DNA of 64,000 nucleotides from an uncultured delta proteobacterium (GTDB taxonomy: Bacteria; Desulfobacterota; Binatia; HRBIN30; BPIQ01). The translations under genes were made by a program, and so were the position numbers. Shown here piece by piece: positions 1 through 64,000 of this stretch (the stretch's first letter is position 1; every line of letters starts with the position of its first letter). The notes below the pieces were generated by a model. That model had not been told where the DNA came from and did no database searches. It worked only from the letters and a program-made list of their open reading frames with translations. The DNA lies in the NCBI GenBank assembly GCA_963761335.1, contig CAVXGR010000013.1, positions 202,511-266,510 on the forward strand. Reading direction: 5' to 3'.

Positions 1-341
1 AATTGCTGGTTGTGGTCGCCATCATCGGCATCCTGGCGGCAATCGCCATTCCGCAGTTCGCCGCCTACCGCCAGCGCGGTTTCGATGCGCGCGCCAACTC
101 GGATCTGCGCAATGCCGGGACGGCCGAGGAAGCCTACTTCGCCACCTACCAGGTGTACGTCGCCACGTCGGCTAGCGCCCCTGGCCCGGTCGCAGCGCTT
201 CCGGGTCTGAGCCTCTCCCAGGGCGTGACCCTGACTATGGCTTTGGCTGGTACCACGGGCTTCACGGGTACCTCCAACGCCGGTGCCGCGGGCACGGGGA
301 AGGTCTTCAGCTACAACAGCGCCAACGGTGGTATGCAGTAA
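1..341 (+). CDS. pilA: Type IV major pilin (5' truncated by window edge)
   Basis: (E)LLVVVAIIGILAAIAIPQFAAYR...SDLRN is a classic type IVa pilin N-terminal helix; the sequence starts at the Glu5 codon; followed by a terminator. Confidence 0.92.
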   Translation, partial: LLVVVAIIGILAAIAIPQFAAYRQRGFDARANSDLRNAGTAEEAYFATYQVYVATSASAPGPVAALPGLSLSQGVTLTMALAGTTGFTGTSNAGAAGTGKVFSYNSANGGMQ

Positions 342-365
342 AGCTCAACCGTCCACCCCAGCCAG

Positions 366-400
366 AGGGGCTCGGCCGCAAGGTCGGGCCCCTTTTTTTT
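366..400 (+). terminator. Rho-independent terminator after pilin
   Basis: AGGGGCTCGGCC-GCAA-GGTCGGGCCCCT stem with GNRA loop followed by a T8 run. Confidence 0.9.
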
Positions 401-498
401 GCGCGCGGCCAACGGGCCGCAAGGCGCGGGAAGCGGGTGGATCGGCTGGAGCCTCGCCTCGAAATCCCCTCCCGAACGCGCTTGACCAGGGCCGCCGA

Positions 499-813
499 AT
501 GAAGCACCTTGCCGGGTCGAACATGCGCGCCGAGGCGAACAAGATGATGCTGGGTTTCGTGGTCCGCCGCTGTGCGGCGGAGCTCGGACACGAGCCCAGT
601 GCCGACGAGCTCGCGGAATGGGCGAACAACCAACGCGATTCCCGCGGTGAGTATCGCGTCTTCGGCCGGCCGATCTCCAAAGGCGAGGCGGGCGTAATCC
701 TCCGCCATCCGCAGCGCCTGGTGGCGGTCCGCAATGCCGCCACACCTGCACAGCCGGATCTGCCGGCGCGCGCCAACAACGTCATCCGCTTCGACCTCAA
801 CCGCCGACGCTGA
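499..813 (+). CDS. Hypothetical protein (~104 aa)
   Basis: ATG at 499; non-repetitive globular-looking sequence (LGHEPSADELAEWAN...) with host-like codon bias. Confidence 0.6.
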   Translation: MKHLAGSNMRAEANKMMLGFVVRRCAAELGHEPSADELAEWANNQRDSRGEYRVFGRPISKGEAGVILRHPQRLVAVRNAATPAQPDLPARANNVIRFDLNRRR

Positions 814-820
814 TCCCCCT

Positions 821-862
821 CCCTCGACACCTCGACCCCTCAACACCCAACACCTCATCACC
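821..862. repeat. Degenerate ~8-bp tandem repeat (CCTCRACA-like)
   Basis: cctcgaca cctcgacc cctcaaca cccaaca cctcatca; same unit family as 16860-16895. Confidence 0.6.
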
Positions 863-968
863 TTGACACGTCGGTGGCGGTGATTACCTACAGCCGCAGA
901 CAGTGATTCAGCAGGCGGCGACGGCGCAGATCGGCCGGGCACAACGCCGCCACAAATCAAGATACTAA

Positions 969-1008
969 TTCTTGCGAGACCTCAGGGTCTCGAGGAGGAG
1001 GCATTATG
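969..1008 (+). promoter_or_regulatory. Candidate ROSE-like RNA thermometer upstream of hsp20
   Basis: TTCTT-G-CGAGACC/TCAG/GGTCTCG-AGGAG hairpin pairs the SD with a bulged G; TTGACA at 863-868 is a possible -35. Confidence 0.5.
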
Positions 1009-1458
1009 GCATTGCTGCGCTTTCGTTCGGGGTCTGATCCGCTGGATGACTTGCTCCGCCTGCAGCGGCAGCTCGATCAGTTCTTCGGGGCGGCGTCGAT
1101 GGGCGGCTCCCTGGCGTTGCCGGGGCGCGGGGTCTTCCCGCCGGTCGACGTCTTCGACAAGGGCGACGCCGTGGTGGTGAAGACGGAGCTGCCCGGCATG
1201 AAGCTCCAGGACATCGAGCTGGTTACCGAAAATGACACGCTCACCATCAGCGGCAAGCGAACCATCCGCTTCGACGCGGAGAAGCCGCGGTTCCACCGCC
1301 GCGAACGCGATCAGGGCGAGTTCCGCCGGGTCGTGCGCCTGCCGGCGAAGCTGAACACGGAAGCCGCCAAGGCAACCTACGGCAACGGCGTGCTGACGGT
1401 CACCATCCCCAAGGCCAAAGAGTCCCAGCCGCGCCAGATCAGTGTTCAGGCAGCGTAA
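1006..1458 (+). CDS. Hsp20/alpha-crystallin small heat shock protein
   Basis: PPVDVFD...ELPG...LTISG...ER..GEFRR...LP...ATYGNGVLTVTIPK and C-terminal ISV (IxI-type) motif; strong SD. Confidence 0.95.
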   Translation: MALLRFRSGSDPLDDLLRLQRQLDQFFGAASMGGSLALPGRGVFPPVDVFDKGDAVVVKTELPGMKLQDIELVTENDTLTISGKRTIRFDAEKPRFHRRERDQGEFRRVVRLPAKLNTEAAKATYGNGVLTVTIPKAKESQPRQISVQAA

Positions 1459-1474
1459 GGGCAGGAGATTGAAA

Positions 1475-1876
1475 ATGGCAGAACACGAAATCACTCCCAA
1501 GGACAAGCAGGAATTGAGGTCGGATGCCGAATCGACGATGCCGACGCGTACGTACACACCCCACGTCGACATCTACGAGACCGAAGCGGCGATCGTGCTC
1601 GCCGCCGACATGCCGGGCGTGGCGCCGCCGGACGTCACCGTCGACCTGCACAATCACCGCCTGCTGCTCGAAGGGCGAATCACCACGAACGAGTACGACG
1701 GGCTGAGCCCGCTCTACACCGAGTTCAACGTCGGTCCGTTCCGCCGTGAGTTCGAGCTCGGCGAGGAGATCGACAGCGGCAAGATCAGCGCCAAGATGGC
1801 CGACGGTGTGCTCACCGTGACCTTGCCAAAGGCCGCCCGCGTGCGTCCTCGAAAGATCGAGATCGCCACCTCGTAA
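1475..1876 (+). CDS. Hsp20/alpha-crystallin small heat shock protein
   Basis: PHVDIYE...ADMPGV...FRREFEL...AKMADGVLTVTLPK...KIEI; AGGAG SD. Confidence 0.95.
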   Translation: MAEHEITPKDKQELRSDAESTMPTRTYTPHVDIYETEAAIVLAADMPGVAPPDVTVDLHNHRLLLEGRITTNEYDGLSPLYTEFNVGPFRREFELGEEIDSGKISAKMADGVLTVTLPKAARVRPRKIEIATS

Positions 1877-1883
1877 CCGCAAA

Positions 1884-1955
1884 GGGGACCGGCGACTCTT
1901 GCCCCACGAAGTCCCGCGAGAGTAACGTTCGGACTCACAAGAGTCGCCCGTCTCC
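1884..1955 (+). terminator. Stem-loop downstream of hsp20 pair (terminator or structured RNA)
   Basis: GGCGACTCTTG...CAAGAGTCGCC outer stem with nested AGTCC/GGACT; no U-tail. Confidence 0.4.
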
Positions 1956-2037
1956 GCCCTGGTGAAGCGCCGCACGCCGTGGTACGTGGGCCGGCGAGAG
2001 GGTGGTCAGACACCGCCCCCGCAGGTCGCAAGCAGAT

Positions 2038-3141
2038 ATGGCAAGAAGGCGCGTGGCGCTCGTCGGCGGGGGCACTGCCGGCCACGTCTCACCCGCGCTG
2101 GCGATCGCCGACACCTACCGCAACACATTTCCCGACGTCGACATTCTGTTCCTCGGCACGGCGGAGGGAATGGAAGGACGTCTGATACCGCCTCTTGGCC
2201 ACCGCCTCGAGCTGATTCCCGGTGCGCCGCTCTTCGGTGCCGGCGCCGGTGACAAGGTGCGCGCCTTCCGCTCGCTGGGCTCCGGCATCGTCGAGGCGCG
2301 CCGGCGGCTGCAGGCACACGGCAGTCGTCTGGTCATCGGCCTGGGCGGCTACGCCTCCGCAGGTGCCGTCCTCGCCGGCCGCAGCCTGCGCCTGGGCACG
2401 GTCATTCACGAATCGAACGCCGTGCCTGGGCTCGCCAACCGCATGCTCGGCCCCTTCGTCGACTGTGTGTATCTCGGCTTCGAGGACGCCCGCCGCCGAC
2501 TCTCCGCCCGGCGCATACAGGTAACCGGCATCCCCGTCCGCGCCGAGATCGCCGCCGGCCGGGGGCTCGCCCGCGCTCTACCTGCCGCCGGCGACCCTCT
2601 CCACCTGCTGGTTCTGGGCGGCTCGCAAGGCGCGCCGTTCCTCAACTCCGCGGTACCCGATCTGGCGCGCTGGCTGCTTTCCGCGGGGCTGCGCCTGCAG
2701 CTTCACCACCAGGCCGGCGACTTCGATCCGCAGCCGGTGCGCGCCGCCTACGCCCGTGCCGGGATCGATGCCGTGGTGGAACCGTACATCGCCGACATGG
2801 CGAGCGCCTACGGAGACGCGCATTTTGCGATCACCCGCTCCGGAGCGGCCACCCTGGCCGAGCTGGCGGCCAGTGGCCTCCCCTCTCTGGTCGTGCCGCT
2901 GCCCAACTGCGCCGCCGATCACCAGACGGCCAACGCCATCGCCTTCGCCGCAACGGGCGGCGGACAGTGGGTTGCCGAGAGTCGCTGGGATCCGGTGGAC
3001 CTCGCCGGTCGTATCGCCTCCCTGCTCCGCGACCGCACCGCCTGGGATGCCGCCTCGCAGGCCGCCCGCCGCTTCGACACTCCGGACTCCGCGGAGCGCG
3101 TCGTCGCCGCTTGCGAGGCGTTGATGCGCGGGCGCTGGTAG
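2038..3141 (+). CDS. murG: MurG-family (GT28) UDP-GlcNAc:lipid glycosyltransferase, outside a dcw cluster
   Basis: GGGTAGHVSPA, GLGGYAS, HESNAVPGLANR, GGSQGA, RSGAATLAEL and HQTANA motifs. Confidence 0.85.
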   Translation: MARRRVALVGGGTAGHVSPALAIADTYRNTFPDVDILFLGTAEGMEGRLIPPLGHRLELIPGAPLFGAGAGDKVRAFRSLGSGIVEARRRLQAHGSRLVIGLGGYASAGAVLAGRSLRLGTVIHESNAVPGLANRMLGPFVDCVYLGFEDARRRLSARRIQVTGIPVRAEIAAGRGLARALPAAGDPLHLLVLGGSQGAPFLNSAVPDLARWLLSAGLRLQLHHQAGDFDPQPVRAAYARAGIDAVVEPYIADMASAYGDAHFAITRSGAATLAELAASGLPSLVVPLPNCAADHQTANAIAFAATGGGQWVAESRWDPVDLAGRIASLLRDRTAWDAASQAARRFDTPDSAERVVAACEALMRGRW

Positions 3142-3167
3142 CCCCCTTTGCGCCTGAGCTGGCCGCT

Positions 3168-6119
3168 CTACTCCAGCGCCTCCCAATCGATCTGCCAGGT
3201 CTGCACGCGCGTGCCGGCGGCGGAGCGCTCGTCGATCTTATGGAAGTAGCGACAGTAGCGCCCGTCCAGATAGAGAAGCTGCACCAGTGTCGAGCGGATC
3301 AGCGCCGGCAGGCCGATGGCGATTCGCTGGTTGGCAAGATCGATGAGCACACCGATCTCGGGATGGTCCGGCTCCGGCAGCGACGCCTGCCGCAGCTCGT
3401 CGGCGGCCACGACCACCGACGCCGCGGTCGCCGGCTCGGCTCTGGCCGCCAGCTCTTCGCCCGTGCGCCGGCGCACCAGCAGCTGCCCGAGCTCCGGCGC
3501 GCCGGGATTGAAGACAAAGGCATCGAGCATGCTTGCCTCGGCGCCAATCGACTGCCCGATGGGACAGACCACACGCTGGCCGCCGGCGGCGGCGCGGCAG
3601 GATATCCACGACGAGAGGCGAGCGCCCGACGGCGTCAGCGGGCGAATCTCCGGCAGAGTGCCTATGCCCCGCCGCTCGGCGCTGGCGGCGAATTCGGCGA
3701 ACGCCTCCGGCTGCGTATAGCGAAGTCGCCGCATGAGCCTGGAGAGCGTCTCCATCCCGGAGCCGCCGCCGCTCTGCGCCAGCCACTCGTCGCGCATGTC
3801 CCAGCTGCCCAGACGGATCAGGATGTCGGGCGACTGCAGCTGCTCGTCGCTGATCACCAGGTACGCGGGCCGTGGCCGGCAGTGGGTCGACTGAAGTACG
3901 GCGTCTTGCTGCGCAGCCGTGAAGCCGCGCCGCTGCAGATACGAGCGCGCCTCGTCCTTCGATAGCTTCGCCAGATCGGCGACCACGGCGTACGCCATCA
4001 CCTCATCTCCGACGGCGGCAACGGCTCTGGCGTAGGCGCCGCGGCGGCCTTCCGGCAGAGGTCGCGCATCCGAGCCGCAGTCGAGCATGCGCAGCAGCCC
4101 GGCACTCTCCCGCTCGCTTCCGGACAGGAGCGCCCGTGCCATCCAGGGATGCACGCGGATCTGCAAGCTGGCGCCGTCCGCGGTCACCGGCCGCTCGGCC
4201 ACGTACTTCACCCAGTAGCCGTAATCCCACCAGGTATTCACGAGAGCATCCGCGGGCGTGTGGTCGCGAATGTTCTCGAGCGCCTGCCACCAGGCATCGT
4301 TCATCGCCGGGATGTCGGCTTCCGCGACCGACACGGCGAGGCGCAGCGGTGGGATGAGAAGCAGTGCCATGCCGCCGAAGAGCGCCGCTCCCACGAAGCG
4401 GTATGGCGTCGCCCTTGCGGGCGCGATCACCCCTCGCATCCATGCGCAGAGACAGCCGCCGGCCGCGGCGGCGGCGACACCAAAGGGGGGCGCCATCAGC
4501 AACAGGAAGCGGATGGCGTCGACGCCCCACCAGGCGCCGGCACCGCACCAGGCGAGCAGCAGCACAGCGGCGCTGCGCCGCGCTGCTCCCGGGCGCGGCG
4601 AGCGATCGAAGATGTACGCCAGCGCCGCCAACAGCGGCGGCACCACCAACCCTGCCAAAAAGGCGGTGCGACCGAGCTCGGCTCGGCTCGCCACCCAGGC
4701 GACCGCCGCGGCGCCGACAAGCAGAACGAGCCAGTGCACGGGCCGCCAGCGGCGCCGCGGCAGCAGCAGAAAGGTCGGCCCGAGAAAGGCGGCGGCGAAG
4801 ACGAGCATTCCGCCCAATGCCTCGACCATGCGGCCCAGAGTCGGCGTCTTCAGCTCTTCCACCGTGGAGAACATGCTCGGCCACCCGGGCTTCCAATCCG
4901 CCGAGCCCGTACCGGAACCCGTCGCCGAACCCTCTGCCGCACCCGTAGCCGCCGGGGCCGCGCTCCTCCCGATTCCCACGGCCGCGGCCACCCCCCGCCA
5001 GCCACCGCTCGCAAGCCGAGAAAAGGCGCCGGGATTGCCGATCAGCACCGCCAGGAGTGCGCTCGCAACGACGAAGACGGCAGCCACCTCGACCGCATGG
5101 CGTGCCGGGCGCGAGTGCCACAGGCGGATGGTCCCCTGGCGCACGCCATGGCGGAGCGCATGCATGAGCCCCGCCGCCCCCAGTCCGGCGACAGCGGCCA
5201 TCGGGGTGAACAACCATCCCGCCCAGGTGGCGGCGTGGAGAGCCGCAAAGAATCCAGCCACCGTCGCCCAGAGTAGGCGACGCGGGCGGCGCGGCGCGGC
5301 CAGCGCTTCGACGACCGCCCAGACGACGAACAGCGGCAGGACCGTGTTCCAGGCATCGTTGTCGGCGCCGATGCCGCGGCTCAACAGCACCGACGGCGTG
5401 GCGGTGAGCGCCGCGGCAAAGAGGCCGGCCAGATCGCCCGCCAGTCTGCGGCCGAGAAAGAAGGCCGGAATTACACCGAGGGCGACGACAATCACCGGCA
5501 CCCAGTAAGCGCTGGCGGGAAGCGGATGGCGGGGATCGAAGAGAGAGAACAGCCGGTGTACCGCAACGATCGCGGCGATGTGGAGCGAGCGGCTGTACTG
5601 CATCTCCGCACCCACGGGGGCGTCGGTATAGGTGTCGCGGCACACCCCGCCGACCACCTCGTCGCACGTGGTTCCGTGCCGCAGGAAATTACGCGCTGAG
5701 CGCAGCCAGGAGTAGCTGTCGGAGCCGGGAAGATAGACGTACGAGCGGCCGTCGGCGCCCGGATAGCGCAGCAGATCGCGGAGCTGCTCCGACAGCTCGC
5801 CGCGGCGCTCCTCGTAGAGGGCGCGGTTGGCGGCGATCCACTGTGTGGTGCGCGCCTCCAGCGCCGCCTCCCATCTGCCGCGCTCGATCTGGCGCGGCAG
5901 AGTGCGCGCCAGATCGGGCGCCAGCCGGTTGGCAATCTCGCGCCGCATGAAGGCATCGGCGCGCTTGTCCGTCTCGCGCAGCTGCAGCGGCAGGAGCCAG
6001 ATCCATATCACCAGAGCCATCACCGCGCCGATCAGTAGCCACGGGAGCAATGCTCGGCGACGCCGCCGGGTCGACTTTCCGCCGCGGCCGCCCGGCGCCG
6101 TTCCGGATTCGCTTGCCAT
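3168..6119 (-). CDS. STT3/AglB/PglB-family oligosaccharyltransferase (GT66)
   Basis: WWDYG motif, DSY (EL1 Asp), DND (DxD), TVEE (TIxE-like); many TM helices followed by a soluble C-terminal domain. Confidence 0.9.
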   Translation of the reverse strand: MASESGTAPGGRGGKSTRRRRRALLPWLLIGAVMALVIWIWLLPLQLRETDKRADAFMRREIANRLAPDLARTLPRQIERGRWEAALEARTTQWIAANRALYEERRGELSEQLRDLLRYPGADGRSYVYLPGSDSYSWLRSARNFLRHGTTCDEVVGGVCRDTYTDAPVGAEMQYSRSLHIAAIVAVHRLFSLFDPRHPLPASAYWVPVIVVALGVIPAFFLGRRLAGDLAGLFAAALTATPSVLLSRGIGADNDAWNTVLPLFVVWAVVEALAAPRRPRRLLWATVAGFFAALHAATWAGWLFTPMAAVAGLGAAGLMHALRHGVRQGTIRLWHSRPARHAVEVAAVFVVASALLAVLIGNPGAFSRLASGGWRGVAAAVGIGRSAAPAATGAAEGSATGSGTGSADWKPGWPSMFSTVEELKTPTLGRMVEALGGMLVFAAAFLGPTFLLLPRRRWRPVHWLVLLVGAAAVAWVASRAELGRTAFLAGLVVPPLLAALAYIFDRSPRPGAARRSAAVLLLAWCGAGAWWGVDAIRFLLLMAPPFGVAAAAAGGCLCAWMRGVIAPARATPYRFVGAALFGGMALLLIPPLRLAVSVAEADIPAMNDAWWQALENIRDHTPADALVNTWWDYGYWVKYVAERPVTADGASLQIRVHPWMARALLSGSERESAGLLRMLDCGSDARPLPEGRRGAYARAVAAVGDEVMAYAVVADLAKLSKDEARSYLQRRGFTAAQQDAVLQSTHCRPRPAYLVISDEQLQSPDILIRLGSWDMRDEWLAQSGGGSGMETLSRLMRRLRYTQPEAFAEFAASAERRGIGTLPEIRPLTPSGARLSSWISCRAAAGGQRVVCPIGQSIGAEASMLDAFVFNPGAPELGQLLVRRRTGEELAARAEPATAASVVVAADELRQASLPEPDHPEIGVLIDLANQRIAIGLPALIRSTLVQLLYLDGRYCRYFHKIDERSAAGTRVQTWQIDWEALE

Positions 6120-6191
6120 AGAGAAATCGCGCGCAGGCTACGCCATGCCGCCAGCGCAGACAACGTCTCCCAGAGACAGATAGGACAATCC

Positions 6192-6262
6192 TCACGCAAC
6201 GACGCTACGGCGCAACGCCGTGTTCCGGAGATTCCGCATTGCGTCGTAGCGCCGTTGCGTGA
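6192..6262. repeat. 27-bp imperfect inverted repeat built of 8-bp periodic units
   Basis: tcacgcaacgacgctacggcgcaacgc ... gcattgcgtcgtagcgccgttgcgtga (3 differences). Confidence 0.85.
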
Positions 6263-6364
6263 ACGAGCCTTCTTTGCCTCCTTAGCCGATCGCAGCGGAG
6301 AAGCAGAGCGGCTCTGATTGCCGCTTGCCTTCCACCTCTGCCGCCGGATATCTCGTGGGAATCG

Positions 6365-7507
6365 ATGCGCCCGACAAGTTTCGTTTGCCGATCGCTGCCC
6401 TACGCGTTCGTCGCCGTTCTCGCCTGCGTCGCGGTCCCGCACGCGCACGCCGGCACCACAGCGGCGGTGTGCGCTGGCGACTGCAACAGCGACGGCACAG
6501 TCAGCCCGGTGGAGCTCCTCCAGGGGATCGGAACGATCTTCGATCCGACCACCCTCGACGCCTGCAGCGCCTTTCAGAGCCAACAGGGCGCCATTCCCGG
6601 CAGTGCCGACCTGCTGCTGGCAGTGCGACACGCCGGCGAGGGATGCCTGCCCTTCGTCGCCCCCTTCGGCGTCTACCGCACCTATCCCGGCTTCGACGTC
6701 GAGCTCCCGGTGCCGGGGGTCGATCCCGACCGGGGCCCGCTCGTCTACTCGACCCCCGGGCTGCCCGATGGCGCCCTGCTCGACCCGAATCTGGGAATCC
6801 TTTCCTGGACGCCGAGCATCGACCAGCTCGGGCCCTTCTATTTTCCCGTCGACGTGGCCCGAAGCGGCACGCCGGAGGTGTCGACCCAGGGCACGGTCAC
6901 CTTCAAGATCCTGCCACCCGACACTTGCGTCGACCCCAACTGCGATCCCGCCGCCGGCTGCTCGCCGGCGCTCTTACCCCTGGATCAGCTCTGCTGCGGC
7001 GATTTCGGAGGGCAGGATCCCGAGCTCCGCGTCGCCGAGCCCCTTTTCACGGAATGCCCGCAGGGGCGCGTGCTCTTCGTCGGACGCAACCGCAACGGCA
7101 CCGGCTTTGGTCGGATGCGCAATTGCGACCGAATCCAGATCCTCGGCGGCGGGCAAACTCAGAAGCTCATCCAATTCAACATCGAAGCTCGCTGCATGCC
7201 GATCCTCCCCATGCCACTGATCCTTACGGTGAAGATGACAGCGCAGTTGACGGAAACCTCGACCTTGGATTTCCCGACCTACTCAGCCTACTTTTCGCCG
7301 CAGCTTTGCCCCAGGGATGACGGTACCGGATTCGGGTATAAGAAAGGACTTGCCTACCCCCTGCCGGGCGCGGTTCCCGAGCTCGAGGGGAAGGAGGCCG
7401 AATTGACGGTGACGCTTCAGGATCGCACCAATCTCGACGTGAGCGTAACCCGCAAGTTGCGCGTCATCCTGACGCACCAGGACATTCCCTCCCTGCCTGA
7501 TCTCTGA
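6365..7507 (+). CDS. Secreted Cys-rich protein with CAGDCNSD (dockerin/EF-hand-like) motif and He_PIG-type Ig domain
   Basis: Signal peptide (AHA), CAGDCNSDG, LPDGALLDPNLGILSWTP Ig motif; paralog of the next gene. Confidence 0.75.
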   Translation: MRPTSFVCRSLPYAFVAVLACVAVPHAHAGTTAAVCAGDCNSDGTVSPVELLQGIGTIFDPTTLDACSAFQSQQGAIPGSADLLLAVRHAGEGCLPFVAPFGVYRTYPGFDVELPVPGVDPDRGPLVYSTPGLPDGALLDPNLGILSWTPSIDQLGPFYFPVDVARSGTPEVSTQGTVTFKILPPDTCVDPNCDPAAGCSPALLPLDQLCCGDFGGQDPELRVAEPLFTECPQGRVLFVGRNRNGTGFGRMRNCDRIQILGGGQTQKLIQFNIEARCMPILPMPLILTVKMTAQLTETSTLDFPTYSAYFSPQLCPRDDGTGFGYKKGLAYPLPGAVPELEGKEAELTVTLQDRTNLDVSVTRKLRVILTHQDIPSLPDL

Positions 7508-7602
7508 TGAGGCAGCTTACCCGGCTGAGCTCGCTGATCGAAAGAAAAGTCGCCGCAGGGAGCAGAGACACAGAGTTGGCGCGGAGAAGAGCTGAAGGCC
7601 GG

Positions 7603-8736
7603 ATGTCTACGGCGATACGCCGAACTCGCCTGGTAGTATTTGCGGGCGCTGTCTTCTCTTTGCTGATCGCACTGCGCGCCGATGCCGGAACGACGCCTGC
7701 GGCCTGCGCCGGCGACTGCAACGGCGACAGTATGGTCAGTCAGGCAGAGCTCCTGCAGGGCATCGGAACCATCTTCGATCCGGCAGGGCCCGACGCCTGC
7801 AGCGCCTTCCAGGCCCGGGGAGGCAGCGTCCCCGGAGTTGCCGAGTTGCTGCTCGCCGTGCGCCACGCCGGCGAGGGATGCGTCCCCTTCATCGCCGACA
7901 ACGGAGTGTACCGCACATATCCTGGGTTCGACGTCGAGCTGCCGGTGCCGGGCATCGATCCAGACCGGGGTCCGCTCGTCTATTCCTCCGACGGATTGCC
8001 CGCTGGTGCTCAGCTCGATCCGCAGCTCGGGATCCTCTCCTGGACGCCCGGCATTGACCAGCTCGGGCCGTTCTACATTCCGATCGGCGTCGCACGAAGT
8101 GGAATGCCGGAGCTGTCCAACCAGGGCGTGGTCATCTTCAAGGTGATGCCGCCCGACACCTGCGTAGAACCCAACTGCAACCCCGCAACCGGCTGCTCTC
8201 CAACCCTCAGACCTCTGGAACAGACCTGCTGCAGCGATTTCACCGGGCAGGACCCAAATGTTCGCGTGGCCGAGCCGCTGGTTACCAGCTGTCCAGAGGG
8301 GCGCGTTCTGTTCATCGGGCGCAATATCAGCATCAGCAGCTTTGGCCGAATGCGCGATTGTGATCGTCTGCAAATCGTGGGCAGCGGGCAAAGCGGCAAA
8401 CAAGTTCAATTCAACATTGAAGCACGCTGCATGCCCGTCCTCATGCCACTCACGTTGACCGTGAAAATGACAGCGCGGCTGACGGAGACCTCAAACCTCG
8501 ATTTTCCATCCCGCGCGTTGTCTCCGATCGTTCTGATTCCACGGAGCGACGGCACAGGATTCAGCGACAAGAAACGGCTCGCATATCCGTTGCCGGGCGC
8601 CGCACCTGAGCTCGAGGGCATGGAGGCCGAGCTGACGGTGACGCTCGCCGACCCCAACAATCCGGACGCCAGCGCCAGCCGTTCATTGCGCGTCGTTCTG
8701 ACTCACCAGGATATCCCCCTCTTGCCCGACCTGTGA
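7603..8736 (+). CDS. Tandem paralog: secreted Cys-rich Ig-domain protein
   Basis: Colinear with 6365-7507, sharing long identical stretches (GVYRTYPGFDVELPVPG, LTHQDIP.LPDL). Confidence 0.75.
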   Translation: MSTAIRRTRLVVFAGAVFSLLIALRADAGTTPAACAGDCNGDSMVSQAELLQGIGTIFDPAGPDACSAFQARGGSVPGVAELLLAVRHAGEGCVPFIADNGVYRTYPGFDVELPVPGIDPDRGPLVYSSDGLPAGAQLDPQLGILSWTPGIDQLGPFYIPIGVARSGMPELSNQGVVIFKVMPPDTCVEPNCNPATGCSPTLRPLEQTCCSDFTGQDPNVRVAEPLVTSCPEGRVLFIGRNISISSFGRMRDCDRLQIVGSGQSGKQVQFNIEARCMPVLMPLTLTVKMTARLTETSNLDFPSRALSPIVLIPRSDGTGFSDKKRLAYPLPGAAPELEGMEAELTVTLADPNNPDASASRSLRVVLTHQDIPLLPDL

Positions 8737-8829
8737 AGAGGCAGGTTGTTGGTTGTGGAGTTGTTAGGTTACTGGGTAAAGCGCACCCGCCCAACAGCGC
8801 AACAACCAACAACCTAACAACTTGCCTTC
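8737..8829. repeat. Inverted repeat of 7-8-bp GTTGTTRG units between convergent genes
   Basis: gaggcaggttgttggttgtggagttgttagg ... caacaaccaacaacctaacaacttgccttc. Confidence 0.75.
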
Positions 8830-11473
8830 ACTGCGCGGTGTACATGAATCGCCGGATCCGATTGTTCCCGGTGTCGGCGACAAAGGCTTCGCCTTCGCGG
8901 GAGACGGCGATGCCGCTGGGATTGTCGAGCTGCGCCTCGGTGGGCGCGATGCCGTCGCCGTTGAACCCGGCCACGCCGGTGCCGGCCACGGTGGTGACCG
9001 AGATGCCGAAGGGGTCGATGCGGCGGATGGCGTTGTTGCCGCTGTCCGCCACCCACACGGCGTGATCGAAGGTGGTGAACACGTCGGACGGATGGTTGAA
9101 CATGGCATCGGCCGGCGCCCCGTCGAGGTAGCCCTGCTCGCCGTTGCCGGCCAGGGTGCGAATGCGGTCGGTGAACAGCTTGATCTCGCGCACGACGTTG
9201 TTGCCGGTGTCGGCGACGTAGAGCTCGTCGGGAATGAACTCCGAGCTGAGGCCGATGCCGAAGTTGGGCACCAGGGGCGTATCCAGATCGGCGGTGAACA
9301 GGGCGTCGGCCGGGCGGCCGCCATCGCCGGAGTAGCCCGCCTCGCCGGTGCCCGCCAGGGTGCTGAGCACCCCGTCGATCTTCACCTGGCGGAGCCGCTG
9401 GCAGCCCTGCTCGCTGAAGATGCGTGTGCCGTTGGGGAGCACCGCCACGCTGCGCGGTGAGGAGATGTTGGCGAGCAGTGGATCGGCCGGATCATTGGTG
9501 CCGCAGCCCGGGCTGCCGGTGCCGGCCACCACCTCGCGGTCGCCGTTTGCCAGGTAGTGATAGACGTAGTGATCTCCCCAGCTGGCGACATAGAAGGTAC
9601 CGTCGCTGTCGAAGGCAACCCCGGTCGGGTACGGAAGTGCCCCCGGTCCCGAGGTCTCGCCGTTGCCGGCAATAGTGGTGATCACGCCGCTCACGGCGCT
9701 GATACTGCGAATGCGGTGGTTGCCGAAATCAACGATCACCAGCTCGCCGTGGGGGCCAACGGTGACGTCGAGCGGTTGATTCAGCTGGGCGCGCACCGCC
9801 GGGCCGCCGTCACCGCTGAAGCCGGCGATCCCGTTGCCGGCGATGGTGCTGATGCCGGCGCCGATCGGCGTCGGCGTCGGAGGTGTCGGCGTCGCCGGAG
9901 TGGGGCTCGACAGCGTCGGGGTGAGCGTCGGCGTGTGCGTCGGCGGCAGACTTCCGGTCACCGTCGGGGTCGGCGAATAAGTTGGAGTCGGGGTGACGTC
10001 GCTCAGGAACCCGGCGACCCGCCTCACGCGCTGGTTGAAGGTGTCGGCGATCCACATCGAGCCGTCGCCGGCGAACTTCAGGCCCGAGGGGCGGTTGAGC
10101 TTTGCTGCCGCCGCCGGCCCCTGATCGCCGGCGAAGCCGGAGACGCCGGTGCCGACCACGGTGGTGATCACGCCGTCGCCGTCGATGCGGCGGATGACGT
10201 TGTTGCCGGTGTCGGCGAGGTAGAGATTGCCGTCCGGTGCGAAGCGGAGATCGTAGGGGGCGTTCAGCTGAGCGCTCGACGCCGGACCGCCATCACCGCT
10301 GTAGCCGATGGTACCGGTGCCGGCATAGCTGGTGATGATACCGTCCTGGCCGACGCGGCGGATCTCGTGGTTGAGGGTGTCGCAGAAATAGAGGTTGCCG
10401 TCGCCGTCCAGCTGCAGCCGCGTCGGACTGTTCAGCTCCGCCGCCGTCGCCGGACCGCCGTCGCCGCTGAAGCCGCGCGTCCCGTTTCCGGCAACCGTGG
10501 TGATGATTCCGCTCGCGTTGACGTAGCGGATCACGTTGGCGTCGACGTCGGCGATGTAGAAGCCGCCCGACGGGTCGGGCAGCACGCCGAACGGCGAGCT
10601 GAGCTCGGCCTGCAGCGCCGGACCGCCATCGCCCGAGTAGCCGTAGTTGATCCCTCCGGCGATGGTGAAGACATGCTCGTCGGTGTTGACGCGGAAGACG
10701 ACCGGGACGTGGTTGCCGGCGACGTACAGCCTCCCCTGGGTGTCGAACTCGATGTCGCTGGCGTGGTGCAGGGGCGTGTCCTGTTCCAGGGCACCGTCCG
10801 TCGGAAAGTCCTCGAAGCCGACGCCCATGACCGTCTGCACCGTGCCGTCGTCGTTGATCCGCCGCACTCGGAGATTGTTCCAGTCGATGATCAGCGGCCG
10901 GCCCTGCGAGTCGAACTCCATCCCCAGGGGATAGTAGAAGGACGTCTGCAGTGCCGGTCGGCCGTCGCCGTCGAAGACCGACATGCCCGTACCGGCCACG
11001 GTGCAGATTACCCCTTGCCGATCGCAAGGGTCGACCGCCGTCGGCACGACCGTCGGTGTCGGCGTGTAGGTGATCACATCGCCCGGCGACATCGTTGCCG
11101 TGCTCGTCACCGTCGGCGTCGGGCTCGGGGAGGGGAGAGGAGTAAACGTGGCGGTGGTCGGCGTCGGGGTGGGAAACGTCCGCACCGGCGTCGCCGTGAT
11201 CGCCGCCGTCGCCGAGGCGGTCTCGCTCGCGGGCGGAGTGGCGGTGAGCGACGGGAGCGTCGCCGTGCTGCTGGGCGATGGAGTCGCCGAGCGGCTCGCC
11301 GCGGCGGTTGCGGTCGGAGACGGAGCGACGCCGGAGGTGGGCGACGGGGAGACGGCGACGGCGGCACTGCCGCCGCCGCCGGAACAACCCGCCATGACGG
11401 AAAAGAAAAAGGGAACGAGCGCCCGCCAGAACGCCGGGCGAAGCTGGGGGGCGCGACGCGGCGCGATCGACAT
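8828..11473 (-). CDS. NHL-repeat (teneurin-like) beta-propeller lipoprotein with Pro/Thr linkers
   Basis: Lipobox MAGC; many AG.G..GxSGDGGPA..A.L..P / YxADT.N..IR repeats; TPTPT linkers. Confidence 0.85.
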   Translation of the reverse strand: MSIAPRRAPQLRPAFWRALVPFFFSVMAGCSGGGGSAAVAVSPSPTSGVAPSPTATAAASRSATPSPSSTATLPSLTATPPASETASATAAITATPVRTFPTPTPTTATFTPLPSPSPTPTVTSTATMSPGDVITYTPTPTVVPTAVDPCDRQGVICTVAGTGMSVFDGDGRPALQTSFYYPLGMEFDSQGRPLIIDWNNLRVRRINDDGTVQTVMGVGFEDFPTDGALEQDTPLHHASDIEFDTQGRLYVAGNHVPVVFRVNTDEHVFTIAGGINYGYSGDGGPALQAELSSPFGVLPDPSGGFYIADVDANVIRYVNASGIITTVAGNGTRGFSGDGGPATAAELNSPTRLQLDGDGNLYFCDTLNHEIRRVGQDGIITSYAGTGTIGYSGDGGPASSAQLNAPYDLRFAPDGNLYLADTGNNVIRRIDGDGVITTVVGTGVSGFAGDQGPAAAAKLNRPSGLKFAGDGSMWIADTFNQRVRRVAGFLSDVTPTPTYSPTPTVTGSLPPTHTPTLTPTLSSPTPATPTPPTPTPIGAGISTIAGNGIAGFSGDGGPAVRAQLNQPLDVTVGPHGELVIVDFGNHRIRSISAVSGVITTIAGNGETSGPGALPYPTGVAFDSDGTFYVASWGDHYVYHYLANGDREVVAGTGSPGCGTNDPADPLLANISSPRSVAVLPNGTRIFSEQGCQRLRQVKIDGVLSTLAGTGEAGYSGDGGRPADALFTADLDTPLVPNFGIGLSSEFIPDELYVADTGNNVVREIKLFTDRIRTLAGNGEQGYLDGAPADAMFNHPSDVFTTFDHAVWVADSGNNAIRRIDPFGISVTTVAGTGVAGFNGDGIAPTEAQLDNPSGIAVSREGEAFVADTGNNRIRRFMYTAQ

Positions 11474-11475
11474 CT

Positions 11476-14400
11476 TCAGTTGTTCGGCGCTCCTTCCATG
11501 ATCCAGGTGCGCACCAGCTCGATCTGGGCCGGCGTCAGCGGATCGAGGCCATTGGGCATGCGCACGCCGTTGCGCGGCATGTCATTGCTGATCTTCTCGA
11601 TCAGATAGCTGGCATCGGGGTTGCCGGCCTGGATCGGGCATATTCCGTAGAAGCTGGCCTCGTCGCCGGGAGTGAAGCTGGAGGCGAAGCTGCTCAGATC
11701 GAAGCCCGACGAGTTCAAGCCGCCGCCGTGACAGCCGAGGGTGGTGCATCCCACCTGATCGAACAGCGGCGCGATGTCGTTCTGATAGCTGACGGTGGCG
11801 TTCGGATTGGACCCGCCCGGAGCGCACGGATCGGCGTCGACGATCTGCGTGCCGACCGTCTCCGAGCCGCCGTAGGCGAGAATGCCGTGCTTCAGGCCGG
11901 CGACCAGGTCGCCGCCCACGGCCCACAGGCCGCCCTCGGAATCACCCCAGGCGGCATGGAAGTCATAGAGCGTGTTCACCGGAGGATCCTGTAGCGTCCA
12001 TCCGCTGGAATCGCGGAAGGCCACCGAGCCCTCGTTGCCGGCGGCGATGGCAGTGCCGTCGGTGCGGACGAAGACGCCGTTCATCTGCGGCGTCCCTGCC
12101 GGGGCGCGATCGACGAACGAGGTGCCGTCGAGCTCGAGAATGGATCCGGTCAAGAAGCCGCCGGTCGAGATCACCTCGGTGGCATTGCCGGAGATGGTGA
12201 ACAGCGGCAGCTCGGCGGAGGAGTTGAGAACATTCCAGGACGTCCCGTCCCAATGGAGGATGATCCCCAGCCGCCCGGAGGCCCAGACGTCGTTCTGGTT
12301 GCGTCCCCACACCTTGAAGAGCGTCGGGATGCCCTCGGCACGCACCCCGGAGAGATCCTGCGCCGTCCACTCGGTGCCGTCGTAATGCCACACCACACCG
12401 CCCGTGCTGTCGTTCGCGGGATCGCCACCGACGGCCCACAGATCGCTGGCGCTGTCGCCCCAGATTCCGTACAGCAGCGGCGTCCCGGGTGTCGTCTGGC
12501 GCTCGAAGACGCGCGTGGCGGGATCGTAGCGGAGGATCATGCCGTTCTCGCCGGCCATGTAGAACGAGCCGTCGATGGGCGTGATGGTGATCCACCACAG
12601 GTTGCCGCTCTGTCCGGTCAGCAGCCGCTCCCAATTGATGCCGTTGTAGTGGAGCACCATCGGTCCGGTGCCGTCACCGGGATCGGCGCCGACGGCATAC
12701 ATGTCATGCGACGACTTCCCCGAGATCGACAGCAGCGCCGCCGGCAGCTCCTGGAGAACCAGACTGAGCGGCGGATTCTTCACCGTGTCGTTGACGGTGC
12801 ACATGTGGTCGCGCGCCAGGCATTCGGGAGCCACGTGGCAGCCGATGCAGGTCGCCTTGGTGTTGTAGAGAACCTGTCGCTCGGCGTTGAGATGCTGCCA
12901 GTGCCAGTCCCCGTCCTGCGGGTCGTAACCCGGGTCTTCCTTGCGCATGACGCGCCAGCCGATCAGGTCGGCATCGTTGTCGCAGCTCGGACCCGCGTAT
13001 TCCTCCTTGATGACGATGCTGCCCACGGGCAGCGGGTTGGCATCGTTCAAGTAGGGATCCGCGGCGATGGGATTCGCCAGCACGCGCACGCTGACGCCGC
13101 CGTGAGCGATGCTGAAGCGACAGTTGCGCACCTCGGTGAACGTCGCGCGGTAGTCGGCGGGGAAGATCGGCTCGGCGATGGTCTTGGTGTCGGTGAGCTT
13201 GACGCGCCGGATGCGGCTGTTGAACGTATCGGCGATGTAGAGATCGCCGTTCTGATCGAAGGCGACGCCGAATGGGCGGAGAAGCTGAGCGTCCTTTGCC
13301 ATGCCGCCGTCACCGCTGTAGCCGCCGACGCCGGTGCCGGCAATCGTGCTGATGATGCCGGTCTGCATGTCGATCATGCGTACGCGGTGATTGTCGGTGT
13401 CGGCGAAGTACAGGTTCCCGTCCGGGCCGACCTCGAGGTCCTCGGGATAGTAGATCTCGGCGTCCTTGGCGGGGCCGCCATCGCCGCTGAAGCCCCCCGT
13501 GCCGTCTCCGGCGATGGTGGTCACCACGCCTTCGGTGAAGTCGGCGTTGGAGAAATCGACGCGGCGGATGCGGTTGTTGTTGGAATCTGAGAAGTAGAGG
13601 GTGCCGTTGGCGTCGACGGCGATGCCGCCGCTCGGCTCGGGGTTGCCGCCGGCAGGGAAGTTCAACATCGTCTGCAGTGCCACGCCGTCGCCGTTGAAGC
13701 CCTGCACACCCGTGCCGACCACGGTCTGAATGATCGCCTGCTCGCGCTGGTTGGCGAAGTCGTAGAGAACGCGGATGCGCTGGTTGCGCTGGTCGATGAA
13801 GAAGAGGTTGCCGTGCGAGTCGAGCGCGCCGTGCGGCGGCTGGTTCACCAGAGCCTGCTTCGCCGGACCACCGTCGCCGCGGAAGCCGGCGCCGGCGCCG
13901 GCCATCACTCGCACCAGCCCGGTGTCGGGATAGTACATGCGGATCTTGTGGTTGTGCCATGCCATGAGCGCCAGGTCGCCGTTGGGAAGCTCCTGCACGT
14001 CGGTGGGGTGATTCAGGTTCACGGTGGTTCCCGGCGCGCCGGGGGCAGTCTGATCGCTCAGATCGTCGGGACCATCGCCGATGAAGTCGGTGCCGATCAC
14101 GGTCTTGAAGGTCTGATCCGGCATCAGCTGGCGGACCTTGTGATTGTTCCAGTCGACCACATAGGTGCGGCCGGAGGCGGCAAACTCGATATCGAACGGC
14201 CAGTACATCGCCGTCTGCAGCCGGTGCAGCCCGTCGCCGTTGAAGCCCTCCTCGCCGTCGCCGGCGAACGTGCAGATGCTGCCCACCTGGTCGGTGCAGG
14301 GGATCACGTCGACCTGGGTGGTGCCGCCGCCGGCGTTCGGATCGTAGTCCGAAGGAAGCGTCGGCGTGAGCCGGCGAATGCGCTGGTTGTGGGTATCGGC

Positions 14401-15813
14401 GATGTAGACGCTGCCGTCCGGACCGACGGCGACGCCGTAGGGCCGATCGAGCTTCGCCTGGTCGGCGGCACCGCCGTCGCCGCTGAAGCCGCGCTCCCCG
14501 GTGCCGGCGACCGTGTGGATGATGCCGTCCGGAGTCACACTGCGGATGACCTGGTTGAAGGTGTCGGCGATGTAGATCGTGCCATCCGGCGCCACGGCCA
14601 CGTCGCTCGGGCTGTTCAGCTGCGCCGCCGTCGCCGGCCCGCCGTCGCCGCTGTAGCCCTGCGTGCCGTTGCCGACGATGGTGCTGATGAAGCCGTTGAC
14701 GTCGAGCAGACGGATGACGTTGTTGCCGGTATCGGCGATGTAGATGCGGTTGTGGCTGTCGATGGCAATGCGCCCGACCGGGGGCGCGGCCTGTCCGACC
14801 GGAGAGTTCAGCTGCGCGTCCTCGCCGCGGCCGCCATCGCCGCTGTAGCCCTGCGTGCCGTTGCCGCAGATGGTGTGGATGACGCCGTTCGGCTCGAGCA
14901 GCCGGATACGGAAGTTGGCTTGGTCGGAGACGATGATGTCGCCGTTGGTGTCGACCACGACGGAGCTGGGCAGATCGAGAATGGCCGCGTTCCCCGGCCC
15001 TTCGTCGCCGCCGAAAGAGCGCCCGCCGGTGCCGATGAGGTTCTCCATGATACCGGTGGTGAGATCGATGCGCTTGACCTCGCTGTTGTGCCAGGCGGCG
15101 ATGATCATCCGGCCCTGGGCATCGAAAGTGATGCCGACCGGATGGTTGAACTGCGCCTCCAGCGCCAGCCCATCGTGGGCCGAGCCGAGCTCGCCGGTGC
15201 CGGCGATGGTCTCGACGACACCGTCCTTGATGCGGCGGATGCGGTGGTTGTTCCAGTCGGAGAAGTAGAGCAGGCCGTCGGGACCGATGGTCATGTCCTG
15301 CGGCAGGTAGAGAGCCGTCTTCTGCCCCGCCAGGCCGTCACCGTTGAGACCGGCGACGCCATTGCCGACGATCGTGGTGATGATGCGCGCGCTCCCCGCC
15401 GGCGTTTCCGCGGGCGTCTCGCTGCTGGTCGGCAGCGGCGAAGCGGTTTCCGTCGAGGCCGGTGTTTCGGTAGCCGTCGCCGTCGCGGTGGTCGTCGGTG
15501 TGGCACTCGTCGTCGGCGGATTCGCCGTGGTCGTCGCACTCGGTTCCGGCGCCGTGGCGGTAGCCTCCGGCGTCGCGGTATCGATGGGTGTCGAGGTCGC
15601 GGGAACTGGCGTCGCAGTCGCCGGCACCGCCGTCGCCGTATTCGAAGCTGTGCGCGTCGCGCTGGTTACCGGGGAGACGGTCGGCGTGGATGGCGCGACC
15701 GAGGTCGGCGTCGCCGTAGAGATGGGCACCGGGTTTTTCGCGTCGCATCCGGCGACGACGGCGCATAGAGCGACAGCCAGCAACAGCGCGAGACAGCGAC
15801 TTCCGAGTTGCAT
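11476..15813 (-). CDS. Large NHL-repeat lipoprotein with cytochrome P460-like domain, second propeller and C-terminal planctomycete-type cytochrome c domain
   Basis: GGAGGT SD before ATG 15813; lipobox VAGC; NHL repeats; FPADYR..GSIVIKEE..VMRK..GDWHW..CIGCH; C-terminal CTTLGCH...RMP...WIMEGA. Confidence 0.8.
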   Translation of the reverse strand: MQLGSRCLALLLAVALCAVVAGCDAKNPVPISTATPTSVAPSTPTVSPVTSATRTASNTATAVPATATPVPATSTPIDTATPEATATAPEPSATTTANPPTTSATPTTTATATATETPASTETASPLPTSSETPAETPAGSARIITTIVGNGVAGLNGDGLAGQKTALYLPQDMTIGPDGLLYFSDWNNHRIRRIKDGVVETIAGTGELGSAHDGLALEAQFNHPVGITFDAQGRMIIAAWHNSEVKRIDLTTGIMENLIGTGGRSFGGDEGPGNAAILDLPSSVVVDTNGDIIVSDQANFRIRLLEPNGVIHTICGNGTQGYSGDGGRGEDAQLNSPVGQAAPPVGRIAIDSHNRIYIADTGNNVIRLLDVNGFISTIVGNGTQGYSGDGGPATAAQLNSPSDVAVAPDGTIYIADTFNQVIRSVTPDGIIHTVAGTGERGFSGDGGAADQAKLDRPYGVAVGPDGSVYIADTHNQRIRRLTPTLPSDYDPNAGGGTTQVDVIPCTDQVGSICTFAGDGEEGFNGDGLHRLQTAMYWPFDIEFAASGRTYVVDWNNHKVRQLMPDQTFKTVIGTDFIGDGPDDLSDQTAPGAPGTTVNLNHPTDVQELPNGDLALMAWHNHKIRMYYPDTGLVRVMAGAGAGFRGDGGPAKQALVNQPPHGALDSHGNLFFIDQRNQRIRVLYDFANQREQAIIQTVVGTGVQGFNGDGVALQTMLNFPAGGNPEPSGGIAVDANGTLYFSDSNNNRIRRVDFSNADFTEGVVTTIAGDGTGGFSGDGGPAKDAEIYYPEDLEVGPDGNLYFADTDNHRVRMIDMQTGIISTIAGTGVGGYSGDGGMAKDAQLLRPFGVAFDQNGDLYIADTFNSRIRRVKLTDTKTIAEPIFPADYRATFTEVRNCRFSIAHGGVSVRVLANPIAADPYLNDANPLPVGSIVIKEEYAGPSCDNDADLIGWRVMRKEDPGYDPQDGDWHWQHLNAERQVLYNTKATCIGCHVAPECLARDHMCTVNDTVKNPPLSLVLQELPAALLSISGKSSHDMYAVGADPGDGTGPMVLHYNGINWERLLTGQSGNLWWITITPIDGSFYMAGENGMILRYDPATRVFERQTTPGTPLLYGIWGDSASDLWAVGGDPANDSTGGVVWHYDGTEWTAQDLSGVRAEGIPTLFKVWGRNQNDVWASGRLGIILHWDGTSWNVLNSSAELPLFTISGNATEVISTGGFLTGSILELDGTSFVDRAPAGTPQMNGVFVRTDGTAIAAGNEGSVAFRDSSGWTLQDPPVNTLYDFHAAWGDSEGGLWAVGGDLVAGLKHGILAYGGSETVGTQIVDADPCAPGGSNPNATVSYQNDIAPLFDQVGCTTLGCHGGGLNSSGFDLSSFASSFTPGDEASFYGICPIQAGNPDASYLIEKISNDMPRNGVRMPNGLDPLTPAQIELVRTWIMEGAPNN

Positions 15814-16054
15814 CTTCAAAACCTCCTGTGTTTCAGCTCCGTCGACTTGGGACGAAACGGTTGCTGAATGATACCCGGCGTCCGGCCAGAGAGGCCTCGG
15901 CAAGGCGACCGATCGCGGAGGCGGTCGCACGAGGCTCCGGCGGCGGAAGGTGAAGTTCCTGCACGATCGTGATGCGCTCAGGCCCGAATTAAGCTCAGAA
16001 CTCTACTGCCCGCGAGGGCGATTTGCAAGCTGTGAAGCAAAACCGGCGGCCGCA

Positions 16055-16732
16055 TTACGCCAACAAAGTGGCGACCAGGCCGGAGAGAACGATGCCGTCA
16101 AAGGTGCCGGCGCCACCGATGCTGGCGACGCCGGCGGCGATGCGGCGCACGTCGCCCATGTGCAGCAGATCGGCGCCGATGAGCGGGCCAAGCACTCCGG
16201 AGACGAAGGCGACGATGGGAGCTTCCGGCGGCAGAAAGGTCAGGCCGCAGAGGGCGGCGACCGCTGCCGGAACCAGCGCCGGCATGGCGATACCGACCCC
16301 GGGCACCGGTCGCGCCAGCCAGTAGCAAACCGCGATGTTGACCGCGGCTGCCGCGAGCACCGCAAACAGAGCCACACTGCCCGCCTCCGCCAGGCGCGCG
16401 ATCTCGTAGGCGGCGATCAGCGACGGGATGATGCAGCCGCCGACATTGACGGCGATCACCGTGTACGAGCGGCGCTGGACCCACTGCGGAACCATCCGCC
16501 CGATGCCGTACAGCGGAAACGGCGAGACGTCGATCAGCTGATCGCGCGGAATGCGCTTGACGGGGATGTTGATGGCCCCGCCGATGAGAATTCCGAACGC
16601 CGCCAGCATCGAGGCCTGCGGGCTGAGACCGAGCTTGGCCATGGCCGCCAGCACGACGTTCGCCAGGAGAAGCGGGAAGAAGAGAAGCAGGGCGAGGATT
16701 AAAATGAGGCCGAGACACCCGGGCGCCATCAT
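16055..16732 (-). CDS. DUF1614-type integral membrane protein
   Basis: INIPV, AVNVGGCIIP, ARPVPGVGI, LIGADLL and SIGGAGTFDGI motifs. Confidence 0.85.
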   Translation of the reverse strand: MMAPGCLGLILILALLLFFPLLLANVVLAAMAKLGLSPQASMLAAFGILIGGAINIPVKRIPRDQLIDVSPFPLYGIGRMVPQWVQRRSYTVIAVNVGGCIIPSLIAAYEIARLAEAGSVALFAVLAAAAVNIAVCYWLARPVPGVGIAMPALVPAAVAALCGLTFLPPEAPIVAFVSGVLGPLIGADLLHMGDVRRIAAGVASIGGAGTFDGIVLSGLVATLLA

Positions 16733-16770
16733 GCGCGCAGTTAATAGCAATCGGTCATACGCGACAAGAC

Positions 16771-16895
16771 GCGGTGCTGAGGTGTTGGTTGTTGGGTGTT
16801 GGGGAAAGACGAAGCGCCGGTCGTGGACTGTCCCCGACCCCACGACTCACTCGCCGCTCCCTAACCTCGAACACCTCAACACCCAACAACCCGCC
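16771..16895. repeat. Inverted arms of 7-8-bp GGTGTTGR units between divergent genes
   Basis: ggtgctgaggtgttggttgttgggtgttgggg ... cctcgaacacctcaacacccaacaacccgc. Confidence 0.7.
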
Positions 16896-16934
16896 CTCTT
16901 GAACTGCGCCGCGGCAGACCGCATCTATTTCGGC

Positions 16935-17867
16935 ATGGAGGCACGCTTCGATGCCATCGTTTTTGCCGGCGGCGGCTGTCGCTGTCTTTGGCAGGCGGGA
17001 TTCTGGGAGACCGCTTCGCCGGCGCTGGCGCCACTGCCGCAGTCGGTGGCGGCGGTCAGCGCCGGCGCCGCCATGGCCTGCATGGTGATCGGCGGCGCCA
17101 CCGCCGCCGGGGTTGCCGAGTTCAAGCGGCGCGTCTCCCTCAACCGCCGCAACGCCTACCCGTGGAACGTATTCCACGACGAGCCGGTCTTCCCCCATGC
17201 CCGCCTGTACCGCGAGGCGATGCTGGAGATCGCCGACGACAGATTCCTGGCGCGCCTGCACGCGGGCCCGGAGATCCGCATCGCCGTGGCCCGGCCGCCG
17301 CTGTGGCTCGGACACCGCACCGCCATGCTCGCCGCCTTCGCCGCCTATCAGGTGGAGAAGATGCGCGGCGATCCGGTCCACGCCACCGTGGCGCGGCGCC
17401 TGGGCTTTCTCGCCGAGTCGGTCTCCGTGCGCGACTGCCGCAGTCCCGCCGAGCTCGCCGACCTGATCCTGCACTCGTCGTGCACGCCGCCCTTCACGCC
17501 CTTCTTCCGCCGCGCGGGGCGTCCGGTCCTCGACGGCGGGCTGGTGGACAACGCCCCGATCGGTGCCGTCCCGCCGCAGGCCCGCTCTGTCCTCGTTCTC
17601 CTCACCCGGCCCTTCCCCGAGGCGCTCCTGCCAAAGGTTGCCGGCCGCACCTACGTCAAGCCCTCGGCCCCCATCCCCGTCTACAAATGGGATTACACCA
17701 GCCCCTCGGGGCTGCAGGCCGCCTTCGATCTCGGCCGCCGCGACGGCGAGAGCTTCGCCCGCGCCGCTCAGGCGGCGGCCCGGTCGCCGGATGAGTCGCG
17801 ATGGTCGCCGCCAGGCAGCTCGTCGACCGACACGCGCCGCCGCGCCACGCCATCGAAGGTGTCGTGA
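16935..17867 (+). CDS. Patatin-like phospholipase/acyl hydrolase
   Basis: AGGGCR oxyanion loop, AVSAG nucleophile elbow, DGG catalytic Asp. Confidence 0.85.
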   Translation: MEARFDAIVFAGGGCRCLWQAGFWETASPALAPLPQSVAAVSAGAAMACMVIGGATAAGVAEFKRRVSLNRRNAYPWNVFHDEPVFPHARLYREAMLEIADDRFLARLHAGPEIRIAVARPPLWLGHRTAMLAAFAAYQVEKMRGDPVHATVARRLGFLAESVSVRDCRSPAELADLILHSSCTPPFTPFFRRAGRPVLDGGLVDNAPIGAVPPQARSVLVLLTRPFPEALLPKVAGRTYVKPSAPIPVYKWDYTSPSGLQAAFDLGRRDGESFARAAQAAARSPDESRWSPPGSSSTDTRRRATPSKVS

Positions 17868-18607
17868 TAGGCTGGGTGGTTGGTGCCCATCAGCGTGTCC
17901 CAGTAGTTGAACCAGTTTCCGTAGTTACAGGCGACGTGGCGATGGTGCATGTTGTGGTGCGTCGAGGTGTTGATCCATCCGAAGACGGGATGCCGGGTGA
18001 AGCCGCGCGGGTAGAACTCGTAGCCGGCGTGCGCCAGGATGCCGATGCCGAACATGTAGAGACCGGCTGCGGCGAGCGCCAAGGGATGGATGGGAACGTA
18101 GACCAGGAAGAGAATGAAGTAGATGTTCCCCATGAAGGTCTCGCCCGGATGCTGCGCAAAGGCGGCAAAGGCGGTCGGATTCGAGACGCGGTGGTGGACC
18201 GAGTGCACGTGGCGGAAGAGCCAGGGAGTGTGCAGCCAGCGGTGCTGCCAATAGATCCAGGTGTCGTAGCCGGCGATGCACAGCAGCACGGAGAGGGCGA
18301 AGTACCACCAGCTGTGATCGGCGAGCCCGAAGTACATGCTCGTGTGGCCGTCGCGGATGAGCCGGTAGATCAGAACCGTCGCCAGCCCGGAGCAGGCGGT
18401 GTTGGCGATCGACCAGCGGATCTCGTAGCCGATCTGCCGATGCGGCGGGAATGCCGGCTGGATCCGATAGCCGAGCCATCTCTGCCTGAAGCCGACGTGG
18501 AAGACCCAGTAGAGCACCCCGGTCACGGTGAAGTAGCGCAGGAAGAAGCCGACGCAGTAGCCGATATAGCCGCGCAGGCTCGGGTCGAAGAGGCTGTTGG
18601 CGTCCAT
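17768..18607 (-). CDS. Sterol desaturase / fatty-acid hydroxylase family (ERG3-like), copy 1
   Basis: His boxes HRWLH, HSVHH, HNMHH plus NYG..F..WD...GT. Confidence 0.9.
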   Translation of the reverse strand: MDANSLFDPSLRGYIGYCVGFFLRYFTVTGVLYWVFHVGFRQRWLGYRIQPAFPPHRQIGYEIRWSIANTACSGLATVLIYRLIRDGHTSMYFGLADHSWWYFALSVLLCIAGYDTWIYWQHRWLHTPWLFRHVHSVHHRVSNPTAFAAFAQHPGETFMGNIYFILFLVYVPIHPLALAAAGLYMFGIGILAHAGYEFYPRGFTRHPVFGWINTSTHHNMHHRHVACNYGNWFNYWDTLMGTNHPAYHDTFDGVARRRVSVDELPGGDHRDSSGDRAAA

Positions 18608-18609
18608 AA

Positions 18610-19914
18610 TCAGAGCCGCGGCGCTCGCCGGCCGAGATCGAGCATCTCGCTGCGCAGCATCATGTAGAATTCCCGGGCGTATTTCACCTGGTGAACCGAC
18701 ACGGTGTCGGTGAAGTGCAGCTGGTCCCAGTCGATCTCGCCGTCCAGGCGGAGCTGCAGTCCGCTGGCCGGATAGGTGTAGCGCATGTCGTAGCGAGGCG
18801 GCTCTCCCCACTGAAAGACGTCGCCCTCGGGGCGCGAGAAATCGAAGTAGAAGTGCTCCTCCTGAGGGCCGAGCAGGACGTAGGCGATCACCTGTCCGCG
18901 CACCGCGGGAAGCTGCTCCCGAGTCTCCCGCCACAGGCCGAGGATGTAGTCCCGAAAGCGCTCGACCAGATCGGTCCGCGGCGGCGGCAGCTCGCGCTGT
19001 AGTCCGACCACCCAGTCCTGGACGCCCCTGGCGTACGCGTCAATGGCGGCGAGCTCCTCCTCTTTGTCGAGCACCGGGCACACCCGCCGCATCGAGCCGG
19101 CCGCCTCGATGCGGTCTCCCGGACCCATCAGCTCTCCGGCGATCCCCTTCTCCCGCAGCCGGCGAACCGCCTCTACGGCCGAGTTGAAGGAGACGTTCTT
19201 CCACAGCGCCGATTCCAGAAAGAAGCGGGCGCCGCTGGCAAAGGGAATCGCCAGCCGCGGCGCCAGGATCTCGGCCGCCTGCAGGAAGTCGTTGTAGCGC
19301 CGCTCCGAGGCCTCGTGCAGCAGCCGCGCCTTCTCCTCCTCATCCATCTCGAAGCAGATCGGGAAGAAGGACGCCGGCGAGTAGCCGAGCAGGGCGTAGT
19401 CGATGTCGAAGTGATCGCGTACCCAGGCGTATTTCGGCGGCCGCAGGAAGCAGTCGTTGTTCTCGAACAGGGCGAACTCGGGAGTGCGGATGACGATCGA
19501 GGAGTCGTAGGCAGCGCTCTCCTCGTAGTCGTGCTCGACGATGGCGATCTCGATGTCGGTGCCTTCGACGGCCACGGTCTCCTCGAAGGGCACCTCGATC
19601 ACCGGAAACCCGAGGCGGCGCACCGCGTCGCGGAACTCCTTGCGGCGATACTCGCCGATGTAGATCGGCGTATGCCGGGGGAAGAGCTCCAGCGTCGGCG
19701 GATTGAAGTGGTCCGGATGGATGTGAGAGATGTAGATGGCGTCGGTCGTCGCCGCCAGCTGCGCGGCGTCGTGAACCAGCGGCGGGAAGTGGAAGCCGCT
19801 GCTGCAGCCGATCGGATCGATCAGCCACGGGTCGGTGAGAATGGTCCGCCCACCGCTCTGCACGCGCAGGGTGGCATGACCGACGACCTCGACCCGAAAG
19901 TTTTCGCGGAGCAT
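18610..19914 (-). CDS. MBL-fold metalloenzyme (UlaG / CMP-Neu5Ac hydroxylase-like), possible SCP2-like C-terminus
   Basis: GHA...TDPWL...SHIHPDH (HxHxDH), DSS, NDC and PFAS motifs. Confidence 0.75.
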   Translation of the reverse strand: MLRENFRVEVVGHATLRVQSGGRTILTDPWLIDPIGCSSGFHFPPLVHDAAQLAATTDAIYISHIHPDHFNPPTLELFPRHTPIYIGEYRRKEFRDAVRRLGFPVIEVPFEETVAVEGTDIEIAIVEHDYEESAAYDSSIVIRTPEFALFENNDCFLRPPKYAWVRDHFDIDYALLGYSPASFFPICFEMDEEEKARLLHEASERRYNDFLQAAEILAPRLAIPFASGARFFLESALWKNVSFNSAVEAVRRLREKGIAGELMGPGDRIEAAGSMRRVCPVLDKEEELAAIDAYARGVQDWVVGLQRELPPPRTDLVERFRDYILGLWRETREQLPAVRGQVIAYVLLGPQEEHFYFDFSRPEGDVFQWGEPPRYDMRYTYPASGLQLRLDGEIDWDQLHFTDTVSVHQVKYAREFYMMLRSEMLDLGRRAPRL

Positions 19915-20095
19915 TACCGGACACCCCCGCCGAAGCTCGCGAGCGCTCCCCACAGCGCTCGCCACCAGCAGGTTTGGAATATGTACAACGCGGCCGAAGG
20001 ATTAGGCAAGGGCAGATGCGCCGCGGGGCGCCGCGGCGGGCCAGAACCTCGTCCGCTCAGTGGCCTTCGCCGCAGTGGAGCGATATAGCTTCGGC

Positions 20096-20893
20096 ATGTC
20101 CGCGGCTCGCTTCTTCGCTGCCGATCTCTTGAAGGATGCGGTGGTGCTGGTCACCGGCGGCGGCACCGGCATCGGCAAGGCCACGGCGATCGCGCTGGGC
20201 GGCTGCGGGGCGCACCTGGTGATCGCCAGCCGTCGCCGCGAGCACCTCGAGCAGGGGGCCGCCGAGATCGCCGCGGCGACCGGCGCGGTGCCGCTGACCC
20301 AGGTCTGCGACATCCGCCAGCCCGACCAGGTCGAGCAGCTCGCCGACTTCGTGGTCGCCGAGCGCGGCCACATCGACGTGCTGGTGAACAACGCCGGCGG
20401 ACAGTTTCCGCAGCGCGCCGAGCTGTACTCGGTAAACGGCTGGCGAGCGGTGATCGACACCAACCTGAACGGCACCTGGTACGTCACCCAGGCGATCGGC
20501 AAGCGCATGATCGCCGCCGGCAGCGGCACCGTGGTCAACGTCATCGCCAACCACCACCGCGGCATCCCCGGCGGCGCCCACACCTCGGCGGCGCGCGCCG
20601 CCGTCGCCAATCTCACCAAGACCCTGGCGGTCGAGTGGGGGCCGTACGGCATTCGCATAAACGCCGTGGCCCCGGGCCCGATCGCCTCGTCGGGATTCAC
20701 GCAGACGTACGACGCCGAGGTCGTCGAGCGCGCCCGCGACCTGCCGCTCGGCCGACTCGGCTCGGCGGAAGAAGTGGCCGCGGCCGTGGTCTTCCTCGCC
20801 TCACCGGCCTCAGCCTGGACCACCGGCGCCACCCTCGACGTGAACGGCGGCCAGCACCTCGACGGCGACACCTGGGTCGTCCGCAAGGGGTGA
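20096..20893 (+). CDS. Short-chain dehydrogenase (AtuB / enoyl-CoA reductase-like)
   Basis: TGGGTGIG, NNAGGQF, HTSAARA (atypical catalytic residues), NAVAPG. Confidence 0.85.
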   Translation: MSAARFFAADLLKDAVVLVTGGGTGIGKATAIALGGCGAHLVIASRRREHLEQGAAEIAAATGAVPLTQVCDIRQPDQVEQLADFVVAERGHIDVLVNNAGGQFPQRAELYSVNGWRAVIDTNLNGTWYVTQAIGKRMIAAGSGTVVNVIANHHRGIPGGAHTSAARAAVANLTKTLAVEWGPYGIRINAVAPGPIASSGFTQTYDAEVVERARDLPLGRLGSAEEVAAAVVFLASPASAWTTGATLDVNGGQHLDGDTWVVRKG

Positions 20894-20906
20894 ATCGCTC
20901 TGCGGT

Positions 20907-22049
20907 TCACTCCATCGCCGCGGAGATCGAGCGATGGAAGTGGGCGAGTCCGGGCTCGTTGCGGCCGTAGATCACCGTCTCGGCGCCGCCGGCGTGAAAG
21001 CCGCGCTGGATCTGCTCGGCGATGACGAAGTCCTCTCTCTCCACGGCATTCACCAGCAGGTCGAAGTTCGCCTGGAAGTGCCGGCGGGCGCTGTGACTGG
21101 CCACCGGCTCCGGGGTGTACAGCGAGAAGACGATCTTGGCGGTGTCGACTCCGCCCGACCCCGGATAGGCCTGCACCACCTCGACGTGATCCACCTGGTG
21201 GATGAGCATGGTGTTGGGAAAGATGTTGTACAGCACCACCGAGTGCTCGAACAGGTTCCACTCCGACTCCGGCTGTTCGCACGCCTGCGCAATCGAGCGC
21301 CGCGAGGCGACCATGCGGCTGCCGCGCCCGAAGGCGTCCCAGGCGGCCGCCGTTCCCAGGATCGCCGGGCTCAGCGTGCGCTTGTGCAGGCTCGGAACGT
21401 GGTAGGCCTCGAGAAAGGTGTCGATGACCAGCTTCCAGTTCATCGCCCGGGCGCTCTGGTGACGCGCGAAGGGCGCGTAGCCCTCGAGCCCAAGCGCCTG
21501 CAACTCCTCCTCGGCCCCGCCGAGGTGCGCGTCGACGTCGATCGGCTCACTGCCCGCGGCGCGCGCGAAGATCAGCCCGTGGCGCTCCGCCACCGGCAGC
21601 GGCATGAGCCCCAGAGACTCGGCGGGGATGCCCGCGAAACCCTCGGCGCAGGGTTGCGCCACCAGCCGTCCGGCGTCGTCGTAGGTCCATCCGTGATAGG
21701 GACAGGTGAAACGCCCGGAGCTGCTGCCGGCGCCCGATACCACCTGGGCGCCGCGGTGCCGGCAGACGGCGAGAAAGGCGCGCAGATCTCCGGCCCGCGA
21801 ACGGACCACGAGGATCGGCACGCCGCTGTCGGTGTGGGTGAAGTACGCGCCCGGCTCGGCGGCGTCGCCGCGCAGCCCGATGAACAGCGGCGCGCCCCGG
21901 AAGAGCACGGCGCGCTCGCGCTCCAGCTGCTCCGGCGAAGTGTAGGCAGACACCCGATTGAGATACGGCTCCGGCGCCATCTCGGTGGTGCGCCGATCGA
22001 GAAACCCGAGAATGCGCCGCATCAGGGCCACCTGAGTGGCGTGATTCAT
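20907..22049 (-). CDS. Rieske non-heme iron oxygenase alpha subunit
   Basis: CRHRG...CPYHGW Rieske ligands; NWK...FLEAYHVPSLH and C-terminal ED iron ligands. Confidence 0.92.
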   Translation of the reverse strand: MNHATQVALMRRILGFLDRRTTEMAPEPYLNRVSAYTSPEQLERERAVLFRGAPLFIGLRGDAAEPGAYFTHTDSGVPILVVRSRAGDLRAFLAVCRHRGAQVVSGAGSSSGRFTCPYHGWTYDDAGRLVAQPCAEGFAGIPAESLGLMPLPVAERHGLIFARAAGSEPIDVDAHLGGAEEELQALGLEGYAPFARHQSARAMNWKLVIDTFLEAYHVPSLHKRTLSPAILGTAAAWDAFGRGSRMVASRRSIAQACEQPESEWNLFEHSVVLYNIFPNTMLIHQVDHVEVVQAYPGSGGVDTAKIVFSLYTPEPVASHSARRHFQANFDLLVNAVEREDFVIAEQIQRGFHAGGAETVIYGRNEPGLAHFHRSISAAME

Positions 22050-22104
22050 GGCGCCCTAGGCTGTAGCGGCAGCCCCCTCCCCGGTCAACCGGCGGCTACC
22101 GCAC

Positions 22105-22225
22105 GTGTCTCGGTGGCTCGGTGGCCCGGTGGCTCAGTGTCTCGGTGGCTCAGTTTATCCGATTTGATTGCCACTGAGAGACTTAGTCACCGAGATACTG
22201 AGAGACTGAGTCACTGAGATACCGA
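22105..22225. repeat. Inverted arrays of 8-bp units (GTGKCTCR)
   Basis: 6 units at 22105-22152 and 7 complementary units at 22170-22225. Confidence 0.85.
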
Positions 22226-24733
22226 ACCCAGCTGCTCGTACTGCTGCGCCTGGGCTTGCAGATCTGCCGCAAGGGCAGTCTGGCCGCGCCCGGCGGCGGC
22301 GTCGCGGCCTTGGCGCGCCATCCTCGCGGCCTCCTCGAAGCGCCCGGCGGCGGCACAGGCCGCCGCCAGGGTGCGCAGGCGCACCGGATCGGCGTAGCCG
22401 GTCAGCTCGCAGGCGCGCTGTGCCCAGCGCATCGCCTCCTCCGCCTTCTGCGGCGAGAGCTCGTGCAACGACAGCAGGGTGCGGGCGGTGGCTTCAAAGA
22501 GATCGGGCTCGGTGGTGACCTGCCGCGCCGCCAACCGCAGGACCGCGACCGCAGCGCCGCTGCGCCCATCGGCAGCGAGCTCGCGGGCGCGATCGATGGC
22601 GGTGCGCGCCTGCACCGCGGCGCGCCGGCGCGCGCCTTCCCGCGCCGAGGCGAACTCGGCACAGCTTGCGGCTCGCTGCCGCGCTTCCGGCATCGCCGGT
22701 TTCCAGCCCGCCTTCGCCGGCGCCGCGGCGTACACCTCAGAGATTCTCGCCGCTCCCGTGAAGGTGTACAGCGTCGCCGCCGGCCAGCGACGACACACGC
22801 CGGCGGAAACCTCCGACAGCTGCTCGTGCGCCGGACTCCAGAACACCGCACCCGGCGGCGCCGCACTCGCCGGCAGGCTACCCGGTCCTTCGTAGGCGAG
22901 CACCGGGACCGGCGCCGCGCCCAGATGAGCAGCGATCTGCCGAGTGTACAGCCACATGAAGGACCGCTTGGGAATGCTCGGCTCGAGAATCAGCGCTCCC
23001 CCCGGAGGCGGCCGCCTCTGCATCGCCTCGAAGGCAATGTCGAGCCATGAGGCCGGCAGAGTCCGCAAGTTGACCACCTCGAAGAGAAGGGTCCCGCCCG
23101 CCGCAATTGCCGCCACGGCGAGCCCGGCGGCGAGGCCGCGGCGAAGCGGGTAGGCGAGGGCGGCGAGGATCTCGAACCCGGTGGCAGCGAGCAGCGCCAT
23201 GGCCACCGGCAGCTGCGCCAGGCGATTGAGGGAGGTGCGGTCGTAGGTCGAGGTGAGAAGAGCCGGCCCGAGCGCCACGCCCAGAAAGAGGATGAGGGCC
23301 CGGGCGCGATTCGACCCCCGCAGCCCCCGCAGGCAACCGGCCACGGCGACGGCAGCGAGCACCAGGCCGAGCGGATCGAAGAGAGCGTCGCCCTGCAGCC
23401 GCGACGGCGTGCGCGGGATCGCAAAGGGCGCCAGCAGAGCGCCAAGCGGGACATCGAGCCGACCGAGGCGGAAGAACTCGTTGGTGATCTCGGAAACGAG
23501 ATGGGTGACCTGCCCGAGCATGGCCGCCTCGATCATCGTCCACTGCCACGCCGGCTGCGCATACCGAAAGATCATCCCGGGAAGGTCCGCGGCGCGCCCG
23601 AGGGCGGGGAGAACCACGGCCAGAAACGACAGCGCCGCGATGGCCAGCGCCAGTGGCGGCAGCCGCGGGCGCCGGAGCGCCGTCCAGGCACACAGAGGTA
23701 GGGCGAGGACGGCGACCGGGACCTGGAAAAACTCCGTGCAGGCGATGCCTGCGGTGACCCCCAACACGGCGAGCGCCGGCACGGATCGGTCGCGGTGCAC
23801 GGCGAGCAACGGCACCAGGACGATGGCGGTGAACAGCGGTCCCACACAGTAGGGAATCGGAGCCAGCGGCATCATCAGTACTGCCGGCGCGAAGAGAAAG
23901 GCGGCGGCGGCGAGGGGAGCGGCGCGGCCACTGCCGAGAAGCGCCCGCGCCAACCAGGCGATCAGGGCCGCGGAGAGGCCGACCCAACCGATCTCCAAGG
24001 CCTGAATCCACGAGACTTCGATCGGCAACCCGTGCGTGCCGAGAATCCCGCCGCCGACGGTGATCAAATGGAGCGCCGTCAGCCCTGGGAGAAATCCGTC
24101 TGTCAGAATGTTGAATCCGGGACGCGCCGCCCACTCCAGATACGGGATGGCCACCCAGGTATCGACGAGATCGGCGGAACGGGGCGCGTGCAGTCCGTGC
24201 AGGTAGCGGAACACCCCCCAGGCGCAGATGATCGCCGCCGTGGCGGCGATGCTGGCGCGGCCGCCCGTCGCGGGACGCTCGTCCGGCGAGCGGCGGCTGC
24301 CGAGGGTGAGGACGAGGGCAGGGAGGGCGAGGCAGGCGACGTAGGCGAGCTGCCCGTGCCGGTCGAGATCCGCCGCCCACCAGGCGGCCAGCGCCTGCGC
24401 CGCGGCCAGCAACAGAGCCAGCAGCTGCACCGGCATGGCCACGCGGCGCCGAGACGCCGCGGGGGCCGAGGGCAGGTCGCCGGTGACGCACACCGACAGA
24501 GCAATGAGGACCATCCCGGCCCCGAGACATGCCAGCCGGGCAATGATCCACCAGGCGGGCAACGCTGGAAACAAGCGAGCCATCAGACTCGCATCGAGCG
24601 CCGGCGGGCGCAGCGGCGCCGCCGGCGGTGGAAAGAGCAACGACCCCGCGTAGACGGTCAAGAAGGCCATCCCCGCGGCCAGCAGTAGATGGGGTGCGCG
24701 GCCGGGCGCTTCTGCGAGATTTCCAGGCGGCAT
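22211..24733 (-). CDS. GT-C-like polytopic membrane protein, copy 1, with C-terminal TPR-like extension
   Basis: Many TM segments; family motifs FP..P.WW...RL, ADLVDTW, PFA..R...RL.GD.LFDPL, FWSP, C..WP.A.LY; LAAACAAAGRFEEA TPR-like helix. Confidence 0.65.
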   Translation of the reverse strand: MPPGNLAEAPGRAPHLLLAAGMAFLTVYAGSLLFPPPAAPLRPPALDASLMARLFPALPAWWIIARLACLGAGMVLIALSVCVTGDLPSAPAASRRRVAMPVQLLALLLAAAQALAAWWAADLDRHGQLAYVACLALPALVLTLGSRRSPDERPATGGRASIAATAAIICAWGVFRYLHGLHAPRSADLVDTWVAIPYLEWAARPGFNILTDGFLPGLTALHLITVGGGILGTHGLPIEVSWIQALEIGWVGLSAALIAWLARALLGSGRAAPLAAAAFLFAPAVLMMPLAPIPYCVGPLFTAIVLVPLLAVHRDRSVPALAVLGVTAGIACTEFFQVPVAVLALPLCAWTALRRPRLPPLALAIAALSFLAVVLPALGRAADLPGMIFRYAQPAWQWTMIEAAMLGQVTHLVSEITNEFFRLGRLDVPLGALLAPFAIPRTPSRLQGDALFDPLGLVLAAVAVAGCLRGLRGSNRARALILFLGVALGPALLTSTYDRTSLNRLAQLPVAMALLAATGFEILAALAYPLRRGLAAGLAVAAIAAGGTLLFEVVNLRTLPASWLDIAFEAMQRRPPPGGALILEPSIPKRSFMWLYTRQIAAHLGAAPVPVLAYEGPGSLPASAAPPGAVFWSPAHEQLSEVSAGVCRRWPAATLYTFTGAARISEVYAAAPAKAGWKPAMPEARQRAASCAEFASAREGARRRAAVQARTAIDRARELAADGRSGAAVAVLRLAARQVTTEPDLFEATARTLLSLHELSPQKAEEAMRWAQRACELTGYADPVRLRTLAAACAAAGRFEEAARMARQGRDAAAGRGQTALAADLQAQAQQYEQLGSVSQ

Positions 24734-24845
24734 CTGCGGCTCTCCTTCTAACCCGCCCGCGGCAGGCGAGGAAGGGAAGCGGCCGCCCCGGCGGCGGGGA
24801 AGGTTCCCCTTCCGCCACACTTTGCCGCGTTGTATACCCGAACCG

Positions 24846-25889
24846 ATGCACATTCGCGTCGCCCGCGAGCAGGGCGGTCGTCTGGAAGAGGCGTTGGCGA
24901 CGCTTGTTCCCCTCGAGCCGTACCTCGCCTACGCCAACTTCCCGGCGATCTGCCGCCGGGAGGGTGGCCTTCTCGGCCTGCATATGCGCCGCTGGCGCGC
25001 CGCCGCCGGGGGCCTCGGCGTCCTGGTGGCCCGCGGCGACGACGGACGGCCGCTGGCCGCTCTCTCTCTGGAGCACCGCGATTTCGAGTCGCGCCATTTC
25101 GGCCTGTCGATGGCGAAGACCGAGCCGCCGGCGGCAATTGCCGACGAGCCTTTGCGCCTCGAGGCGCTGCGCGCCCTCTACGGCGCCGCCTTCGCGACTC
25201 TGCGCGAAGGCGGCTACCAGCATCTCGCCGTGGTCACCTCGACCCACGACCGCGTCGGCTGCTGGGCGCTGCAGGAGCTCGGCGGCTTCCACGTGGGGAC
25301 GAAGATCTCGTGGATGCAGAGCCTGACCGGCTGTCCCAACCAGAGCCGGCCGGCAGCGCCGCTGCGCATCGAGCTCCACGACAAGGCGACCATCGGCGCT
25401 ATCGACCCCGCCAGCTGGAGTCGGCTGCACGAGTGGAGCGGCCAGGCCTTCGATCGAGGTCCATACGTCTTCGATCTCCACGTGCCCCGCGAGCGGGCCG
25501 TCGCCGTGTACCAGGTGTGGACCCGCAAGGCGCTGACCGGCGAGTGGGCCGACATCCTTCTCGTGGTGCGCGACGGCGACGAGATCGTCGCCTTCAACTC
25601 GATGATGCTGCTGCAGGACCTCACCGACGCCGCCGGCGTCGGCATCCTCGGGCGCGGCATCGGCGCCTCGCTTCCCGGCTATCGCGGCCTGTTCACAGCG
25701 CTGCAGAGGGAATGCTCGGCGGTGCGCCCGCTCGGCGCCGGATACCTCGAGAACGAGACGCAGGCGTCGACGGTGCAGAGTATCAACGTCTTCGGCAACC
25801 TCGGCCACCACTGCCTGCGCTCCACGGCGAGCTTCCATGTCCGCCTCGACAAGGGCGCCGATTCGCCTGGGAGCGCCAAATGCAGATGA
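24846..25889 (+). CDS. Tandem GNAT-fold acyltransferase, WecD-like
   Basis: DFESRHFG N-terminal motif, F.FD.H.......VY..W, PGYRG..., ETQAS...SINVF..LG as in TDP-fucosamine acetyltransferase-like proteins. Confidence 0.6.
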   Translation: MHIRVAREQGGRLEEALATLVPLEPYLAYANFPAICRREGGLLGLHMRRWRAAAGGLGVLVARGDDGRPLAALSLEHRDFESRHFGLSMAKTEPPAAIADEPLRLEALRALYGAAFATLREGGYQHLAVVTSTHDRVGCWALQELGGFHVGTKISWMQSLTGCPNQSRPAAPLRIELHDKATIGAIDPASWSRLHEWSGQAFDRGPYVFDLHVPRERAVAVYQVWTRKALTGEWADILLVVRDGDEIVAFNSMMLLQDLTDAAGVGILGRGIGASLPGYRGLFTALQRECSAVRPLGAGYLENETQASTVQSINVFGNLGHHCLRSTASFHVRLDKGADSPGSAKCR

Positions 25890-26698
25890 GCGGAATCCTC
25901 GAGCCGAGCCTCGGCGCCTACCTGAGCTACTACCTGGGCTTCTGCCTCCGCTACTTCGCGGTGATGGGGGGCATCTACTGGTACTTCCACCTGGCCCGCA
26001 GGCAGAAGTACCTTGACCGCCGGATTCAGGACGACTTCCCCTCGGCAACCGAGGTGGGCCACGAGATCCGCTGGTCGATGCTCAGCGGCGCCACCACCGG
26101 GCTCTCAACCATTCTGCTCTACCGCCTCATTCTCGACGGTCATACCAGCATGTACTTCGACGTCGGCGAGCGCGGCTGGCTCTACCTGGCGGCGTCGGTG
26201 CTCGCCGGCCTCGTCAGCTACGACACCTGCAACTACTGGCAACACCGCCTGCTGCACACGGCGTGGATGTTCCGGCACATCCACGCCGTGCATCACCGGA
26301 TCGAGAACCCCACGGTGTTCGCCTCCTTCGCCCGCCACCCCATCGAGGCGATGATGGAGCACGCCTACTTCATCTCCTTCGTGGTTCTGGTGCCGGTGCA
26401 CCCTTTGGCGATGGCAGCGATCGTCGCTTACTTTTTCGCATTCGGCGTCATCGGGCACCTGGGATACGAGTTCTACCCGCGCGGCTTCACTCGCCACCCG
26501 ATTCTCGGCTGGATCAACACGGCGACGCACCACAACATGCACCACAGTCACACGGACTGTAACTACGGCTGGTTCAATCTGTGGGACTGGCTGATGGGCA
26601 CCAATCACCCGACCTACCACGACACCTTCGACGCCATCAAAGCGCGCCGTAGCGCGCCCGGCGCCGCAGCGGTCACTGCGACATCACAAGCGGCCTGA
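25886..26698 (+). CDS. Sterol desaturase family, copy 2
   Basis: HRLLH, HAVHH, HNMHH; ATGA overlap with the GNAT stop codon. Confidence 0.9.
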   Translation: MSGILEPSLGAYLSYYLGFCLRYFAVMGGIYWYFHLARRQKYLDRRIQDDFPSATEVGHEIRWSMLSGATTGLSTILLYRLILDGHTSMYFDVGERGWLYLAASVLAGLVSYDTCNYWQHRLLHTAWMFRHIHAVHHRIENPTVFASFARHPIEAMMEHAYFISFVVLVPVHPLAMAAIVAYFFAFGVIGHLGYEFYPRGFTRHPILGWINTATHHNMHHSHTDCNYGWFNLWDWLMGTNHPTYHDTFDAIKARRSAPGAAAVTATSQAA

Positions 26699-26734
26699 TC
26701 GCCGCAATCTCGCTGGCCGCTCTCGCCTTCGCGG

Positions 26735-27022
26735 CTATCCCCTACCCCGCGCCCAGGCCTGCAGCTCGCGTATGCGGAGATATCCGCCGGCGCCCTCGAC
26801 GATGCCTTCGGCGCGGGCGTCGTGGATGCAGTCCACCGGACAGAGCGGCACGCAGAAGCCGCAGTCGATGCACTCCTCCAGGACGATCGCCAGGCGGCCG
26901 AGGAAGTCGCCGGGGACCGGGTAGATGGCGTCGACCTTGCCCGGACAGGCGCTCTCGCAGGCGCCGCAACCGATGCATGTCGCATCGATGTAGAAATGCC
27001 CCGGCCGCCGCGCCACGTTCAC
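26735..27022 (-). CDS. 2[4Fe-4S] ferredoxin
   Basis: CIGCGACESACP and CIDCGFCVPLCP; GTG start overlapping the upstream TGA. Confidence 0.9.
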   Translation of the reverse strand: MNVARRPGHFYIDATCIGCGACESACPGKVDAIYPVPGDFLGRLAIVLEECIDCGFCVPLCPVDCIHDARAEGIVEGAGGYLRIRELQAWARGRG

Positions 27023-27507
27023 TCCGCAAAGCTCGTGCGGAAGGTCGCGGAGGCGTTCACAAACTCCTGCAGGCTCTGGTTGTAGCGGAAGTACAGGTCG
27101 CGGCGCAGGGGATCGTCGCCGCGCAGGGCGATCGGGTGGCCCATGTGCGTCAGCCGGTTGAGCGTGTGCTCCAAGTCCGGACGCCCGCCGCCTTCGGCGA
27201 TGCTCTCGATCATCTCGCGCCAGGTGGCAAGCGACGCCTCGAGAACGAAATCCGCCCGCTCCGCGTCGTCGGGGCCGACCTCGCAAACGTCCCGCGCCGC
27301 GAACTCCTCGAAGGTGACCTGCACGCTCCAAGGCCGCATACCGGAGACAGCGTCGATGACGGTGAACTGCGCCACACAGTCGACGTAGCCGAGCTGCTCC
27401 TGCCGGGCGCGGTTGGTGTTCATGCAGTCCGCCAAGCGGTGAAACCACTCCGCCGACGGAAACGGCACCAGCGTCGTGCCCTCGGGCGACACGCCGGTGC
27501 CGCTCAC
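27019..27507 (-). CDS. SCP2/sterol-carrier-like small protein
   Basis: FPSAEWF N-terminal motif and ADFVLEA...W..MI typical of SCP2-like proteins; GTGA coupling on both sides. Confidence 0.6.
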   Translation of the reverse strand: MSGTGVSPEGTTLVPFPSAEWFHRLADCMNTNRARQEQLGYVDCVAQFTVIDAVSGMRPWSVQVTFEEFAARDVCEVGPDDAERADFVLEASLATWREMIESIAEGGGRPDLEHTLNRLTHMGHPIALRGDDPLRRDLYFRYNQSLQEFVNASATFRTSFAE

Positions 27508-28688
27508 ATGCTGCCCCACGGCGCCTCCTGCGGAATCGTGCACCGCTGCCGGCGGTCGAAGCCGGCGCGCGCGCAACGCTGCAGGTACTCGTCGATGAAC
27601 ATCCGCCAGAGGTGCACCATGCCCTCCATGCCCCGATCGATGTGCTCGAGGCCGCCGCCGAGAAGGACAGCGACGGGCTCGATCAGCGCCGCCTCGGTAA
27701 AGGCGGCGAGGATGATCGGCTCGCCGATGTCGGCGAAACGGTGCATCTGCTCCAGCGCCTGCTCGCGGTCGGCGCTGTGGTCGAGGTAGTACTTCAGCTC
27801 CATCACCCCGTAGGACACGTGCCGCGCTTCGTCCTGGAGGCAGCGGCGGAAGATCTCCTTGTCCACGTGTGTCTTGGCGATCATCTCGCCGGAACGAAAG
27901 ATGGAGAGCACCAGGCCCTCGCTGAGCAGGTTGAGGAGGAAGGTTCCCATGGTGTGCGACGGCGACTCGATGATCGCCTTCAGGGCCCATTCGAATCCCG
28001 GCGCCGCGTGCAGGAGTCCGCCCCCGGCGATGGCGCGCTTGCGGAACACCTCCTGATGCCGCGCCTCGTCGAGCAGCTGCGTCGCCAGGAAGCTCTTCAC
28101 CTCGAGAAAATCCTGCGGGATCCGATACAGCCATTTGGCCGGGAAGTCGCCGGCAATGAACTCCACCTCGGTGAGAAAAGTGCAGAGCTGACAGGTCGCC
28201 TTCTCCAGGTCGTCGGGCAACGGCTGCAGCTCGCCCCACGGGATGTCGCGCGTCGCGTTCCACTGCCGCGCCTTGGCTTCCTCATAGAGGGCGATCACGT
28301 TGTCCGCCCACACCTCGCGGCGCTCGAGAACGACGTAGTCGTCGAGTGTCGGCATCTCCGCGGCGTACGGCTCGCGCACCGAGCCGCGCGCCGCGAAGTT
28401 TCTCCAGCGCGTCACCTCCGGCACCTCGCCGTACGGGGAAACATTGTTGACGTCGGTGTAGGTCAGACCGCGCGAGGAGGGCTTCGCCCGCCGCCCCCAC
28501 GCCGCCCCGTCGGTGTCGAGCCAGTGCAGCGAATACTGTCCGCGCGCCAAGCGCTCGGCGTTGCGCGCCAGTACCGCCATCCACTCCCGGTGACCATCGC
28601 GGAAGGAGGACTCGTAGCTGTCGAGCCCCGGGCCGGCCGCGCCGTCGGGTCTCGAGTGCGGATCTTCTGCGGGCTTTGCTTCCGGCAT
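27504..28688 (-). CDS. Ferritin-like diiron carboxylate enzyme
   Basis: QWNATRDIPW, EVE...DEARH...SEG...DEARH paired ExxH ligands. Confidence 0.85.
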   Translation of the reverse strand: MPEAKPAEDPHSRPDGAAGPGLDSYESSFRDGHREWMAVLARNAERLARGQYSLHWLDTDGAAWGRRAKPSSRGLTYTDVNNVSPYGEVPEVTRWRNFAARGSVREPYAAEMPTLDDYVVLERREVWADNVIALYEEAKARQWNATRDIPWGELQPLPDDLEKATCQLCTFLTEVEFIAGDFPAKWLYRIPQDFLEVKSFLATQLLDEARHQEVFRKRAIAGGGLLHAAPGFEWALKAIIESPSHTMGTFLLNLLSEGLVLSIFRSGEMIAKTHVDKEIFRRCLQDEARHVSYGVMELKYYLDHSADREQALEQMHRFADIGEPIILAAFTEAALIEPVAVLLGGGLEHIDRGMEGMVHLWRMFIDEYLQRCARAGFDRRQRCTIPQEAPWGSM

Positions 28689-28715
28689 TTCAATCCTCCG
28701 AGGAAGTGGAATCGA

Positions 28716-30794
28716 TTACGACGGCGGGCATGGCGACACCGTCCAACGTTGCCGGGGCAGACGCGGCTTCCAGATTGCCCCGCCCGGAGCCGCCGCCCAG
28801 GCGCGGAACAGTCCCGGCTCGTCCGTCAGCGCGTACAATGCCGCGCCGGGCCAGCGCTCGCAAACGAGGCGCGACACGTGTGCGTCCTGCTCCAGGCCCG
28901 GACTCCAGAAGAAGACCCGGGGCTGCGCCTTCTCGTCGCTTGCGGCTTGCGCCTGGCCGATCTCCTCGACGTTGATCGCCGCCAGAGGCCGCGCCGGCAC
29001 CATGGACGCAATGCGGCCGACGTGCAGCCACCAGTTGAGGGCGTAGGGACCACCGTGCTCGAGGAAGAGGGCGTCGGCGTTCGGCGCTCTCGTACCGAGC
29101 GCCTCGAGGCTGATGGTCATCCAGGACTGCGGCAGAATGCGCGGGTTCACCGCTGCAAAGATGACGATCCCGCTGACGGCAATCAATCCCGCACTCCCGA
29201 GAGCGGCGAGCCGCGCCGTCCCCGGCGGCAAGAACGCCCGGCGGATCGCCTCGAAGGCGGAGCCGGCAAACACCGCCAGCGGAACCAGGGCGGCGGCCAG
29301 CCGGGTGTGGGAAACCGCATCGCCGGAGGCGGCAAAGGCCTGCCCGAAAGCCAGCCCCAGCACACCCAGGAGCAGCGCCGCGGCGCGCTTGCGGCGCGCA
29401 TGCGCGAGGGCGAGCACCAAGCCAACGGCGACGAGCGCGGCGCCCAACGGGTCGATCAGCACGTCCCCCCACAGCCGCATCGGCGAGCGGGCGATTGCGA
29501 AGGGGGAGAGAAGCGCTCCGAGGGGGATATCGAAGGGGCCGGAATGACCGGACTCGAGGGCTCTCATCACGCTCAGCGGGCTCATCTGGCCGAAGAGGAT
29601 CATCACCATTTCGCCGAGCTCGCCGCGCCCGCGCGTGTACTTGGCAGCCATGGTGGCGAACGTCTGCAAGTTCGGCAGGTCGGGAAGACGTGCCGCGGCA
29701 CAGGAGAGCAGGGCGACAGTGGCGACGAGCCATGGGAATCTGTCGAGCTGCAGCACGGACCAGGCCATCACCGCGCAGAGGAAGAGAGCCACGAAGACGA
29801 CCGTGGGCTCCGTACCGCTGAAGCCGGCTACGACGCCGAAAGCAGCGAGAGCGGCGGCGGAGCCGAAGTCGCGCACGGCGAAGATGAGCAGCAGGAGAGC
29901 CACGGTGCACAGTGGCGCGATCAGGATCATCCCGGGCTCGAAGGCGGAGGAGAGCACAAAGGGCGAGAACAGAAACACGGCCTGCGCCACGATCGCCGCC
30001 GACGTCCCGACCATCCTCCACACCAGAGCGCCGACGGCGACGGCGCAAAACGCCGCCCAGAAGAGGTGCGCGATCTGCAGCATGGCGAAGGCCGACGACA
30101 GGTGCGCGGGTCCGAGCAGAGGAACACCCTCGAGCATCATGTAGGCGTTGGTGTGTCCCGGCGTGGCGCTGTCGGAGAGCACACGCTGGTGGCGCAGCAC
30201 CACCTCGCCGAGACGTTGCACTTGCAACCACATGTCGACCAGGCTCGCCGCCCGCGGCGAGCGCCACGCCGTGGGCGCGCTCCAGGCGAGCCACACTCCG
30301 GGGGCCACCAGCAGTAGGGCCAGCGCCGCAGCCCGGGAGGACACGAACCGCCGTACGCCCTCGGCCTCTCCCCACAGAAGCACGGCCGCGGGGGCGGCCA
30401 GGAAGGCAAAGTAGAGGGTCTCTGCGAGGCGGTCGAAGCGCGCCGCGAAGAGCCCGGCAATCGCTTGGACGAAGGCGAGAGCGAGAGCGATGCGAAGCCC
30501 CCACGCCCGCCGCCGATCACCGGCATGCGTCGGCACAGCCCGCCTGACATCCCCCAAGCGCAAGGGCAGCGGAGAGCGAATGCCGGCGGCCACCAAGGCG
30601 GCGCCGGCGAGAAGACAGGCAAGGCGGCCGGCGACCCACCACTCCGGCACGCCGGGGAAGAGACGTTGCCACAGGCCAGCGCCGAGGCCGGGGGACAGCG
30701 GCGGAGTGGCCGCGGGCGCACAGAACAATGGCAGGGCGTAGGCGAGAAGGAGGAGTGCGCCGGCGGCCGCCGCCGGGCGCCGCAAGCGGCTCAC
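28716..30794 (-). CDS. GT-C-like polytopic membrane protein, copy 2
   Basis: Same motifs (FPGVPEWWVAGRL, ASLVDMW, FLFSP, PFAIAR..RLWGD..DPL, FWSPG, CERWP); GTG start coupled to the rSAM stop. Confidence 0.65.
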   Translation of the reverse strand: MSRLRRPAAAAGALLLLAYALPLFCAPAATPPLSPGLGAGLWQRLFPGVPEWWVAGRLACLLAGAALVAAGIRSPLPLRLGDVRRAVPTHAGDRRRAWGLRIALALAFVQAIAGLFAARFDRLAETLYFAFLAAPAAVLLWGEAEGVRRFVSSRAAALALLLVAPGVWLAWSAPTAWRSPRAASLVDMWLQVQRLGEVVLRHQRVLSDSATPGHTNAYMMLEGVPLLGPAHLSSAFAMLQIAHLFWAAFCAVAVGALVWRMVGTSAAIVAQAVFLFSPFVLSSAFEPGMILIAPLCTVALLLLIFAVRDFGSAAALAAFGVVAGFSGTEPTVVFVALFLCAVMAWSVLQLDRFPWLVATVALLSCAAARLPDLPNLQTFATMAAKYTRGRGELGEMVMILFGQMSPLSVMRALESGHSGPFDIPLGALLSPFAIARSPMRLWGDVLIDPLGAALVAVGLVLALAHARRKRAAALLLGVLGLAFGQAFAASGDAVSHTRLAAALVPLAVFAGSAFEAIRRAFLPPGTARLAALGSAGLIAVSGIVIFAAVNPRILPQSWMTISLEALGTRAPNADALFLEHGGPYALNWWLHVGRIASMVPARPLAAINVEEIGQAQAASDEKAQPRVFFWSPGLEQDAHVSRLVCERWPGAALYALTDEPGLFRAWAAAPGGAIWKPRLPRQRWTVSPCPPS

Positions 30795-31951
30795 CGGGCC
30801 GGGGCCGCCGGCGCCTCGGAGACGCCGCGCAGCCCGTGCGGACTGCTCCCGATGTACTTCAGATTGCAGCACCCGTGGCACCCCGGATAGATGCGCGCCG
30901 CGCTGGTGTCGCGGCGAAAGGCGCGCAGGCGCTCGCCGTTCCACAGCTCGTGGAGACTCTCGCGCCGCATATCGCCGTCGTCGGCATAGAAGCACATCGG
31001 CGAGTAGCGCCCGTCGGCGTTGATCCCGAGACGGCTCCAGGGGCCCTCGCACATGTACTCGCCGGGGTCGAGCGCCCGGTCGTCGCGGTAGTGGCGCACG
31101 AACTCGTCGATGGGCACGTGCGGGGTCAGGCGGATCTGCATCCCCCAGTCGCGCGCCAGCTCGTAGCAGCGGATCAGCTGGCGGCGGAGGAGATCCGGAT
31201 CCACGCCTTCGGGCGGCCGCTGGGCGCGGCGCAGGAGCTCGAGCTGACCACCCTCGGCGTTGCGCATCAGCTCGTGCTCGGCGAGGAAATTGACCAGGTC
31301 GACGCCCAGGCTGCGCGCCAGGTGCATGAAATCCACCATGGCGCCGACCGTCTGCCGGGTGACCACCAGCTTCACGTCGAGCTTGGGGAACACCTTCTTG
31401 GCCGCGGCGCGCAGGCGCACCATGTGACGGATGCCGTCGATCGAGCGCTGCCAGCTTCCTTTGCGCTGCACGATGCGATCGTGCAGCTCCTCGTCCCCTT
31501 CGAGACTCACCTCGACCAGGACCAGCCCGTTCTGCCAGAGTCGTCGCGGCGCCAGGTCGATGTAGTCGCGGGCCACATCCTCGTCGATCAGAGAGCCGTT
31601 GGTGATGATATGCACGCGGTGACGGCGCGCCGCGTGCGCCAGGATCTCGGGAAAGTCCTTGCGCACCAGGGTCTCGCCGCCGGCGAAGCTGAGCAGACGA
31701 CCGCGCGGAAAGTCGTCGATGTAGCGCACGATGTCGGCGAAGCTCAGGTCGCGGGCGGAGGGACCGTGCGGCTTCGCCTTGCCCTCGATGATGTCGAGGT
31801 AGTGGCAGAAGTTGCAGCGCAGGTTACAGCGATAGGTGACCTCGATCAACATGTGGATCGGCAGGAAGGCGCGCCCGTCCTTCCACAGCAGGCGGGGTAT
31901 GGTCCCGTGAAGCTCGAAGGCCTTCTCGAGCACCCAGCTCAGGTTCACCAT
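30791..31951 (-). CDS. Radical SAM/SPASM(Twitch) enzyme, paralog A
   Basis: CNLRCNFC, GGE, ITNG; C-terminal C...W.....DG...P.C ... GCHGCC. Confidence 0.9.
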   Translation of the reverse strand: MVNLSWVLEKAFELHGTIPRLLWKDGRAFLPIHMLIEVTYRCNLRCNFCHYLDIIEGKAKPHGPSARDLSFADIVRYIDDFPRGRLLSFAGGETLVRKDFPEILAHAARRHRVHIITNGSLIDEDVARDYIDLAPRRLWQNGLVLVEVSLEGDEELHDRIVQRKGSWQRSIDGIRHMVRLRAAAKKVFPKLDVKLVVTRQTVGAMVDFMHLARSLGVDLVNFLAEHELMRNAEGGQLELLRRAQRPPEGVDPDLLRRQLIRCYELARDWGMQIRLTPHVPIDEFVRHYRDDRALDPGEYMCEGPWSRLGINADGRYSPMCFYADDGDMRRESLHELWNGERLRAFRRDTSAARIYPGCHGCCNLKYIGSSPHGLRGVSEAPAAPAR

Positions 31952-33147
31952 GGCGGATCTTCCTGTGGTCGGGCGGCGGGGATGGCGGAAGGACGTTGCC
32001 GCGTTTCCTCGGCCCTCACCCCGCGGAGCCCGAACTCGAGGCTGCCGACGTACTTCAGGTTGCAGCAGCCGTGGCACCCCGGATAGATCGCCGCGTCGCG
32101 CACCTGACTGCGAAAGCGGCGCAGGGGCACTCCGTTCCAGGCCTCGCGCATGGATACCTCGCGCATGTCACCGGTGGCGAAGTAGGGGCACACGGTTCCG
32201 GTGCGCCCGTCGGCGGCGACTCCGACGCGGCTCCACACGCCCTCGCAGGCGTACTCCGAAGAGTCGAGGGCCCGGTCCTCCTGATAATGGCGGACGAACT
32301 CGTCGATGGGCAGGCGCGGCGTCAGGCGGATCTGCAGCCCCAGCTGGCGCTCGAGCTCGTAGCAGCGAATGAGCTGTCGGCGCAGGAACGCCGGATCGAC
32401 GCCCTGCGGCGGTCGCTGCGGCCGCCAGAGATGCTTCTGCTGCTCGCCGTCGGCGTTTCCCTTCAGGTCGTGCTCGGCGAGGAAGTTCACCAGATCGACC
32501 CCGAGCTCCTTCGCCAGATGCATGAAATCGACCATGCCGCCGACGGTATCACGGGTGACCACCAGCTTGAGATCCAGCTTGGGGAAGGGCTTTCTCGACT
32601 CCCCCCGCAGGCGCGCCAGGTGTCGCACTCCGTCGACCGCGCGCCGCCAGCTTCCGGGTCGCCCGCTCACCCGGTCGTGGGTCCGCTCGTCGCCCTGGAG
32701 GCTGACCTCCAACAGGACCAGGCCGCTCTGCCAGATGCGGCGCGGCGCCAGGTCGATGTAGGCCCGCGCCACCCCCTCATCGATCAGCACGCCGTTGGTG
32801 ATGATGTGCACCCGATGGCCGCGAGCCGCGTACGCGAGGATCTCGGGGAAATCCTTGCGCACCGTCGTCTCTCCGCCAACGAAGCTGATCAGCCGGCCGC
32901 GCGGAAACTCGTCGATCCAGCGGCGCAGGTGCCCGATCTCCACGTCCCCGCGCGACGGCCCCACCGGCTTCCGCCGGCCTTCGATGATGTCCAGGTATTG
33001 GCAGAAGTTGCAGCGCAGGTTGCAGCGATAGGTGACCTCCATGAGCATGTGGAGTGGCGAGAAGGCGCGCCCGTCTCTCCACAGCAGCCGCGGAATCGTG
33101 CCGTGAATCTCGAACAGCCGCTCGAGTACCCAGCTGAGGTTCACCAT
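31945..33147 (-). CDS. Radical SAM/SPASM(Twitch) enzyme, paralog B
   Basis: CNLRCNFC; colinear with paralog A; stop overlaps the start of A. Confidence 0.9.
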   Translation of the reverse strand: MVNLSWVLERLFEIHGTIPRLLWRDGRAFSPLHMLMEVTYRCNLRCNFCQYLDIIEGRRKPVGPSRGDVEIGHLRRWIDEFPRGRLISFVGGETTVRKDFPEILAYAARGHRVHIITNGVLIDEGVARAYIDLAPRRIWQSGLVLLEVSLQGDERTHDRVSGRPGSWRRAVDGVRHLARLRGESRKPFPKLDLKLVVTRDTVGGMVDFMHLAKELGVDLVNFLAEHDLKGNADGEQQKHLWRPQRPPQGVDPAFLRRQLIRCYELERQLGLQIRLTPRLPIDEFVRHYQEDRALDSSEYACEGVWSRVGVAADGRTGTVCPYFATGDMREVSMREAWNGVPLRRFRSQVRDAAIYPGCHGCCNLKYVGSLEFGLRGVRAEETRQRPSAIPAARPQEDPPW

Positions 33148-33351
33148 CAATTTGCGGATCCGAACCTCAGAGATATTCCGCCCGAAGCGCCGAAGTCAAT
33201 TGTTTCCTCGGTTTCCGTGGGAGCGCCGCCAGCTTGGCCGCCTCTGCTCTTTAACAGCCGCTTGCGGTCGGGACGGCCGCGCTCTCACGCTAAAGTCCAT
33301 GATTCCTCTCGATTGCCAACTCCGAAGCCGGCGCGTTATACCCGGCCTTTC

Positions 33352-35538
33352 ATGCCCGCAACCGCAGACCGCAAGACTGGAGATGGCGTCATTCTCGCCA
33401 TCGCCCTCGCCCTTCTCCTGGTCTACGCGCTGCCGGTGTTCTTCCCGCCGCCTCCGCTCTCGAGCGCTCCGGCGACGGCGGCAACCCCCCTGCTGACGCG
33501 CGTCTTCCCACAGGTGCCGGGCTGGTGGGTCGCCGGGCGCCTGCTGGCGCTGCTGCTGGGGGCCGTCCTCATCGGCAGCCGCGGCGGAGGGGTGCGGATC
33601 CGCTTTCCGGCCCCGGGGGAAACCGCGGCCGGTGCCGACGGCCCTTGGGCGCTGCGCCTGGCGCTGCTTGCCGCCGTGGTGCAGTTCGCCTGCCTGCCCT
33701 TCGTCCACCACCTCCCGGACCTCGCCAAGACCATTTACCTACTCTGGCTCGTGGTTCCAGCGGTGATCCTCCTGCTGGCCCGTGTCGGGCGCGTCATCCG
33801 TCAGGGTAGAAGCGGCGTCTCGCCGCTTTCGGAATCGCCGGAACGCCACTTCTTCTCCGTGCCGGGCTGGGCCTGGGGCACGGCGGCGATCGTCCTCGTG
33901 TGGGCAGCGGTGCGTCTGGCGGCGTCATGGCACTCGGCGATCGTCGCCGACTGCGTCGACATGTTCCGCACCCTCGGCGGCCTCGTGCGCCTGGCGACCA
34001 CCAACGCCGACGTGATGACCGCATCGATGGGCATCAAGGAGGGGGTGGGCGACATCGAGGTGGTCGGCGTCAATGCCGTGCAGCTCTTCTACGAGGGGCT
34101 GCCGTTTCTGCGGCTCTTCTCTCACACGCCCTGCATGTGGTGGATGCAGGTTTTCAACGCCATCTGGATCGGCCTCGCGGGAGGGCTGGTGGCGGTGCTG
34201 TGTCGAACCCTGATCGGCGGCCGCGCGGCCCCGGTGGCGACCGCCGCCTTCCTCTTCTCGCCGTACATGTTGACGGTGCAGATCCTGCCGGTGCCAACGG
34301 TCTGCATCCCGCTCGTGGTTCTGCTCGTGCTGTTGCCGCTGCGATTCTACCGCTCCGGATCGGCTCTGGCGCTGGTCTTTCTCGGCGGGCTCACCGGTTT
34401 CACGGCGACACTGCCGTCGATTACCCTGATGACCGGGCTGGCGATCCTCGTCGTCGCCTGGAGGATCTGGAGCGGGCCGCGTGTGTCACGCCTCGCCCTC
34501 GTCACGGCGATCATGCTGTTCGTCTCCTTCAGCACGCCGAACATCCCGACCTGGACCGCCCTCCGCGAGGCCTACAACTGGTACGTGCTGAAGAGCTGGC
34601 CCATGTCCGTGGGGGTGGAGACGCTCCAGGGTCAGATCTCACCGAGCGCGACGACCTGGACCAAGGTGGATCCGCCGGGGACGCCGCTGCTGATGGCGGC
34701 AACCCTGGTGTCGCCTTTCGCCACGCCGCGGAACTCGCTGCGCAACTGGGGCGACGTCGTCTTCGAGCCGCTGAGCGCCGCTCTCTGCGCCATCGGCCTC
34801 GTCCTCTGCCTCCGCCAGCTCTTCCGCAGTCAAGGATCGCTCTACCTGATGGCTTTTCTCGCCGCCGGCTTCATCCCCGGCTTCGTCTCCAGCTACGACC
34901 GGCCGTCGCTGACGCGCATCTACGGGGTCACCGTGCCGCTCGCCGTCCTCGCGGCGATCGGCTTGCTCGGCGTGCTGGCGGCGGCGCGCCGGCTGCGCTG
35001 GCGGGTGAGCATGGCCACCGCCGTCGCCATCGGCGCCAGCGGCCTGCTGATCTTCGACGTGGTGAACCCGCGCATCCTCTCGCAATCGACGTGGGGGCTG
35101 CTCATGCGCTCGGTGGACGTCGCCTGGCTGGATCGCGTCGCCATGCTCACCGCGGAGGGGCGGGCGCTCAACCAGAACAAGGTCGCCGACAACGCGCAGC
35201 TCTGGGAGGCCGACTGGCTGCGGCACTACCATCCGTATATTTCCGAGCTGGCACGCTGTGCGCCGCGGCACTCGGTGCCGATCATCGCCATCCAGAAGCC
35301 CGAGGAGCTGCAGGCCTACGACCTGCTCTTCTGGAACCCCGCCCTCGACCAGACGATCCAGATCACCCGCCGCGACATCTGCCGCTTGTGGCCCGACGCC
35401 ACCCTCTACACCATTTTCGATCGGGCGGGACTGTCGCGCGTCTACGCCGCCCAGATCCACGGCTCCGACTGGCGCCCGTCGCTGCCGCAGAAGCAGTGGA
35501 GCACGAGGAGCTGCGGGGAGGCGGATGTTGGGGGTTGA
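33352..35538 (+). CDS. GT-C-like polytopic membrane protein, copy 3
   Basis: FPQVPGWWVAGRL, ADCVDMF, FLFSP, PFATPR..RNWGD..FEPL, YDRPSLTR, FWNP, CRLWP. Confidence 0.65.
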   Translation: MPATADRKTGDGVILAIALALLLVYALPVFFPPPPLSSAPATAATPLLTRVFPQVPGWWVAGRLLALLLGAVLIGSRGGGVRIRFPAPGETAAGADGPWALRLALLAAVVQFACLPFVHHLPDLAKTIYLLWLVVPAVILLLARVGRVIRQGRSGVSPLSESPERHFFSVPGWAWGTAAIVLVWAAVRLAASWHSAIVADCVDMFRTLGGLVRLATTNADVMTASMGIKEGVGDIEVVGVNAVQLFYEGLPFLRLFSHTPCMWWMQVFNAIWIGLAGGLVAVLCRTLIGGRAAPVATAAFLFSPYMLTVQILPVPTVCIPLVVLLVLLPLRFYRSGSALALVFLGGLTGFTATLPSITLMTGLAILVVAWRIWSGPRVSRLALVTAIMLFVSFSTPNIPTWTALREAYNWYVLKSWPMSVGVETLQGQISPSATTWTKVDPPGTPLLMAATLVSPFATPRNSLRNWGDVVFEPLSAALCAIGLVLCLRQLFRSQGSLYLMAFLAAGFIPGFVSSYDRPSLTRIYGVTVPLAVLAAIGLLGVLAAARRLRWRVSMATAVAIGASGLLIFDVVNPRILSQSTWGLLMRSVDVAWLDRVAMLTAEGRALNQNKVADNAQLWEADWLRHYHPYISELARCAPRHSVPIIAIQKPEELQAYDLLFWNPALDQTIQITRRDICRLWPDATLYTIFDRAGLSRVYAAQIHGSDWRPSLPQKQWSTRSCGEADVGG

Positions 35539-35584
35539 GGTGTGCGGCCTTGAGGAGATCTGGGCTCTGTGAGATCTTTCCCGC

Positions 35585-35812
35585 ATGGGTGTCACGGGCC
35601 GCAGAACCCTCGCCGACGAAGTGGCGAAGCACTTCCATGGCACGCCTGCGTCGCGGCTGCGCACCGCCCGCCGACTCGGGCGGCGCGCTCTCGAGCTGTT
35701 TCGCGCCACGCTGCCCGAAGCGACGTCACTGAACGAAGCGCGGCGGCAGCTCGAGATTCGGAAACACCACGGACGGCGACGGAGCGGGGCAGTCGAGGCG
35801 CTGCGGGGATGA
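35585..35812 (+). CDS. Small hypothetical protein (candidate antitoxin)
   Basis: 75 aa; ATGA overlap with the downstream nucleotidyltransferase. Confidence 0.5.
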   Translation: MGVTGRRTLADEVAKHFHGTPASRLRTARRLGRRALELFRATLPEATSLNEARRQLEIRKHHGRRRSGAVEALRG

Positions 35813-36339
35813 GCCTGGTGGGCGATGTGATCGCCTACCTTGGAAAGCGCCGGGTGAAATGTGCGCTGATCGGGGGAGAGGCGCTGGCTGTTCACGGGGT
35901 CGCCCGGGCCACTGTCGACTCCGATGTCATGGTCGCCAGTCCCGAGGCGTTGCAGGATGAGTTCTGGTCGAGGCTCGTTCCGCATGCGGTAGTGGAAAGC
36001 CGTCGCGGCGACACCGATGATCCGCTCGTTGGGTTGGTGCGCATCCGCCGGCGCCGCGAGCAGACCGACGTCATCGTCGGGCGTCCATGGGTGCGCCGCA
36101 TGCTCGAGCGGACCATTGATATCCGCGTCGGGACGGAGAACCTCCCCGTCGTCGATCGAGTCGACCTGATTCTTCTCAAGCTGTTTGCCGCCGGGCCACA
36201 AGATCTCCTCGATATCCGCCTCTTGCTCGCCTCCGCAGGCGAGGAGCTTCCCGAGCAGATCGAACAGCGCCTGGCCGGCATGCCTGCCGAGATCGCTCGC
36301 GCCTGGCGCCGCCTGCATCGGGCCCCACCGGGACGTTGA
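35809..36339 (+). CDS. Pol-beta superfamily nucleotidyltransferase (AbiEii/DUF6036-like)
   Basis: LIGGEALAVHG..RATVDSD and LILLKL.A...QD..D motifs. Confidence 0.75.
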   Translation: MSLVGDVIAYLGKRRVKCALIGGEALAVHGVARATVDSDVMVASPEALQDEFWSRLVPHAVVESRRGDTDDPLVGLVRIRRRREQTDVIVGRPWVRRMLERTIDIRVGTENLPVVDRVDLILLKLFAAGPQDLLDIRLLLASAGEELPEQIEQRLAGMPAEIARAWRRLHRAPPGR

Positions 36340-36387
36340 TTGACGGCGGTTCCGACGCAACATATCCCGTCCTCACGGAGACGCCGC

Positions 36388-37200
36388 ATGACCGACTTCG
36401 ACACAGACGCCTATCTGGAACGCCTGGGGATGTCCGCGGCACCCGAGCCGACTGTTGAGGGGCTCGCGGCGTTGCACCGGGCGCAGGCGTTCACCATTCC
36501 GTTCGAGAACTTCGACATCCTCCTGGAGCGGGGCATCTCGCTGGATCCGGCGGCCGTTTTCGACAAGCTGGTCCGGCGGCAGCGCGGCGGCTACTGCTTC
36601 GAGCTCAATGGCCTGTTCCTGGAGGCGCTGCGCGCCTTCGGATTCGAGGTGCGCCCGCTGCTAGGGCGCGTCCACATCATGGGCGCGCCGACCGGACGCT
36701 CCCATCAGGTCAGCCTGGTGCGAATCGGCGGCGAGGACTGGATTGCCGACGTCGGATTCGGCGCCGCCACCGCGCCCGTGCCGATGCGCCTGGTGATGGA
36801 GCAGCCGGCTGCCGTCCACGATTCGACTCGCCGCTACGTGGAGAACCCCCTGTTCGGGGTCATGCTGCAGATGCAGACACCGGATGGATGGGCGAACCTC
36901 TACAGCTTCGACCTGGGTCATGTCTGCGACGCCGACCGGGAGATGGGCAACCACTTCACCTCGAGCCATCCGCTGTCGTTCTTCACCTGGACGCGGGTCG
37001 CCTCGCGGCCGACGCCGAGGGGGCGGGTCTCCCTGATGGACTTCAGGCTGCGAACCGTGACCGACGGCGAGGAGGGCACCGCCACGCTCGAGCCGGGGGC
37101 CGCCTACCTCGCCGGCCTCCGGGAACATTTCGGCATCGCGCTGGACGCACCCTACGAAGCCTTACGGCCGGTGCGCGCCGACAACCAGATCGGCATCTGA
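36388..37200 (+). CDS. nhoA: Arylamine N-acetyltransferase
   Basis: YL.R.G, IPFEN, RGGYCFELN (Cys), SH (His), ADVGFG (Asp) catalytic triad. Confidence 0.9.
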   Translation: MTDFDTDAYLERLGMSAAPEPTVEGLAALHRAQAFTIPFENFDILLERGISLDPAAVFDKLVRRQRGGYCFELNGLFLEALRAFGFEVRPLLGRVHIMGAPTGRSHQVSLVRIGGEDWIADVGFGAATAPVPMRLVMEQPAAVHDSTRRYVENPLFGVMLQMQTPDGWANLYSFDLGHVCDADREMGNHFTSSHPLSFFTWTRVASRPTPRGRVSLMDFRLRTVTDGEEGTATLEPGAAYLAGLREHFGIALDAPYEALRPVRADNQIGI

Positions 37201-37205
37201 ACGCA

Positions 37206-37235
37206 GCGCGGGGCACGATGCCTCGTGCCCCGCGT
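37206..37235. terminator. GC hairpin between convergent genes (REP-like or bidirectional terminator)
   Basis: gcgcggggcacga-tgcc-tcgtgccccgcgt. Confidence 0.6.
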
Positions 37236-37259
37236 TCGACTCCTGACCCGGCGTCTGGT

Positions 37260-38243
37260 TCAGGACTCCTTGTGAAGATCGACCAGGGCGTAGCCGTTCG
37301 ACATCGGCGGAAACGACGTCGTGGTCACCGTGTACAGGCCCTCGATGGTGTCGCCGCCGACCAGCGACAGGGTGAAGACGATCACGTTGGGGTTTGGCGG
37401 CCCGATGTTGTAGCTGAGATTCTCGGCGGTCCGCACGACCATCGTGACCTGACTGCCGCCGACGAAGATGTTGCCGCCGAGGTCGGTGACCTGCACTTGG
37501 CCACCGGCAACCTCGATCTTGATGCGGGCCGAGTCGTGCACCCCGGTCGTCTGGTTCACCTTACTGCCGCTCCACGTCCCCAACATCGCCGAGGAGATTC
37601 CGGGAGGCACGACGCCCGTCGTCGGCGTGGGATTGCCTCCGCCACCCGGCGTCTCCGTGGAAGTGGGCGTGGGTGTCGGCGGGTTGGGGTTGCTGCTCGT
37701 GGGCGTCACCGTGGGGGCGACGCCGCTGATCGTGCCCGAGTACTGGGCCGAGTTGAGCGCCAGCGTCATGCTCCCGCCGCCGGGGAACAACGGCAGGATG
37801 CCGCTGAGGTCGACTTGCACCGGCTGCCCCTGGTCGTCGGTGAAGTTGCCGTGGACCGAGAACTCGCCGGTCTCTGGATCCACGGTGCCGGTGAGATTGG
37901 CCGTCGCAATGACGGCAGCCGCACGGCCGACGCCGGTGGAACCTGCCGTGGTGAAGAAGCTCACAGTGTTGCCGTCCGAAATGGTGAGCGTGCCGGTCGC
38001 GTCCCCATTGGCCTGCACGCTCAGCTCGACCCGCGCACTCTGGGCGTTCGCCAGGGCCACAGTGCCGGTGTAGTCGCCGGCGATCGCCGGCGGTGCCGGC
38101 GTATTCGTCGCCGCCGGGGGTACGGTTGCAGTCGGCGAGCCTGCCGGGCTGCTGTCGTTTCCGTCGCAGCCCGAGATCACCAACAGGGTCATGAGAGCGC
38201 ATGGCATCAGCCAGGCCCCCAGATTTCGATTCATACGGGTCAT
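37260..38243 (-). CDS. Two-domain beta-rich lipoprotein with Pro/Thr linker
   Basis: GGAGGGG SD, lipobox ISGC, PTPTPT linker. Confidence 0.7.
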   Translation of the reverse strand: MTRMNRNLGAWLMPCALMTLLVISGCDGNDSSPAGSPTATVPPAATNTPAPPAIAGDYTGTVALANAQSARVELSVQANGDATGTLTISDGNTVSFFTTAGSTGVGRAAAVIATANLTGTVDPETGEFSVHGNFTDDQGQPVQVDLSGILPLFPGGGSMTLALNSAQYSGTISGVAPTVTPTSSNPNPPTPTPTSTETPGGGGNPTPTTGVVPPGISSAMLGTWSGSKVNQTTGVHDSARIKIEVAGGQVQVTDLGGNIFVGGSQVTMVVRTAENLSYNIGPPNPNVIVFTLSLVGGDTIEGLYTVTTTSFPPMSNGYALVDLHKES

Positions 38244-38374
38244 CCCCTCCACCTCCAGGGTAGAATTTTTCACTTTAAGGGCGTTCGAAGGCGATGAACA
38301 ATGTTCAACGTCTGGCAACGGGAGGCTGAACGGACGCGAAAAAATGGATGGGCGGATGCGGCGGCCGGGCTGAA

Positions 38375-41300
38375 TCAGAGAGCCCAGTGGATCGGTGCGC
38401 GGACGTCCGGAACGTAGACGCAGAAGGCGCCGGTCTTGATGGTGGACTCGAGGTAGTGCCCGAGGATGGGGTTGCGGGCGGCGATCCGCTTGATCACCGA
38501 CCGGATCGCGCGGGTGACGTTGAGTCGGGCGCGTTCGCCCGCGCTCGACGCCGTACGATCCCGGCCTTGCAGGCCCAGGGCGCGCGCCAGCTCGCGGGAG
38601 AGGAACTCGATCTCGCGCCGCAACGCCGCGGCGCGCTCGATATCGTTGAAGCTGCTCGCCTCGTCGAGCTGCTCGCGCAGGTGGACGAGCCTCTGCTTGT
38701 AAGCTGCCCGGGCCTGCACATCGAGCAACGGCTCGCCTCGCTCGGGATCGGTACTCACGCGCAGGCCGAGCTGCTCGATGTCGTTGGCGCTCATACCGCC
38801 GCCGGCGACTCCGCCCGCGGTCCCCGGATAGGCGTCGGCGGCGAGATCGAGAGCGTGGAACTCTCGCCCCGGCTGCCGCAACAGACAGGCGATGTAGCGC
38901 AAACCCTTGGTGTCCTTGAGGCGGAGGAGAGAGCCGCCGTAGCCGACGGCCCAGTACTCGCCCTCGAGACGGAAGACGCCGGCATGAGAGTCGCTCTCCA
39001 CCGCGGGCTCGGAGTCCATGGCCGCGCCGATTCCCGCCGGAGTCACTTTCTGCGGCGCCACTGCCAGCCCGCGCTTGGCGGGAAAGCTCAAGACTCTTCC
39101 TCTTCGGCCGCGTTTCCCCGGCGATGCCTGCTCTTTTTCGCTGTCGGCGCCGGTGATCACGCGGGCCTGCGCGCCACCGCCGTAGGCCCGCGCCCGCCGG
39201 CTTTCGGGATCGGAGGGCGCCGGCGTGGCGGCGGCTTGCGAGATCAAGGCGCGCGCCCGGGTCGCGGTCGGCGGCATGCCCAGCGATTCGGCTACCGCCA
39301 GCGCCTGGGAGGCGAGATCGCGCCCGCGCCGGCCATCGCCGGGGGCATTGCGGCAGAGCAGCATGCGGGCAAAGTCGCACCGCGCCAGGGCCAGGGCGGG
39401 CCCGCCCTCCATCGCCTCGATTCTCTCGAGCGCCGCCTCGAAGCACCGTTCGGCTTCGGCGAAGTCTTTCAGCACCGTGGCCAGAACGGCGAGGGCGTGC
39501 GAGGCGGGTCCGAAGCAGACGCGCATGCCGAAGGAGACGTTGCGATGCTCGCCGTAGCGGAGCAGCTGCTCGCGCAAGAGGGCGGCGCGACGAGCGTCGT
39601 CGAGATAGGCGCAGACCTGGCTCAGCCAGGGGATCAGGGCCTCGAGGGAATTGACGCGCGCCAGCTGCGCAAAATCGTTGGCGGCCAGCAGCTCGAGCTC
39701 TGCCCGGGCTTGCTCGCGCCGATCCAGATCCATGCACACGAGCGCCCGCATGCAGCGCACCGCCGGCAGGTGCGGCAGCTGGGCAACGGCGGCTTCAACG
39801 AAGGGCTCGAGGACGTCGTAGCGTCCTTGCAGGCGGTGGAGGACGAAGAGCTGCGCCCGGACGTTGCCGGCGGCATTGGCGTCCTGGACGCGTTCGGCAA
39901 TTCGCAGGGCCTGCTCGGCAACTGCTTCGACCTCGGCGAAGCGTCCCCGCCACAGCGCGTGCATGGCGCGGAGGTTGGCGGCCCCGCAGAGATAACGCGG
40001 CTGCCGCAGCTCCTCGGCGAGCCGCGTGCATTTGGCCACCTCTTGCTCCCAGCTCCCGGTGGCCCCCATCTCGACCAGATCGAGCAGGCGCCAGGTCTGA
40101 GATTGAATGGCCATGTCGCCGTCGCCCGCCTGCTCGGCCAGGCGCAGCGCCTCGTCGGCCACCGCCATTCTCTCGGCGACATCGGGAGAGCTCCATAGGG
40201 CGAAGTGACGCGCGTTGACGGCGTAGGCGAGGGTGGCCGGGTCACCGAGCCGGTGGGCGATGTCGACGGCCTCCTTGCTCAGCTCGGCGCGTCGTTGGGC
40301 GGCATCGGAGAAGTAGAGCTCGACCGCGAGCCGGGCGAGCACCAGGGCGCGCAAGCGGCTGTCCCGCCGTTCGAGCTGGCGCAGGGCTTCCTCGAGCAGC
40401 TTCACCAGCGCGTGATCGACCACGCCGCCCACCGGCAAGCCGAGCCCGGCGCCGCCGAAGCCGAGCGCGGCGCGCGCGAAGGCCTCGCGGGCATCCAGCC
40501 TTCTGGCGATCTCGGCGGCGGCGGAAAGGGTGGCGCGGGAGTCGGCGGTGTGCCAGGCGCGCGCCTGTGCTTCGCCGAGGGCCAGCAGCAGGTCGAGGCG
40601 CTCGGATTCCCGCGGCGACTCCCGCAGCGCCAGCACCTGGAGCGCCTGCTCGTACCAGTGGGCAGCCTCCTCGTGGGCCAACAGCGTCGCGGCCTGGCGG
40701 CCGGCGCGCACGGCATAGGTAATGGCCCGCTCGACTCCACCGCCCGCCGCGGCCTGCAGGAGGTGATGGGCAACCTCGGTCAGGACCGATTCCGGATGAT
40801 CGCCGTGGACAACCTCGAGGGCTTCGGCCACCCGCGCGTGCAGCTCGACCCGCTGGGACAGGGGCAAATCCTCGTACAGGGTCTCGCGAATCAACGCGTG
40901 GGTGAAGCTGTAACGCCCGAGCTCGCTCGGCAGCCTGGTGACGATGCCCGCTGCGGCGGCCTCGGTGACGGCATCGAGCAAATCCGCGGGCGCCAGCGAG
41001 CTCGTTCTCTGCAGGCAGGCGAGCTCGAAGTCGCGGCCGACGACGGCGGCAATCTCGAGCGCCCGGTGACAGCGCGCCGAGAGCGGGCGCAGGCGCTCCC
41101 GGGTAGCCTCGCGAACTCCGTGCGGTATGCGCAGCCCCGAGAGCTCGGTGCGCCCCTCGGAGACCAAGAGCCGCACGATCTCGTCGACAAAGAAGGGGTT
41201 GCCGTCGGTGGCGCGATACACGGTGGCCACCAGGCCCGGCGACGGCTTCAGCCCGAAGACGCGCTCCATGAAGTGGCGCACGTCCTCCTCCGACCAGCCG

Positions 41301-42043
41301 CCGAGCGGCAGGCGGCTGCCGTTGCGGGCGATGGTCCCGAGAATCTTCCCGAGCTCCGGTTGCCGCTGCACCTCGACGTCGCGATAGGTGCCGATCACCA
41401 GGACGCGGGCAGCCACCAGCTCGCGTGCCAGGAACTGCAGCAGCAGTAGGGACGGCTCGTCGGCGGCCTGAAGATCGTCGAGGATCAGCACCAGGGGCTG
41501 CGTGCCCGCGACGTTCTTGAGAAAGGTGACCGCGGCGTCGAAGAGGGGAAAGCGCGCGTGCTCGGAGTCGATCGGCGAGGGCGCCGGTGACTGTGGCAGG
41601 TCGGGCAGGGTCTCGCGCAGCTCGGGAAGCAGCTGCGCCAGGCGGGCTGCTCCCGATCCGAGATGACGGCGAAGCGCCGCCGCATCGAGCCCGGGCAGCA
41701 GCGCGCGGATCGCCTGGATCCAGGGCCAGTAGGCCGGGGCGCCGCCGCCTTCCCAACAACGTCCCCACAGGACCAGCGCGCCGCTCCCGGCAGCCGCTGC
41801 CGCCAGCTCCTCGGCCAGTCGCGTCTTGCCGATGCCGGGCTCGCCAGCCACGAGAAACAGCCGGCCGCGCCCGCCGGCCGCTTCGAGTAACCCCGCTTGC
41901 AGCTCGCTGAGCTCGCGCTCGCGGCCCACGAACAATCGCGCCGTCCGCGTCCCGGAGCCCCCGCCACTGTCGCGCGTCACTACTGTTCGTCCCTCGTTTT
42001 CTGTGACGGGCCGGCGCACCCGTCCGTGCTTAGGTGCCTTCAT
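38375..42043 (-). CDS. STAND-class AAA ATPase (AAA_16) with TPR-like region and C-terminal putative DNA-binding domain (MalT/LuxR-like regulator)
   Basis: FVGRERE, GEPGIGKT (Walker A), LILDD (Walker B), TDGNPFF; C-terminal KGLRYIA.LL..P ... ERARLNVTRAI; true start may be ~41980. Confidence 0.85.
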   Translation of the reverse strand: MKAPKHGRVRRPVTENEGRTVVTRDSGGGSGTRTARLFVGRERELSELQAGLLEAAGGRGRLFLVAGEPGIGKTRLAEELAAAAAGSGALVLWGRCWEGGGAPAYWPWIQAIRALLPGLDAAALRRHLGSGAARLAQLLPELRETLPDLPQSPAPSPIDSEHARFPLFDAAVTFLKNVAGTQPLVLILDDLQAADEPSLLLLQFLARELVAARVLVIGTYRDVEVQRQPELGKILGTIARNGSRLPLGGWSEEDVRHFMERVFGLKPSPGLVATVYRATDGNPFFVDEIVRLLVSEGRTELSGLRIPHGVREATRERLRPLSARCHRALEIAAVVGRDFELACLQRTSSLAPADLLDAVTEAAAAGIVTRLPSELGRYSFTHALIRETLYEDLPLSQRVELHARVAEALEVVHGDHPESVLTEVAHHLLQAAAGGGVERAITYAVRAGRQAATLLAHEEAAHWYEQALQVLALRESPRESERLDLLLALGEAQARAWHTADSRATLSAAAEIARRLDAREAFARAALGFGGAGLGLPVGGVVDHALVKLLEEALRQLERRDSRLRALVLARLAVELYFSDAAQRRAELSKEAVDIAHRLGDPATLAYAVNARHFALWSSPDVAERMAVADEALRLAEQAGDGDMAIQSQTWRLLDLVEMGATGSWEQEVAKCTRLAEELRQPRYLCGAANLRAMHALWRGRFAEVEAVAEQALRIAERVQDANAAGNVRAQLFVLHRLQGRYDVLEPFVEAAVAQLPHLPAVRCMRALVCMDLDRREQARAELELLAANDFAQLARVNSLEALIPWLSQVCAYLDDARRAALLREQLLRYGEHRNVSFGMRVCFGPASHALAVLATVLKDFAEAERCFEAALERIEAMEGGPALALARCDFARMLLCRNAPGDGRRGRDLASQALAVAESLGMPPTATRARALISQAAATPAPSDPESRRARAYGGGAQARVITGADSEKEQASPGKRGRRGRVLSFPAKRGLAVAPQKVTPAGIGAAMDSEPAVESDSHAGVFRLEGEYWAVGYGGSLLRLKDTKGLRYIACLLRQPGREFHALDLAADAYPGTAGGVAGGGMSANDIEQLGLRVSTDPERGEPLLDVQARAAYKQRLVHLREQLDEASSFNDIERAAALRREIEFLSRELARALGLQGRDRTASSAGERARLNVTRAIRSVIKRIAARNPILGHYLESTIKTGAFCVYVPDVRAPIHWAL

Positions 42044-42451
42044 CGGGCCCTCGGGTCAAGTCGGAACCCGCCGCCCGTGGTTGTGCGAGGCGCCGATGAC
42101 CGCCAAGCAGCTCAGACATCAACGGCAAGAAATGGTTCTCGCCTTCGAGAAGCATCGAAGCATCTGCAACACGTGAGCTTCCGCAGCGGCGGCCGCGATC
42201 TCATGGCAGAGATTATGCTGCTCCGCACAAGCGGATCGGCAGGCCTCACGCCGCGCGCGCCTCGGAGCACGGAAGCCCGGCGGCGGACGGCGTGACTCAG
42301 CGTCCAGGAGGGGTAACGGCAATGTGGTTCCCACTCGACCCGAGGTGGAGAAGAGCCTCCGGCGGTCGTGCTTGCGCAGCCCGCGCACCGCCCACTCGCG
42401 GCACTCGCACCTGGACCCGATGACGCCATCATCTTCCAGGGGAGGTGCCTT

Positions 42452-42681
42452 ATGAAACGAGAGCTCGCTGGTGAGGAGAAGCTCACCCGCCGAGAGGCGC
42501 TGGAACCCTTGGATGCTGCGGCTCGGCCTCGGCATCGGTGCTCTGGCCGTGTTGCTGTCCGGCCGCAAGGCTGCTTCGCCGGCTGGGGAGACATGCCAGG
42601 TTTCGGCTCCTCCGGAACAACTCAGAAGGCAACAGCTGGCACTGCGAGTACTGCGGACACCGATTCCAGGATCACTGGTGA
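42452..42681 (+). pseudogene. Frameshifted small Tat-exported Cys/His-rich peptide gene
   Basis: GGAGGT SD, MKRELAGEEKLTRREAL; hydrophobic core and C-terminal CEYCGHRFQDHW* lie in different frames. Confidence 0.45.
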
Positions 42682-42709
42682 GCCGCTGATTCCCGCAAGG
42701 AGGTGAAAA

Positions 42710-43120
42710 ATGCGTAGCGTTGGCGTTGAGAGGACGAGGGTGGTGGAGAACGCGACGCGCCTCGCAGCCACTGCAAGCGCGCTCGCACTGGCCACTCTCC
42801 TGTCGTCCCCATGTCTCGCGGGCTCCGATGTCCGCCCGTTCGGCGGCACCTGGTACGGTACCGAGACATTCGGTGGGCAAGTCGTTGAGTCTGATGACCG
42901 TGGGCCCAGACGGAACCTGCGTGATGAGAACAGGGAATCCGCCGTACATCTTCTTCCAATCGGGTCATCTGATTGTGAGCGGAAACCGGGTCACCTTTCC
43001 GGTGGAGGATTGGGCGCCTAAGCAGGACCCCTCGGGAAGGCCAGGATCCAAACCCCCTTCCGGAACCTGCTTCTACGAGTTCCCGTCGCCCGATACCCTG
43101 CTCATCAGTCTCTGGATCTC
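42710..43120 (+). pseudogene. Frameshifted secreted beta-barrel-like protein
   Basis: AGGAGGT SD, signal peptide and GTWYG in one frame; plausible continuation (MTVGPDGT...FYEFPSPDTL) in another frame from ~42890; 3' end uncertain. Confidence 0.4.
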
Positions 43121-43283
43121 CGCAGCGTGTCGACGTGGCACAAGCGGTGACCCGCGAGGCGGCGAATGCAGCCGGAGAGCGGGAGCAGTGCTCCCGTTCT
43201 CCGCAAGGGACAGGGTGCCATGGGTAGTGTCTAATTGCCGATCCGACCTTCCTGTTGTGCTTCCCCGGCTCGGGGAAAGGTCT

Positions 43284-43423
43284 CCTCTCCCGCATTCTTT
43301 TCCGCGGGGAGAGGATCAAGGTGAGGGGTCCTTTTCTCACTGAAAGTCTATGATTTCTGCGACGTTCAAAGAGATCGGCACCCTCACCCTTGCCCTCTCC
43401 CGCGAGAAGATGCGGGAGAGGGG
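43284..43423. repeat. Inverted pair of CCCTCACCC..CCCTCTCCC...GGGAGAGGG REP-like palindromes
   Basis: Copy 1 at 43284-43328, inverted copy 2 at 43381-43423, each with an internal hairpin. Confidence 0.75.
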
Positions 43424-43793
43424 ACCCGCGCTCGCACCGTCGTGAAGACAACAGCAGTCGTTGTCAGTGGGGGATGTTCCCCGACTTGGGACAGTACTCA
43501 GCCATGAGCCTTGCCGCCGCCAAGCAGACGATGAAAATGAGGCCAGGGGATCTGCCCCGGCAAAATTGGAGGTTCTCCCCGGGGCGATACGCCTCCACGC
43601 CAAGCACCGGAGCGTCCTCTTTCCGTGAGTTCGCCGACGCATCGTGTGCGAGTCCCGCATGAGACCCTTCGAGATACGTCATCGAAAAAATTGTTGCGCC
43701 TCGCGAAAGGGCCGGTGTAGAGTCGCAGCTCTTAGCGGACTTGTTGAGGGGCGTCTTCGCCTCGGATCGCAACTTTGTCACGGATGGAGCCTC

Positions 43794-45575
43794 ATGATGC
43801 AGGCGTGTCGCGATGTACGGGTACTGCGCACCATTTTGATCGCGCCGTCACGGTACGATGGCCGCCGGGTAGCGGTGTTTCGTTGGGGAATGGGCCCCAA
43901 CGGCGCGCTCGGTGCGCTGGCGGGTCTCGCCGAGGACTACAACCGGCGCCACGCCGGGCGCTCACAGATCGACTACGAGTTCTTCGACGAGTACGTGCGC
44001 CGCGCCGTCACCCCGAAGCTTCTGCGCCGCTGGCGCGATGCCGCAGTCGCCCGGGGACAGCGGTTCGTCATCATGCTCTGCGGGGTGCAGACGTCGACGT
44101 ATGCGCGTGCCCGCGACATTGCCCTGATGGCGCGCCGCGAGGACATCGAGGTGATCGCCGGAGGTGTTCACCTCTCCGGCCACGGCCCCTCGGTGGACTT
44201 CCTGGTTTCCTGCGGCGTTCACGTGGCCATTGGCGAGGTTGAGCCGATCTGGGACGAGATCATCGGCGACGCTCTGGAGGGGCGACTGCAGAGCCTCTAC
44301 CGGATCGCCAAGCACCAGGGCATCGAGGTCAAGACGGCGACCTCCTACATGACGGCCCCCGACATCACCGCGGTTCCGTATCCGCACATCCCGCGGCGTC
44401 ACTCGCGCCGCTACGTCAACCCGTGGCAGCTGTCGATCGATGGCTCGCGCGGCTGTCCCTTTCTCTGCACCTTCTGCGTCGTCAAGAACGTCTTCGGGCG
44501 CACCGTCAGAAGTCGCGACCCCGTGCAGCTCGCGGCTTGGATGGTCGAGCGCGTCCGGCGCGACGGCATCCGCGCCTTCTGGTTCACCGACGACAACTTC
44601 GCCCGCAATGCGCGCCACACCGAGCTGCTCGAGCAGCTGGCCGCCGCCCGCGCCCAGGGGTTGGAGTTCTCCCTGTCGCTGATTCTCGACGTCGAGGCCA
44701 CCTGCTACGCCGACGATCCGTCGGAGCGCGGCGAGCGGACGCGCCGGTTCCTCGAGCTCTGCAAGGCCGCGGGCGTCGCCCACGTCTACATCGGCTTGGA
44801 GAGCACCAACGACGCCGTTCTCCGGGAGATGCGCAAGGGGGTCAACCGCGACCGCGACGAGATCCACGGCGCCGGCGGTGATGCCGGCGCCGAGCTGGCT
44901 CGCCAGCGGCTGGTGAAGCGCTATCGCACCGCCGTCGGCGCCTGGCACGGCATCGGGGCGGCGGTGGAGTGCGGCTACATTCTCGGCTTCGAGGCCGACG
45001 CCCGAGGAGCCGGCGCGCAGGCGGCACGCGACATGGTCGAGATCGGCGTCGACATCACCGCCTTCTACCTGCTCGCCCCGCTTCCCGGCTCCGAGGACTA
45101 TGCCCGCGCCGTCGCCGAGGGCAGTCTGATCACCGAGGACGTCAACGAGTACTTCCGCGACCGGGCGATGATGAAGCATCCGCGCCTCAGCCCGGCGGAG
45201 CTGGAGGAGGAGTTCAGAGCCGCCGTGCAGCTGTTCTGGAGCTGGCCGAACCTGGCGCGGCGCATCGGCGCGCACGTCCTCGGCCTCGGCGGCGCCCGCG
45301 CCAGGACTCCCTGGAGCTACTTGAAACGGCAGCTCGGCTGCAAGCTGATGGTGGACACCGGCATGCTCACCTACATCGGCGCCGGGCTGATGCGCCGCCG
45401 CAAGGGACTCTGCGGAAGTCGCGAGGTCATCGGCGACGAGGACGCCCGCCATCACTACCTGGGCGGCGCCACGGTGGCGTCGCCGCTTCCGGCGATCCTG
45501 CGGGACGACACGCAGATGGAGTCGCTGCCGGTGCTGATACGCCGGCGCCCGGAAGCCGCCCGCGCCCAAGCTTGA
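43794..45575 (+). CDS. B12-binding-domain radical SAM enzyme, paralog 1
   Basis: IAGGVH, GEVE, SRGCPFLCTFC, FTDDNF, IGLES, ILGF, PLPGS. Confidence 0.85.
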   Translation: MMQACRDVRVLRTILIAPSRYDGRRVAVFRWGMGPNGALGALAGLAEDYNRRHAGRSQIDYEFFDEYVRRAVTPKLLRRWRDAAVARGQRFVIMLCGVQTSTYARARDIALMARREDIEVIAGGVHLSGHGPSVDFLVSCGVHVAIGEVEPIWDEIIGDALEGRLQSLYRIAKHQGIEVKTATSYMTAPDITAVPYPHIPRRHSRRYVNPWQLSIDGSRGCPFLCTFCVVKNVFGRTVRSRDPVQLAAWMVERVRRDGIRAFWFTDDNFARNARHTELLEQLAAARAQGLEFSLSLILDVEATCYADDPSERGERTRRFLELCKAAGVAHVYIGLESTNDAVLREMRKGVNRDRDEIHGAGGDAGAELARQRLVKRYRTAVGAWHGIGAAVECGYILGFEADARGAGAQAARDMVEIGVDITAFYLLAPLPGSEDYARAVAEGSLITEDVNEYFRDRAMMKHPRLSPAELEEEFRAAVQLFWSWPNLARRIGAHVLGLGGARARTPWSYLKRQLGCKLMVDTGMLTYIGAGLMRRRKGLCGSREVIGDEDARHHYLGGATVASPLPAILRDDTQMESLPVLIRRRPEAARAQA

Positions 45576-45576
45576 G

Positions 45577-46767
45577 CTAGCCCGCGTGCGCGGCGCGGGC
45601 TTCCGCAGCCGGCTGAGAGTCATCGGCGACGTCAATGACTCCCGCGAGACCGTATTTTTGCGGGCCGACGTACTTCAGATTGCAGCAGCCGTTGCAGCCC
45701 GGGTAGATGCGGTCGCGCTGCACCGATCGCCGGAAGGCGCGGAAACGCTCGCCGTTCCACACTTCCTCGATCGGCTGGCGGCGCATGTCGCCGGTAGCGG
45801 CGTAGTGGCACATGGGCGCATAGCGCCCGTCCGCAGCGACGGCGAGCCGGCTCCAGGTCCCTTCGCAAACGTACTCGGCCGGATCGAGAGCCCGCCCGGG
45901 GGTATAGTGGCGCACGAACTCCTCAACCGGCACATGCGGCGTCAGGCGGATCTGCACGCCGAGCTCGCGCTCCAGCTCGTAGCAGCGGATCAGCTGCCGT
46001 CGCAGGAAGTCGGGGTCGACTCCCTCGGGCGCGCGCTGGGCGCGCCGCAGATGGTCGAGCTCGCCGCCCGCGGCGTTGGCGACCAGGTCGTGCTCGGCGA
46101 GAAAGTTGATCAGGTCGACGCCCAGGCGCTTCCCCAGGCGCACGAAGTCCACCATCGACGAGACGGTGTCGCGGGTCACCACCAGCTTGAGATCGAGCTT
46201 GGGGAATGACCTCCGCGCCTGCCGCCGCGCCCGCACCATGTGCTCCATCCCCTGCACGGCGCGCCGCCAGCTCCCCGGGCGCTGTACGACGCGATCGTGG
46301 ACCGCCTCGTCCCCCTGCAGGCTCACCTCCACCAGCACCAGCCCGTTCTGCCACACCCGCCGCGGTGCCAGGTCGACATACGCCAGCGCCACCTCCTCGC
46401 TGACGAGAGCGCCGTTGGTGATCACGTGGGTGCGGTGCTGTCGCCCGGCGTGCGCCAGCAGCTCCGGAAAGTCGCGGCGCACCAGCGTCTCGCCGCCGGC
46501 GAAGGTGATCAGACGGCCGCGCGGCAGCTCGTCGATGCGCCGCTTGAGATCCTCCAGCCCGATGTCGCGCGGCGAAGGTCCGAAAGGCTGCGCCTTCCCC
46601 TCGATGATATCCAGGTACTGGCAGAAGTTGCAGCGCAGGTTGCAGCGGTAGGTGACCTCCATGAGCATGTGGATCGGAAGGAAGGCGCGCCCGTCCCGCC
46701 ACAGGAGCCGCGGAATGGTCGCGTGCGCCTCGAAGAACTTCTGCAGCAGCCAGCTCAGGTTCACCAT
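45577..46767 (-). CDS. Radical SAM/SPASM(Twitch) enzyme, paralog C
   Basis: MVNLSW...CNLRCNFC...GCNGCC; colinear with paralogs A and B. Confidence 0.9.
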   Translation of the reverse strand: MVNLSWLLQKFFEAHATIPRLLWRDGRAFLPIHMLMEVTYRCNLRCNFCQYLDIIEGKAQPFGPSPRDIGLEDLKRRIDELPRGRLITFAGGETLVRRDFPELLAHAGRQHRTHVITNGALVSEEVALAYVDLAPRRVWQNGLVLVEVSLQGDEAVHDRVVQRPGSWRRAVQGMEHMVRARRQARRSFPKLDLKLVVTRDTVSSMVDFVRLGKRLGVDLINFLAEHDLVANAAGGELDHLRRAQRAPEGVDPDFLRRQLIRCYELERELGVQIRLTPHVPVEEFVRHYTPGRALDPAEYVCEGTWSRLAVAADGRYAPMCHYAATGDMRRQPIEEVWNGERFRAFRRSVQRDRIYPGCNGCCNLKYVGPQKYGLAGVIDVADDSQPAAEARAAHAG

Positions 46768-46873
46768 CGGCTTCAGACCCGCAATGTTTGGATTCGGGGT
46801 CACTCTCGCTCGGCGCCGGGTCTTCAGTCAATCGATTCTTGCTTTCCCCACAGGCCGTGGATACGGTGCGGCG

Positions 46874-48991
46874 ATGAGGCGCCGCCGGCGGTCCCGGGTC
46901 TCCATCGCCGCGGCCCTGCTGTGTGCGGCTGCCTCGGCGGGAGCCGCGCACGCCGACCTGTGCGCCTTCGTCAGCAACGCCGCCGACAACTCGGTTTCGG
47001 TGGTGGACGTCGCCAGCGGCACGGTGACCAGGACCATCCGCGTCGGCCGGCGGCCGGCAGCGGTCACCGCGACACCGGACGGGCAGCTGCTCTACGTCGG
47101 CAATGCCGACGATCCCGACGAAGAGGTCGACCACATGCCCGGCGTTCGCGATACGCTGTCGGTCATCGAAACGGGCAGTGGGCGCACCCTGGATATGGTC
47201 GAGGTGGGCCGCAGCCCGCACGGGATCGCCGTCACTCCCGATGGCCACCACGTCTTCGAAGCCGATACCTTTCAGGGCACCGTCTCGGTGATCGACACCA
47301 GTAACAACGAGGTGGTGCAGACGCTGCCCGCGGGGGGAGCGCCGGTGTTCCCGGCGATCAGCCCCGACGGCAGCCGCTTCTACGTCGGCGACAGCCAGGG
47401 CGGCAACGTGCGCGTGATCGACACCGCGTCGTACCAGACGCTGAAGACGATCGCGATCACGGGTGGCCCGAGCGGGATCGCCTTCCACCCCGACGGCAGC
47501 AGGGCATATGTCGCCGCCATCGGCGCCGACGCCGTCGACGTGATCGACACCGGCTCTCTGCAGGTGGTGGGCTCGGTGGAGAACGAGTCGCACCCCTTCG
47601 CCATGGCGGTCGCACCGGGGCGCCAGACGCTGTACGTCGGCCTTCTGGGAACCGCACAGGTCGGTGCCATCGACATGCACAGCGATATGGGCATCGGCAC
47701 GATCGACGTCGGCACGCCCGGCGACTTTCCCTTTTTTGCCGCGATCAGTCCGGACGAGAGGCGCCTCTACGTGGTCCTCCGCTTCGCCGACAGCGTCGCC
47801 GTCGTCGACCTCGACACGCAGCAACGCATCGGCTCCTTCGCGACCGGCCGCGAGCCCCGCGGCATCGCCGTCCTCGACCTCGACGGCCCCTGCCCTGGCG
47901 ACCGTCTTCCCGACCTATGGTCGGCGGCCACCCCGCTCTCGTCGCGGCGGCAGGAGATCGCCGGCGTCGAGCTGGGCGGTTACGTCTACGCCGTGGGCGG
48001 TCTCGCCGGCGCCTCGCAGGCGGCGGCGCAACCGCTCGCCTCGGTGGAGCGCTACGACCCGGAGCGCGACCAATGGGAGATGGTGGCACCGCTGCCGACG
48101 CCTCTGCACCATCCCGCCGCCGCCACCGTCGGCGGCAGGCTCTACGTCATCGGCGGCTTCGAGACGAGCGCCTTCACGGCCGTGGACTCGGTATACGCCT
48201 ACGATCCTACCGCCGACCACTGGGAGAGCCGGGCGCCGCTCCCGGCACCGCGCGGCGCCGCGACTGCGGCGGTGATCGACGGCCGCATCTACGTCGCTGG
48301 CGGCCTGCGCGACAGCTCCGTCGACGACTTCGCCGTCTATGACCCCGCGGCCAACCAGTGGACTTCGCTGCCGCCGATGCCGACCGCCCGCGATCATCTC
48401 GGATCGGGGGTGATTGGGGGGATCTTCTACGCCGCCGGCGGCCGCACCGCGGGCGATCTGACCGGCGTCGTCGAGGCGTACGACCCGTCGACTGGAGCCT
48501 GGCGGAGCAACCTGGCGCCGATGCCCGAGCCGCGCGCCGCCGTGGCCGCGGCCGTCGCCGCCAGCCGCCTCTTCGTCTTCGGCGGCGAGGGAAACCCGGC
48601 GCGCAGCGACGGAACCTTCCCGCAGGTCGAGGCCTACAACCCACGCGCCGACCTGTGGGAGAGCTTTCCGGACATGCGCTGGCCCCGCCACGGCTCGGCC
48701 GCGGTGGCGCTTGGCCGCCGGGTCGCGGTTCTCGCCGGGGGCTCCATCGAGGGATTTGGCCCAACTGCGGGCAACGAGGTCTTCACCCTTCCGGGCACCG
48801 CGTGTGCCGGCGATTGCCACGGCGACGGAAAGATCAGAGCCGTGGAAGTGAACACCGCCGTGGCCGCGCTCTTTTCGGATTACTCCGACCCGGCATGTCC
48901 ACAGGTCGCGTTCGATACCGACGGCGACGGCAGAGTCGCGGCCGCGGAGGTTTTGGCGACGGTGATCAGCGCCGGCGGCTGCAGGGGTTGA
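46874..48991 (+). CDS. Secreted YVTN beta-propeller + Kelch-repeat protein with C-terminal CAGDCHGD dockerin-like module
   Basis: Signal peptide AHA; VSVID repeats; YVIGG...YDP...W Kelch repeats; DTDGDG motif. Confidence 0.85.
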   Translation: MRRRRRSRVSIAAALLCAAASAGAAHADLCAFVSNAADNSVSVVDVASGTVTRTIRVGRRPAAVTATPDGQLLYVGNADDPDEEVDHMPGVRDTLSVIETGSGRTLDMVEVGRSPHGIAVTPDGHHVFEADTFQGTVSVIDTSNNEVVQTLPAGGAPVFPAISPDGSRFYVGDSQGGNVRVIDTASYQTLKTIAITGGPSGIAFHPDGSRAYVAAIGADAVDVIDTGSLQVVGSVENESHPFAMAVAPGRQTLYVGLLGTAQVGAIDMHSDMGIGTIDVGTPGDFPFFAAISPDERRLYVVLRFADSVAVVDLDTQQRIGSFATGREPRGIAVLDLDGPCPGDRLPDLWSAATPLSSRRQEIAGVELGGYVYAVGGLAGASQAAAQPLASVERYDPERDQWEMVAPLPTPLHHPAAATVGGRLYVIGGFETSAFTAVDSVYAYDPTADHWESRAPLPAPRGAATAAVIDGRIYVAGGLRDSSVDDFAVYDPAANQWTSLPPMPTARDHLGSGVIGGIFYAAGGRTAGDLTGVVEAYDPSTGAWRSNLAPMPEPRAAVAAAVAASRLFVFGGEGNPARSDGTFPQVEAYNPRADLWESFPDMRWPRHGSAAVALGRRVAVLAGGSIEGFGPTAGNEVFTLPGTACAGDCHGDGKIRAVEVNTAVAALFSDYSDPACPQVAFDTDGDGRVAAAEVLATVISAGGCRG

Positions 48992-49169
48992 GGAAAGTTA
49001 AGCGGATTCTCCGATGAATCTGGGGGAGGTTCAGCGGCGGGGTGGGGTGAAGAGCCTACTAAACCCGGGCAAACGAGTTCGCCGACCCGCGGGCAATGTA
49101 GAAGCGGCGTCTCGCCGCTACTTCGGCGCCAAAGAGGTATGGTGATAGTGTGAGAGCGCTTGCTGGTGA

Positions 49170-50105
49170 GCACTGGCGCTGAAGAACCAGATTCTGTTCA
49201 GGAAGGCGAAGCAGCTCAACGAGAGGGAGCGTTTCGACATCGTCTTCGGGACGATGAACGAGATCGATGTCGGAGCCAGGGCCATCGAGTACGTTCACTA
49301 CCCGTGGGCCTACTGGCCCCGTGCAAGCAGCGACCTCCGCTGGTATCACTTCTCCCCCGCGTGCGCCTGTATCGCCGCACCGCGGCGCTGGTGTCGGGAT
49401 ACGACCCGCGGCGGATCGCGCAGAACGTCACGCTCGTCAACTCCGACTGGACAGGTGACGTCTTCGCGGCCTGCTACGGCTCTGGTCGGCGGACCGTCTA
49501 CCCGCCGGTTACGGAGGGGGACGGGAGCGTCCCGTCGCCGAACGGCTTCGCGGATTCACCTGTATCGGGCGCATCTCGACGGAGAAGAGACTGGATGACA
49601 TCATCGGAATCCTCACGGCAGTCCGGGCACGGGGACATGATGTCTCCTTGCAGATCATTGGGCATGTCGAGTCCCCCGCCTACATGAAGCGCATCGTCGC
49701 CGCGCGGAGCCACACGGAGCATGGATCTCATTCTTTCACGAGGTGCCGCGCGAGGAGCTGGTGCAGCTGATGGTCCGCAACCGCTATGCGATCCACGGCA
49801 TGGTGGACGAGCACTTCGGGATCGCACCGGCAGAGCTGCAACGTGCCGGCTGCATCACCTTCGTGCCGAACGGCGGTGGCTCTCCCGAGATCGTGGGCCG
49901 AGACGAACGGCTCGTCTATCGCTCCATCGAGGACGCGATCGAGAAGATCGACCGCGTCCTCTCGGACCCCGAGCTCGAGGCCGAGCTCCGTCGCGACATC
50001 GAGCTGCGCCGCGCCTGCTTCTCGGAGCACCGCTTCATGGAGGAGATCCTGGAGATCGTGGATTCGTTCGGGACGTCCGGCCGTGGAAGGCCCACGGGAG
50101 AATAG
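49170..50105 (+). pseudogene. Frameshifted GT4 (Alg11-like) glycosyltransferase
   Basis: Fragments YVHYPW / NSDWT...YPPV / IGRISTEKR / EHFGIAPAE...GGG split over at least three frame changes; no intact N-terminus. Confidence 0.75.
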
Positions 50106-50126
50106 CTTGCCGGCCAGTCGCGCCGA

Positions 50127-51203
50127 TTACGACGCGGCGCGCGAGAGGTCCTCGAACTCGAGCGGGCGCACGCCGGTGTACTCGGCGTTGACCGCGTCGG
50201 CGTAGGCGCGCGACACCGTCCGCTTCATGTACCGGCGCACAGCCGGCGCGACCTCGAGCTCGTCGATGTACGACAGGTTCTGCCGCAGGTAGTAGACGCG
50301 GCCGGCGCGCACCAGCGGCGGGTCCTCGGGCTGGTTGACGCGGTCGCGCCACTCGCGGTAGGCGCGCTCCGCCGTCGCCCGCGGAACCCCGCACAGCGCC
50401 AGGGTGCCGATGCGCGTCCGCCGCGGCAGCCGGCTGTCGTTGCCGTGGCGGCCGATGTAGATGTTGGCGGCGAAGTGGGCGTAGGAGATGCCGGCGAGGT
50501 TCCGCGCCAGCGAGCCCATGCGGCGCAGTGCCAGCTTGCCGGTCTCGCGCGACATCTGCATGTGTCGCGCCTCGTCGATGGCGTGGTTCTTCAGCATGGC
50601 GCGCACGCAGGGGTGCATGTTGGGCTCGTTGATGGTGCAGCGCTCGACCGTCTTCTGGTTCACGTTCAGAGGAAAACGCGTGAAGTAGTAGTACGACAGA
50701 TCGCCGCGCACGGCGCCGATCAGTGTGTGCGCCTGGAAATAGCGCGCCGCCATGCGCAGCGACACGTTGGTGGCGCGCAGCTGCTCGAGCGTCAAGCCGT
50801 AGTGGGCGAGCACCTTGCGGATGACGATGAGAAAGGCGTGCAGATGCGCCGTCTCCTCGACGACCTCGCGCGCCATGTAGAGCGCCACCTCCGGGTCGTC
50901 GTCGATGAAGCTGTGCACCGCCGCCTCGCAGTTGAGGACGTTGGTCGCCGCCTCGGCGACCGCGGTCGACAGATAGCTCTGGCAGAAGGTGAGCCGGTTG
51001 AGCTGCAGCTTCTGCTCGGCGGACAGGGATTCCCAGACCGGCTCGCCGTAGAACCAGGTCATCTCCAGCGGGAAGAGCAGGTGGTCGCCCATGGCGGCGC
51101 CGTCGAACTCCTCCGCCGGCGCCAGAAAGTGCTCGTGCAGGCGATCCACATCCCGATCGCTGACGGCGCGCAGGCGGCGCACGTAATCGAATTCACCCGG
51201 CAT
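50127..51203 (-). CDS. AurF-like ferritin-fold diiron oxygenase
   Basis: W..LS.EQK..L, E...EETAH...HAIDEARH ligand set. Confidence 0.8.
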   Translation of the reverse strand: MPGEFDYVRRLRAVSDRDVDRLHEHFLAPAEEFDGAAMGDHLLFPLEMTWFYGEPVWESLSAEQKLQLNRLTFCQSYLSTAVAEAATNVLNCEAAVHSFIDDDPEVALYMAREVVEETAHLHAFLIVIRKVLAHYGLTLEQLRATNVSLRMAARYFQAHTLIGAVRGDLSYYYFTRFPLNVNQKTVERCTINEPNMHPCVRAMLKNHAIDEARHMQMSRETGKLALRRMGSLARNLAGISYAHFAANIYIGRHGNDSRLPRRTRIGTLALCGVPRATAERAYREWRDRVNQPEDPPLVRAGRVYYLRQNLSYIDELEVAPAVRRYMKRTVSRAYADAVNAEYTGVRPLEFEDLSRAAS

Positions 51204-51221
51204 CGAGCTCTCCCCGTCGCC

Positions 51222-52196
51222 TCACCTGCTATCACGCCCCGCAGGCGCCGCGGAAGAGCTTTCTGCAGCGGGCGCCAGGCGGCGCCGCACCTCGTCGAGA
51301 GCGTTCACGTAGCCGCGACCATCGGCGAGCCGCCAGTCCTCGCAGGCGGCGCAGGGAGCCACCGAATCGAAGCGCCCCGCCAGGTGGGCGGCGCGGCGGC
51401 GTTGCGACTCGGCGCCGGCCCAGATCTCTGCGAGGGTCTCGTCGCAAACGTTGCCGAGCGGCGCGCGGGCATCCCAGTCGGCGCCGCACATGGTCACCGT
51501 GCCGTCCTGAAGGACGACGAGCGCCTCGAAGAGCCAGGGACACGGCGGCCGGGGGCCCGCCGAGTCGGTCCTGTCGACGCGGATGGCGCCGCCGAACGAG
51601 CTCGGCGCGATGGTCATGATGAAGTCGCGGGGTCCGAGGAGCGGCTCCCACTCGCGGACGATCTCCGCCAACGACGCCTCCACCTCCGGGGTGCGCATGA
51701 ACTGGATCGAGGTGATCGGCGCTTCGAAGCCCCCCGCCCGCTTGCGCCGCAGAAAGCGGCGCACGTTGTCCGTCACTCGCGCAAAGTGGTCGCGGCCGCG
51801 CATTCTCGCGTACTCGACACCCCCGAGAGCGTCCACGGAGCATTCGAGGCGATCCAGCCCGGAGCGCAGCAGGGCGTCGGCGTAAGTGTCCAGGGACACG
51901 GCATTGGTCGAGAGGCCGATGCGGCAGCCGCTCGCCTTGGCGCGCCCGATCAGCGCCACGGCGTGGCGGTGGAGCAGGGGCTCGCCGAGAAAGTGCAGCC
52001 ACAGCATGGTGTCGCGAGCGGCGCACTCGGCGGCGATGCGCTCGAACACCTCCGCTTCCATGAAGCCCAGTGGACGGGTGAAATCCTGGCGCGGGCACAG
52101 CAGACAGCGCTGGTTGCAGTGGTTGGTGAGCTCGACGTTGATCCGCCGGGGAAACGGCAGCGGCACCCGCATTCGAAAACCATAGTACACTTGCAC
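51222..52196 (-). CDS. Radical SAM/SPASM enzyme (distinct subfamily)
   Basis: CNQRCLLC, GEP, STN; C..PW.....DG...C..D....LGN.....L..IW...C..C. Confidence 0.88.
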   Translation of the reverse strand: MQVYYGFRMRVPLPFPRRINVELTNHCNQRCLLCPRQDFTRPLGFMEAEVFERIAAECAARDTMLWLHFLGEPLLHRHAVALIGRAKASGCRIGLSTNAVSLDTYADALLRSGLDRLECSVDALGGVEYARMRGRDHFARVTDNVRRFLRRKRAGGFEAPITSIQFMRTPEVEASLAEIVREWEPLLGPRDFIMTIAPSSFGGAIRVDRTDSAGPRPPCPWLFEALVVLQDGTVTMCGADWDARAPLGNVCDETLAEIWAGAESQRRRAAHLAGRFDSVAPCAACEDWRLADGRGYVNALDEVRRRLAPAAESSSAAPAGRDSR

Positions 52197-52243
52197 TCGG
52201 AAGACACGGCGCGTTATTTAGGGACACTTTCTCGCACGGGGGT

Positions 52244-52978
52244 TTGGTGGGCGTTCGACTCGGGGGTATCCAGCCAGTCTATCTGCCCTGGCTCGGGTAC
52301 TTCGACCAGATGCAGCGCGTCGACGTTTTCGTCATCGCCGACGAGATGCCCTACTCTTCCTCCGGGTGGCTGCACCGCAATCGCGTCAAGGGTCCCAATG
52401 GTCCGCAATGGCTGACGCTGCCGGCCCGGCCGCGGCACGGAGAACGCATCGACGAGGTTCGCCTGGCGGCAGAGGTGCCCTGGCTGCGCAAGCACATGGG
52501 CACCTTGCGGCACCTCTATGCGCGCGGCACAGACGCCCATGAAACCATGGACGCCCTCGAGAACGTCCTCGAAGAGGGCGCCGAGCGCCTCGTCGGGGTT
52601 TCGGTTCCGTGCCTCCGCTTCATGATCGAGCGCCTCGGCATCCGCACGCCGGTGGTGATCTCCTCCGAGCTCGGGCTCGAGGCGGGCTACGCGGCGCGCT
52701 TCCCGGAGCGCCCCAGCCCGACCCACCGCATCATCGCCTACATGGAGGCCCTCGGCGCCACCGAGCTGCTCGAGGGAGAGAGCGGTCAGTCCTACTTCGA
52801 CGTGCCGCTGTTCGAGTCCTTTGGCATGCGGGTCCGCTTCCACCGCTATCTGCACCCGGAGTACCCGCAGCTGCACGGGCCGTTCATCTCTCACATGTCG
52901 GCGCTCGATCTGCTCCTCTGCAGCGGCCACGAGCGCGCTCGGCAGGTGCTCGCCAGCGGACGGCTGCGCGATGACTGA
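52244..52978 (+). CDS. WbqC family protein
   Basis: QPVYLPWLGYF...NR.K....WLTLP...YPQLHG.F...S.LDLL. Confidence 0.9.
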   Translation: MVGVRLGGIQPVYLPWLGYFDQMQRVDVFVIADEMPYSSSGWLHRNRVKGPNGPQWLTLPARPRHGERIDEVRLAAEVPWLRKHMGTLRHLYARGTDAHETMDALENVLEEGAERLVGVSVPCLRFMIERLGIRTPVVISSELGLEAGYAARFPERPSPTHRIIAYMEALGATELLEGESGQSYFDVPLFESFGMRVRFHRYLHPEYPQLHGPFISHMSALDLLLCSGHERARQVLASGRLRDD

Positions 52979-53903
52979 CGGCTCACTGCGCGTCTCGGTC
53001 GTCATCGCGCTCTACAACGACGCGGCAACCGTGGAGGAGCTGGCGAGGCGGATCGCCGCCACTCTCGACAGCCGCGGCACCTCGTATGAGATCCTCTTCA
53101 TCGACGACGGCAGCGCCGACGGCACCGCGGAGATCCTGCGTCGCCTCGAGGCCGAGGACGAGCATATTCGCGTCTTCGAGTTCACCCGCAACTTCGGGCA
53201 GGCGGCGGCGCTCGCCTGCGGGCTGGCGGCGGCGCGCGGCGAGGTGACCCTCACTCTCGACGGCGATCTGCAGAACCCGCCCGAGGAGATTCCGCGCCTG
53301 CTCGAGGCCATCGACGCCGGCGCCGAGGTGGTCACGGCGCGGCGCGGGCGGCGCTACGAAGGCCTGATCCGCTGGGTCGGCTCGCGCGCCGTGCACTGGC
53401 TCGCCTGCCGCCTGACCGGCGTCCTCCTCGAGGATTACGGCGGCAACTTCAAGGGCTACAACCGCGCCGCGCTCGAGGCCACCAAGGGCGTGTGGGCGCC
53501 GGGCAAGCCGTTCTTCCCTCTGGCCCTCTCGCTCGGCTACCGAGTCGCCGAAGTGACCGTGCGCCACGAGCCGCGGCGCGCCGGCAGGTCGCGCTATACG
53601 CTGCTGGCGCTCTTGCGCATCAACTTCGACCTCATCACCAGCTTCACCACCCTGCCGCTGGCCCTCCTCGGCGCCGGTGGCGGCATTTGCCTGGGGCTCG
53701 GGGCGCTCGGCATCGCCCTCTGCTGGTGGCTCCGCGCCACGCCGTTCGCTGCGGCGCTGTCGCTGACGCTCTTCGCGGTCGGCGCCGTATGGATCGCCGC
53801 CGGAGTGCTCGGCCTCTACCTCGGCCGCGTCTATCGCCTGGTTGCCGGCGGCGGCCCCGCATACGTGGTGCGGCGCGGCCCGCGCCGCAACGAGGCGGGC
53901 TGA
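52971..53903 (+). CDS. GT2 polyprenyl-phosphate glycosyltransferase (ArnC/GtrB/DPM-like)
   Basis: IDDGSAD, RNFGQ, DGDLQNPPEEIP, GRSRY, two C-terminal TM helices. Confidence 0.9.
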   Translation: MTDGSLRVSVVIALYNDAATVEELARRIAATLDSRGTSYEILFIDDGSADGTAEILRRLEAEDEHIRVFEFTRNFGQAAALACGLAAARGEVTLTLDGDLQNPPEEIPRLLEAIDAGAEVVTARRGRRYEGLIRWVGSRAVHWLACRLTGVLLEDYGGNFKGYNRAALEATKGVWAPGKPFFPLALSLGYRVAEVTVRHEPRRAGRSRYTLLALLRINFDLITSFTTLPLALLGAGGGICLGLGALGIALCWWLRATPFAAALSLTLFAVGAVWIAAGVLGLYLGRVYRLVAGGGPAYVVRRGPRRNEAG

Positions 53904-53917
53904 GGGTCGGCGAATCG

Positions 53918-55988
53918 GTGGACTCGACACTCGGCCGCACCACTCGCCTGCGCCGGTGGGGGATGCTGAGCGCGGTGCCGCTGCTGCTGGCCTATGCCCT
54001 GCCTCTCCTGGCGCCGCCGCCGGCCGCGTGGAAGGCGGCGGCGCCAGGCGGCGGGCTGTGCGAGCGGATCTTTCCCGACGTGCCCGCATGGTGGGTCGCC
54101 GGCCGTCTCGCCTGTCTCTTTCTGGGCGCGGCGCTGCTCGCCCTGAGCCTGCGTGAGCCGCTGCCGCTCCATCTCGGCGATGCCGCCGGCGGCATGGCGC
54201 AGCGCCGCTCCCGCTGGCAAGCGCCGCTCGCCTGGACGGCGCTGGCGCTGGCCCTGGTGCAGGCGACCGGCGGGCTGTTCGCCTGGCGCTTCGGCCGTCT
54301 GGCGGAGACGGTTTACTTCATCTTCCTCGGCGTGCCTGCGGCGCTGCAGTTTCTCGGCGAGATTGCCCCAGGCCTGGGGCGCGACGCGCCAGCGCCTGGG
54401 CGTGCTCGCGACCTTCCTGATGGTGCCGGCGCTCTGGCTGGCGTGCTGCGCTCCTCTCGCCTGGCGCTCGCCGCGGGCCGCCAGCATCGTCGACGGCTGG
54501 CTGGCGGTGCAGCGCCTGGAGGAGGTGGCCGCCGGGCAGCAGAAGATCCTCGCCGACAGCGCCATCCCGGGGCTGACCAACGCCTACATGATGTTCGAGG
54601 GGGCGCCGCTGCTCGGCCCCGGAGACGTTTCCTTCGCGCGGATACAGAGCCTCCACCTCTTGTGGACGGCCTTCTGCGCCATGGCGGTCGCCGTGCTCGT
54701 CTGGAAGACCGTCGGCCGCGGTGCCGCGGTCGTCGCGCAAGCCGTATTTCTCTTTTCGCCTCTGGTCTTCTCCTTTCCGTACGATCCCCTGAGCCTGTTC
54801 ATCGGGCCGCTGAGCGCCGTCGTGCCGATGCTCCTCCTGCTGGCCGCCTACCGTTCGGGCTCGGCCGCGGCGTTCGCTGGCTTCGGAGCCGCCGTGGGCT
54901 TCGCCGGCCGCATTCCGCAGCTGGCGCCGATGGCGCTGCTGCTGTGTGCTCTGGCCTTGCTCGTCATCCGCTCGGTGCGCCTGCCCTGGCTCGCCGTCGC
55001 CGTCGCGGCGCTCTCCGGCGCGGCGGCGGCGCTTCCCGGCTTCCCCGACTTGCAGACGCTCTCCGCATCGGTGAGCGCTTTCACGCGCGGTATCGGGGAG
55101 TCGGTCGCCTTCACCAAGATCCTCTTCGGCCAGGAGAGCATCTCGCGCGCCGCGGCGACGTTGCAGGGGGCCCATCCGGGCGCCCTCGACGTGCCTCTCG
55201 GCGCCGCGCTGGCGCCCTTCGCCATCGCCCGCACACCGCTGCGGCTCCTCGGCGACGCGCTTCTCGACCCCTTGGGGGCCATTCTGGTAGCTACCGGTCT
55301 ATTCCTATGTCTGCTCCACTTCCGCAAGCGGGTGACGCTGATCGCCGTGGCCCTGCTCGCCACCGGATCACTGACCGCCGTAGTCTCCTCGGGCGACGCG
55401 GTGTCGCACACGCGTCTGGCACCGGCGCTGGTCCCGCTCGCCGTTCTCGCCGCGGTGGGCTTCGAGGCCCTGCGCCTCCGTCTGGCGGAGCGCTTGCCGT
55501 CCGCTGCCGTGGTGAGCGCGGCCGTGGGGCTGTCGGCGGCGAGCGGCGTGCTTCTCTTCGTCACCGTCAATCCCACCATTCTCGCCTCCTCGTCGCTGGA
55601 GATCAGCCTCGAATCGCTGGGCGGTGCGGCGACGACGGCGCGGCCGGTGTTCGTCGACTACGACGTCAACTGGCTGCACACGCAGCGGATCGCCAGCCAT
55701 CTGCCGGCGCGAGAGATTCCGTTCCTGACCGTGGCGGAGTTTCGGAGCAAAATCATCGGCGGCGGCGCCAAGCCGGCGTCGCTCTACTTCTGGAGCCCGG
55801 GGGTCGAGAAGAACGCGCACCTCTGGCGGGCCGTCTGCCGGCGCTGGCCGGGGGCGGCGCTGTACACCCTGCGGGGCCGTGCCGGCCTGTCGCACGCCCT
55901 TGCCGCCAGCCCGTCGGGGCGGGACTGGTCTCCCTCCCTGAGACGCTCGCAGTGGAGCGTCGCCGGCTGCGGCTCAGCAGAACCGTGA
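53918..55988 (+). pseudogene. GT-C-like polytopic membrane protein, copy 4, with a single frameshift at ~54360-54390 (may be a sequencing indel)
   Basis: N-terminal part (FPDVPAWWVAGRL) in the frame of ORF 53492, remainder (WRSPRAASIVDGW...FWSPG...CRRWP) in the frame of ORF 54153; colinear with copy 2. Confidence 0.7.
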
Positions 55989-58007
55989 ACGGCGCAGATA
56001 CGGATTCACGCCGGGATCGGTCTGCGGGTAGATGAAGGAGCGCGCCCGCAGCACCGGGTTGGAGACCTCGGCGCACAGGGCGCGGATGTCGCGCGCCTGC
56101 GCCTCGTCGTGCCAAAAGCGCATCTTCTTCGGCTGCTGCAGGCGGAACTCGCTGGGATCGACGCGAAACTCGCGGGCCATGATGCGGTCGAAGGCGAAGC
56201 GAAAGGTGCCCTCGGGCTCCAGCTCGCTGTCGAGGATGCGGCGCCGGCGCAGGCGGCTGTACTCGATCAGCTCGTCGACGTACTCCGCCAGCGAGGAGCA
56301 ACCCCGATCGGCGGCGGCGATGCATTCCCAGAGCGCCTGGCGGGATACTCCGAGAATCGGCTCGATGTGCTCGAGCAGGGCGATCGCCTTGAGCGTCCCC
56401 AAGCTGTTCTTGTACTCCTCGAGCGCATAGCGCTCGAGATTGGCGGGGTCGCGGAAGTAGTCCAGGCAGGCCTCGCGGGAGTCGAAGAGATAGCTGCGCA
56501 CCCCTTCCTCGAGGGCGGCGTACACCGCCTGCAGCTCCGCCGGAAAGGAGCCGAACTGCGCATGGCAACGCTCCACGAAGTCGAACATCGACAGGCCGAG
56601 GGCGCGGGTGAGGCCGTGGATCTCCTCGAGGTAGATGTCGTTGTAGAAGATCTCCACCGAGAGCTCGAAGCGCTTGCAGGAGAGGTACTCGGCGAAGCTC
56701 ATGGTGTTGGTGGCAATGACGATCTCGGTCACCTCGACGCTCGGGAAAGGTGCTCCGGTGAAGCGGTAGCTGCCGTGGCACTGGGGCAGAACGCGGAAGC
56801 GCGTGTCCAGCTCGAACTGCCGCCGCGTCGCCTGGCTGGCCAGGTCGGTTCCCGGCAGCAGCACCAGCGGATACATCTTGATGCGCTGCATGCCGGCCTC
56901 CATGGCGGCGCGGATCGAGCCGAGGTGAGAGCCCACGGTGTCGCCCGGCAGATTGAGGATGAGCTCGGTGTAGGAGCGCTGGTCGAGCTCCATCGCCGCG
57001 CGCGCCATGTCCATGAGGATGGCCTCGGAGATGTTGGACCTCTTGATGTTGCGCAGTGTCTGCGGGTCGGTCGACTGCAGCGCCGGGCCGAAGCGCATGG
57101 CGCCCTTGGTGCGCCGCACGGCCTCGAGGACGCGCTCCTTGCGGTTCTTGCCGGTCGATACCTCGATGGTCTCGGGCCAGCCGTGCGCCTCGCGCACCTC
57201 GGCGATGACGTCGCAGATCTCGAGGTCGTTGGCATACATGCCGAAGTTCGAGTCGGCGATGTGCAGGCGGGGCGGACCGCCCGCCATGCGGTGGGCGATG
57301 TATTCGAGCTCGGCGCGAAACCTGTCGGTCGTCGTCGAGCCGAGCTTGGTGTAGTAGTCCTCGCCCTCGACGCAGAAGGTGCACTGGAAGGGACAGCCGC
57401 GCTTGGTCTGGATCAGGGGCACCAGGTCCTTGCGCGCGAAGAACTTGTCCATCAGCCCGCACAGGTACGGCGACGGAAACTCGTCGAGGTTGCGCTGCCG
57501 CAACGCCGGCGTCGGGGCGATCAGCTCGCCGTCCAGCAGGTAGTGGACCGCGGGAATCTGCGGTCGCCGGCGCCGCAGCGCGCCGGCGTCGAAGTCGACC
57601 TCCCGCAACTGCCGGAGCAGCTCGAGGAAGGGGATCTCGCCTTCCTTGTAGACGTAGAAGTCGACCAGGGGATGGCTCTCGAGGAAGGCGCGCTGCTGCT
57701 CTGCCTCGATCGGATAGTTCGGCCCGCCCATGATGATGACCGTCTGCGGCGCCAGTGCCTTTGCCTGGCGGATGACCTCGTAGCCGAGCTCGAGGTTCCA
57801 CACGTAGTTGGTGAAGCCCATCACCTCCGGCGTGTGCGCCGCGAACACCTCGCCCAGGCTCTCCGGCGAGCGGAAGATCTCGATGCAAGCGCTCTCCAGG
57901 CCGGCCGCAGCGTAGGCGCCGACGCAACCCGCCGCATACGGGAACGTCTTGTTCTGGTTGTGCGGGTGGAGCATGTCGCCCAGGAGTATGCTGATCGAGT
58001 CACTCAT
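55974..58007 (-). CDS. B12-binding radical SAM enzyme (third, divergent type)
   Basis: GFTNYVWN, IMGGPN, EGE, KRGCPFQCTFC, ADSNFG. Confidence 0.88.
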   Translation of the reverse strand: MSDSISILLGDMLHPHNQNKTFPYAAGCVGAYAAAGLESACIEIFRSPESLGEVFAAHTPEVMGFTNYVWNLELGYEVIRQAKALAPQTVIIMGGPNYPIEAEQQRAFLESHPLVDFYVYKEGEIPFLELLRQLREVDFDAGALRRRRPQIPAVHYLLDGELIAPTPALRQRNLDEFPSPYLCGLMDKFFARKDLVPLIQTKRGCPFQCTFCVEGEDYYTKLGSTTTDRFRAELEYIAHRMAGGPPRLHIADSNFGMYANDLEICDVIAEVREAHGWPETIEVSTGKNRKERVLEAVRRTKGAMRFGPALQSTDPQTLRNIKRSNISEAILMDMARAAMELDQRSYTELILNLPGDTVGSHLGSIRAAMEAGMQRIKMYPLVLLPGTDLASQATRRQFELDTRFRVLPQCHGSYRFTGAPFPSVEVTEIVIATNTMSFAEYLSCKRFELSVEIFYNDIYLEEIHGLTRALGLSMFDFVERCHAQFGSFPAELQAVYAALEEGVRSYLFDSREACLDYFRDPANLERYALEEYKNSLGTLKAIALLEHIEPILGVSRQALWECIAAADRGCSSLAEYVDELIEYSRLRRRRILDSELEPEGTFRFAFDRIMAREFRVDPSEFRLQQPKKMRFWHDEAQARDIRALCAEVSNPVLRARSFIYPQTDPGVNPYLRRSRFC

Positions 58008-58056
58008 GAAGAACGTCTCGGCGCTGACTTCGTGGAAAGCGGGTCGATACCCTGAC

Positions 58057-59517
58057 TTACAATGGCGCTTGCCCCCGGCGCAAGCCGCTTCCTCGCCGCC
58101 GCATGCGCTCGAGGACGTTGGCGGTGATGCGCTGCGCCCGCGGATCGGGGCCCTCGGGGATCGCTTCGTAGGTCAGCGGGCGCACCTGACCGGGCGGCTC
58201 GGACAGCCCGTGAGACCACCAGCAGCTCGAGGCGTTGAAGACGAAGTTGCCGCGCGGCCCGGGGTACACGGTGGCGGTGTACACACCCTCGCCGTGATGG
58301 CTCCGCGTCGGACCGGTGGCGACGATCTCGAGACCTGGAATGGCCGCCGGCTCGGCGTGGTATTCCCAGCCGACCAGCCCGGCGATGCCGTCGCCGCGGC
58401 GCATGCCGGTGCCCTCGAAGAGCCAGTGTTCCGGCGCGGCGCAGATCCAGGCGCCGCTGCCGGTGGCCGGGACCGGGGTGCGGGCGCCAACCAGGGCGCT
58501 CTCGCTCGGCGCCGACTGCGCCAGTCGCCGCGCTTCGGGAAACCACTCGAACTCCTCCGGATGCGTGCCGCCGAAGCGGTCGAGGCGCGAGAAGACGCGG
58601 TCCGGCCGCCCGGCGCTCGACCGCCGCAGACCGATCAGCCCGCAGCAGGTGTTGCCGGAGAGGAAGGCGACGTCGAGTCCCTCGGCGATCAGGCGCCGCA
58701 GCCCGGTGAACATCTCCATGGTGTAGTACTCGTCGTGGCCGACGGACAGAAAGCCGTGTGCCCGCGCCAGCGCTCCCGGATCCCGATGCGTGTCGATGCC
58801 GGAGACGTAGGTGACGTCGTCGCCGCGCGACTCCATCCAGTAGGCCAGCGGGTACTCCCAGAGCAGCCATTCCCCCGATCCGGTCGACAGCGGCGCATCG
58901 ACGATCTGGCAGTACTTGCCGTACGGGCGGTCGAAGCTGACGTCGGCATCGGGGCCCCAGGCCCAGAACTTCTCGCCGTCGTCGTACAGCGAATAGCGAT
59001 CCGGCCAGCGGTTGTATGCCTGCCAGGTCAGGTCGGAGCACTGGAGGACGAAGTCGGCCGGGCGCTGGTCGCGAACGATGAAGATCAGGTAGCTCTGCAC
59101 CCCGTCGCGCTCGGCGGTGAGCTTGCCGAGATAGACCCCGCTCACCCAGTCGGCGGCAATCTCGACCGCGGCGCAGCTCTTCCAGCGACACTCGCGCAGC
59201 CGCTTCGCGCCAACCGGCGGCTCGGGCTGCGCCGTGCCGCGGAAAGGTCCGAGGCGCAGGACGCTTCGCGCGCCGCTGCCGCTGTAATGGCCCATGCGGT
59301 ACAGCTCCAGGGTGAAGGCCGAGGGCGGGTCGGTGCTGACGTGAAAGGAAATCGATTCGCCGGCGCGGACGCTGGTGGCGGAGCAGTAGCCCTCGATCCA
59401 CGGACAGCGGAAGCGACTGGCCGAATCGATCCTCGGGTTGTCGAGAAGCCAGTCGCGGGTTCCCGGGCGCGCGTTCTCGCGGCGAATCAGATCTGGGTCG
59501 CGCGGCGGGGCGGACAT
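58057..59517 (-). CDS. N,N-dimethylformamidase beta-subunit-like domain protein
   Basis: IEGY....SV..G, TWQAYN.W, SFDRPY, FLSVGHDEYY, FLSGN motifs. Confidence 0.75.
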   Translation of the reverse strand: MSAPPRDPDLIRRENARPGTRDWLLDNPRIDSASRFRCPWIEGYCSATSVRAGESISFHVSTDPPSAFTLELYRMGHYSGSGARSVLRLGPFRGTAQPEPPVGAKRLRECRWKSCAAVEIAADWVSGVYLGKLTAERDGVQSYLIFIVRDQRPADFVLQCSDLTWQAYNRWPDRYSLYDDGEKFWAWGPDADVSFDRPYGKYCQIVDAPLSTGSGEWLLWEYPLAYWMESRGDDVTYVSGIDTHRDPGALARAHGFLSVGHDEYYTMEMFTGLRRLIAEGLDVAFLSGNTCCGLIGLRRSSAGRPDRVFSRLDRFGGTHPEEFEWFPEARRLAQSAPSESALVGARTPVPATGSGAWICAAPEHWLFEGTGMRRGDGIAGLVGWEYHAEPAAIPGLEIVATGPTRSHHGEGVYTATVYPGPRGNFVFNASSCWWSHGLSEPPGQVRPLTYEAIPEGPDPRAQRITANVLERMRRRGSGLRRGQAPL

Positions 59518-60515
59518 GACTCGTCGATGGAAGCGCGGCGGTTGGGGTACTCCGGCAGGCCGTGCTCCTCGTCGAGGTCGCGCAGCTGATAGAACGGCAG
59601 AGCCTGTTGCAGCTGATAGAGGCGCTGGCAGTACTGTCCCAGCAGGGCCACCAGGGCGCCGAGCAGTCCACCGGCGAGGAGCACGAGGCCGGCCATCACG
59701 TCGCCGAACGGCAGCAGGACGACTCCGGCGAGTGCCGCAACGATGGCGGCGATGCCGGCGGCGAGGAAGGGACGATCGGCGGTCAGCATGAAGTAGTCCA
59801 CAGCGATGCCGAGCAGCGACAGGAAGGAATGGCCGCCGGACTTCTGCGCCAACGGCCGCAGCGGAACCTCGGTGACGCGGCGGGCGCGGCGCAGAAAGAC
59901 GGGGGTGAGAAGGCGGCGGCTCTCGCCCTCCGACTCGAGATCGCGGACGACCCACGACTGGAAGCTGCGCATGCCGCAGCCGATGTCACGGATGTTGCTT
60001 CTCGTCCGGCGCCGCGCGTAGATGTTCATCAGCCACGACGGCAGGCGCCTGGTCAGCAGTGGGGCGCGGCGGTTCTCGCGGTAGCCGCAGACCAGGTCGT
60101 AGCCGCGCTGCAGAGGCTCGAGCAGCGCCGGGATGTCCTCGGGGCAGTTCTCCAGATCCGCGTCCATGCAGATCGCCCAGCGGCCGCGGACCAGATCGAA
60201 GCCGGCACAGACCGCCGCCTGACTGCCGAAGTTGCGCACCAGGGCAAAGGGGCGAACCCGCGGGTCGCGGGCGGCTCGGGCGCGCAGCAGGGGGAGGCTC
60301 TGATCGCGGGAGCCGTCGTCCACGAAGATGAGCTCGAAGGAGACGCCCATCGGCTCGAGCACGGCGACCAGCCGGTCGATCAGCTCCTCCAGCGTGGAGG
60401 AGTTGTTGTAGACCGGAATGACCACCGAGAGGTCGAGCTCGCCTGCGGGTCGAAGCTCGCCGCGGGCACCCGACCCGATGCGACTCGCTCCCACGCCTGG
60501 ATTGCCGTTGCGCAT
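59487..60515 (-). CDS. GT2 polyprenyl-phosphate glycosyltransferase
   Basis: VIPVYN, VDDGSRD, RNFG, DADL, C-terminal TM hairpin. Confidence 0.88.
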   Translation of the reverse strand: MRNGNPGVGASRIGSGARGELRPAGELDLSVVIPVYNNSSTLEELIDRLVAVLEPMGVSFELIFVDDGSRDQSLPLLRARAARDPRVRPFALVRNFGSQAAVCAGFDLVRGRWAICMDADLENCPEDIPALLEPLQRGYDLVCGYRENRRAPLLTRRLPSWLMNIYARRRTRSNIRDIGCGMRSFQSWVVRDLESEGESRRLLTPVFLRRARRVTEVPLRPLAQKSGGHSFLSLLGIAVDYFMLTADRPFLAAGIAAIVAALAGVVLLPFGDVMAGLVLLAGGLLGALVALLGQYCQRLYQLQQALPFYQLRDLDEEHGLPEYPNRRASIDESCPPRRATQI

Positions 60516-60781
60516 CTTATCGCCGGACGCTACTACTTTCTTTTTGCCCGTGCCATACGAATAATCTGCGCCAGAGTTTCATGGCTCGACCGCTGCCGCA
60601 CGCCGAACTGTACGAAGCGCCCGCCCCGACGGCGGCGGTGGACGTCTCCGTTCTCATTCCCGTCTACAACAACGCCGACACCCTCGACGAGCTGATCGAC
60701 CGGCTGCTCGCCGTGCTCGAGCCGATGGGCGTCTCCTTCGAGCTCATCTTCGTGGACGACGGCTCCCGCGACCAGAGCCTC
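60294..60781. repeat. 93-bp inverted repeat (2 mismatches; 64-bp perfect core) inside the divergent GT2 paralogs
   Basis: 60294-60386 is the reverse complement of 60689-60781; perfect core 60304-60367 / 60708-60771. Confidence 0.9.
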
Positions 60782-61555
60782 GAGATCCTCGAGCGCCGCG
60801 CCGACACCGATCCGCGCCTGCGCGTCTTCGCCCTGGTGCGCAACTTCGGCGGCCAGGCCGCCTCGGCCGCCGCCTGCGACCAGGCCCGCGGCCAGCGCGT
60901 CGTCCACATCGACGCCGATTTGGAGAACTATCCGGAGGACATCCCGCGCCTGCTCGAGCGCCTGGACGGCGATTGCGACCTGGTCTGCGGCTACCGCGAG
61001 AACCGCCGCGACCCGTGGATCAGCCGCCGCCTGCCCTCCTTCCTGATCAACGTGTACGTGCGCCGCCAGACCGGCACCGAGATCCGCGACGTCGGCTGCG
61101 GCCTGCGCGCCTTCGAGGCGCGCCTGATCCACGACCTGCCAGCCGAAGGCGAGGCCCGGCGGCTGCTCACCCCGGTATTGCTGCGGCGCTCGCGGCGGAT
61201 TCTCCAGGTGCCCGTGCGCCACCGGCCCCGGCCGGGGCGCGGCGGACATTCGTTCTTCTCACTCCTCGGCATCTCCATCGACTATTACATGCTGACGGCG
61301 CGCCGCCCATTCCTGATCAGCGGACTGGTGTCGGCGGCGGCTGCGGCCGCCGGGATCGGTATGCTCACCTCCGGCCGGGTCCTCGCCGGTCTGCTGCTGA
61401 TCGGCGCCGGTGGCGTCGGCGCCATGCTCTCCCTGGTCGGCGAGTACGCGCAGCGGGTCTACCAGCTGGCGCAGGGCATGCCGTTCTACAAGCTCCGCGA
61501 CCTCGATCGCGAAGACGCCAGCGCCGCCGAGGAGCACCAGCGCACGGCCGGATAA
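60581..61555 (+). CDS. GT2 polyprenyl-phosphate glycosyltransferase (divergent paralog)
   Basis: LIPVYN, VDDGSRD, RNFG, DADL; colinear with 59487-60515. Confidence 0.88.
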   Translation: MARPLPHAELYEAPAPTAAVDVSVLIPVYNNADTLDELIDRLLAVLEPMGVSFELIFVDDGSRDQSLEILERRADTDPRLRVFALVRNFGGQAASAAACDQARGQRVVHIDADLENYPEDIPRLLERLDGDCDLVCGYRENRRDPWISRRLPSFLINVYVRRQTGTEIRDVGCGLRAFEARLIHDLPAEGEARRLLTPVLLRRSRRILQVPVRHRPRPGRGGHSFFSLLGISIDYYMLTARRPFLISGLVSAAAAAAGIGMLTSGRVLAGLLLIGAGGVGAMLSLVGEYAQRVYQLAQGMPFYKLRDLDREDASAAEEHQRTAG

Positions 61556-61562
61556 CCATCGG

Positions 61563-61639
61563 GGGGACAGGCACCTTTTCGGCTGAGACGGTCAGTGTCC
61601 TGTTCGACTTTCCCTTTCGCCGAAAAGGAGCCTGTCCCC
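61563..61639. repeat. REP-like inverted repeat GGGGACAGGCACCTTTTCGGC...GCCGAAAAGGAGCCTGTCCCC
   Basis: 21-bp arms with 1 mismatch, intergenic. Confidence 0.8.
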
Positions 61640-61711
61640 ATCCCGGAAATGCTGTTGCAATCGCCGGGAGGCGGCGATACAGGAACCGTGTCCCTGGGGG
61701 GGGATTGCTCA

Positions 61712-63475
61712 GTGCGTGTTTTGAGAACCGTCTTGGTCGCCCCGTCGCGGTATGACGAGCGCGGCGTGGTGGTCTTTCGCATCGGCATCAGCCCGAACGG
61801 CGCGCTCGGAGCTCTGGCCGGTCTGGCGGAGGACTACAACCGCCGGCACGCCGGCCACACGCGCATCGACTACGAGTTCTTCGACGAGCACGTGCGGCAG
61901 GCAATCGACGCAGAGCTGCTGCGGCGCTGGCGCGACGAAGCCGCCGCCGCGGGGCAGCGTTTCGTGCTCATGCTCTGCGGTGTGCAAACGGTTACCTACC
62001 CGCGAGCGCGCGACATCGCGCTGATGGCGCTGCGCGAGGGCATCGCAGTCATCGCCGGCGGCGTGCATCTCTCGGCGCACGGTCCGTCGGTCGACTTCCT
62101 GGTGTCCTGTGGCGTGCGCGTGGCGATCGGCGAGGTCGAGCCGATCTGGGACGGTATCGTCGAGGACGCCCTCTGTGGGACGCTGCGGAGCATCTATCGC
62201 ATCGCCCCCGAGCAGGGCATCCGGGTCAAAGCGGCGACCTCGGAGATGATTGCCCCGGACATCGCCGCGGTGCCCTTCCCCCACATCCCCGCCGCGTGCC
62301 GTCGCCACTACATCAATCCCTCGCAGCTCTTCATCGACGGATCGCGCGGCTGCCCCTTCCTGTGCACCTTCTGCGTGGTCAAGAACGTCTTCGGCCGCAC
62401 GGTGCGCAGCCGCGACCCGGCGCGACTGGCGGAGTGGATGATGGAGCGCGTGCGCCGCGACGGGGTGCGCGCCTTCAGCTTCACCGATGACAACTTCGTG
62501 CGCAATCCTCGCCACATGGAGCTGCTCGAGCGGCTCGCCGAGGCGCGCGCCGGCGGCGCCGAGTTCTCGCTCTGGCTGATCCTCGACGTCGAGTCGACCT
62601 GCTACGCGCGCGACGACTCGCCGCGCGGCGAGCGCACCCGCGAGTTTCTGCACCTGTGCCGCGCCGCCGGTGTCGGGCACGTCTACATGGGGCTGGAGAG
62701 CACCAACGACGCGGTGCTGCGCGAGATGCGCAAGGGCGTCAACCGCGACCGGGAGGACATCCACGGCGCGGCGGGCAACCACGACGGCGACGCCGCCCGC
62801 CGCCGCCTGATCCACCGCTACCGCACCGCGGTGCGCGCCTGGCACGACATCGGCGCCTCCGTCGAGTGCGGCTACATTCTCGGCTTTCACGCCGACCAGC
62901 GGGGTGTCGGCGCGCAGGCGGCGCGCGACCTGATCGAGATCGGCGTCGACGTCGCTACCTTCTTTCTGCTGGCGCCGCTGCCGGGGTCGGAAGACTACGC
63001 ACGCGCCGTGCGCGAGGGCACTCTGGCCGAGAGCGATTTCAACGAGTTCTTTCAGCGCTCGATGCTGCGCCACCCGGTGCTCTCTGCGGCCGAAATGGAG
63101 GCCGAGCTCGACGAAGCGGTGCAGCGGATGTGGAGCCTGCCCAACGTGGTTCGCCGGGTCGCCGGCGGCGTCTTCGGAATCGGCCGCCGACGCGTGACGA
63201 CGCCGTGGATCTACTTCAAGCGACAGGTCGGATACAAGGTCATGATCAGCACCGGGCTGCACACTTACGTCGAGGGCGGGCTACTGCGGCGCCGCAGCCC
63301 CTCCAGCGCTCGCCGTCTGGCGATCGACGACCAGGAGGCGCGCACCCTTTACCTCGGCGACGACCCGGGAGGGCGCTCCGCCCTGCCCCCGATCATGCGC
63401 GACGCCTCCAGCATGGAGTCCCTGCCCGTGCTCCGCGACCACCTCCTGACCGAGACCGCCCGCCTCGCCGGCTGA
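61712..63475 (+). CDS. B12-binding-domain radical SAM enzyme, paralog 2
   Basis: Colinear with 43794-45575 (SRGCPFLCTFCVVKNVFGRTVRSRDP identical); GTG start inferred from the alignment. Confidence 0.85.
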   Translation: MRVLRTVLVAPSRYDERGVVVFRIGISPNGALGALAGLAEDYNRRHAGHTRIDYEFFDEHVRQAIDAELLRRWRDEAAAAGQRFVLMLCGVQTVTYPRARDIALMALREGIAVIAGGVHLSAHGPSVDFLVSCGVRVAIGEVEPIWDGIVEDALCGTLRSIYRIAPEQGIRVKAATSEMIAPDIAAVPFPHIPAACRRHYINPSQLFIDGSRGCPFLCTFCVVKNVFGRTVRSRDPARLAEWMMERVRRDGVRAFSFTDDNFVRNPRHMELLERLAEARAGGAEFSLWLILDVESTCYARDDSPRGERTREFLHLCRAAGVGHVYMGLESTNDAVLREMRKGVNRDREDIHGAAGNHDGDAARRRLIHRYRTAVRAWHDIGASVECGYILGFHADQRGVGAQAARDLIEIGVDVATFFLLAPLPGSEDYARAVREGTLAESDFNEFFQRSMLRHPVLSAAEMEAELDEAVQRMWSLPNVVRRVAGGVFGIGRRRVTTPWIYFKRQVGYKVMISTGLHTYVEGGLLRRRSPSSARRLAIDDQEARTLYLGDDPGGRSALPPIMRDASSMESLPVLRDHLLTETARLAG

Positions 63476-63512
63476 GCGACGGTCTCCGTTTCGACCGACT
63501 CGGGCTCGACCC

Positions 63513-64000
63513 ATGAACTCCAGCCAGCTCTTCGAGCCAACCCTCGGCGCCTACTTCGGCTACTGCATCGGCTTCTGGCTGCGTTACTTCGCCATCGCCG
63601 GGTTTCTCTACTGGTTCTTTCACGTCGCCTTCTCGCATCGCTGGCTCCGCTACCGAATCCAGCCGCACTTTCCTCCGGGGGCACAGGTCGCCCACGAGAT
63701 CTTCTGGTCCATCTCCAACACCTTCTGCACCGGCCTCTCCACACTGCTCCTCTACCGCCTGGTACGCGACGGGCGGACGAGCATGTACTTCGACGCTGGC
63801 GCCCACGGCTGGGGGTACTTCGTCCTTTCCATCGCCGCCGGCATCATCGCCTACGACTCGTGGTTCTACTGGCAACACCGGCTGCTGCACACACAATGGC
63901 TGTTCGCCAAGGTGCACGCCGTGCACCACCGCGCCACCAATCCGACCGCCTTCGGTGCCTTCGCGCATCATCCTCTGGAAACGTTCATGGGGAACGCCTT
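63513..64000 (+). CDS. Sterol desaturase family, copy 3 (3' truncated by window edge)
   Basis: Translated manually: MNSSQLFEPTLGAYFGYC...YWQHRLLH...HAVHH; absent from the ORF track because it has no stop in the window. Confidence 0.88.
   Translation, partial: MNSSQLFEPTLGAYFGYCIGFWLRYFAIAGFLYWFFHVAFSHRWLRYRIQPHFPPGAQVAHEIFWSISNTFCTGLSTLLLYRLVRDGRTSMYFDAGAHGWGYFVLSIAAGIIAYDSWFYWQHRLLHTQWLFAKVHAVHHRATNPTAFGAFAHHPLETFMGNA

What the first reader, a model, noticed from the sequence alone, without database searches (positions are those of the whole stretch)
16935..64000. Candidate undescribed envelope-decoration system: radical-SAM/diiron/desaturase tailoring coupled to polyprenyl-P GT2s and a GT-C-like family
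Seen: more than 45 kb in which the same families recur as translationally coupled mini-operons: rSAM-rSAM-GT-C (33147-28716), WbqC-GT2-GT-C (52244-55988), GT2-DMFase-like-B12 rSAM (60515-55974), GT2-B12 rSAM-desaturase (60581-end), GNAT-desaturase, MBL-desaturase, diiron-SCP2-ferredoxin and rSAM-AurF. There is no PKS, NRPS, RiPP precursor or Wzx/Wzy gene in view. Established: ArnC/GtrB-type GT2 plus ArnT/GtrC-type GT-C is the standard logic for loading a moiety on undecaprenyl phosphate and transferring it outside the cytoplasm; WbqC and WecD are associated with amino-sugar acylation. Inference: a combinatorial pathway that builds unusual oxidised, methylated or desaturated glyco-lipid moieties and attaches them to a surface acceptor (lipid, hopanoid, LPS or protein). 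The locus continues past the window edge.
Basis: partly seen in the sequence, partly recalled or inferred. Interest (0 to 1): 0.85.

Follow-up and report, generated by a model that had tools for sequence, protein, structure and literature searches.

The report
Envelope sugar-decoration island with new GT-C family
A roughly 55 kb gene island in an uncultured high-GC bacterium pairs ordinary lipid-carrier sugar transferases with four copies of a rare, undescribed membrane glycosyltransferase family and an unusual set of radical and iron oxygenase enzymes, most likely to put modified sugars on the cell surface.

Summary
Between 16.9 kb and the window end lie 7 radical-SAM genes, 3 ArnC/GtrB-like GT2s, 3 FA_hydroxylase-family genes, AurF-like, R2-like, Rieske, MBL, WbqC, DMFase-like and tandem-GNAT genes, and four paralogous membrane proteins ("MP") with no Pfam or NCBIfam match. 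Many starts and stops overlap.

An AlphaFold model of MP2 (pLDDT 90.6) matches only GT-C glycosyltransferases at the top (Pmt4 Z 22, ArnT Z 21). It carries four extra N-terminal helices.

The family is rare: 212 of 1.84 billion representatives at E ≤ 1e-30. Among sampled genomes it was found in one class only.

All 12 MP-bearing stretches fetched from 9 relatives, and 3 of 3 metagenome contigs, hold island families beside MP. Each of the 12 has an ArnC-like GT2 or a UbiA/radical-SAM pair, both candidate makers of polyprenyl-phosphate sugar donors.

The island runs about 8.6 kb past the window edge (P450, ACP-like, ECH, FAAL, HldE-like, GmhA-like). It is not the hopanoid or lipid A locus.

Best reading: several Arn/Gtr-like extracytoplasmic glycosylation modules with unusual tailoring. 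Donor chemistry and acceptor remain inferred.

Caveats: MP4 is frameshifted as assembled, SCP2 and "diiron" are only leads, and contig C3 is a near-duplicate of part of the island.

The parts
16935..17864 (+). Patatin-like phospholipase; left edge of the island, membership uncertain
   Evidence: Pfam Patatin 79 bits. A patatin gene also sits beside the MP cluster of G009.
17771..18607 (-). FAH1, FA_hydroxylase-family membrane diiron oxygenase
   Evidence: PF04116 94.8 bits. His boxes HRWLH, HVHSVH, HHNMHH. ATG lies 2 nt after the MBL stop.
18613..19914 (-). MBL-fold protein with a long C-terminal extension
   Evidence: Lactamase_B_3 32 bits. Orthologues 48-63% identical lie beside MP in G054, G009 and G020.
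20096..20890 (+). Short-chain dehydrogenase/reductase
   Evidence: adh_short_C2 182 bits. A 72% orthologue lies in the G020 cluster.
20910..22049 (-). Rieske non-haem iron oxygenase, alpha subunit
   Evidence: Rieske plus Ring_hydroxyl_A. Orthologues 45-53% identical lie in the G054 and G009 clusters.
22214..24733 (-). MP1, member of the new GT-C family, with a weak TPR-like C-terminal tail
   Evidence: No Pfam hit. 35% identical to MP2. Matches the family profile at 745 bits. TPR_4 E 0.01.
24846..25886 (+). Tandem-GNAT acyltransferase (called g355 in this report)
   Evidence: Atlas score 0.97 to GNAT clusters. RGIG motif. AF2 model plus Foldseek tops are tandem GNATs: VipF, MAB_4324, FemX, glucosamine N-acetyltransferase, WecD. 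Found at E <= 1e-20 in 8 of 13 MP-positive and 2 of 47 other relatives.
25886..26695 (+). FAH2, FA_hydroxylase-family oxygenase, ATGA-coupled to the GNAT gene
   Evidence: PF04116 86 bits.
26738..27022 (-). 2x[4Fe-4S] ferredoxin
   Evidence: Fer4 families. GTGA overlap with the upstream ORF.
27022..27507 (-). 162-aa protein, possibly SCP2-like (lead only)
   Evidence: No Pfam hit at E <= 0.5. Atlas score 0.96 to a cluster auto-named SCP2 domain-containing. A 72% orthologue follows the R2-like gene on metagenome contig L040.
27507..28688 (-). R2-like (ferritin-like diiron) protein, weak assignment
   Evidence: NCBIfam R2-like ligand-binding oxidase 25 bits, E 7.7e-6. An 83% orthologue lies directly after an MP on L040.
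28719..30794 (-). MP2, the modelled member of the new GT-C family
   Evidence: AF2 pLDDT 90.6, pTM 0.92. VIA-align Pmt4 Z 22.0, ArnT Z 21.0. Invariant D187 lies after core TM1. GTGA overlap with the rSAM_A stop.
30794..31951 (-). rSAM_A, radical SAM/SPASM
   Evidence: PF04055 plus PF13186. CNLRCNFC motif. Orthologues only in the MP-positive genomes G036 and G040.
31948..33147 (-). rSAM_B, radical SAM/SPASM, first gene of the minus-strand operon 33147 to 26738
   Evidence: 71% identical to rSAM_A.
33352..35535 (+). MP3, member of the new GT-C family
   Evidence: Family profile 704 bits. 29% identical to MP2.
35569..36336 (+). Weak DUF6036 nucleotidyltransferase-like ORF; membership uncertain
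   Evidence: PF19502 20.8 bits, below cutoff.
36340..37197 (+). Arylamine N-acetyltransferase family protein; membership uncertain
   Evidence: PF00797 214 bits. Not seen in the relatives' clusters.
38378..42043 (-). STAND/AAA_16 ATPase of 1222 aa, candidate regulator
   Evidence: PF13191 97.5 bits. A 32% homologue lies beside the G009 cluster. Paralogues occur elsewhere in the genome.
43644..45572 (+). B12r_1, radical SAM of the B12-binding class (the B12 domain itself is not significant)
   Evidence: PF04055 51.5 bits. NCBIfam tops are B12/rSAM families below cutoff. B12-binding E 0.15.
45580..46803 (-). rSAM_C, radical SAM/SPASM, third paralogue
   Evidence: Missing from the C3 variant.
46652..48988 (+). 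YncE-like plus Kelch beta-propeller protein (start uncertain)
   Evidence: Kelch_1 181 bits and YNCE 57 bits. A 33% homologue lies in the G020 cluster.
49743..50102 (+). GT1-family C-terminal fragment, likely a gene remnant
   Evidence: PF00534 37 bits, profile positions 82-167 only.
50130..51203 (-). AurF-like diiron oxygenase
   Evidence: PF11583 47 bits. A 69% orthologue lies beside MP in G019.
51225..52196 (-). rSAM_D, radical SAM/SPASM
52244..52975 (+). WbqC-family protein
   Evidence: PF08889 196 bits. WbqC-GT2 pairs lie in the G019 and G009 clusters, 57-68% identical.
52971..53900 (+). GT2_a, ArnC/GtrB-type polyprenyl-phosphate glycosyltransferase
   Evidence: phmmer to solved ArnC 3e-53, GtrB homologue sll0501 4e-33, DPMS 2e-18. 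Two C-terminal TM helices.
53918..55985 (+). MP4, member of the new GT-C family; reading frame changes near 54365-54390 as assembled
   Evidence: Two profile matches in different frames (tblastn). Frames inspected.
55977..58007 (-). B12r_Ked, B12-binding radical SAM, KedN5-like
   Evidence: PF02310 plus PF04055. NF033712 183 bits against a cutoff of 700. Orthologues 61-74% identical in G009, G020, G040 and G054.
58060..59517 (-). DMFA2_C (N,N-dimethylformamidase beta-like C-terminal) protein
   Evidence: PF20254 247 bits. Not seen in the relatives' clusters.
59490..60515 (-). GT2_b, ArnC-like GT2
   Evidence: PF00535 99 bits; ArnC model 132 bits. Orthologues 61-69% identical beside MP in G054, G009, G019, G020 and L042.
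60581..61552 (+). GT2_c, ArnC-like GT2, divergent from GT2_b across 65 bp
   Evidence: 60% identical to GT2_b.
61595..63472 (+). B12r_2, paralogue of B12r_1
   Evidence: 70% identical to B12r_1. A 65% orthologue lies between FAH and MP on L041.
63513..64000 (+). FAH4, FA_hydroxylase family, runs off the window; complete in L001

Best explanation
The region is a genomic island of about 55 kb (window 16.9 kb to about 8.6 kb past the window end). It encodes several Arn/Gtr-like extracytoplasmic glycosylation modules.

Shown:
- ArnC/GtrB-type GT2 enzymes.
- Four paralogues of an undescribed, rare protein family with a GT-C fold, an invariant Asp just after the first core helix, four extra N-terminal TM helices, and a small C-terminal domain with a conserved Cys pair.
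- A conserved neighbourhood of these with tandem-GNAT, WbqC, B12-class radical SAM, FA_hydroxylase-family, Rieske, MBL, AurF-like and R2-like genes.

Inferred mechanism:
1. On the cytoplasmic face, each GT2 loads a sugar from a nucleotide donor onto polyprenyl phosphate. Amino-sugar or heptose donors are suggested by ArnB/PseC-like aminotransferases in relatives and by the HldE/GmhA-like genes here.
2. The carrier-linked sugar, or an acyl group put on it by the GNAT/WbqC enzymes from the FAAL/ACP/ECH/P450 module, is methylated, hydroxylated or desaturated. The radical-SAM and iron oxygenases would do this.
3. The donor is flipped across the membrane.
4. An MP paralogue transfers it to an envelope acceptor on the periplasmic side.

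The several MP, GT2 and tailoring paralogues would give several different decorations rather than one linear pathway. The acceptor (lipid A/LPS, another glycan, or secreted beta-propeller proteins) is not known.
For: Fold:
- MP2 model: pLDDT 90.6, pTM 0.92.
- Foldseek top hits: ArnT, ALG9, PglB, AglB.
- VIA-align top 38 rows are all GT-C: Pmt4 Z 22.0 (rmsd 3.9, 359 aligned), Pmt1/2 Z 21.9, ArnT Z 21.0, STT3/AglB Z 20.5. The next unrelated row is Z 6.5.
- Invariant D187, R436, R440, D444 and D492 across 28 family members.

Donor makers:
- GT2_a aligns full-length to solved ArnC at 3e-53, to the GtrB homologue at 4e-33 and to DPMS at 2e-18. C-terminal TM pairs are predicted.
- All 12 MP-bearing stretches fetched from 9 relatives hold an ArnC-like GT2 (8 stretches) or an orthologous UbiA plus 335-aa rSAM pair (5 stretches; G020 has both) within about 10 kb. 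UbiA-type polyprenyl-phosphoribose synthases feeding GT-C enzymes are an established three-component logic (PMC11127046: abstract, sections 9 and 12 read).

Co-occurrence among 60 relatives:
- MP is strong (E < 1e-100) in 13.
- The tandem GNAT occurs in 8 of those 13 and 2 of the other 47.
- B12r_Ked orthologues at 61% identity or more occur in 5 genomes, 4 of them MP-positive.
- The SPASM rSAM occurs in 2 genomes, both MP-positive.

Independent metagenome contigs (3 of 3): MP-MP-R2like-162aa, MP-FAH-B12r-MP, and B12r_Ked-GT2 divergent from MP.

Other support:
- A compact G020 cluster joins SDR, MBL, P450, ACP, ECH, FAAL, MP, B12r, FAH, GT2, B12r_Ked, GNAT, DegT, rSAM and UbiA.
- Sugar genes in relatives' clusters: DegT with an ArnB model score of 360 bits, and 4,6-dehydratase/epimerases.
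- Start/stop overlaps tie tailoring genes to MP and GT2 genes.
Against: - No enzyme activity, donor or acceptor is shown. All of the chemistry is inferred.
- In this genome MP1-3 have no GT2 within 10 kb, and no sugar aminotransferase lies in the island. The best DegT homologues are on C12 and C18.
- No flippase family (GtrA, MATE, SMR, Wzx) was seen among the 110 scanned ORFs. GtrA (PF04138) has no match in the whole genome.
- DMFase-like, NAT and NTase-like genes were not found in relatives' clusters, so they may be bystanders.
- MP4 is frameshifted as assembled, and the G019 copy beside AurF is split over three frames.
- FA_hydroxylase, R2-like, P450, FAAL and ECH enzymes usually act on lipids. 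The tailored object may therefore be a lipid acceptor rather than the sugar donor.
- No NCBIfam hit to a cluster gene reaches its curated cutoff, so all enzyme specificities are at family level.
- Genome G029, one of the two MP-negative genomes with GNAT and B12r_Ked orthologues, is an unpublished record. It enters only these counts.
Confidence: 0.6

Rival explanations
1. Two or more functionally separate systems lie side by side and share only the MP family. One is a lipid-oxidation and radical-SAM cluster (17-36 kb). The other is a GT2/GT-C sugar-transfer cluster (50-72 kb). A regulator and a gene-poor gap lie between them.
For: - MP1-3 have no GT2 within 10 kb.
- A STAND ATPase, NAT and NTase-like genes, and 1.6 kb without a coding signal (42.0-43.6 kb) split the island.
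- Relatives carry subsets. G026 has only GNAT-GT2-MP. G003, G012, G015 and G059 have only MP with UbiA and rSAM.
- L040 shows MP-R2like-162aa without a GT2 on its 4.4 kb.
Against: - In G020 and G054 the families of both halves are interleaved within about 25 kb.
- FAH sits next to GT2 in G054, G009 and G020.
- L041 places FAH and B12r between two MPs.
- A GT-C enzyme needs a lipid-linked donor, and the only candidate makers of one in the island are the three GT2s.
Confidence: 0.2
2. The MP enzymes are protein glycosyltransferases, PMT-like. They would decorate secreted beta-propeller or Ig-like proteins encoded nearby: the Kelch/YncE protein in the island, the NHL and He_PIG proteins upstream, and FG-GAP/ASPIC proteins in relatives.
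For: - The best structural matches are protein O-mannosyltransferases: Pmt4 Z 22.0 and Pmt1/2 Z 21.9.
- Propeller proteins flank MP clusters here, in G020 (Kelch 33%, FG-GAP) and in G054 (FG-GAP, ASPIC).
- A separate STT3-like enzyme with WWDYG lies 11 kb upstream.
Against: - The Z scores of PMT, ArnT, STT3 and ALG12 are within 2 of each other, so they are effectively tied.
- No PMT or MIR domain was detected.
- Propeller proteins are common in such genomes, and NHL, He_PIG and STT3 homologues were not found beside MP in relatives.
Confidence: 0.12
3. It is a secondary-metabolite cluster for a secreted glycolipid or a radical-SAM-modified peptide. The membrane proteins would serve export or self-protection rather than envelope decoration.
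For: - FAAL, ACP-like, ECH and P450 genes lie next to the window.
- Four SPASM radical SAMs are present, a class common in RiPP maturation.
- AurF-like and KedN5-like enzymes are known from natural-product pathways (family names).
Against: - No PKS, NRPS or RiPP-recognition family appeared in 110 ORFs.
- The SPASM genes sit in overlapping operons with no room for a precursor gene upstream.
- The conserved core across genomes is GT-C plus a polyprenyl-phosphate sugar maker, which is envelope logic.
- GT-C active sites face outward in all solved examples (established knowledge; PMC11127046 section 12).
Confidence: 0.08

Closest known systems
Arn pathway (ArnB/A/C/D/E-F/T): L-Ara4N addition to lipid A
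   Same: - GT2_a aligns full-length to solved ArnC (E 3e-53).
- MP2 has the ArnT fold (Z 21.0 over 422 residues, including the C-terminal domain).
- ArnB-like aminotransferases lie in relatives' clusters (360 bits).
   Different: - MP has no sequence match to any Pfam GT-C family.
- MP has four extra N-terminal TM helices.
- No ArnA, ArnD or ArnE/F was seen.
- ArnC and ArnB model scores are below the equivalog cutoffs (188 against 529; 360 against 631).
- Radical-SAM and iron-oxygenase partners are not part of Arn.
GtrA/GtrB/GtrC three-component O-antigen glucosylation (and Gram-positive CsbB/GtcA/YfhO, PgfS systems)
   Same: A GtrB-type GT2 (118 bits to sll0501; PgfS model 145 bits) lies next to a polytopic GT-C-fold transferase. 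Several paralogous modules occur per genome.
   Different: - No GtrA-family flippase anywhere in the genome.
- The GT-C is of a different family.
- There is a large tailoring gene set.
PPPRS (UbiA) / MATE / GT136 pentofuranose side-chain systems (Kelly et al. 2024, PMC11127046) and the mycobacterial DPPR synthase / Emb-Aft system
   Same: In 5 relatives an orthologous UbiA-family gene lies beside the MP gene. This mirrors a UbiA-type lipid-sugar synthase feeding a GT-C. MP also has a C-terminal extracytoplasmic domain.
   Different: - This genome lacks that UbiA (no tblastn hit at 1e-10).
- No MATE was seen.
- The UbiA partner is paired with a 335-aa radical SAM, not a phosphatase or epimerase.
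- UbiA specificity is unknown (best NCBIfam 38-54 bits against a cutoff of 205).
- Relation of MP to GT136 could not be tested. No GT136 sequence was at hand, and the paper's supplementary alignments were not seen.
Protein O-mannosyltransferases (PMT, GT39)
   Same: Highest structural similarity (Z 22.0, rmsd 3.9, 359 residues).
   Different: No PMT or MIR domains by sequence. About 10% identity. No evidence for a protein acceptor.
Hopanoid (hpn) side-chain and methylation genes
   Same: Weak family-level hits of the rSAM and GT2 genes to HpnH, HpnJ, HpnR and HpnB models.
   Different: All are far below cutoff (for example HpnJ 53 against 578 and HpnR 34 against 650). The squalene-hopene cyclase lies on another contig (C17).

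Membership tests
GT-C fold glycosyltransferases | Polytopic core of 7-13 TM helices with a small extracytoplasmic domain after the first core helix | tested here: met
   AF2 model pLDDT 90.6. VIA-align top 38 rows are all GT-C, Z 22.0-9.3, aligned over model residues about 150-555(-690).
GT-C fold glycosyltransferases | Conserved acidic residue just after the first core TM helix (proposed catalytic Asp) | tested here: met
   D187 is invariant in 28 of 28 aligned members. In the model it lies in helix 186-199, directly after core helix 163-176. No residue-level superposition was done.
GT-C fold glycosyltransferases | Uses a polyprenyl-phosphate(-diphosphate)-linked donor | not testable with these tools
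   Context only. An ArnC-like GT2 or a UbiA gene lies beside MP in 12 of 12 fetched stretches.
Existing sequence families of GT-C (Pfam PMT, PMT_2, STT3, Emb/Aft-type and others) | Significant match to the family HMM | tested here: not met
   No Pfam or NCBIfam family at E <= 1e-3 for any of the four MPs. None at E <= 10 for their termini. In the same scan the upstream STT3-like gene did match.
CAZy GT136 | Sequence similarity to C. youngae ORF12 | not tested
The paper describes 11 TM helices and a beta-rich CBM. MP has about 15 helices and a small alpha/beta C-terminal domain.
Arn pathway | ArnC equivalog | tested here: not met
   Family-level similarity only. NF007986 scores are 188, 132 and 147 bits against a cutoff of 529, although the phmmer match to solved ArnC is 3e-53.
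Arn pathway | ArnA, ArnD and ArnE/F present in the locus | tested here: not met
   None among the 110 ORFs of the window or the 46 downstream ORFs.
GtrABC three-component system | GtrA-family flippase | tested here: not met
   PF04138 has 0 matches in the 99%-complete genome. The control search rang in 8 of 14 genomes.
GtrABC three-component system | GtrB-type GT2 with C-terminal TM anchor | tested here: met
   sll0501 (GtrB homologue) 4e-33. Two C-terminal hydrophobic helices in all three GT2s.
UbiA-PPPRS / MATE / GT-C system | UbiA-family polyprenyl-phosphate sugar synthase in the locus | tested here: not met
   Not in this genome. Present beside MP in G003, G012, G015, G020 and G059.
Hopanoid hpn locus | Hpn equivalogs and linkage to squalene-hopene cyclase | tested here: not met
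   Hpn model scores are far below cutoffs. The cyclase lies on C17:234 kb.
RiPP radical SAM/SPASM maturation | Adjacent precursor peptide gene | tested here: inconclusive
   The SPASM genes are in overlapping operons, or diverge directly from MP3 or WbqC. ORFs under 90 aa were not scanned.

The most novel reading that the evidence does not exclude
MP would be a previously undescribed GT-C glycosyltransferase family whose conserved four-helix N-terminal module (invariant R44, F46, W53, R57) serves as a built-in flippase or donor-docking unit. This would replace the missing GtrA, MATE or SMR component. Its donors would be polyprenyl-phosphate-linked sugars that are C-methylated, hydroxylated or desaturated while still on the lipid carrier, by B12-class radical-SAM enzymes and membrane-bound FA_hydroxylase-family oxygenases. 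Such carrier-level chemistry is not known for bacterial envelope glycans.
Probability: 0.2. Interest if true: 0.85.

Novelty: new variant of a known kind. Interest (0 to 1): 0.62.

Why it matters
Extracytoplasmic glycosylation by a lipid-carrier sugar synthase plus a GT-C enzyme underlies polymyxin resistance (Arn), O-antigen serotype conversion (Gtr), the mycobacterial arabinan and protein mannosylation. New GT-C families are still being founded from single characterised members; GT136 dates from 2024.

Here a rare, class-restricted GT-C-fold family appears in up to eight copies per genome. It is always next to a candidate donor synthase, and it is tied by overlapping reading frames to radical-SAM and iron oxygenases that have no known role in such systems.

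If the reading is right, it gives a defined set of genes for testing three things in a heterologous host:
- a new GT-C family;
- how donors are flipped without a GtrA-family protein (none was found in the genome) and with no flippase family seen in the island;
- whether sugars can be radically tailored on the lipid carrier.

If wrong, it is still a conserved, unannotated membrane-enzyme family worth a Pfam entry.

Tried and rejected
**Searches that gave nothing usable**
The single-protein scan of genome contigs gave only one locus. A closer alignment on metagenome contigs gave three short contigs, which were used.
- Rfam and tRNA scans of the window found nothing.
- Sequence searches of PDB with the tandem GNAT (0 hits), B12r_1 (best 9e-7 to an unnamed radical SAM), rSAM_A (SkfB 7e-7, GDGT-MAS 2e-5, anSME) and MBL (E 0.009) gave only distant family-level matches and no function.
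- Pfam at E <= 10 on the MP N- and C-terminal parts gave nothing meaningful, so the idea that the N-terminal module is a GtrA- or SMR-like flippase has no sequence support.

**Sequencing runs**
- No RNA holder was listed, and no run held more than 0.16 of the sampled words.
- The laid contigs did not cover the MP4 frameshift site. Whether that frameshift is real stays open.

**Readings considered and rejected**
- Hopanoid or lipid A core locus: the squalene-hopene cyclase and LpxC are on other contigs, and Hpn model scores are far below cutoff.
- RiPP cluster: judged unlikely, because there is no room for precursor genes.
- Sterol C-4 demethylation (SdmA-like Rieske plus SDR): the SdmA model scores 27 bits against a cutoff of 600.
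- Tetraether or ladderane lipid rSAM: scores of 25-45 bits, far below cutoff.

**Literature**
Five searches found no description of this family or gene combination: 'WbqC'; GT-C / radical SAM / polyprenyl / Myxococcota; GT-C / glycosyltransferase / undecaprenyl phosphate / UbiA / radical SAM; GtrB / GT-C / radical SAM; ArnC / ArnT / cobalamin rSAM / fatty acid hydroxylase / gene cluster. Only search listings were seen, except PMC11127046.

Full report
**Gene content**

The window is about 68% G+C, so I chose ORFs by third-position G+C. I scanned 110 of them against Pfam and 40 against NCBIfam.
- Four radical SAM/SPASM genes.
- Three radical SAM genes of the B12-binding class. Only the KedN5-like one has a significant B12-binding domain.
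- Three GT2 genes and three FA_hydroxylase genes.
- WbqC, a DMFA2_C protein, an AurF-like protein, an MBL-fold protein, a Rieske oxygenase, an SDR and a 2x[4Fe-4S] ferredoxin.

All seven radical SAM proteins have CX3CX2C, and the FA_hydroxylases have their His boxes. No NCBIfam hit to a cluster gene reaches its curated cutoff, so every specificity is at family level.

- 'SCP2' has no Pfam hit even at E 0.5, only a language-model lead.
- The 'diiron' protein at 27507-28688 rests on a 25-bit R2-like hit.
- The 'GNAT' at 24846-25886 has no Pfam hit. It is supported by atlas features (0.97), an RGIG motif and a predicted structure whose best PDB matches are tandem GNATs: VipF, MAB_4324, FemX, glucosamine N-acetyltransferase and WecD.

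**Operon structure**

Start/stop overlaps confirm the coupled mini-operons.
- The minus-strand run 33147 to 26738 reads rSAM_B, rSAM_A, MP2, R2-like, a 162-aa ORF and ferredoxin. It has ATGGTGA and three GTGA overlaps.
- GNAT/FAH2 share ATGA.
- WbqC/GT2_a overlap by 8 nt, and GT2_b/DMFase-like by 31 nt.
- MBL/FAH1 are 2 nt apart.
- GT2_b and GT2_c diverge across 65 bp.

**The membrane protein family**

Four ORFs without any Pfam or NCBIfam hit are paralogues, 29-50% identical. I call them MP1-4. MP4 changes reading frame near 54365-54390 in this assembly. Public runs did not cover the site, so whether it is an error or a pseudogene is open.

The family is rare.
- A word-indexed search of 5.8 billion protein clusters found 37 members. 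All lack Pfam domains and are named 'hypothetical' or nothing.
- An exhaustive profile search of 1.84 billion representatives found 212 at E <= 1e-30 and 491 at E <= 1e-3. Most matches begin at profile positions 1-10, so the N-terminal part belongs to the family.

An AlphaFold2 model of MP2 built on 28 sequences has mean pLDDT 90.6 and pTM 0.92.
- Foldseek against PDB puts ArnT first (E 1.9e-4), followed by ALG9, PglB, AglB, STT3, AftD and Emb.
- In VIA-align the top 38 entries are all GT-C enzymes: Pmt4 Z 22.0, Pmt1/2 21.9, ArnT 21.0, AglB and STT3 20.5, ALG12 20.3, PglB 18.6. The next, unrelated entry has Z 6.5.
- The aligned part starts near residue 150. Four N-terminal helices, carrying invariant R44, F46, W53 and R57, are therefore an addition to the GT-C core.
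- Invariant D187 lies just after the first core helix, where the catalytic Asp of GT-C enzymes is proposed to sit (PMC11127046 section 9).
- R436, R440, D444 and D492 are also invariant. C645 and C689 in the C-terminal domain are conserved.

MP is thus a GT-C-fold protein that belongs to no existing sequence family I could test.

**The GT2s**

GT2_a aligns full-length to solved ArnC (E 3e-53), then to the GtrB homologue sll0501 (4e-33), then to dolichol-phosphate mannose synthase (2e-18). All three GT2s have ArnC as best NCBIfam model and two C-terminal hydrophobic helices. They are polyprenyl-phosphate glycosyltransferases at the family level.

**The genome**

The window is C13:202511-266510 of a 6.26 Mb, 29-contig, 99%-complete assembly. 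The one related locus returned from genome contigs (L039) carries the public title 'MAG: Myxococcales bacterium'.

By tblastn, all MP copies, all FA_hydroxylases of this type, the 67-71% identical SPASM trio and the 70% identical B12-class pair lie only in this island and on contig C3.

C3 (22.6 kb) behaves as follows.
- It matches window 29634-42080 at 99.3% and 43678-48982 at about 96.5%.
- It lacks rSAM_C.
- It carries diverged GT2, WbqC, AurF and rSAM_D copies (51-67% protein identity).
- It ends with 166 nt identical to the start of MP4.

It is therefore an alternative path between MP2 and MP4. That means either a strain variant or a real segmental duplication, and I could not tell which.

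**Beyond the window edge**

The island continues for about 8.6 kb.
- The rest of FAH4, then a P450.
- A 102-aa ORF with a weak PP-binding hit (E 0.0019).
- An enoyl-CoA hydratase-domain protein.
- A fatty acyl-AMP ligase (397 bits against a cutoff of 600).
- An HldE-like cytidylyltransferase/PfkB fusion, and a GmhA-like SIS protein.

Unrelated housekeeping genes follow.

With the family profile, 13 of 60 relatives have strong full-length MP matches (E < 1e-100). These are G003, G009, G012, G015, G019, G020, G026, G036, G037, G040, G049, G054 and G059, with up to 8 matches in one genome. The two same-family genomes have none. A further 23 relatives (24 genomes counting G000's own weak match on C15) have only weak matches, mostly to a single segment at about profile positions 445-545. 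In a sample of 300 genomes of the phylum, only the two same-class genomes already found were positive.

Counts for the partner genes:
- The tandem GNAT occurs in 10 of 60 relatives at E <= 1e-20. Eight of these are MP-positive. The other two (G029, G035) are assemblies of 1210 and 650 contigs.
- B12r_Ked orthologues at 61% identity or more occur in G009, G020, G029, G040 and G054.
- The SPASM rSAM occurs only in G036 and G040.
- G029 is an unpublished record. Only these counts rest on it.

I fetched 12 MP-bearing stretches from 9 relatives.
- Eight hold ArnC-like GT2s 47-68% identical to those here. With them, in varying subsets, are FAH (45-56%), B12r_Ked (58-72%), MBL (48-63%), Rieske (45-53%), GNAT (47-66%), WbqC (57-68%), AurF (69%) and B12r (65-73%).
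- Five (G003, G012, G015, G059 and G020) hold an orthologous UbiA-family gene (41-56%) with a 335-aa radical SAM (58-71%).
- G020 packs nearly everything into about 28 kb: SDR, MBL, P450, ACP, ECH, FAAL, MP, B12r, FAH, GT2, B12r_Ked, GNAT, DegT, rSAM and UbiA.
- Relatives' clusters also carry ArnB/PseC-like aminotransferases, 4,6-dehydratase/epimerases, further GNATs, an LpxO/OlsC-like hydroxylase and a PhyH dioxygenase.

Three short metagenome contigs, 3 of 3, show the same neighbours: MP-MP-R2like(83%)-162aa(72%), MP-FAH-B12r(65%)-MP, and B12r_Ked-GT2(69%) divergent from MP.

The DMFase-like, NAT and NTase-like genes were not seen beside MP elsewhere.

**What it is not**

The squalene-hopene cyclase is on C17 and LpxC on C12, and Hpn model scores are far below cutoff. 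No PKS, NRPS, Wzx/Wzy, MATE or GtrA family was found in the window, and GtrA has no match in the whole genome.

**Reading**

A GT-C enzyme next to a polyprenyl-phosphate sugar synthase is the logic of three known kinds of system. These are Arn, GtrABC, and the UbiA/MATE/GT136 systems with the mycobacterial DPA/Emb system (PMC11127046: abstract, sections 9 and 12 read). MP is found with both kinds of synthase. That is the strongest contextual argument that it transfers a sugar from a polyprenyl-phosphate donor outside the cytoplasm.

The following are inferred, not shown:
- which sugars are used;
- whether the GNAT/WbqC and FAAL/ACP genes N-acylate an amino sugar;
- whether the radical-SAM and iron oxygenases tailor the carrier-linked donor or a lipid acceptor;
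- how the donor is flipped;
- what the acceptor is.

The island looks like several modules rather than one linear pathway.

**Novelty**

I rate it a new variant of a known kind. The logic is known. The GT-C family, its N-terminal module and its enzyme company are not described in the five literature searches I ran.

Noticed in passing
window 3171-6119 (-), with 2002-3138 (+): A 983-aa STT3/PglB-like oligosaccharyltransferase (PF02516 75.6 bits plus the STT3-PglB core domain) carries an intact WWDYG motif at residue 630. It lies next to a MurG-like GT28 that scores 249 bits against the 250.25-bit MurG cutoff. This could be an N-glycosylation system in this bacterium.
   Followed up: partly
window 6365-15930: Two He_PIG Ig-domain proteins and two giant NHL-repeat proteins (881 and 1484 aa) lie between the STT3-like gene and the island. 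The larger has a weak Cytochrome_P460 hit (28 bits). No homologues were found beside MP in relatives.
   Followed up: partly
G000 contig C3 (L004, L005) versus window 29634-54068: The 22.6 kb contig C3 is a near-duplicate, alternative path of the island's middle part. It is 99.3% then about 96.5% identical, lacks rSAM_C, and has frame breaks in both SPASM genes. It carries a diverged, rearranged GT2/WbqC/AurF/rSAM_D block (51-67% protein identity). It may be a strain variant or a segmental duplication.
   Followed up: partly
window 42043-43644: About 1.6 kb between the STAND ATPase gene and B12r_1 has no coding-type G+C signal and the lowest G+C of the window (0.63). It has no Rfam or tRNA match.
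   Followed up: partly
window 49743-50102 (+): An isolated C-terminal fragment of a GT1-family glycosyltransferase (37 bits) lies in a 1.1 kb gap after the propeller gene. It looks like a remnant of rearrangement. The C3 variant has a different gene order at this point.
   Followed up: no
L031 13633-15571, L038 10177-12253, L036 10692-12552, L030 3492-5355, L033 12532-14440: A conserved pair of a UbiA-family prenyltransferase and a 335-aa radical SAM lies beside MP genes in five relatives. The rSAM's best NCBIfam model is PTO1314, 78 bits. The pair is not found in the window's genome, and its function is unknown.
   Followed up: partly
The genome search, many relatives: One short segment of the MP profile (positions about 445-545, the GDAVSHTRL region) weakly matches long ORFs of about 600-1400 aa in 23 further relatives and on C15 of this genome. 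This may be a shared element with another, commoner membrane-protein family.
   Followed up: no
window 1006-1873 (+): Two adjacent, overlapping HSP20 small heat-shock genes.
   Followed up: no
L028 10849-12885 (G019): The MP copy beside the AurF orthologue in G019 is split over three reading frames. This is a second possibly decayed member, alongside the frameshifted MP4 here.
   Followed up: no
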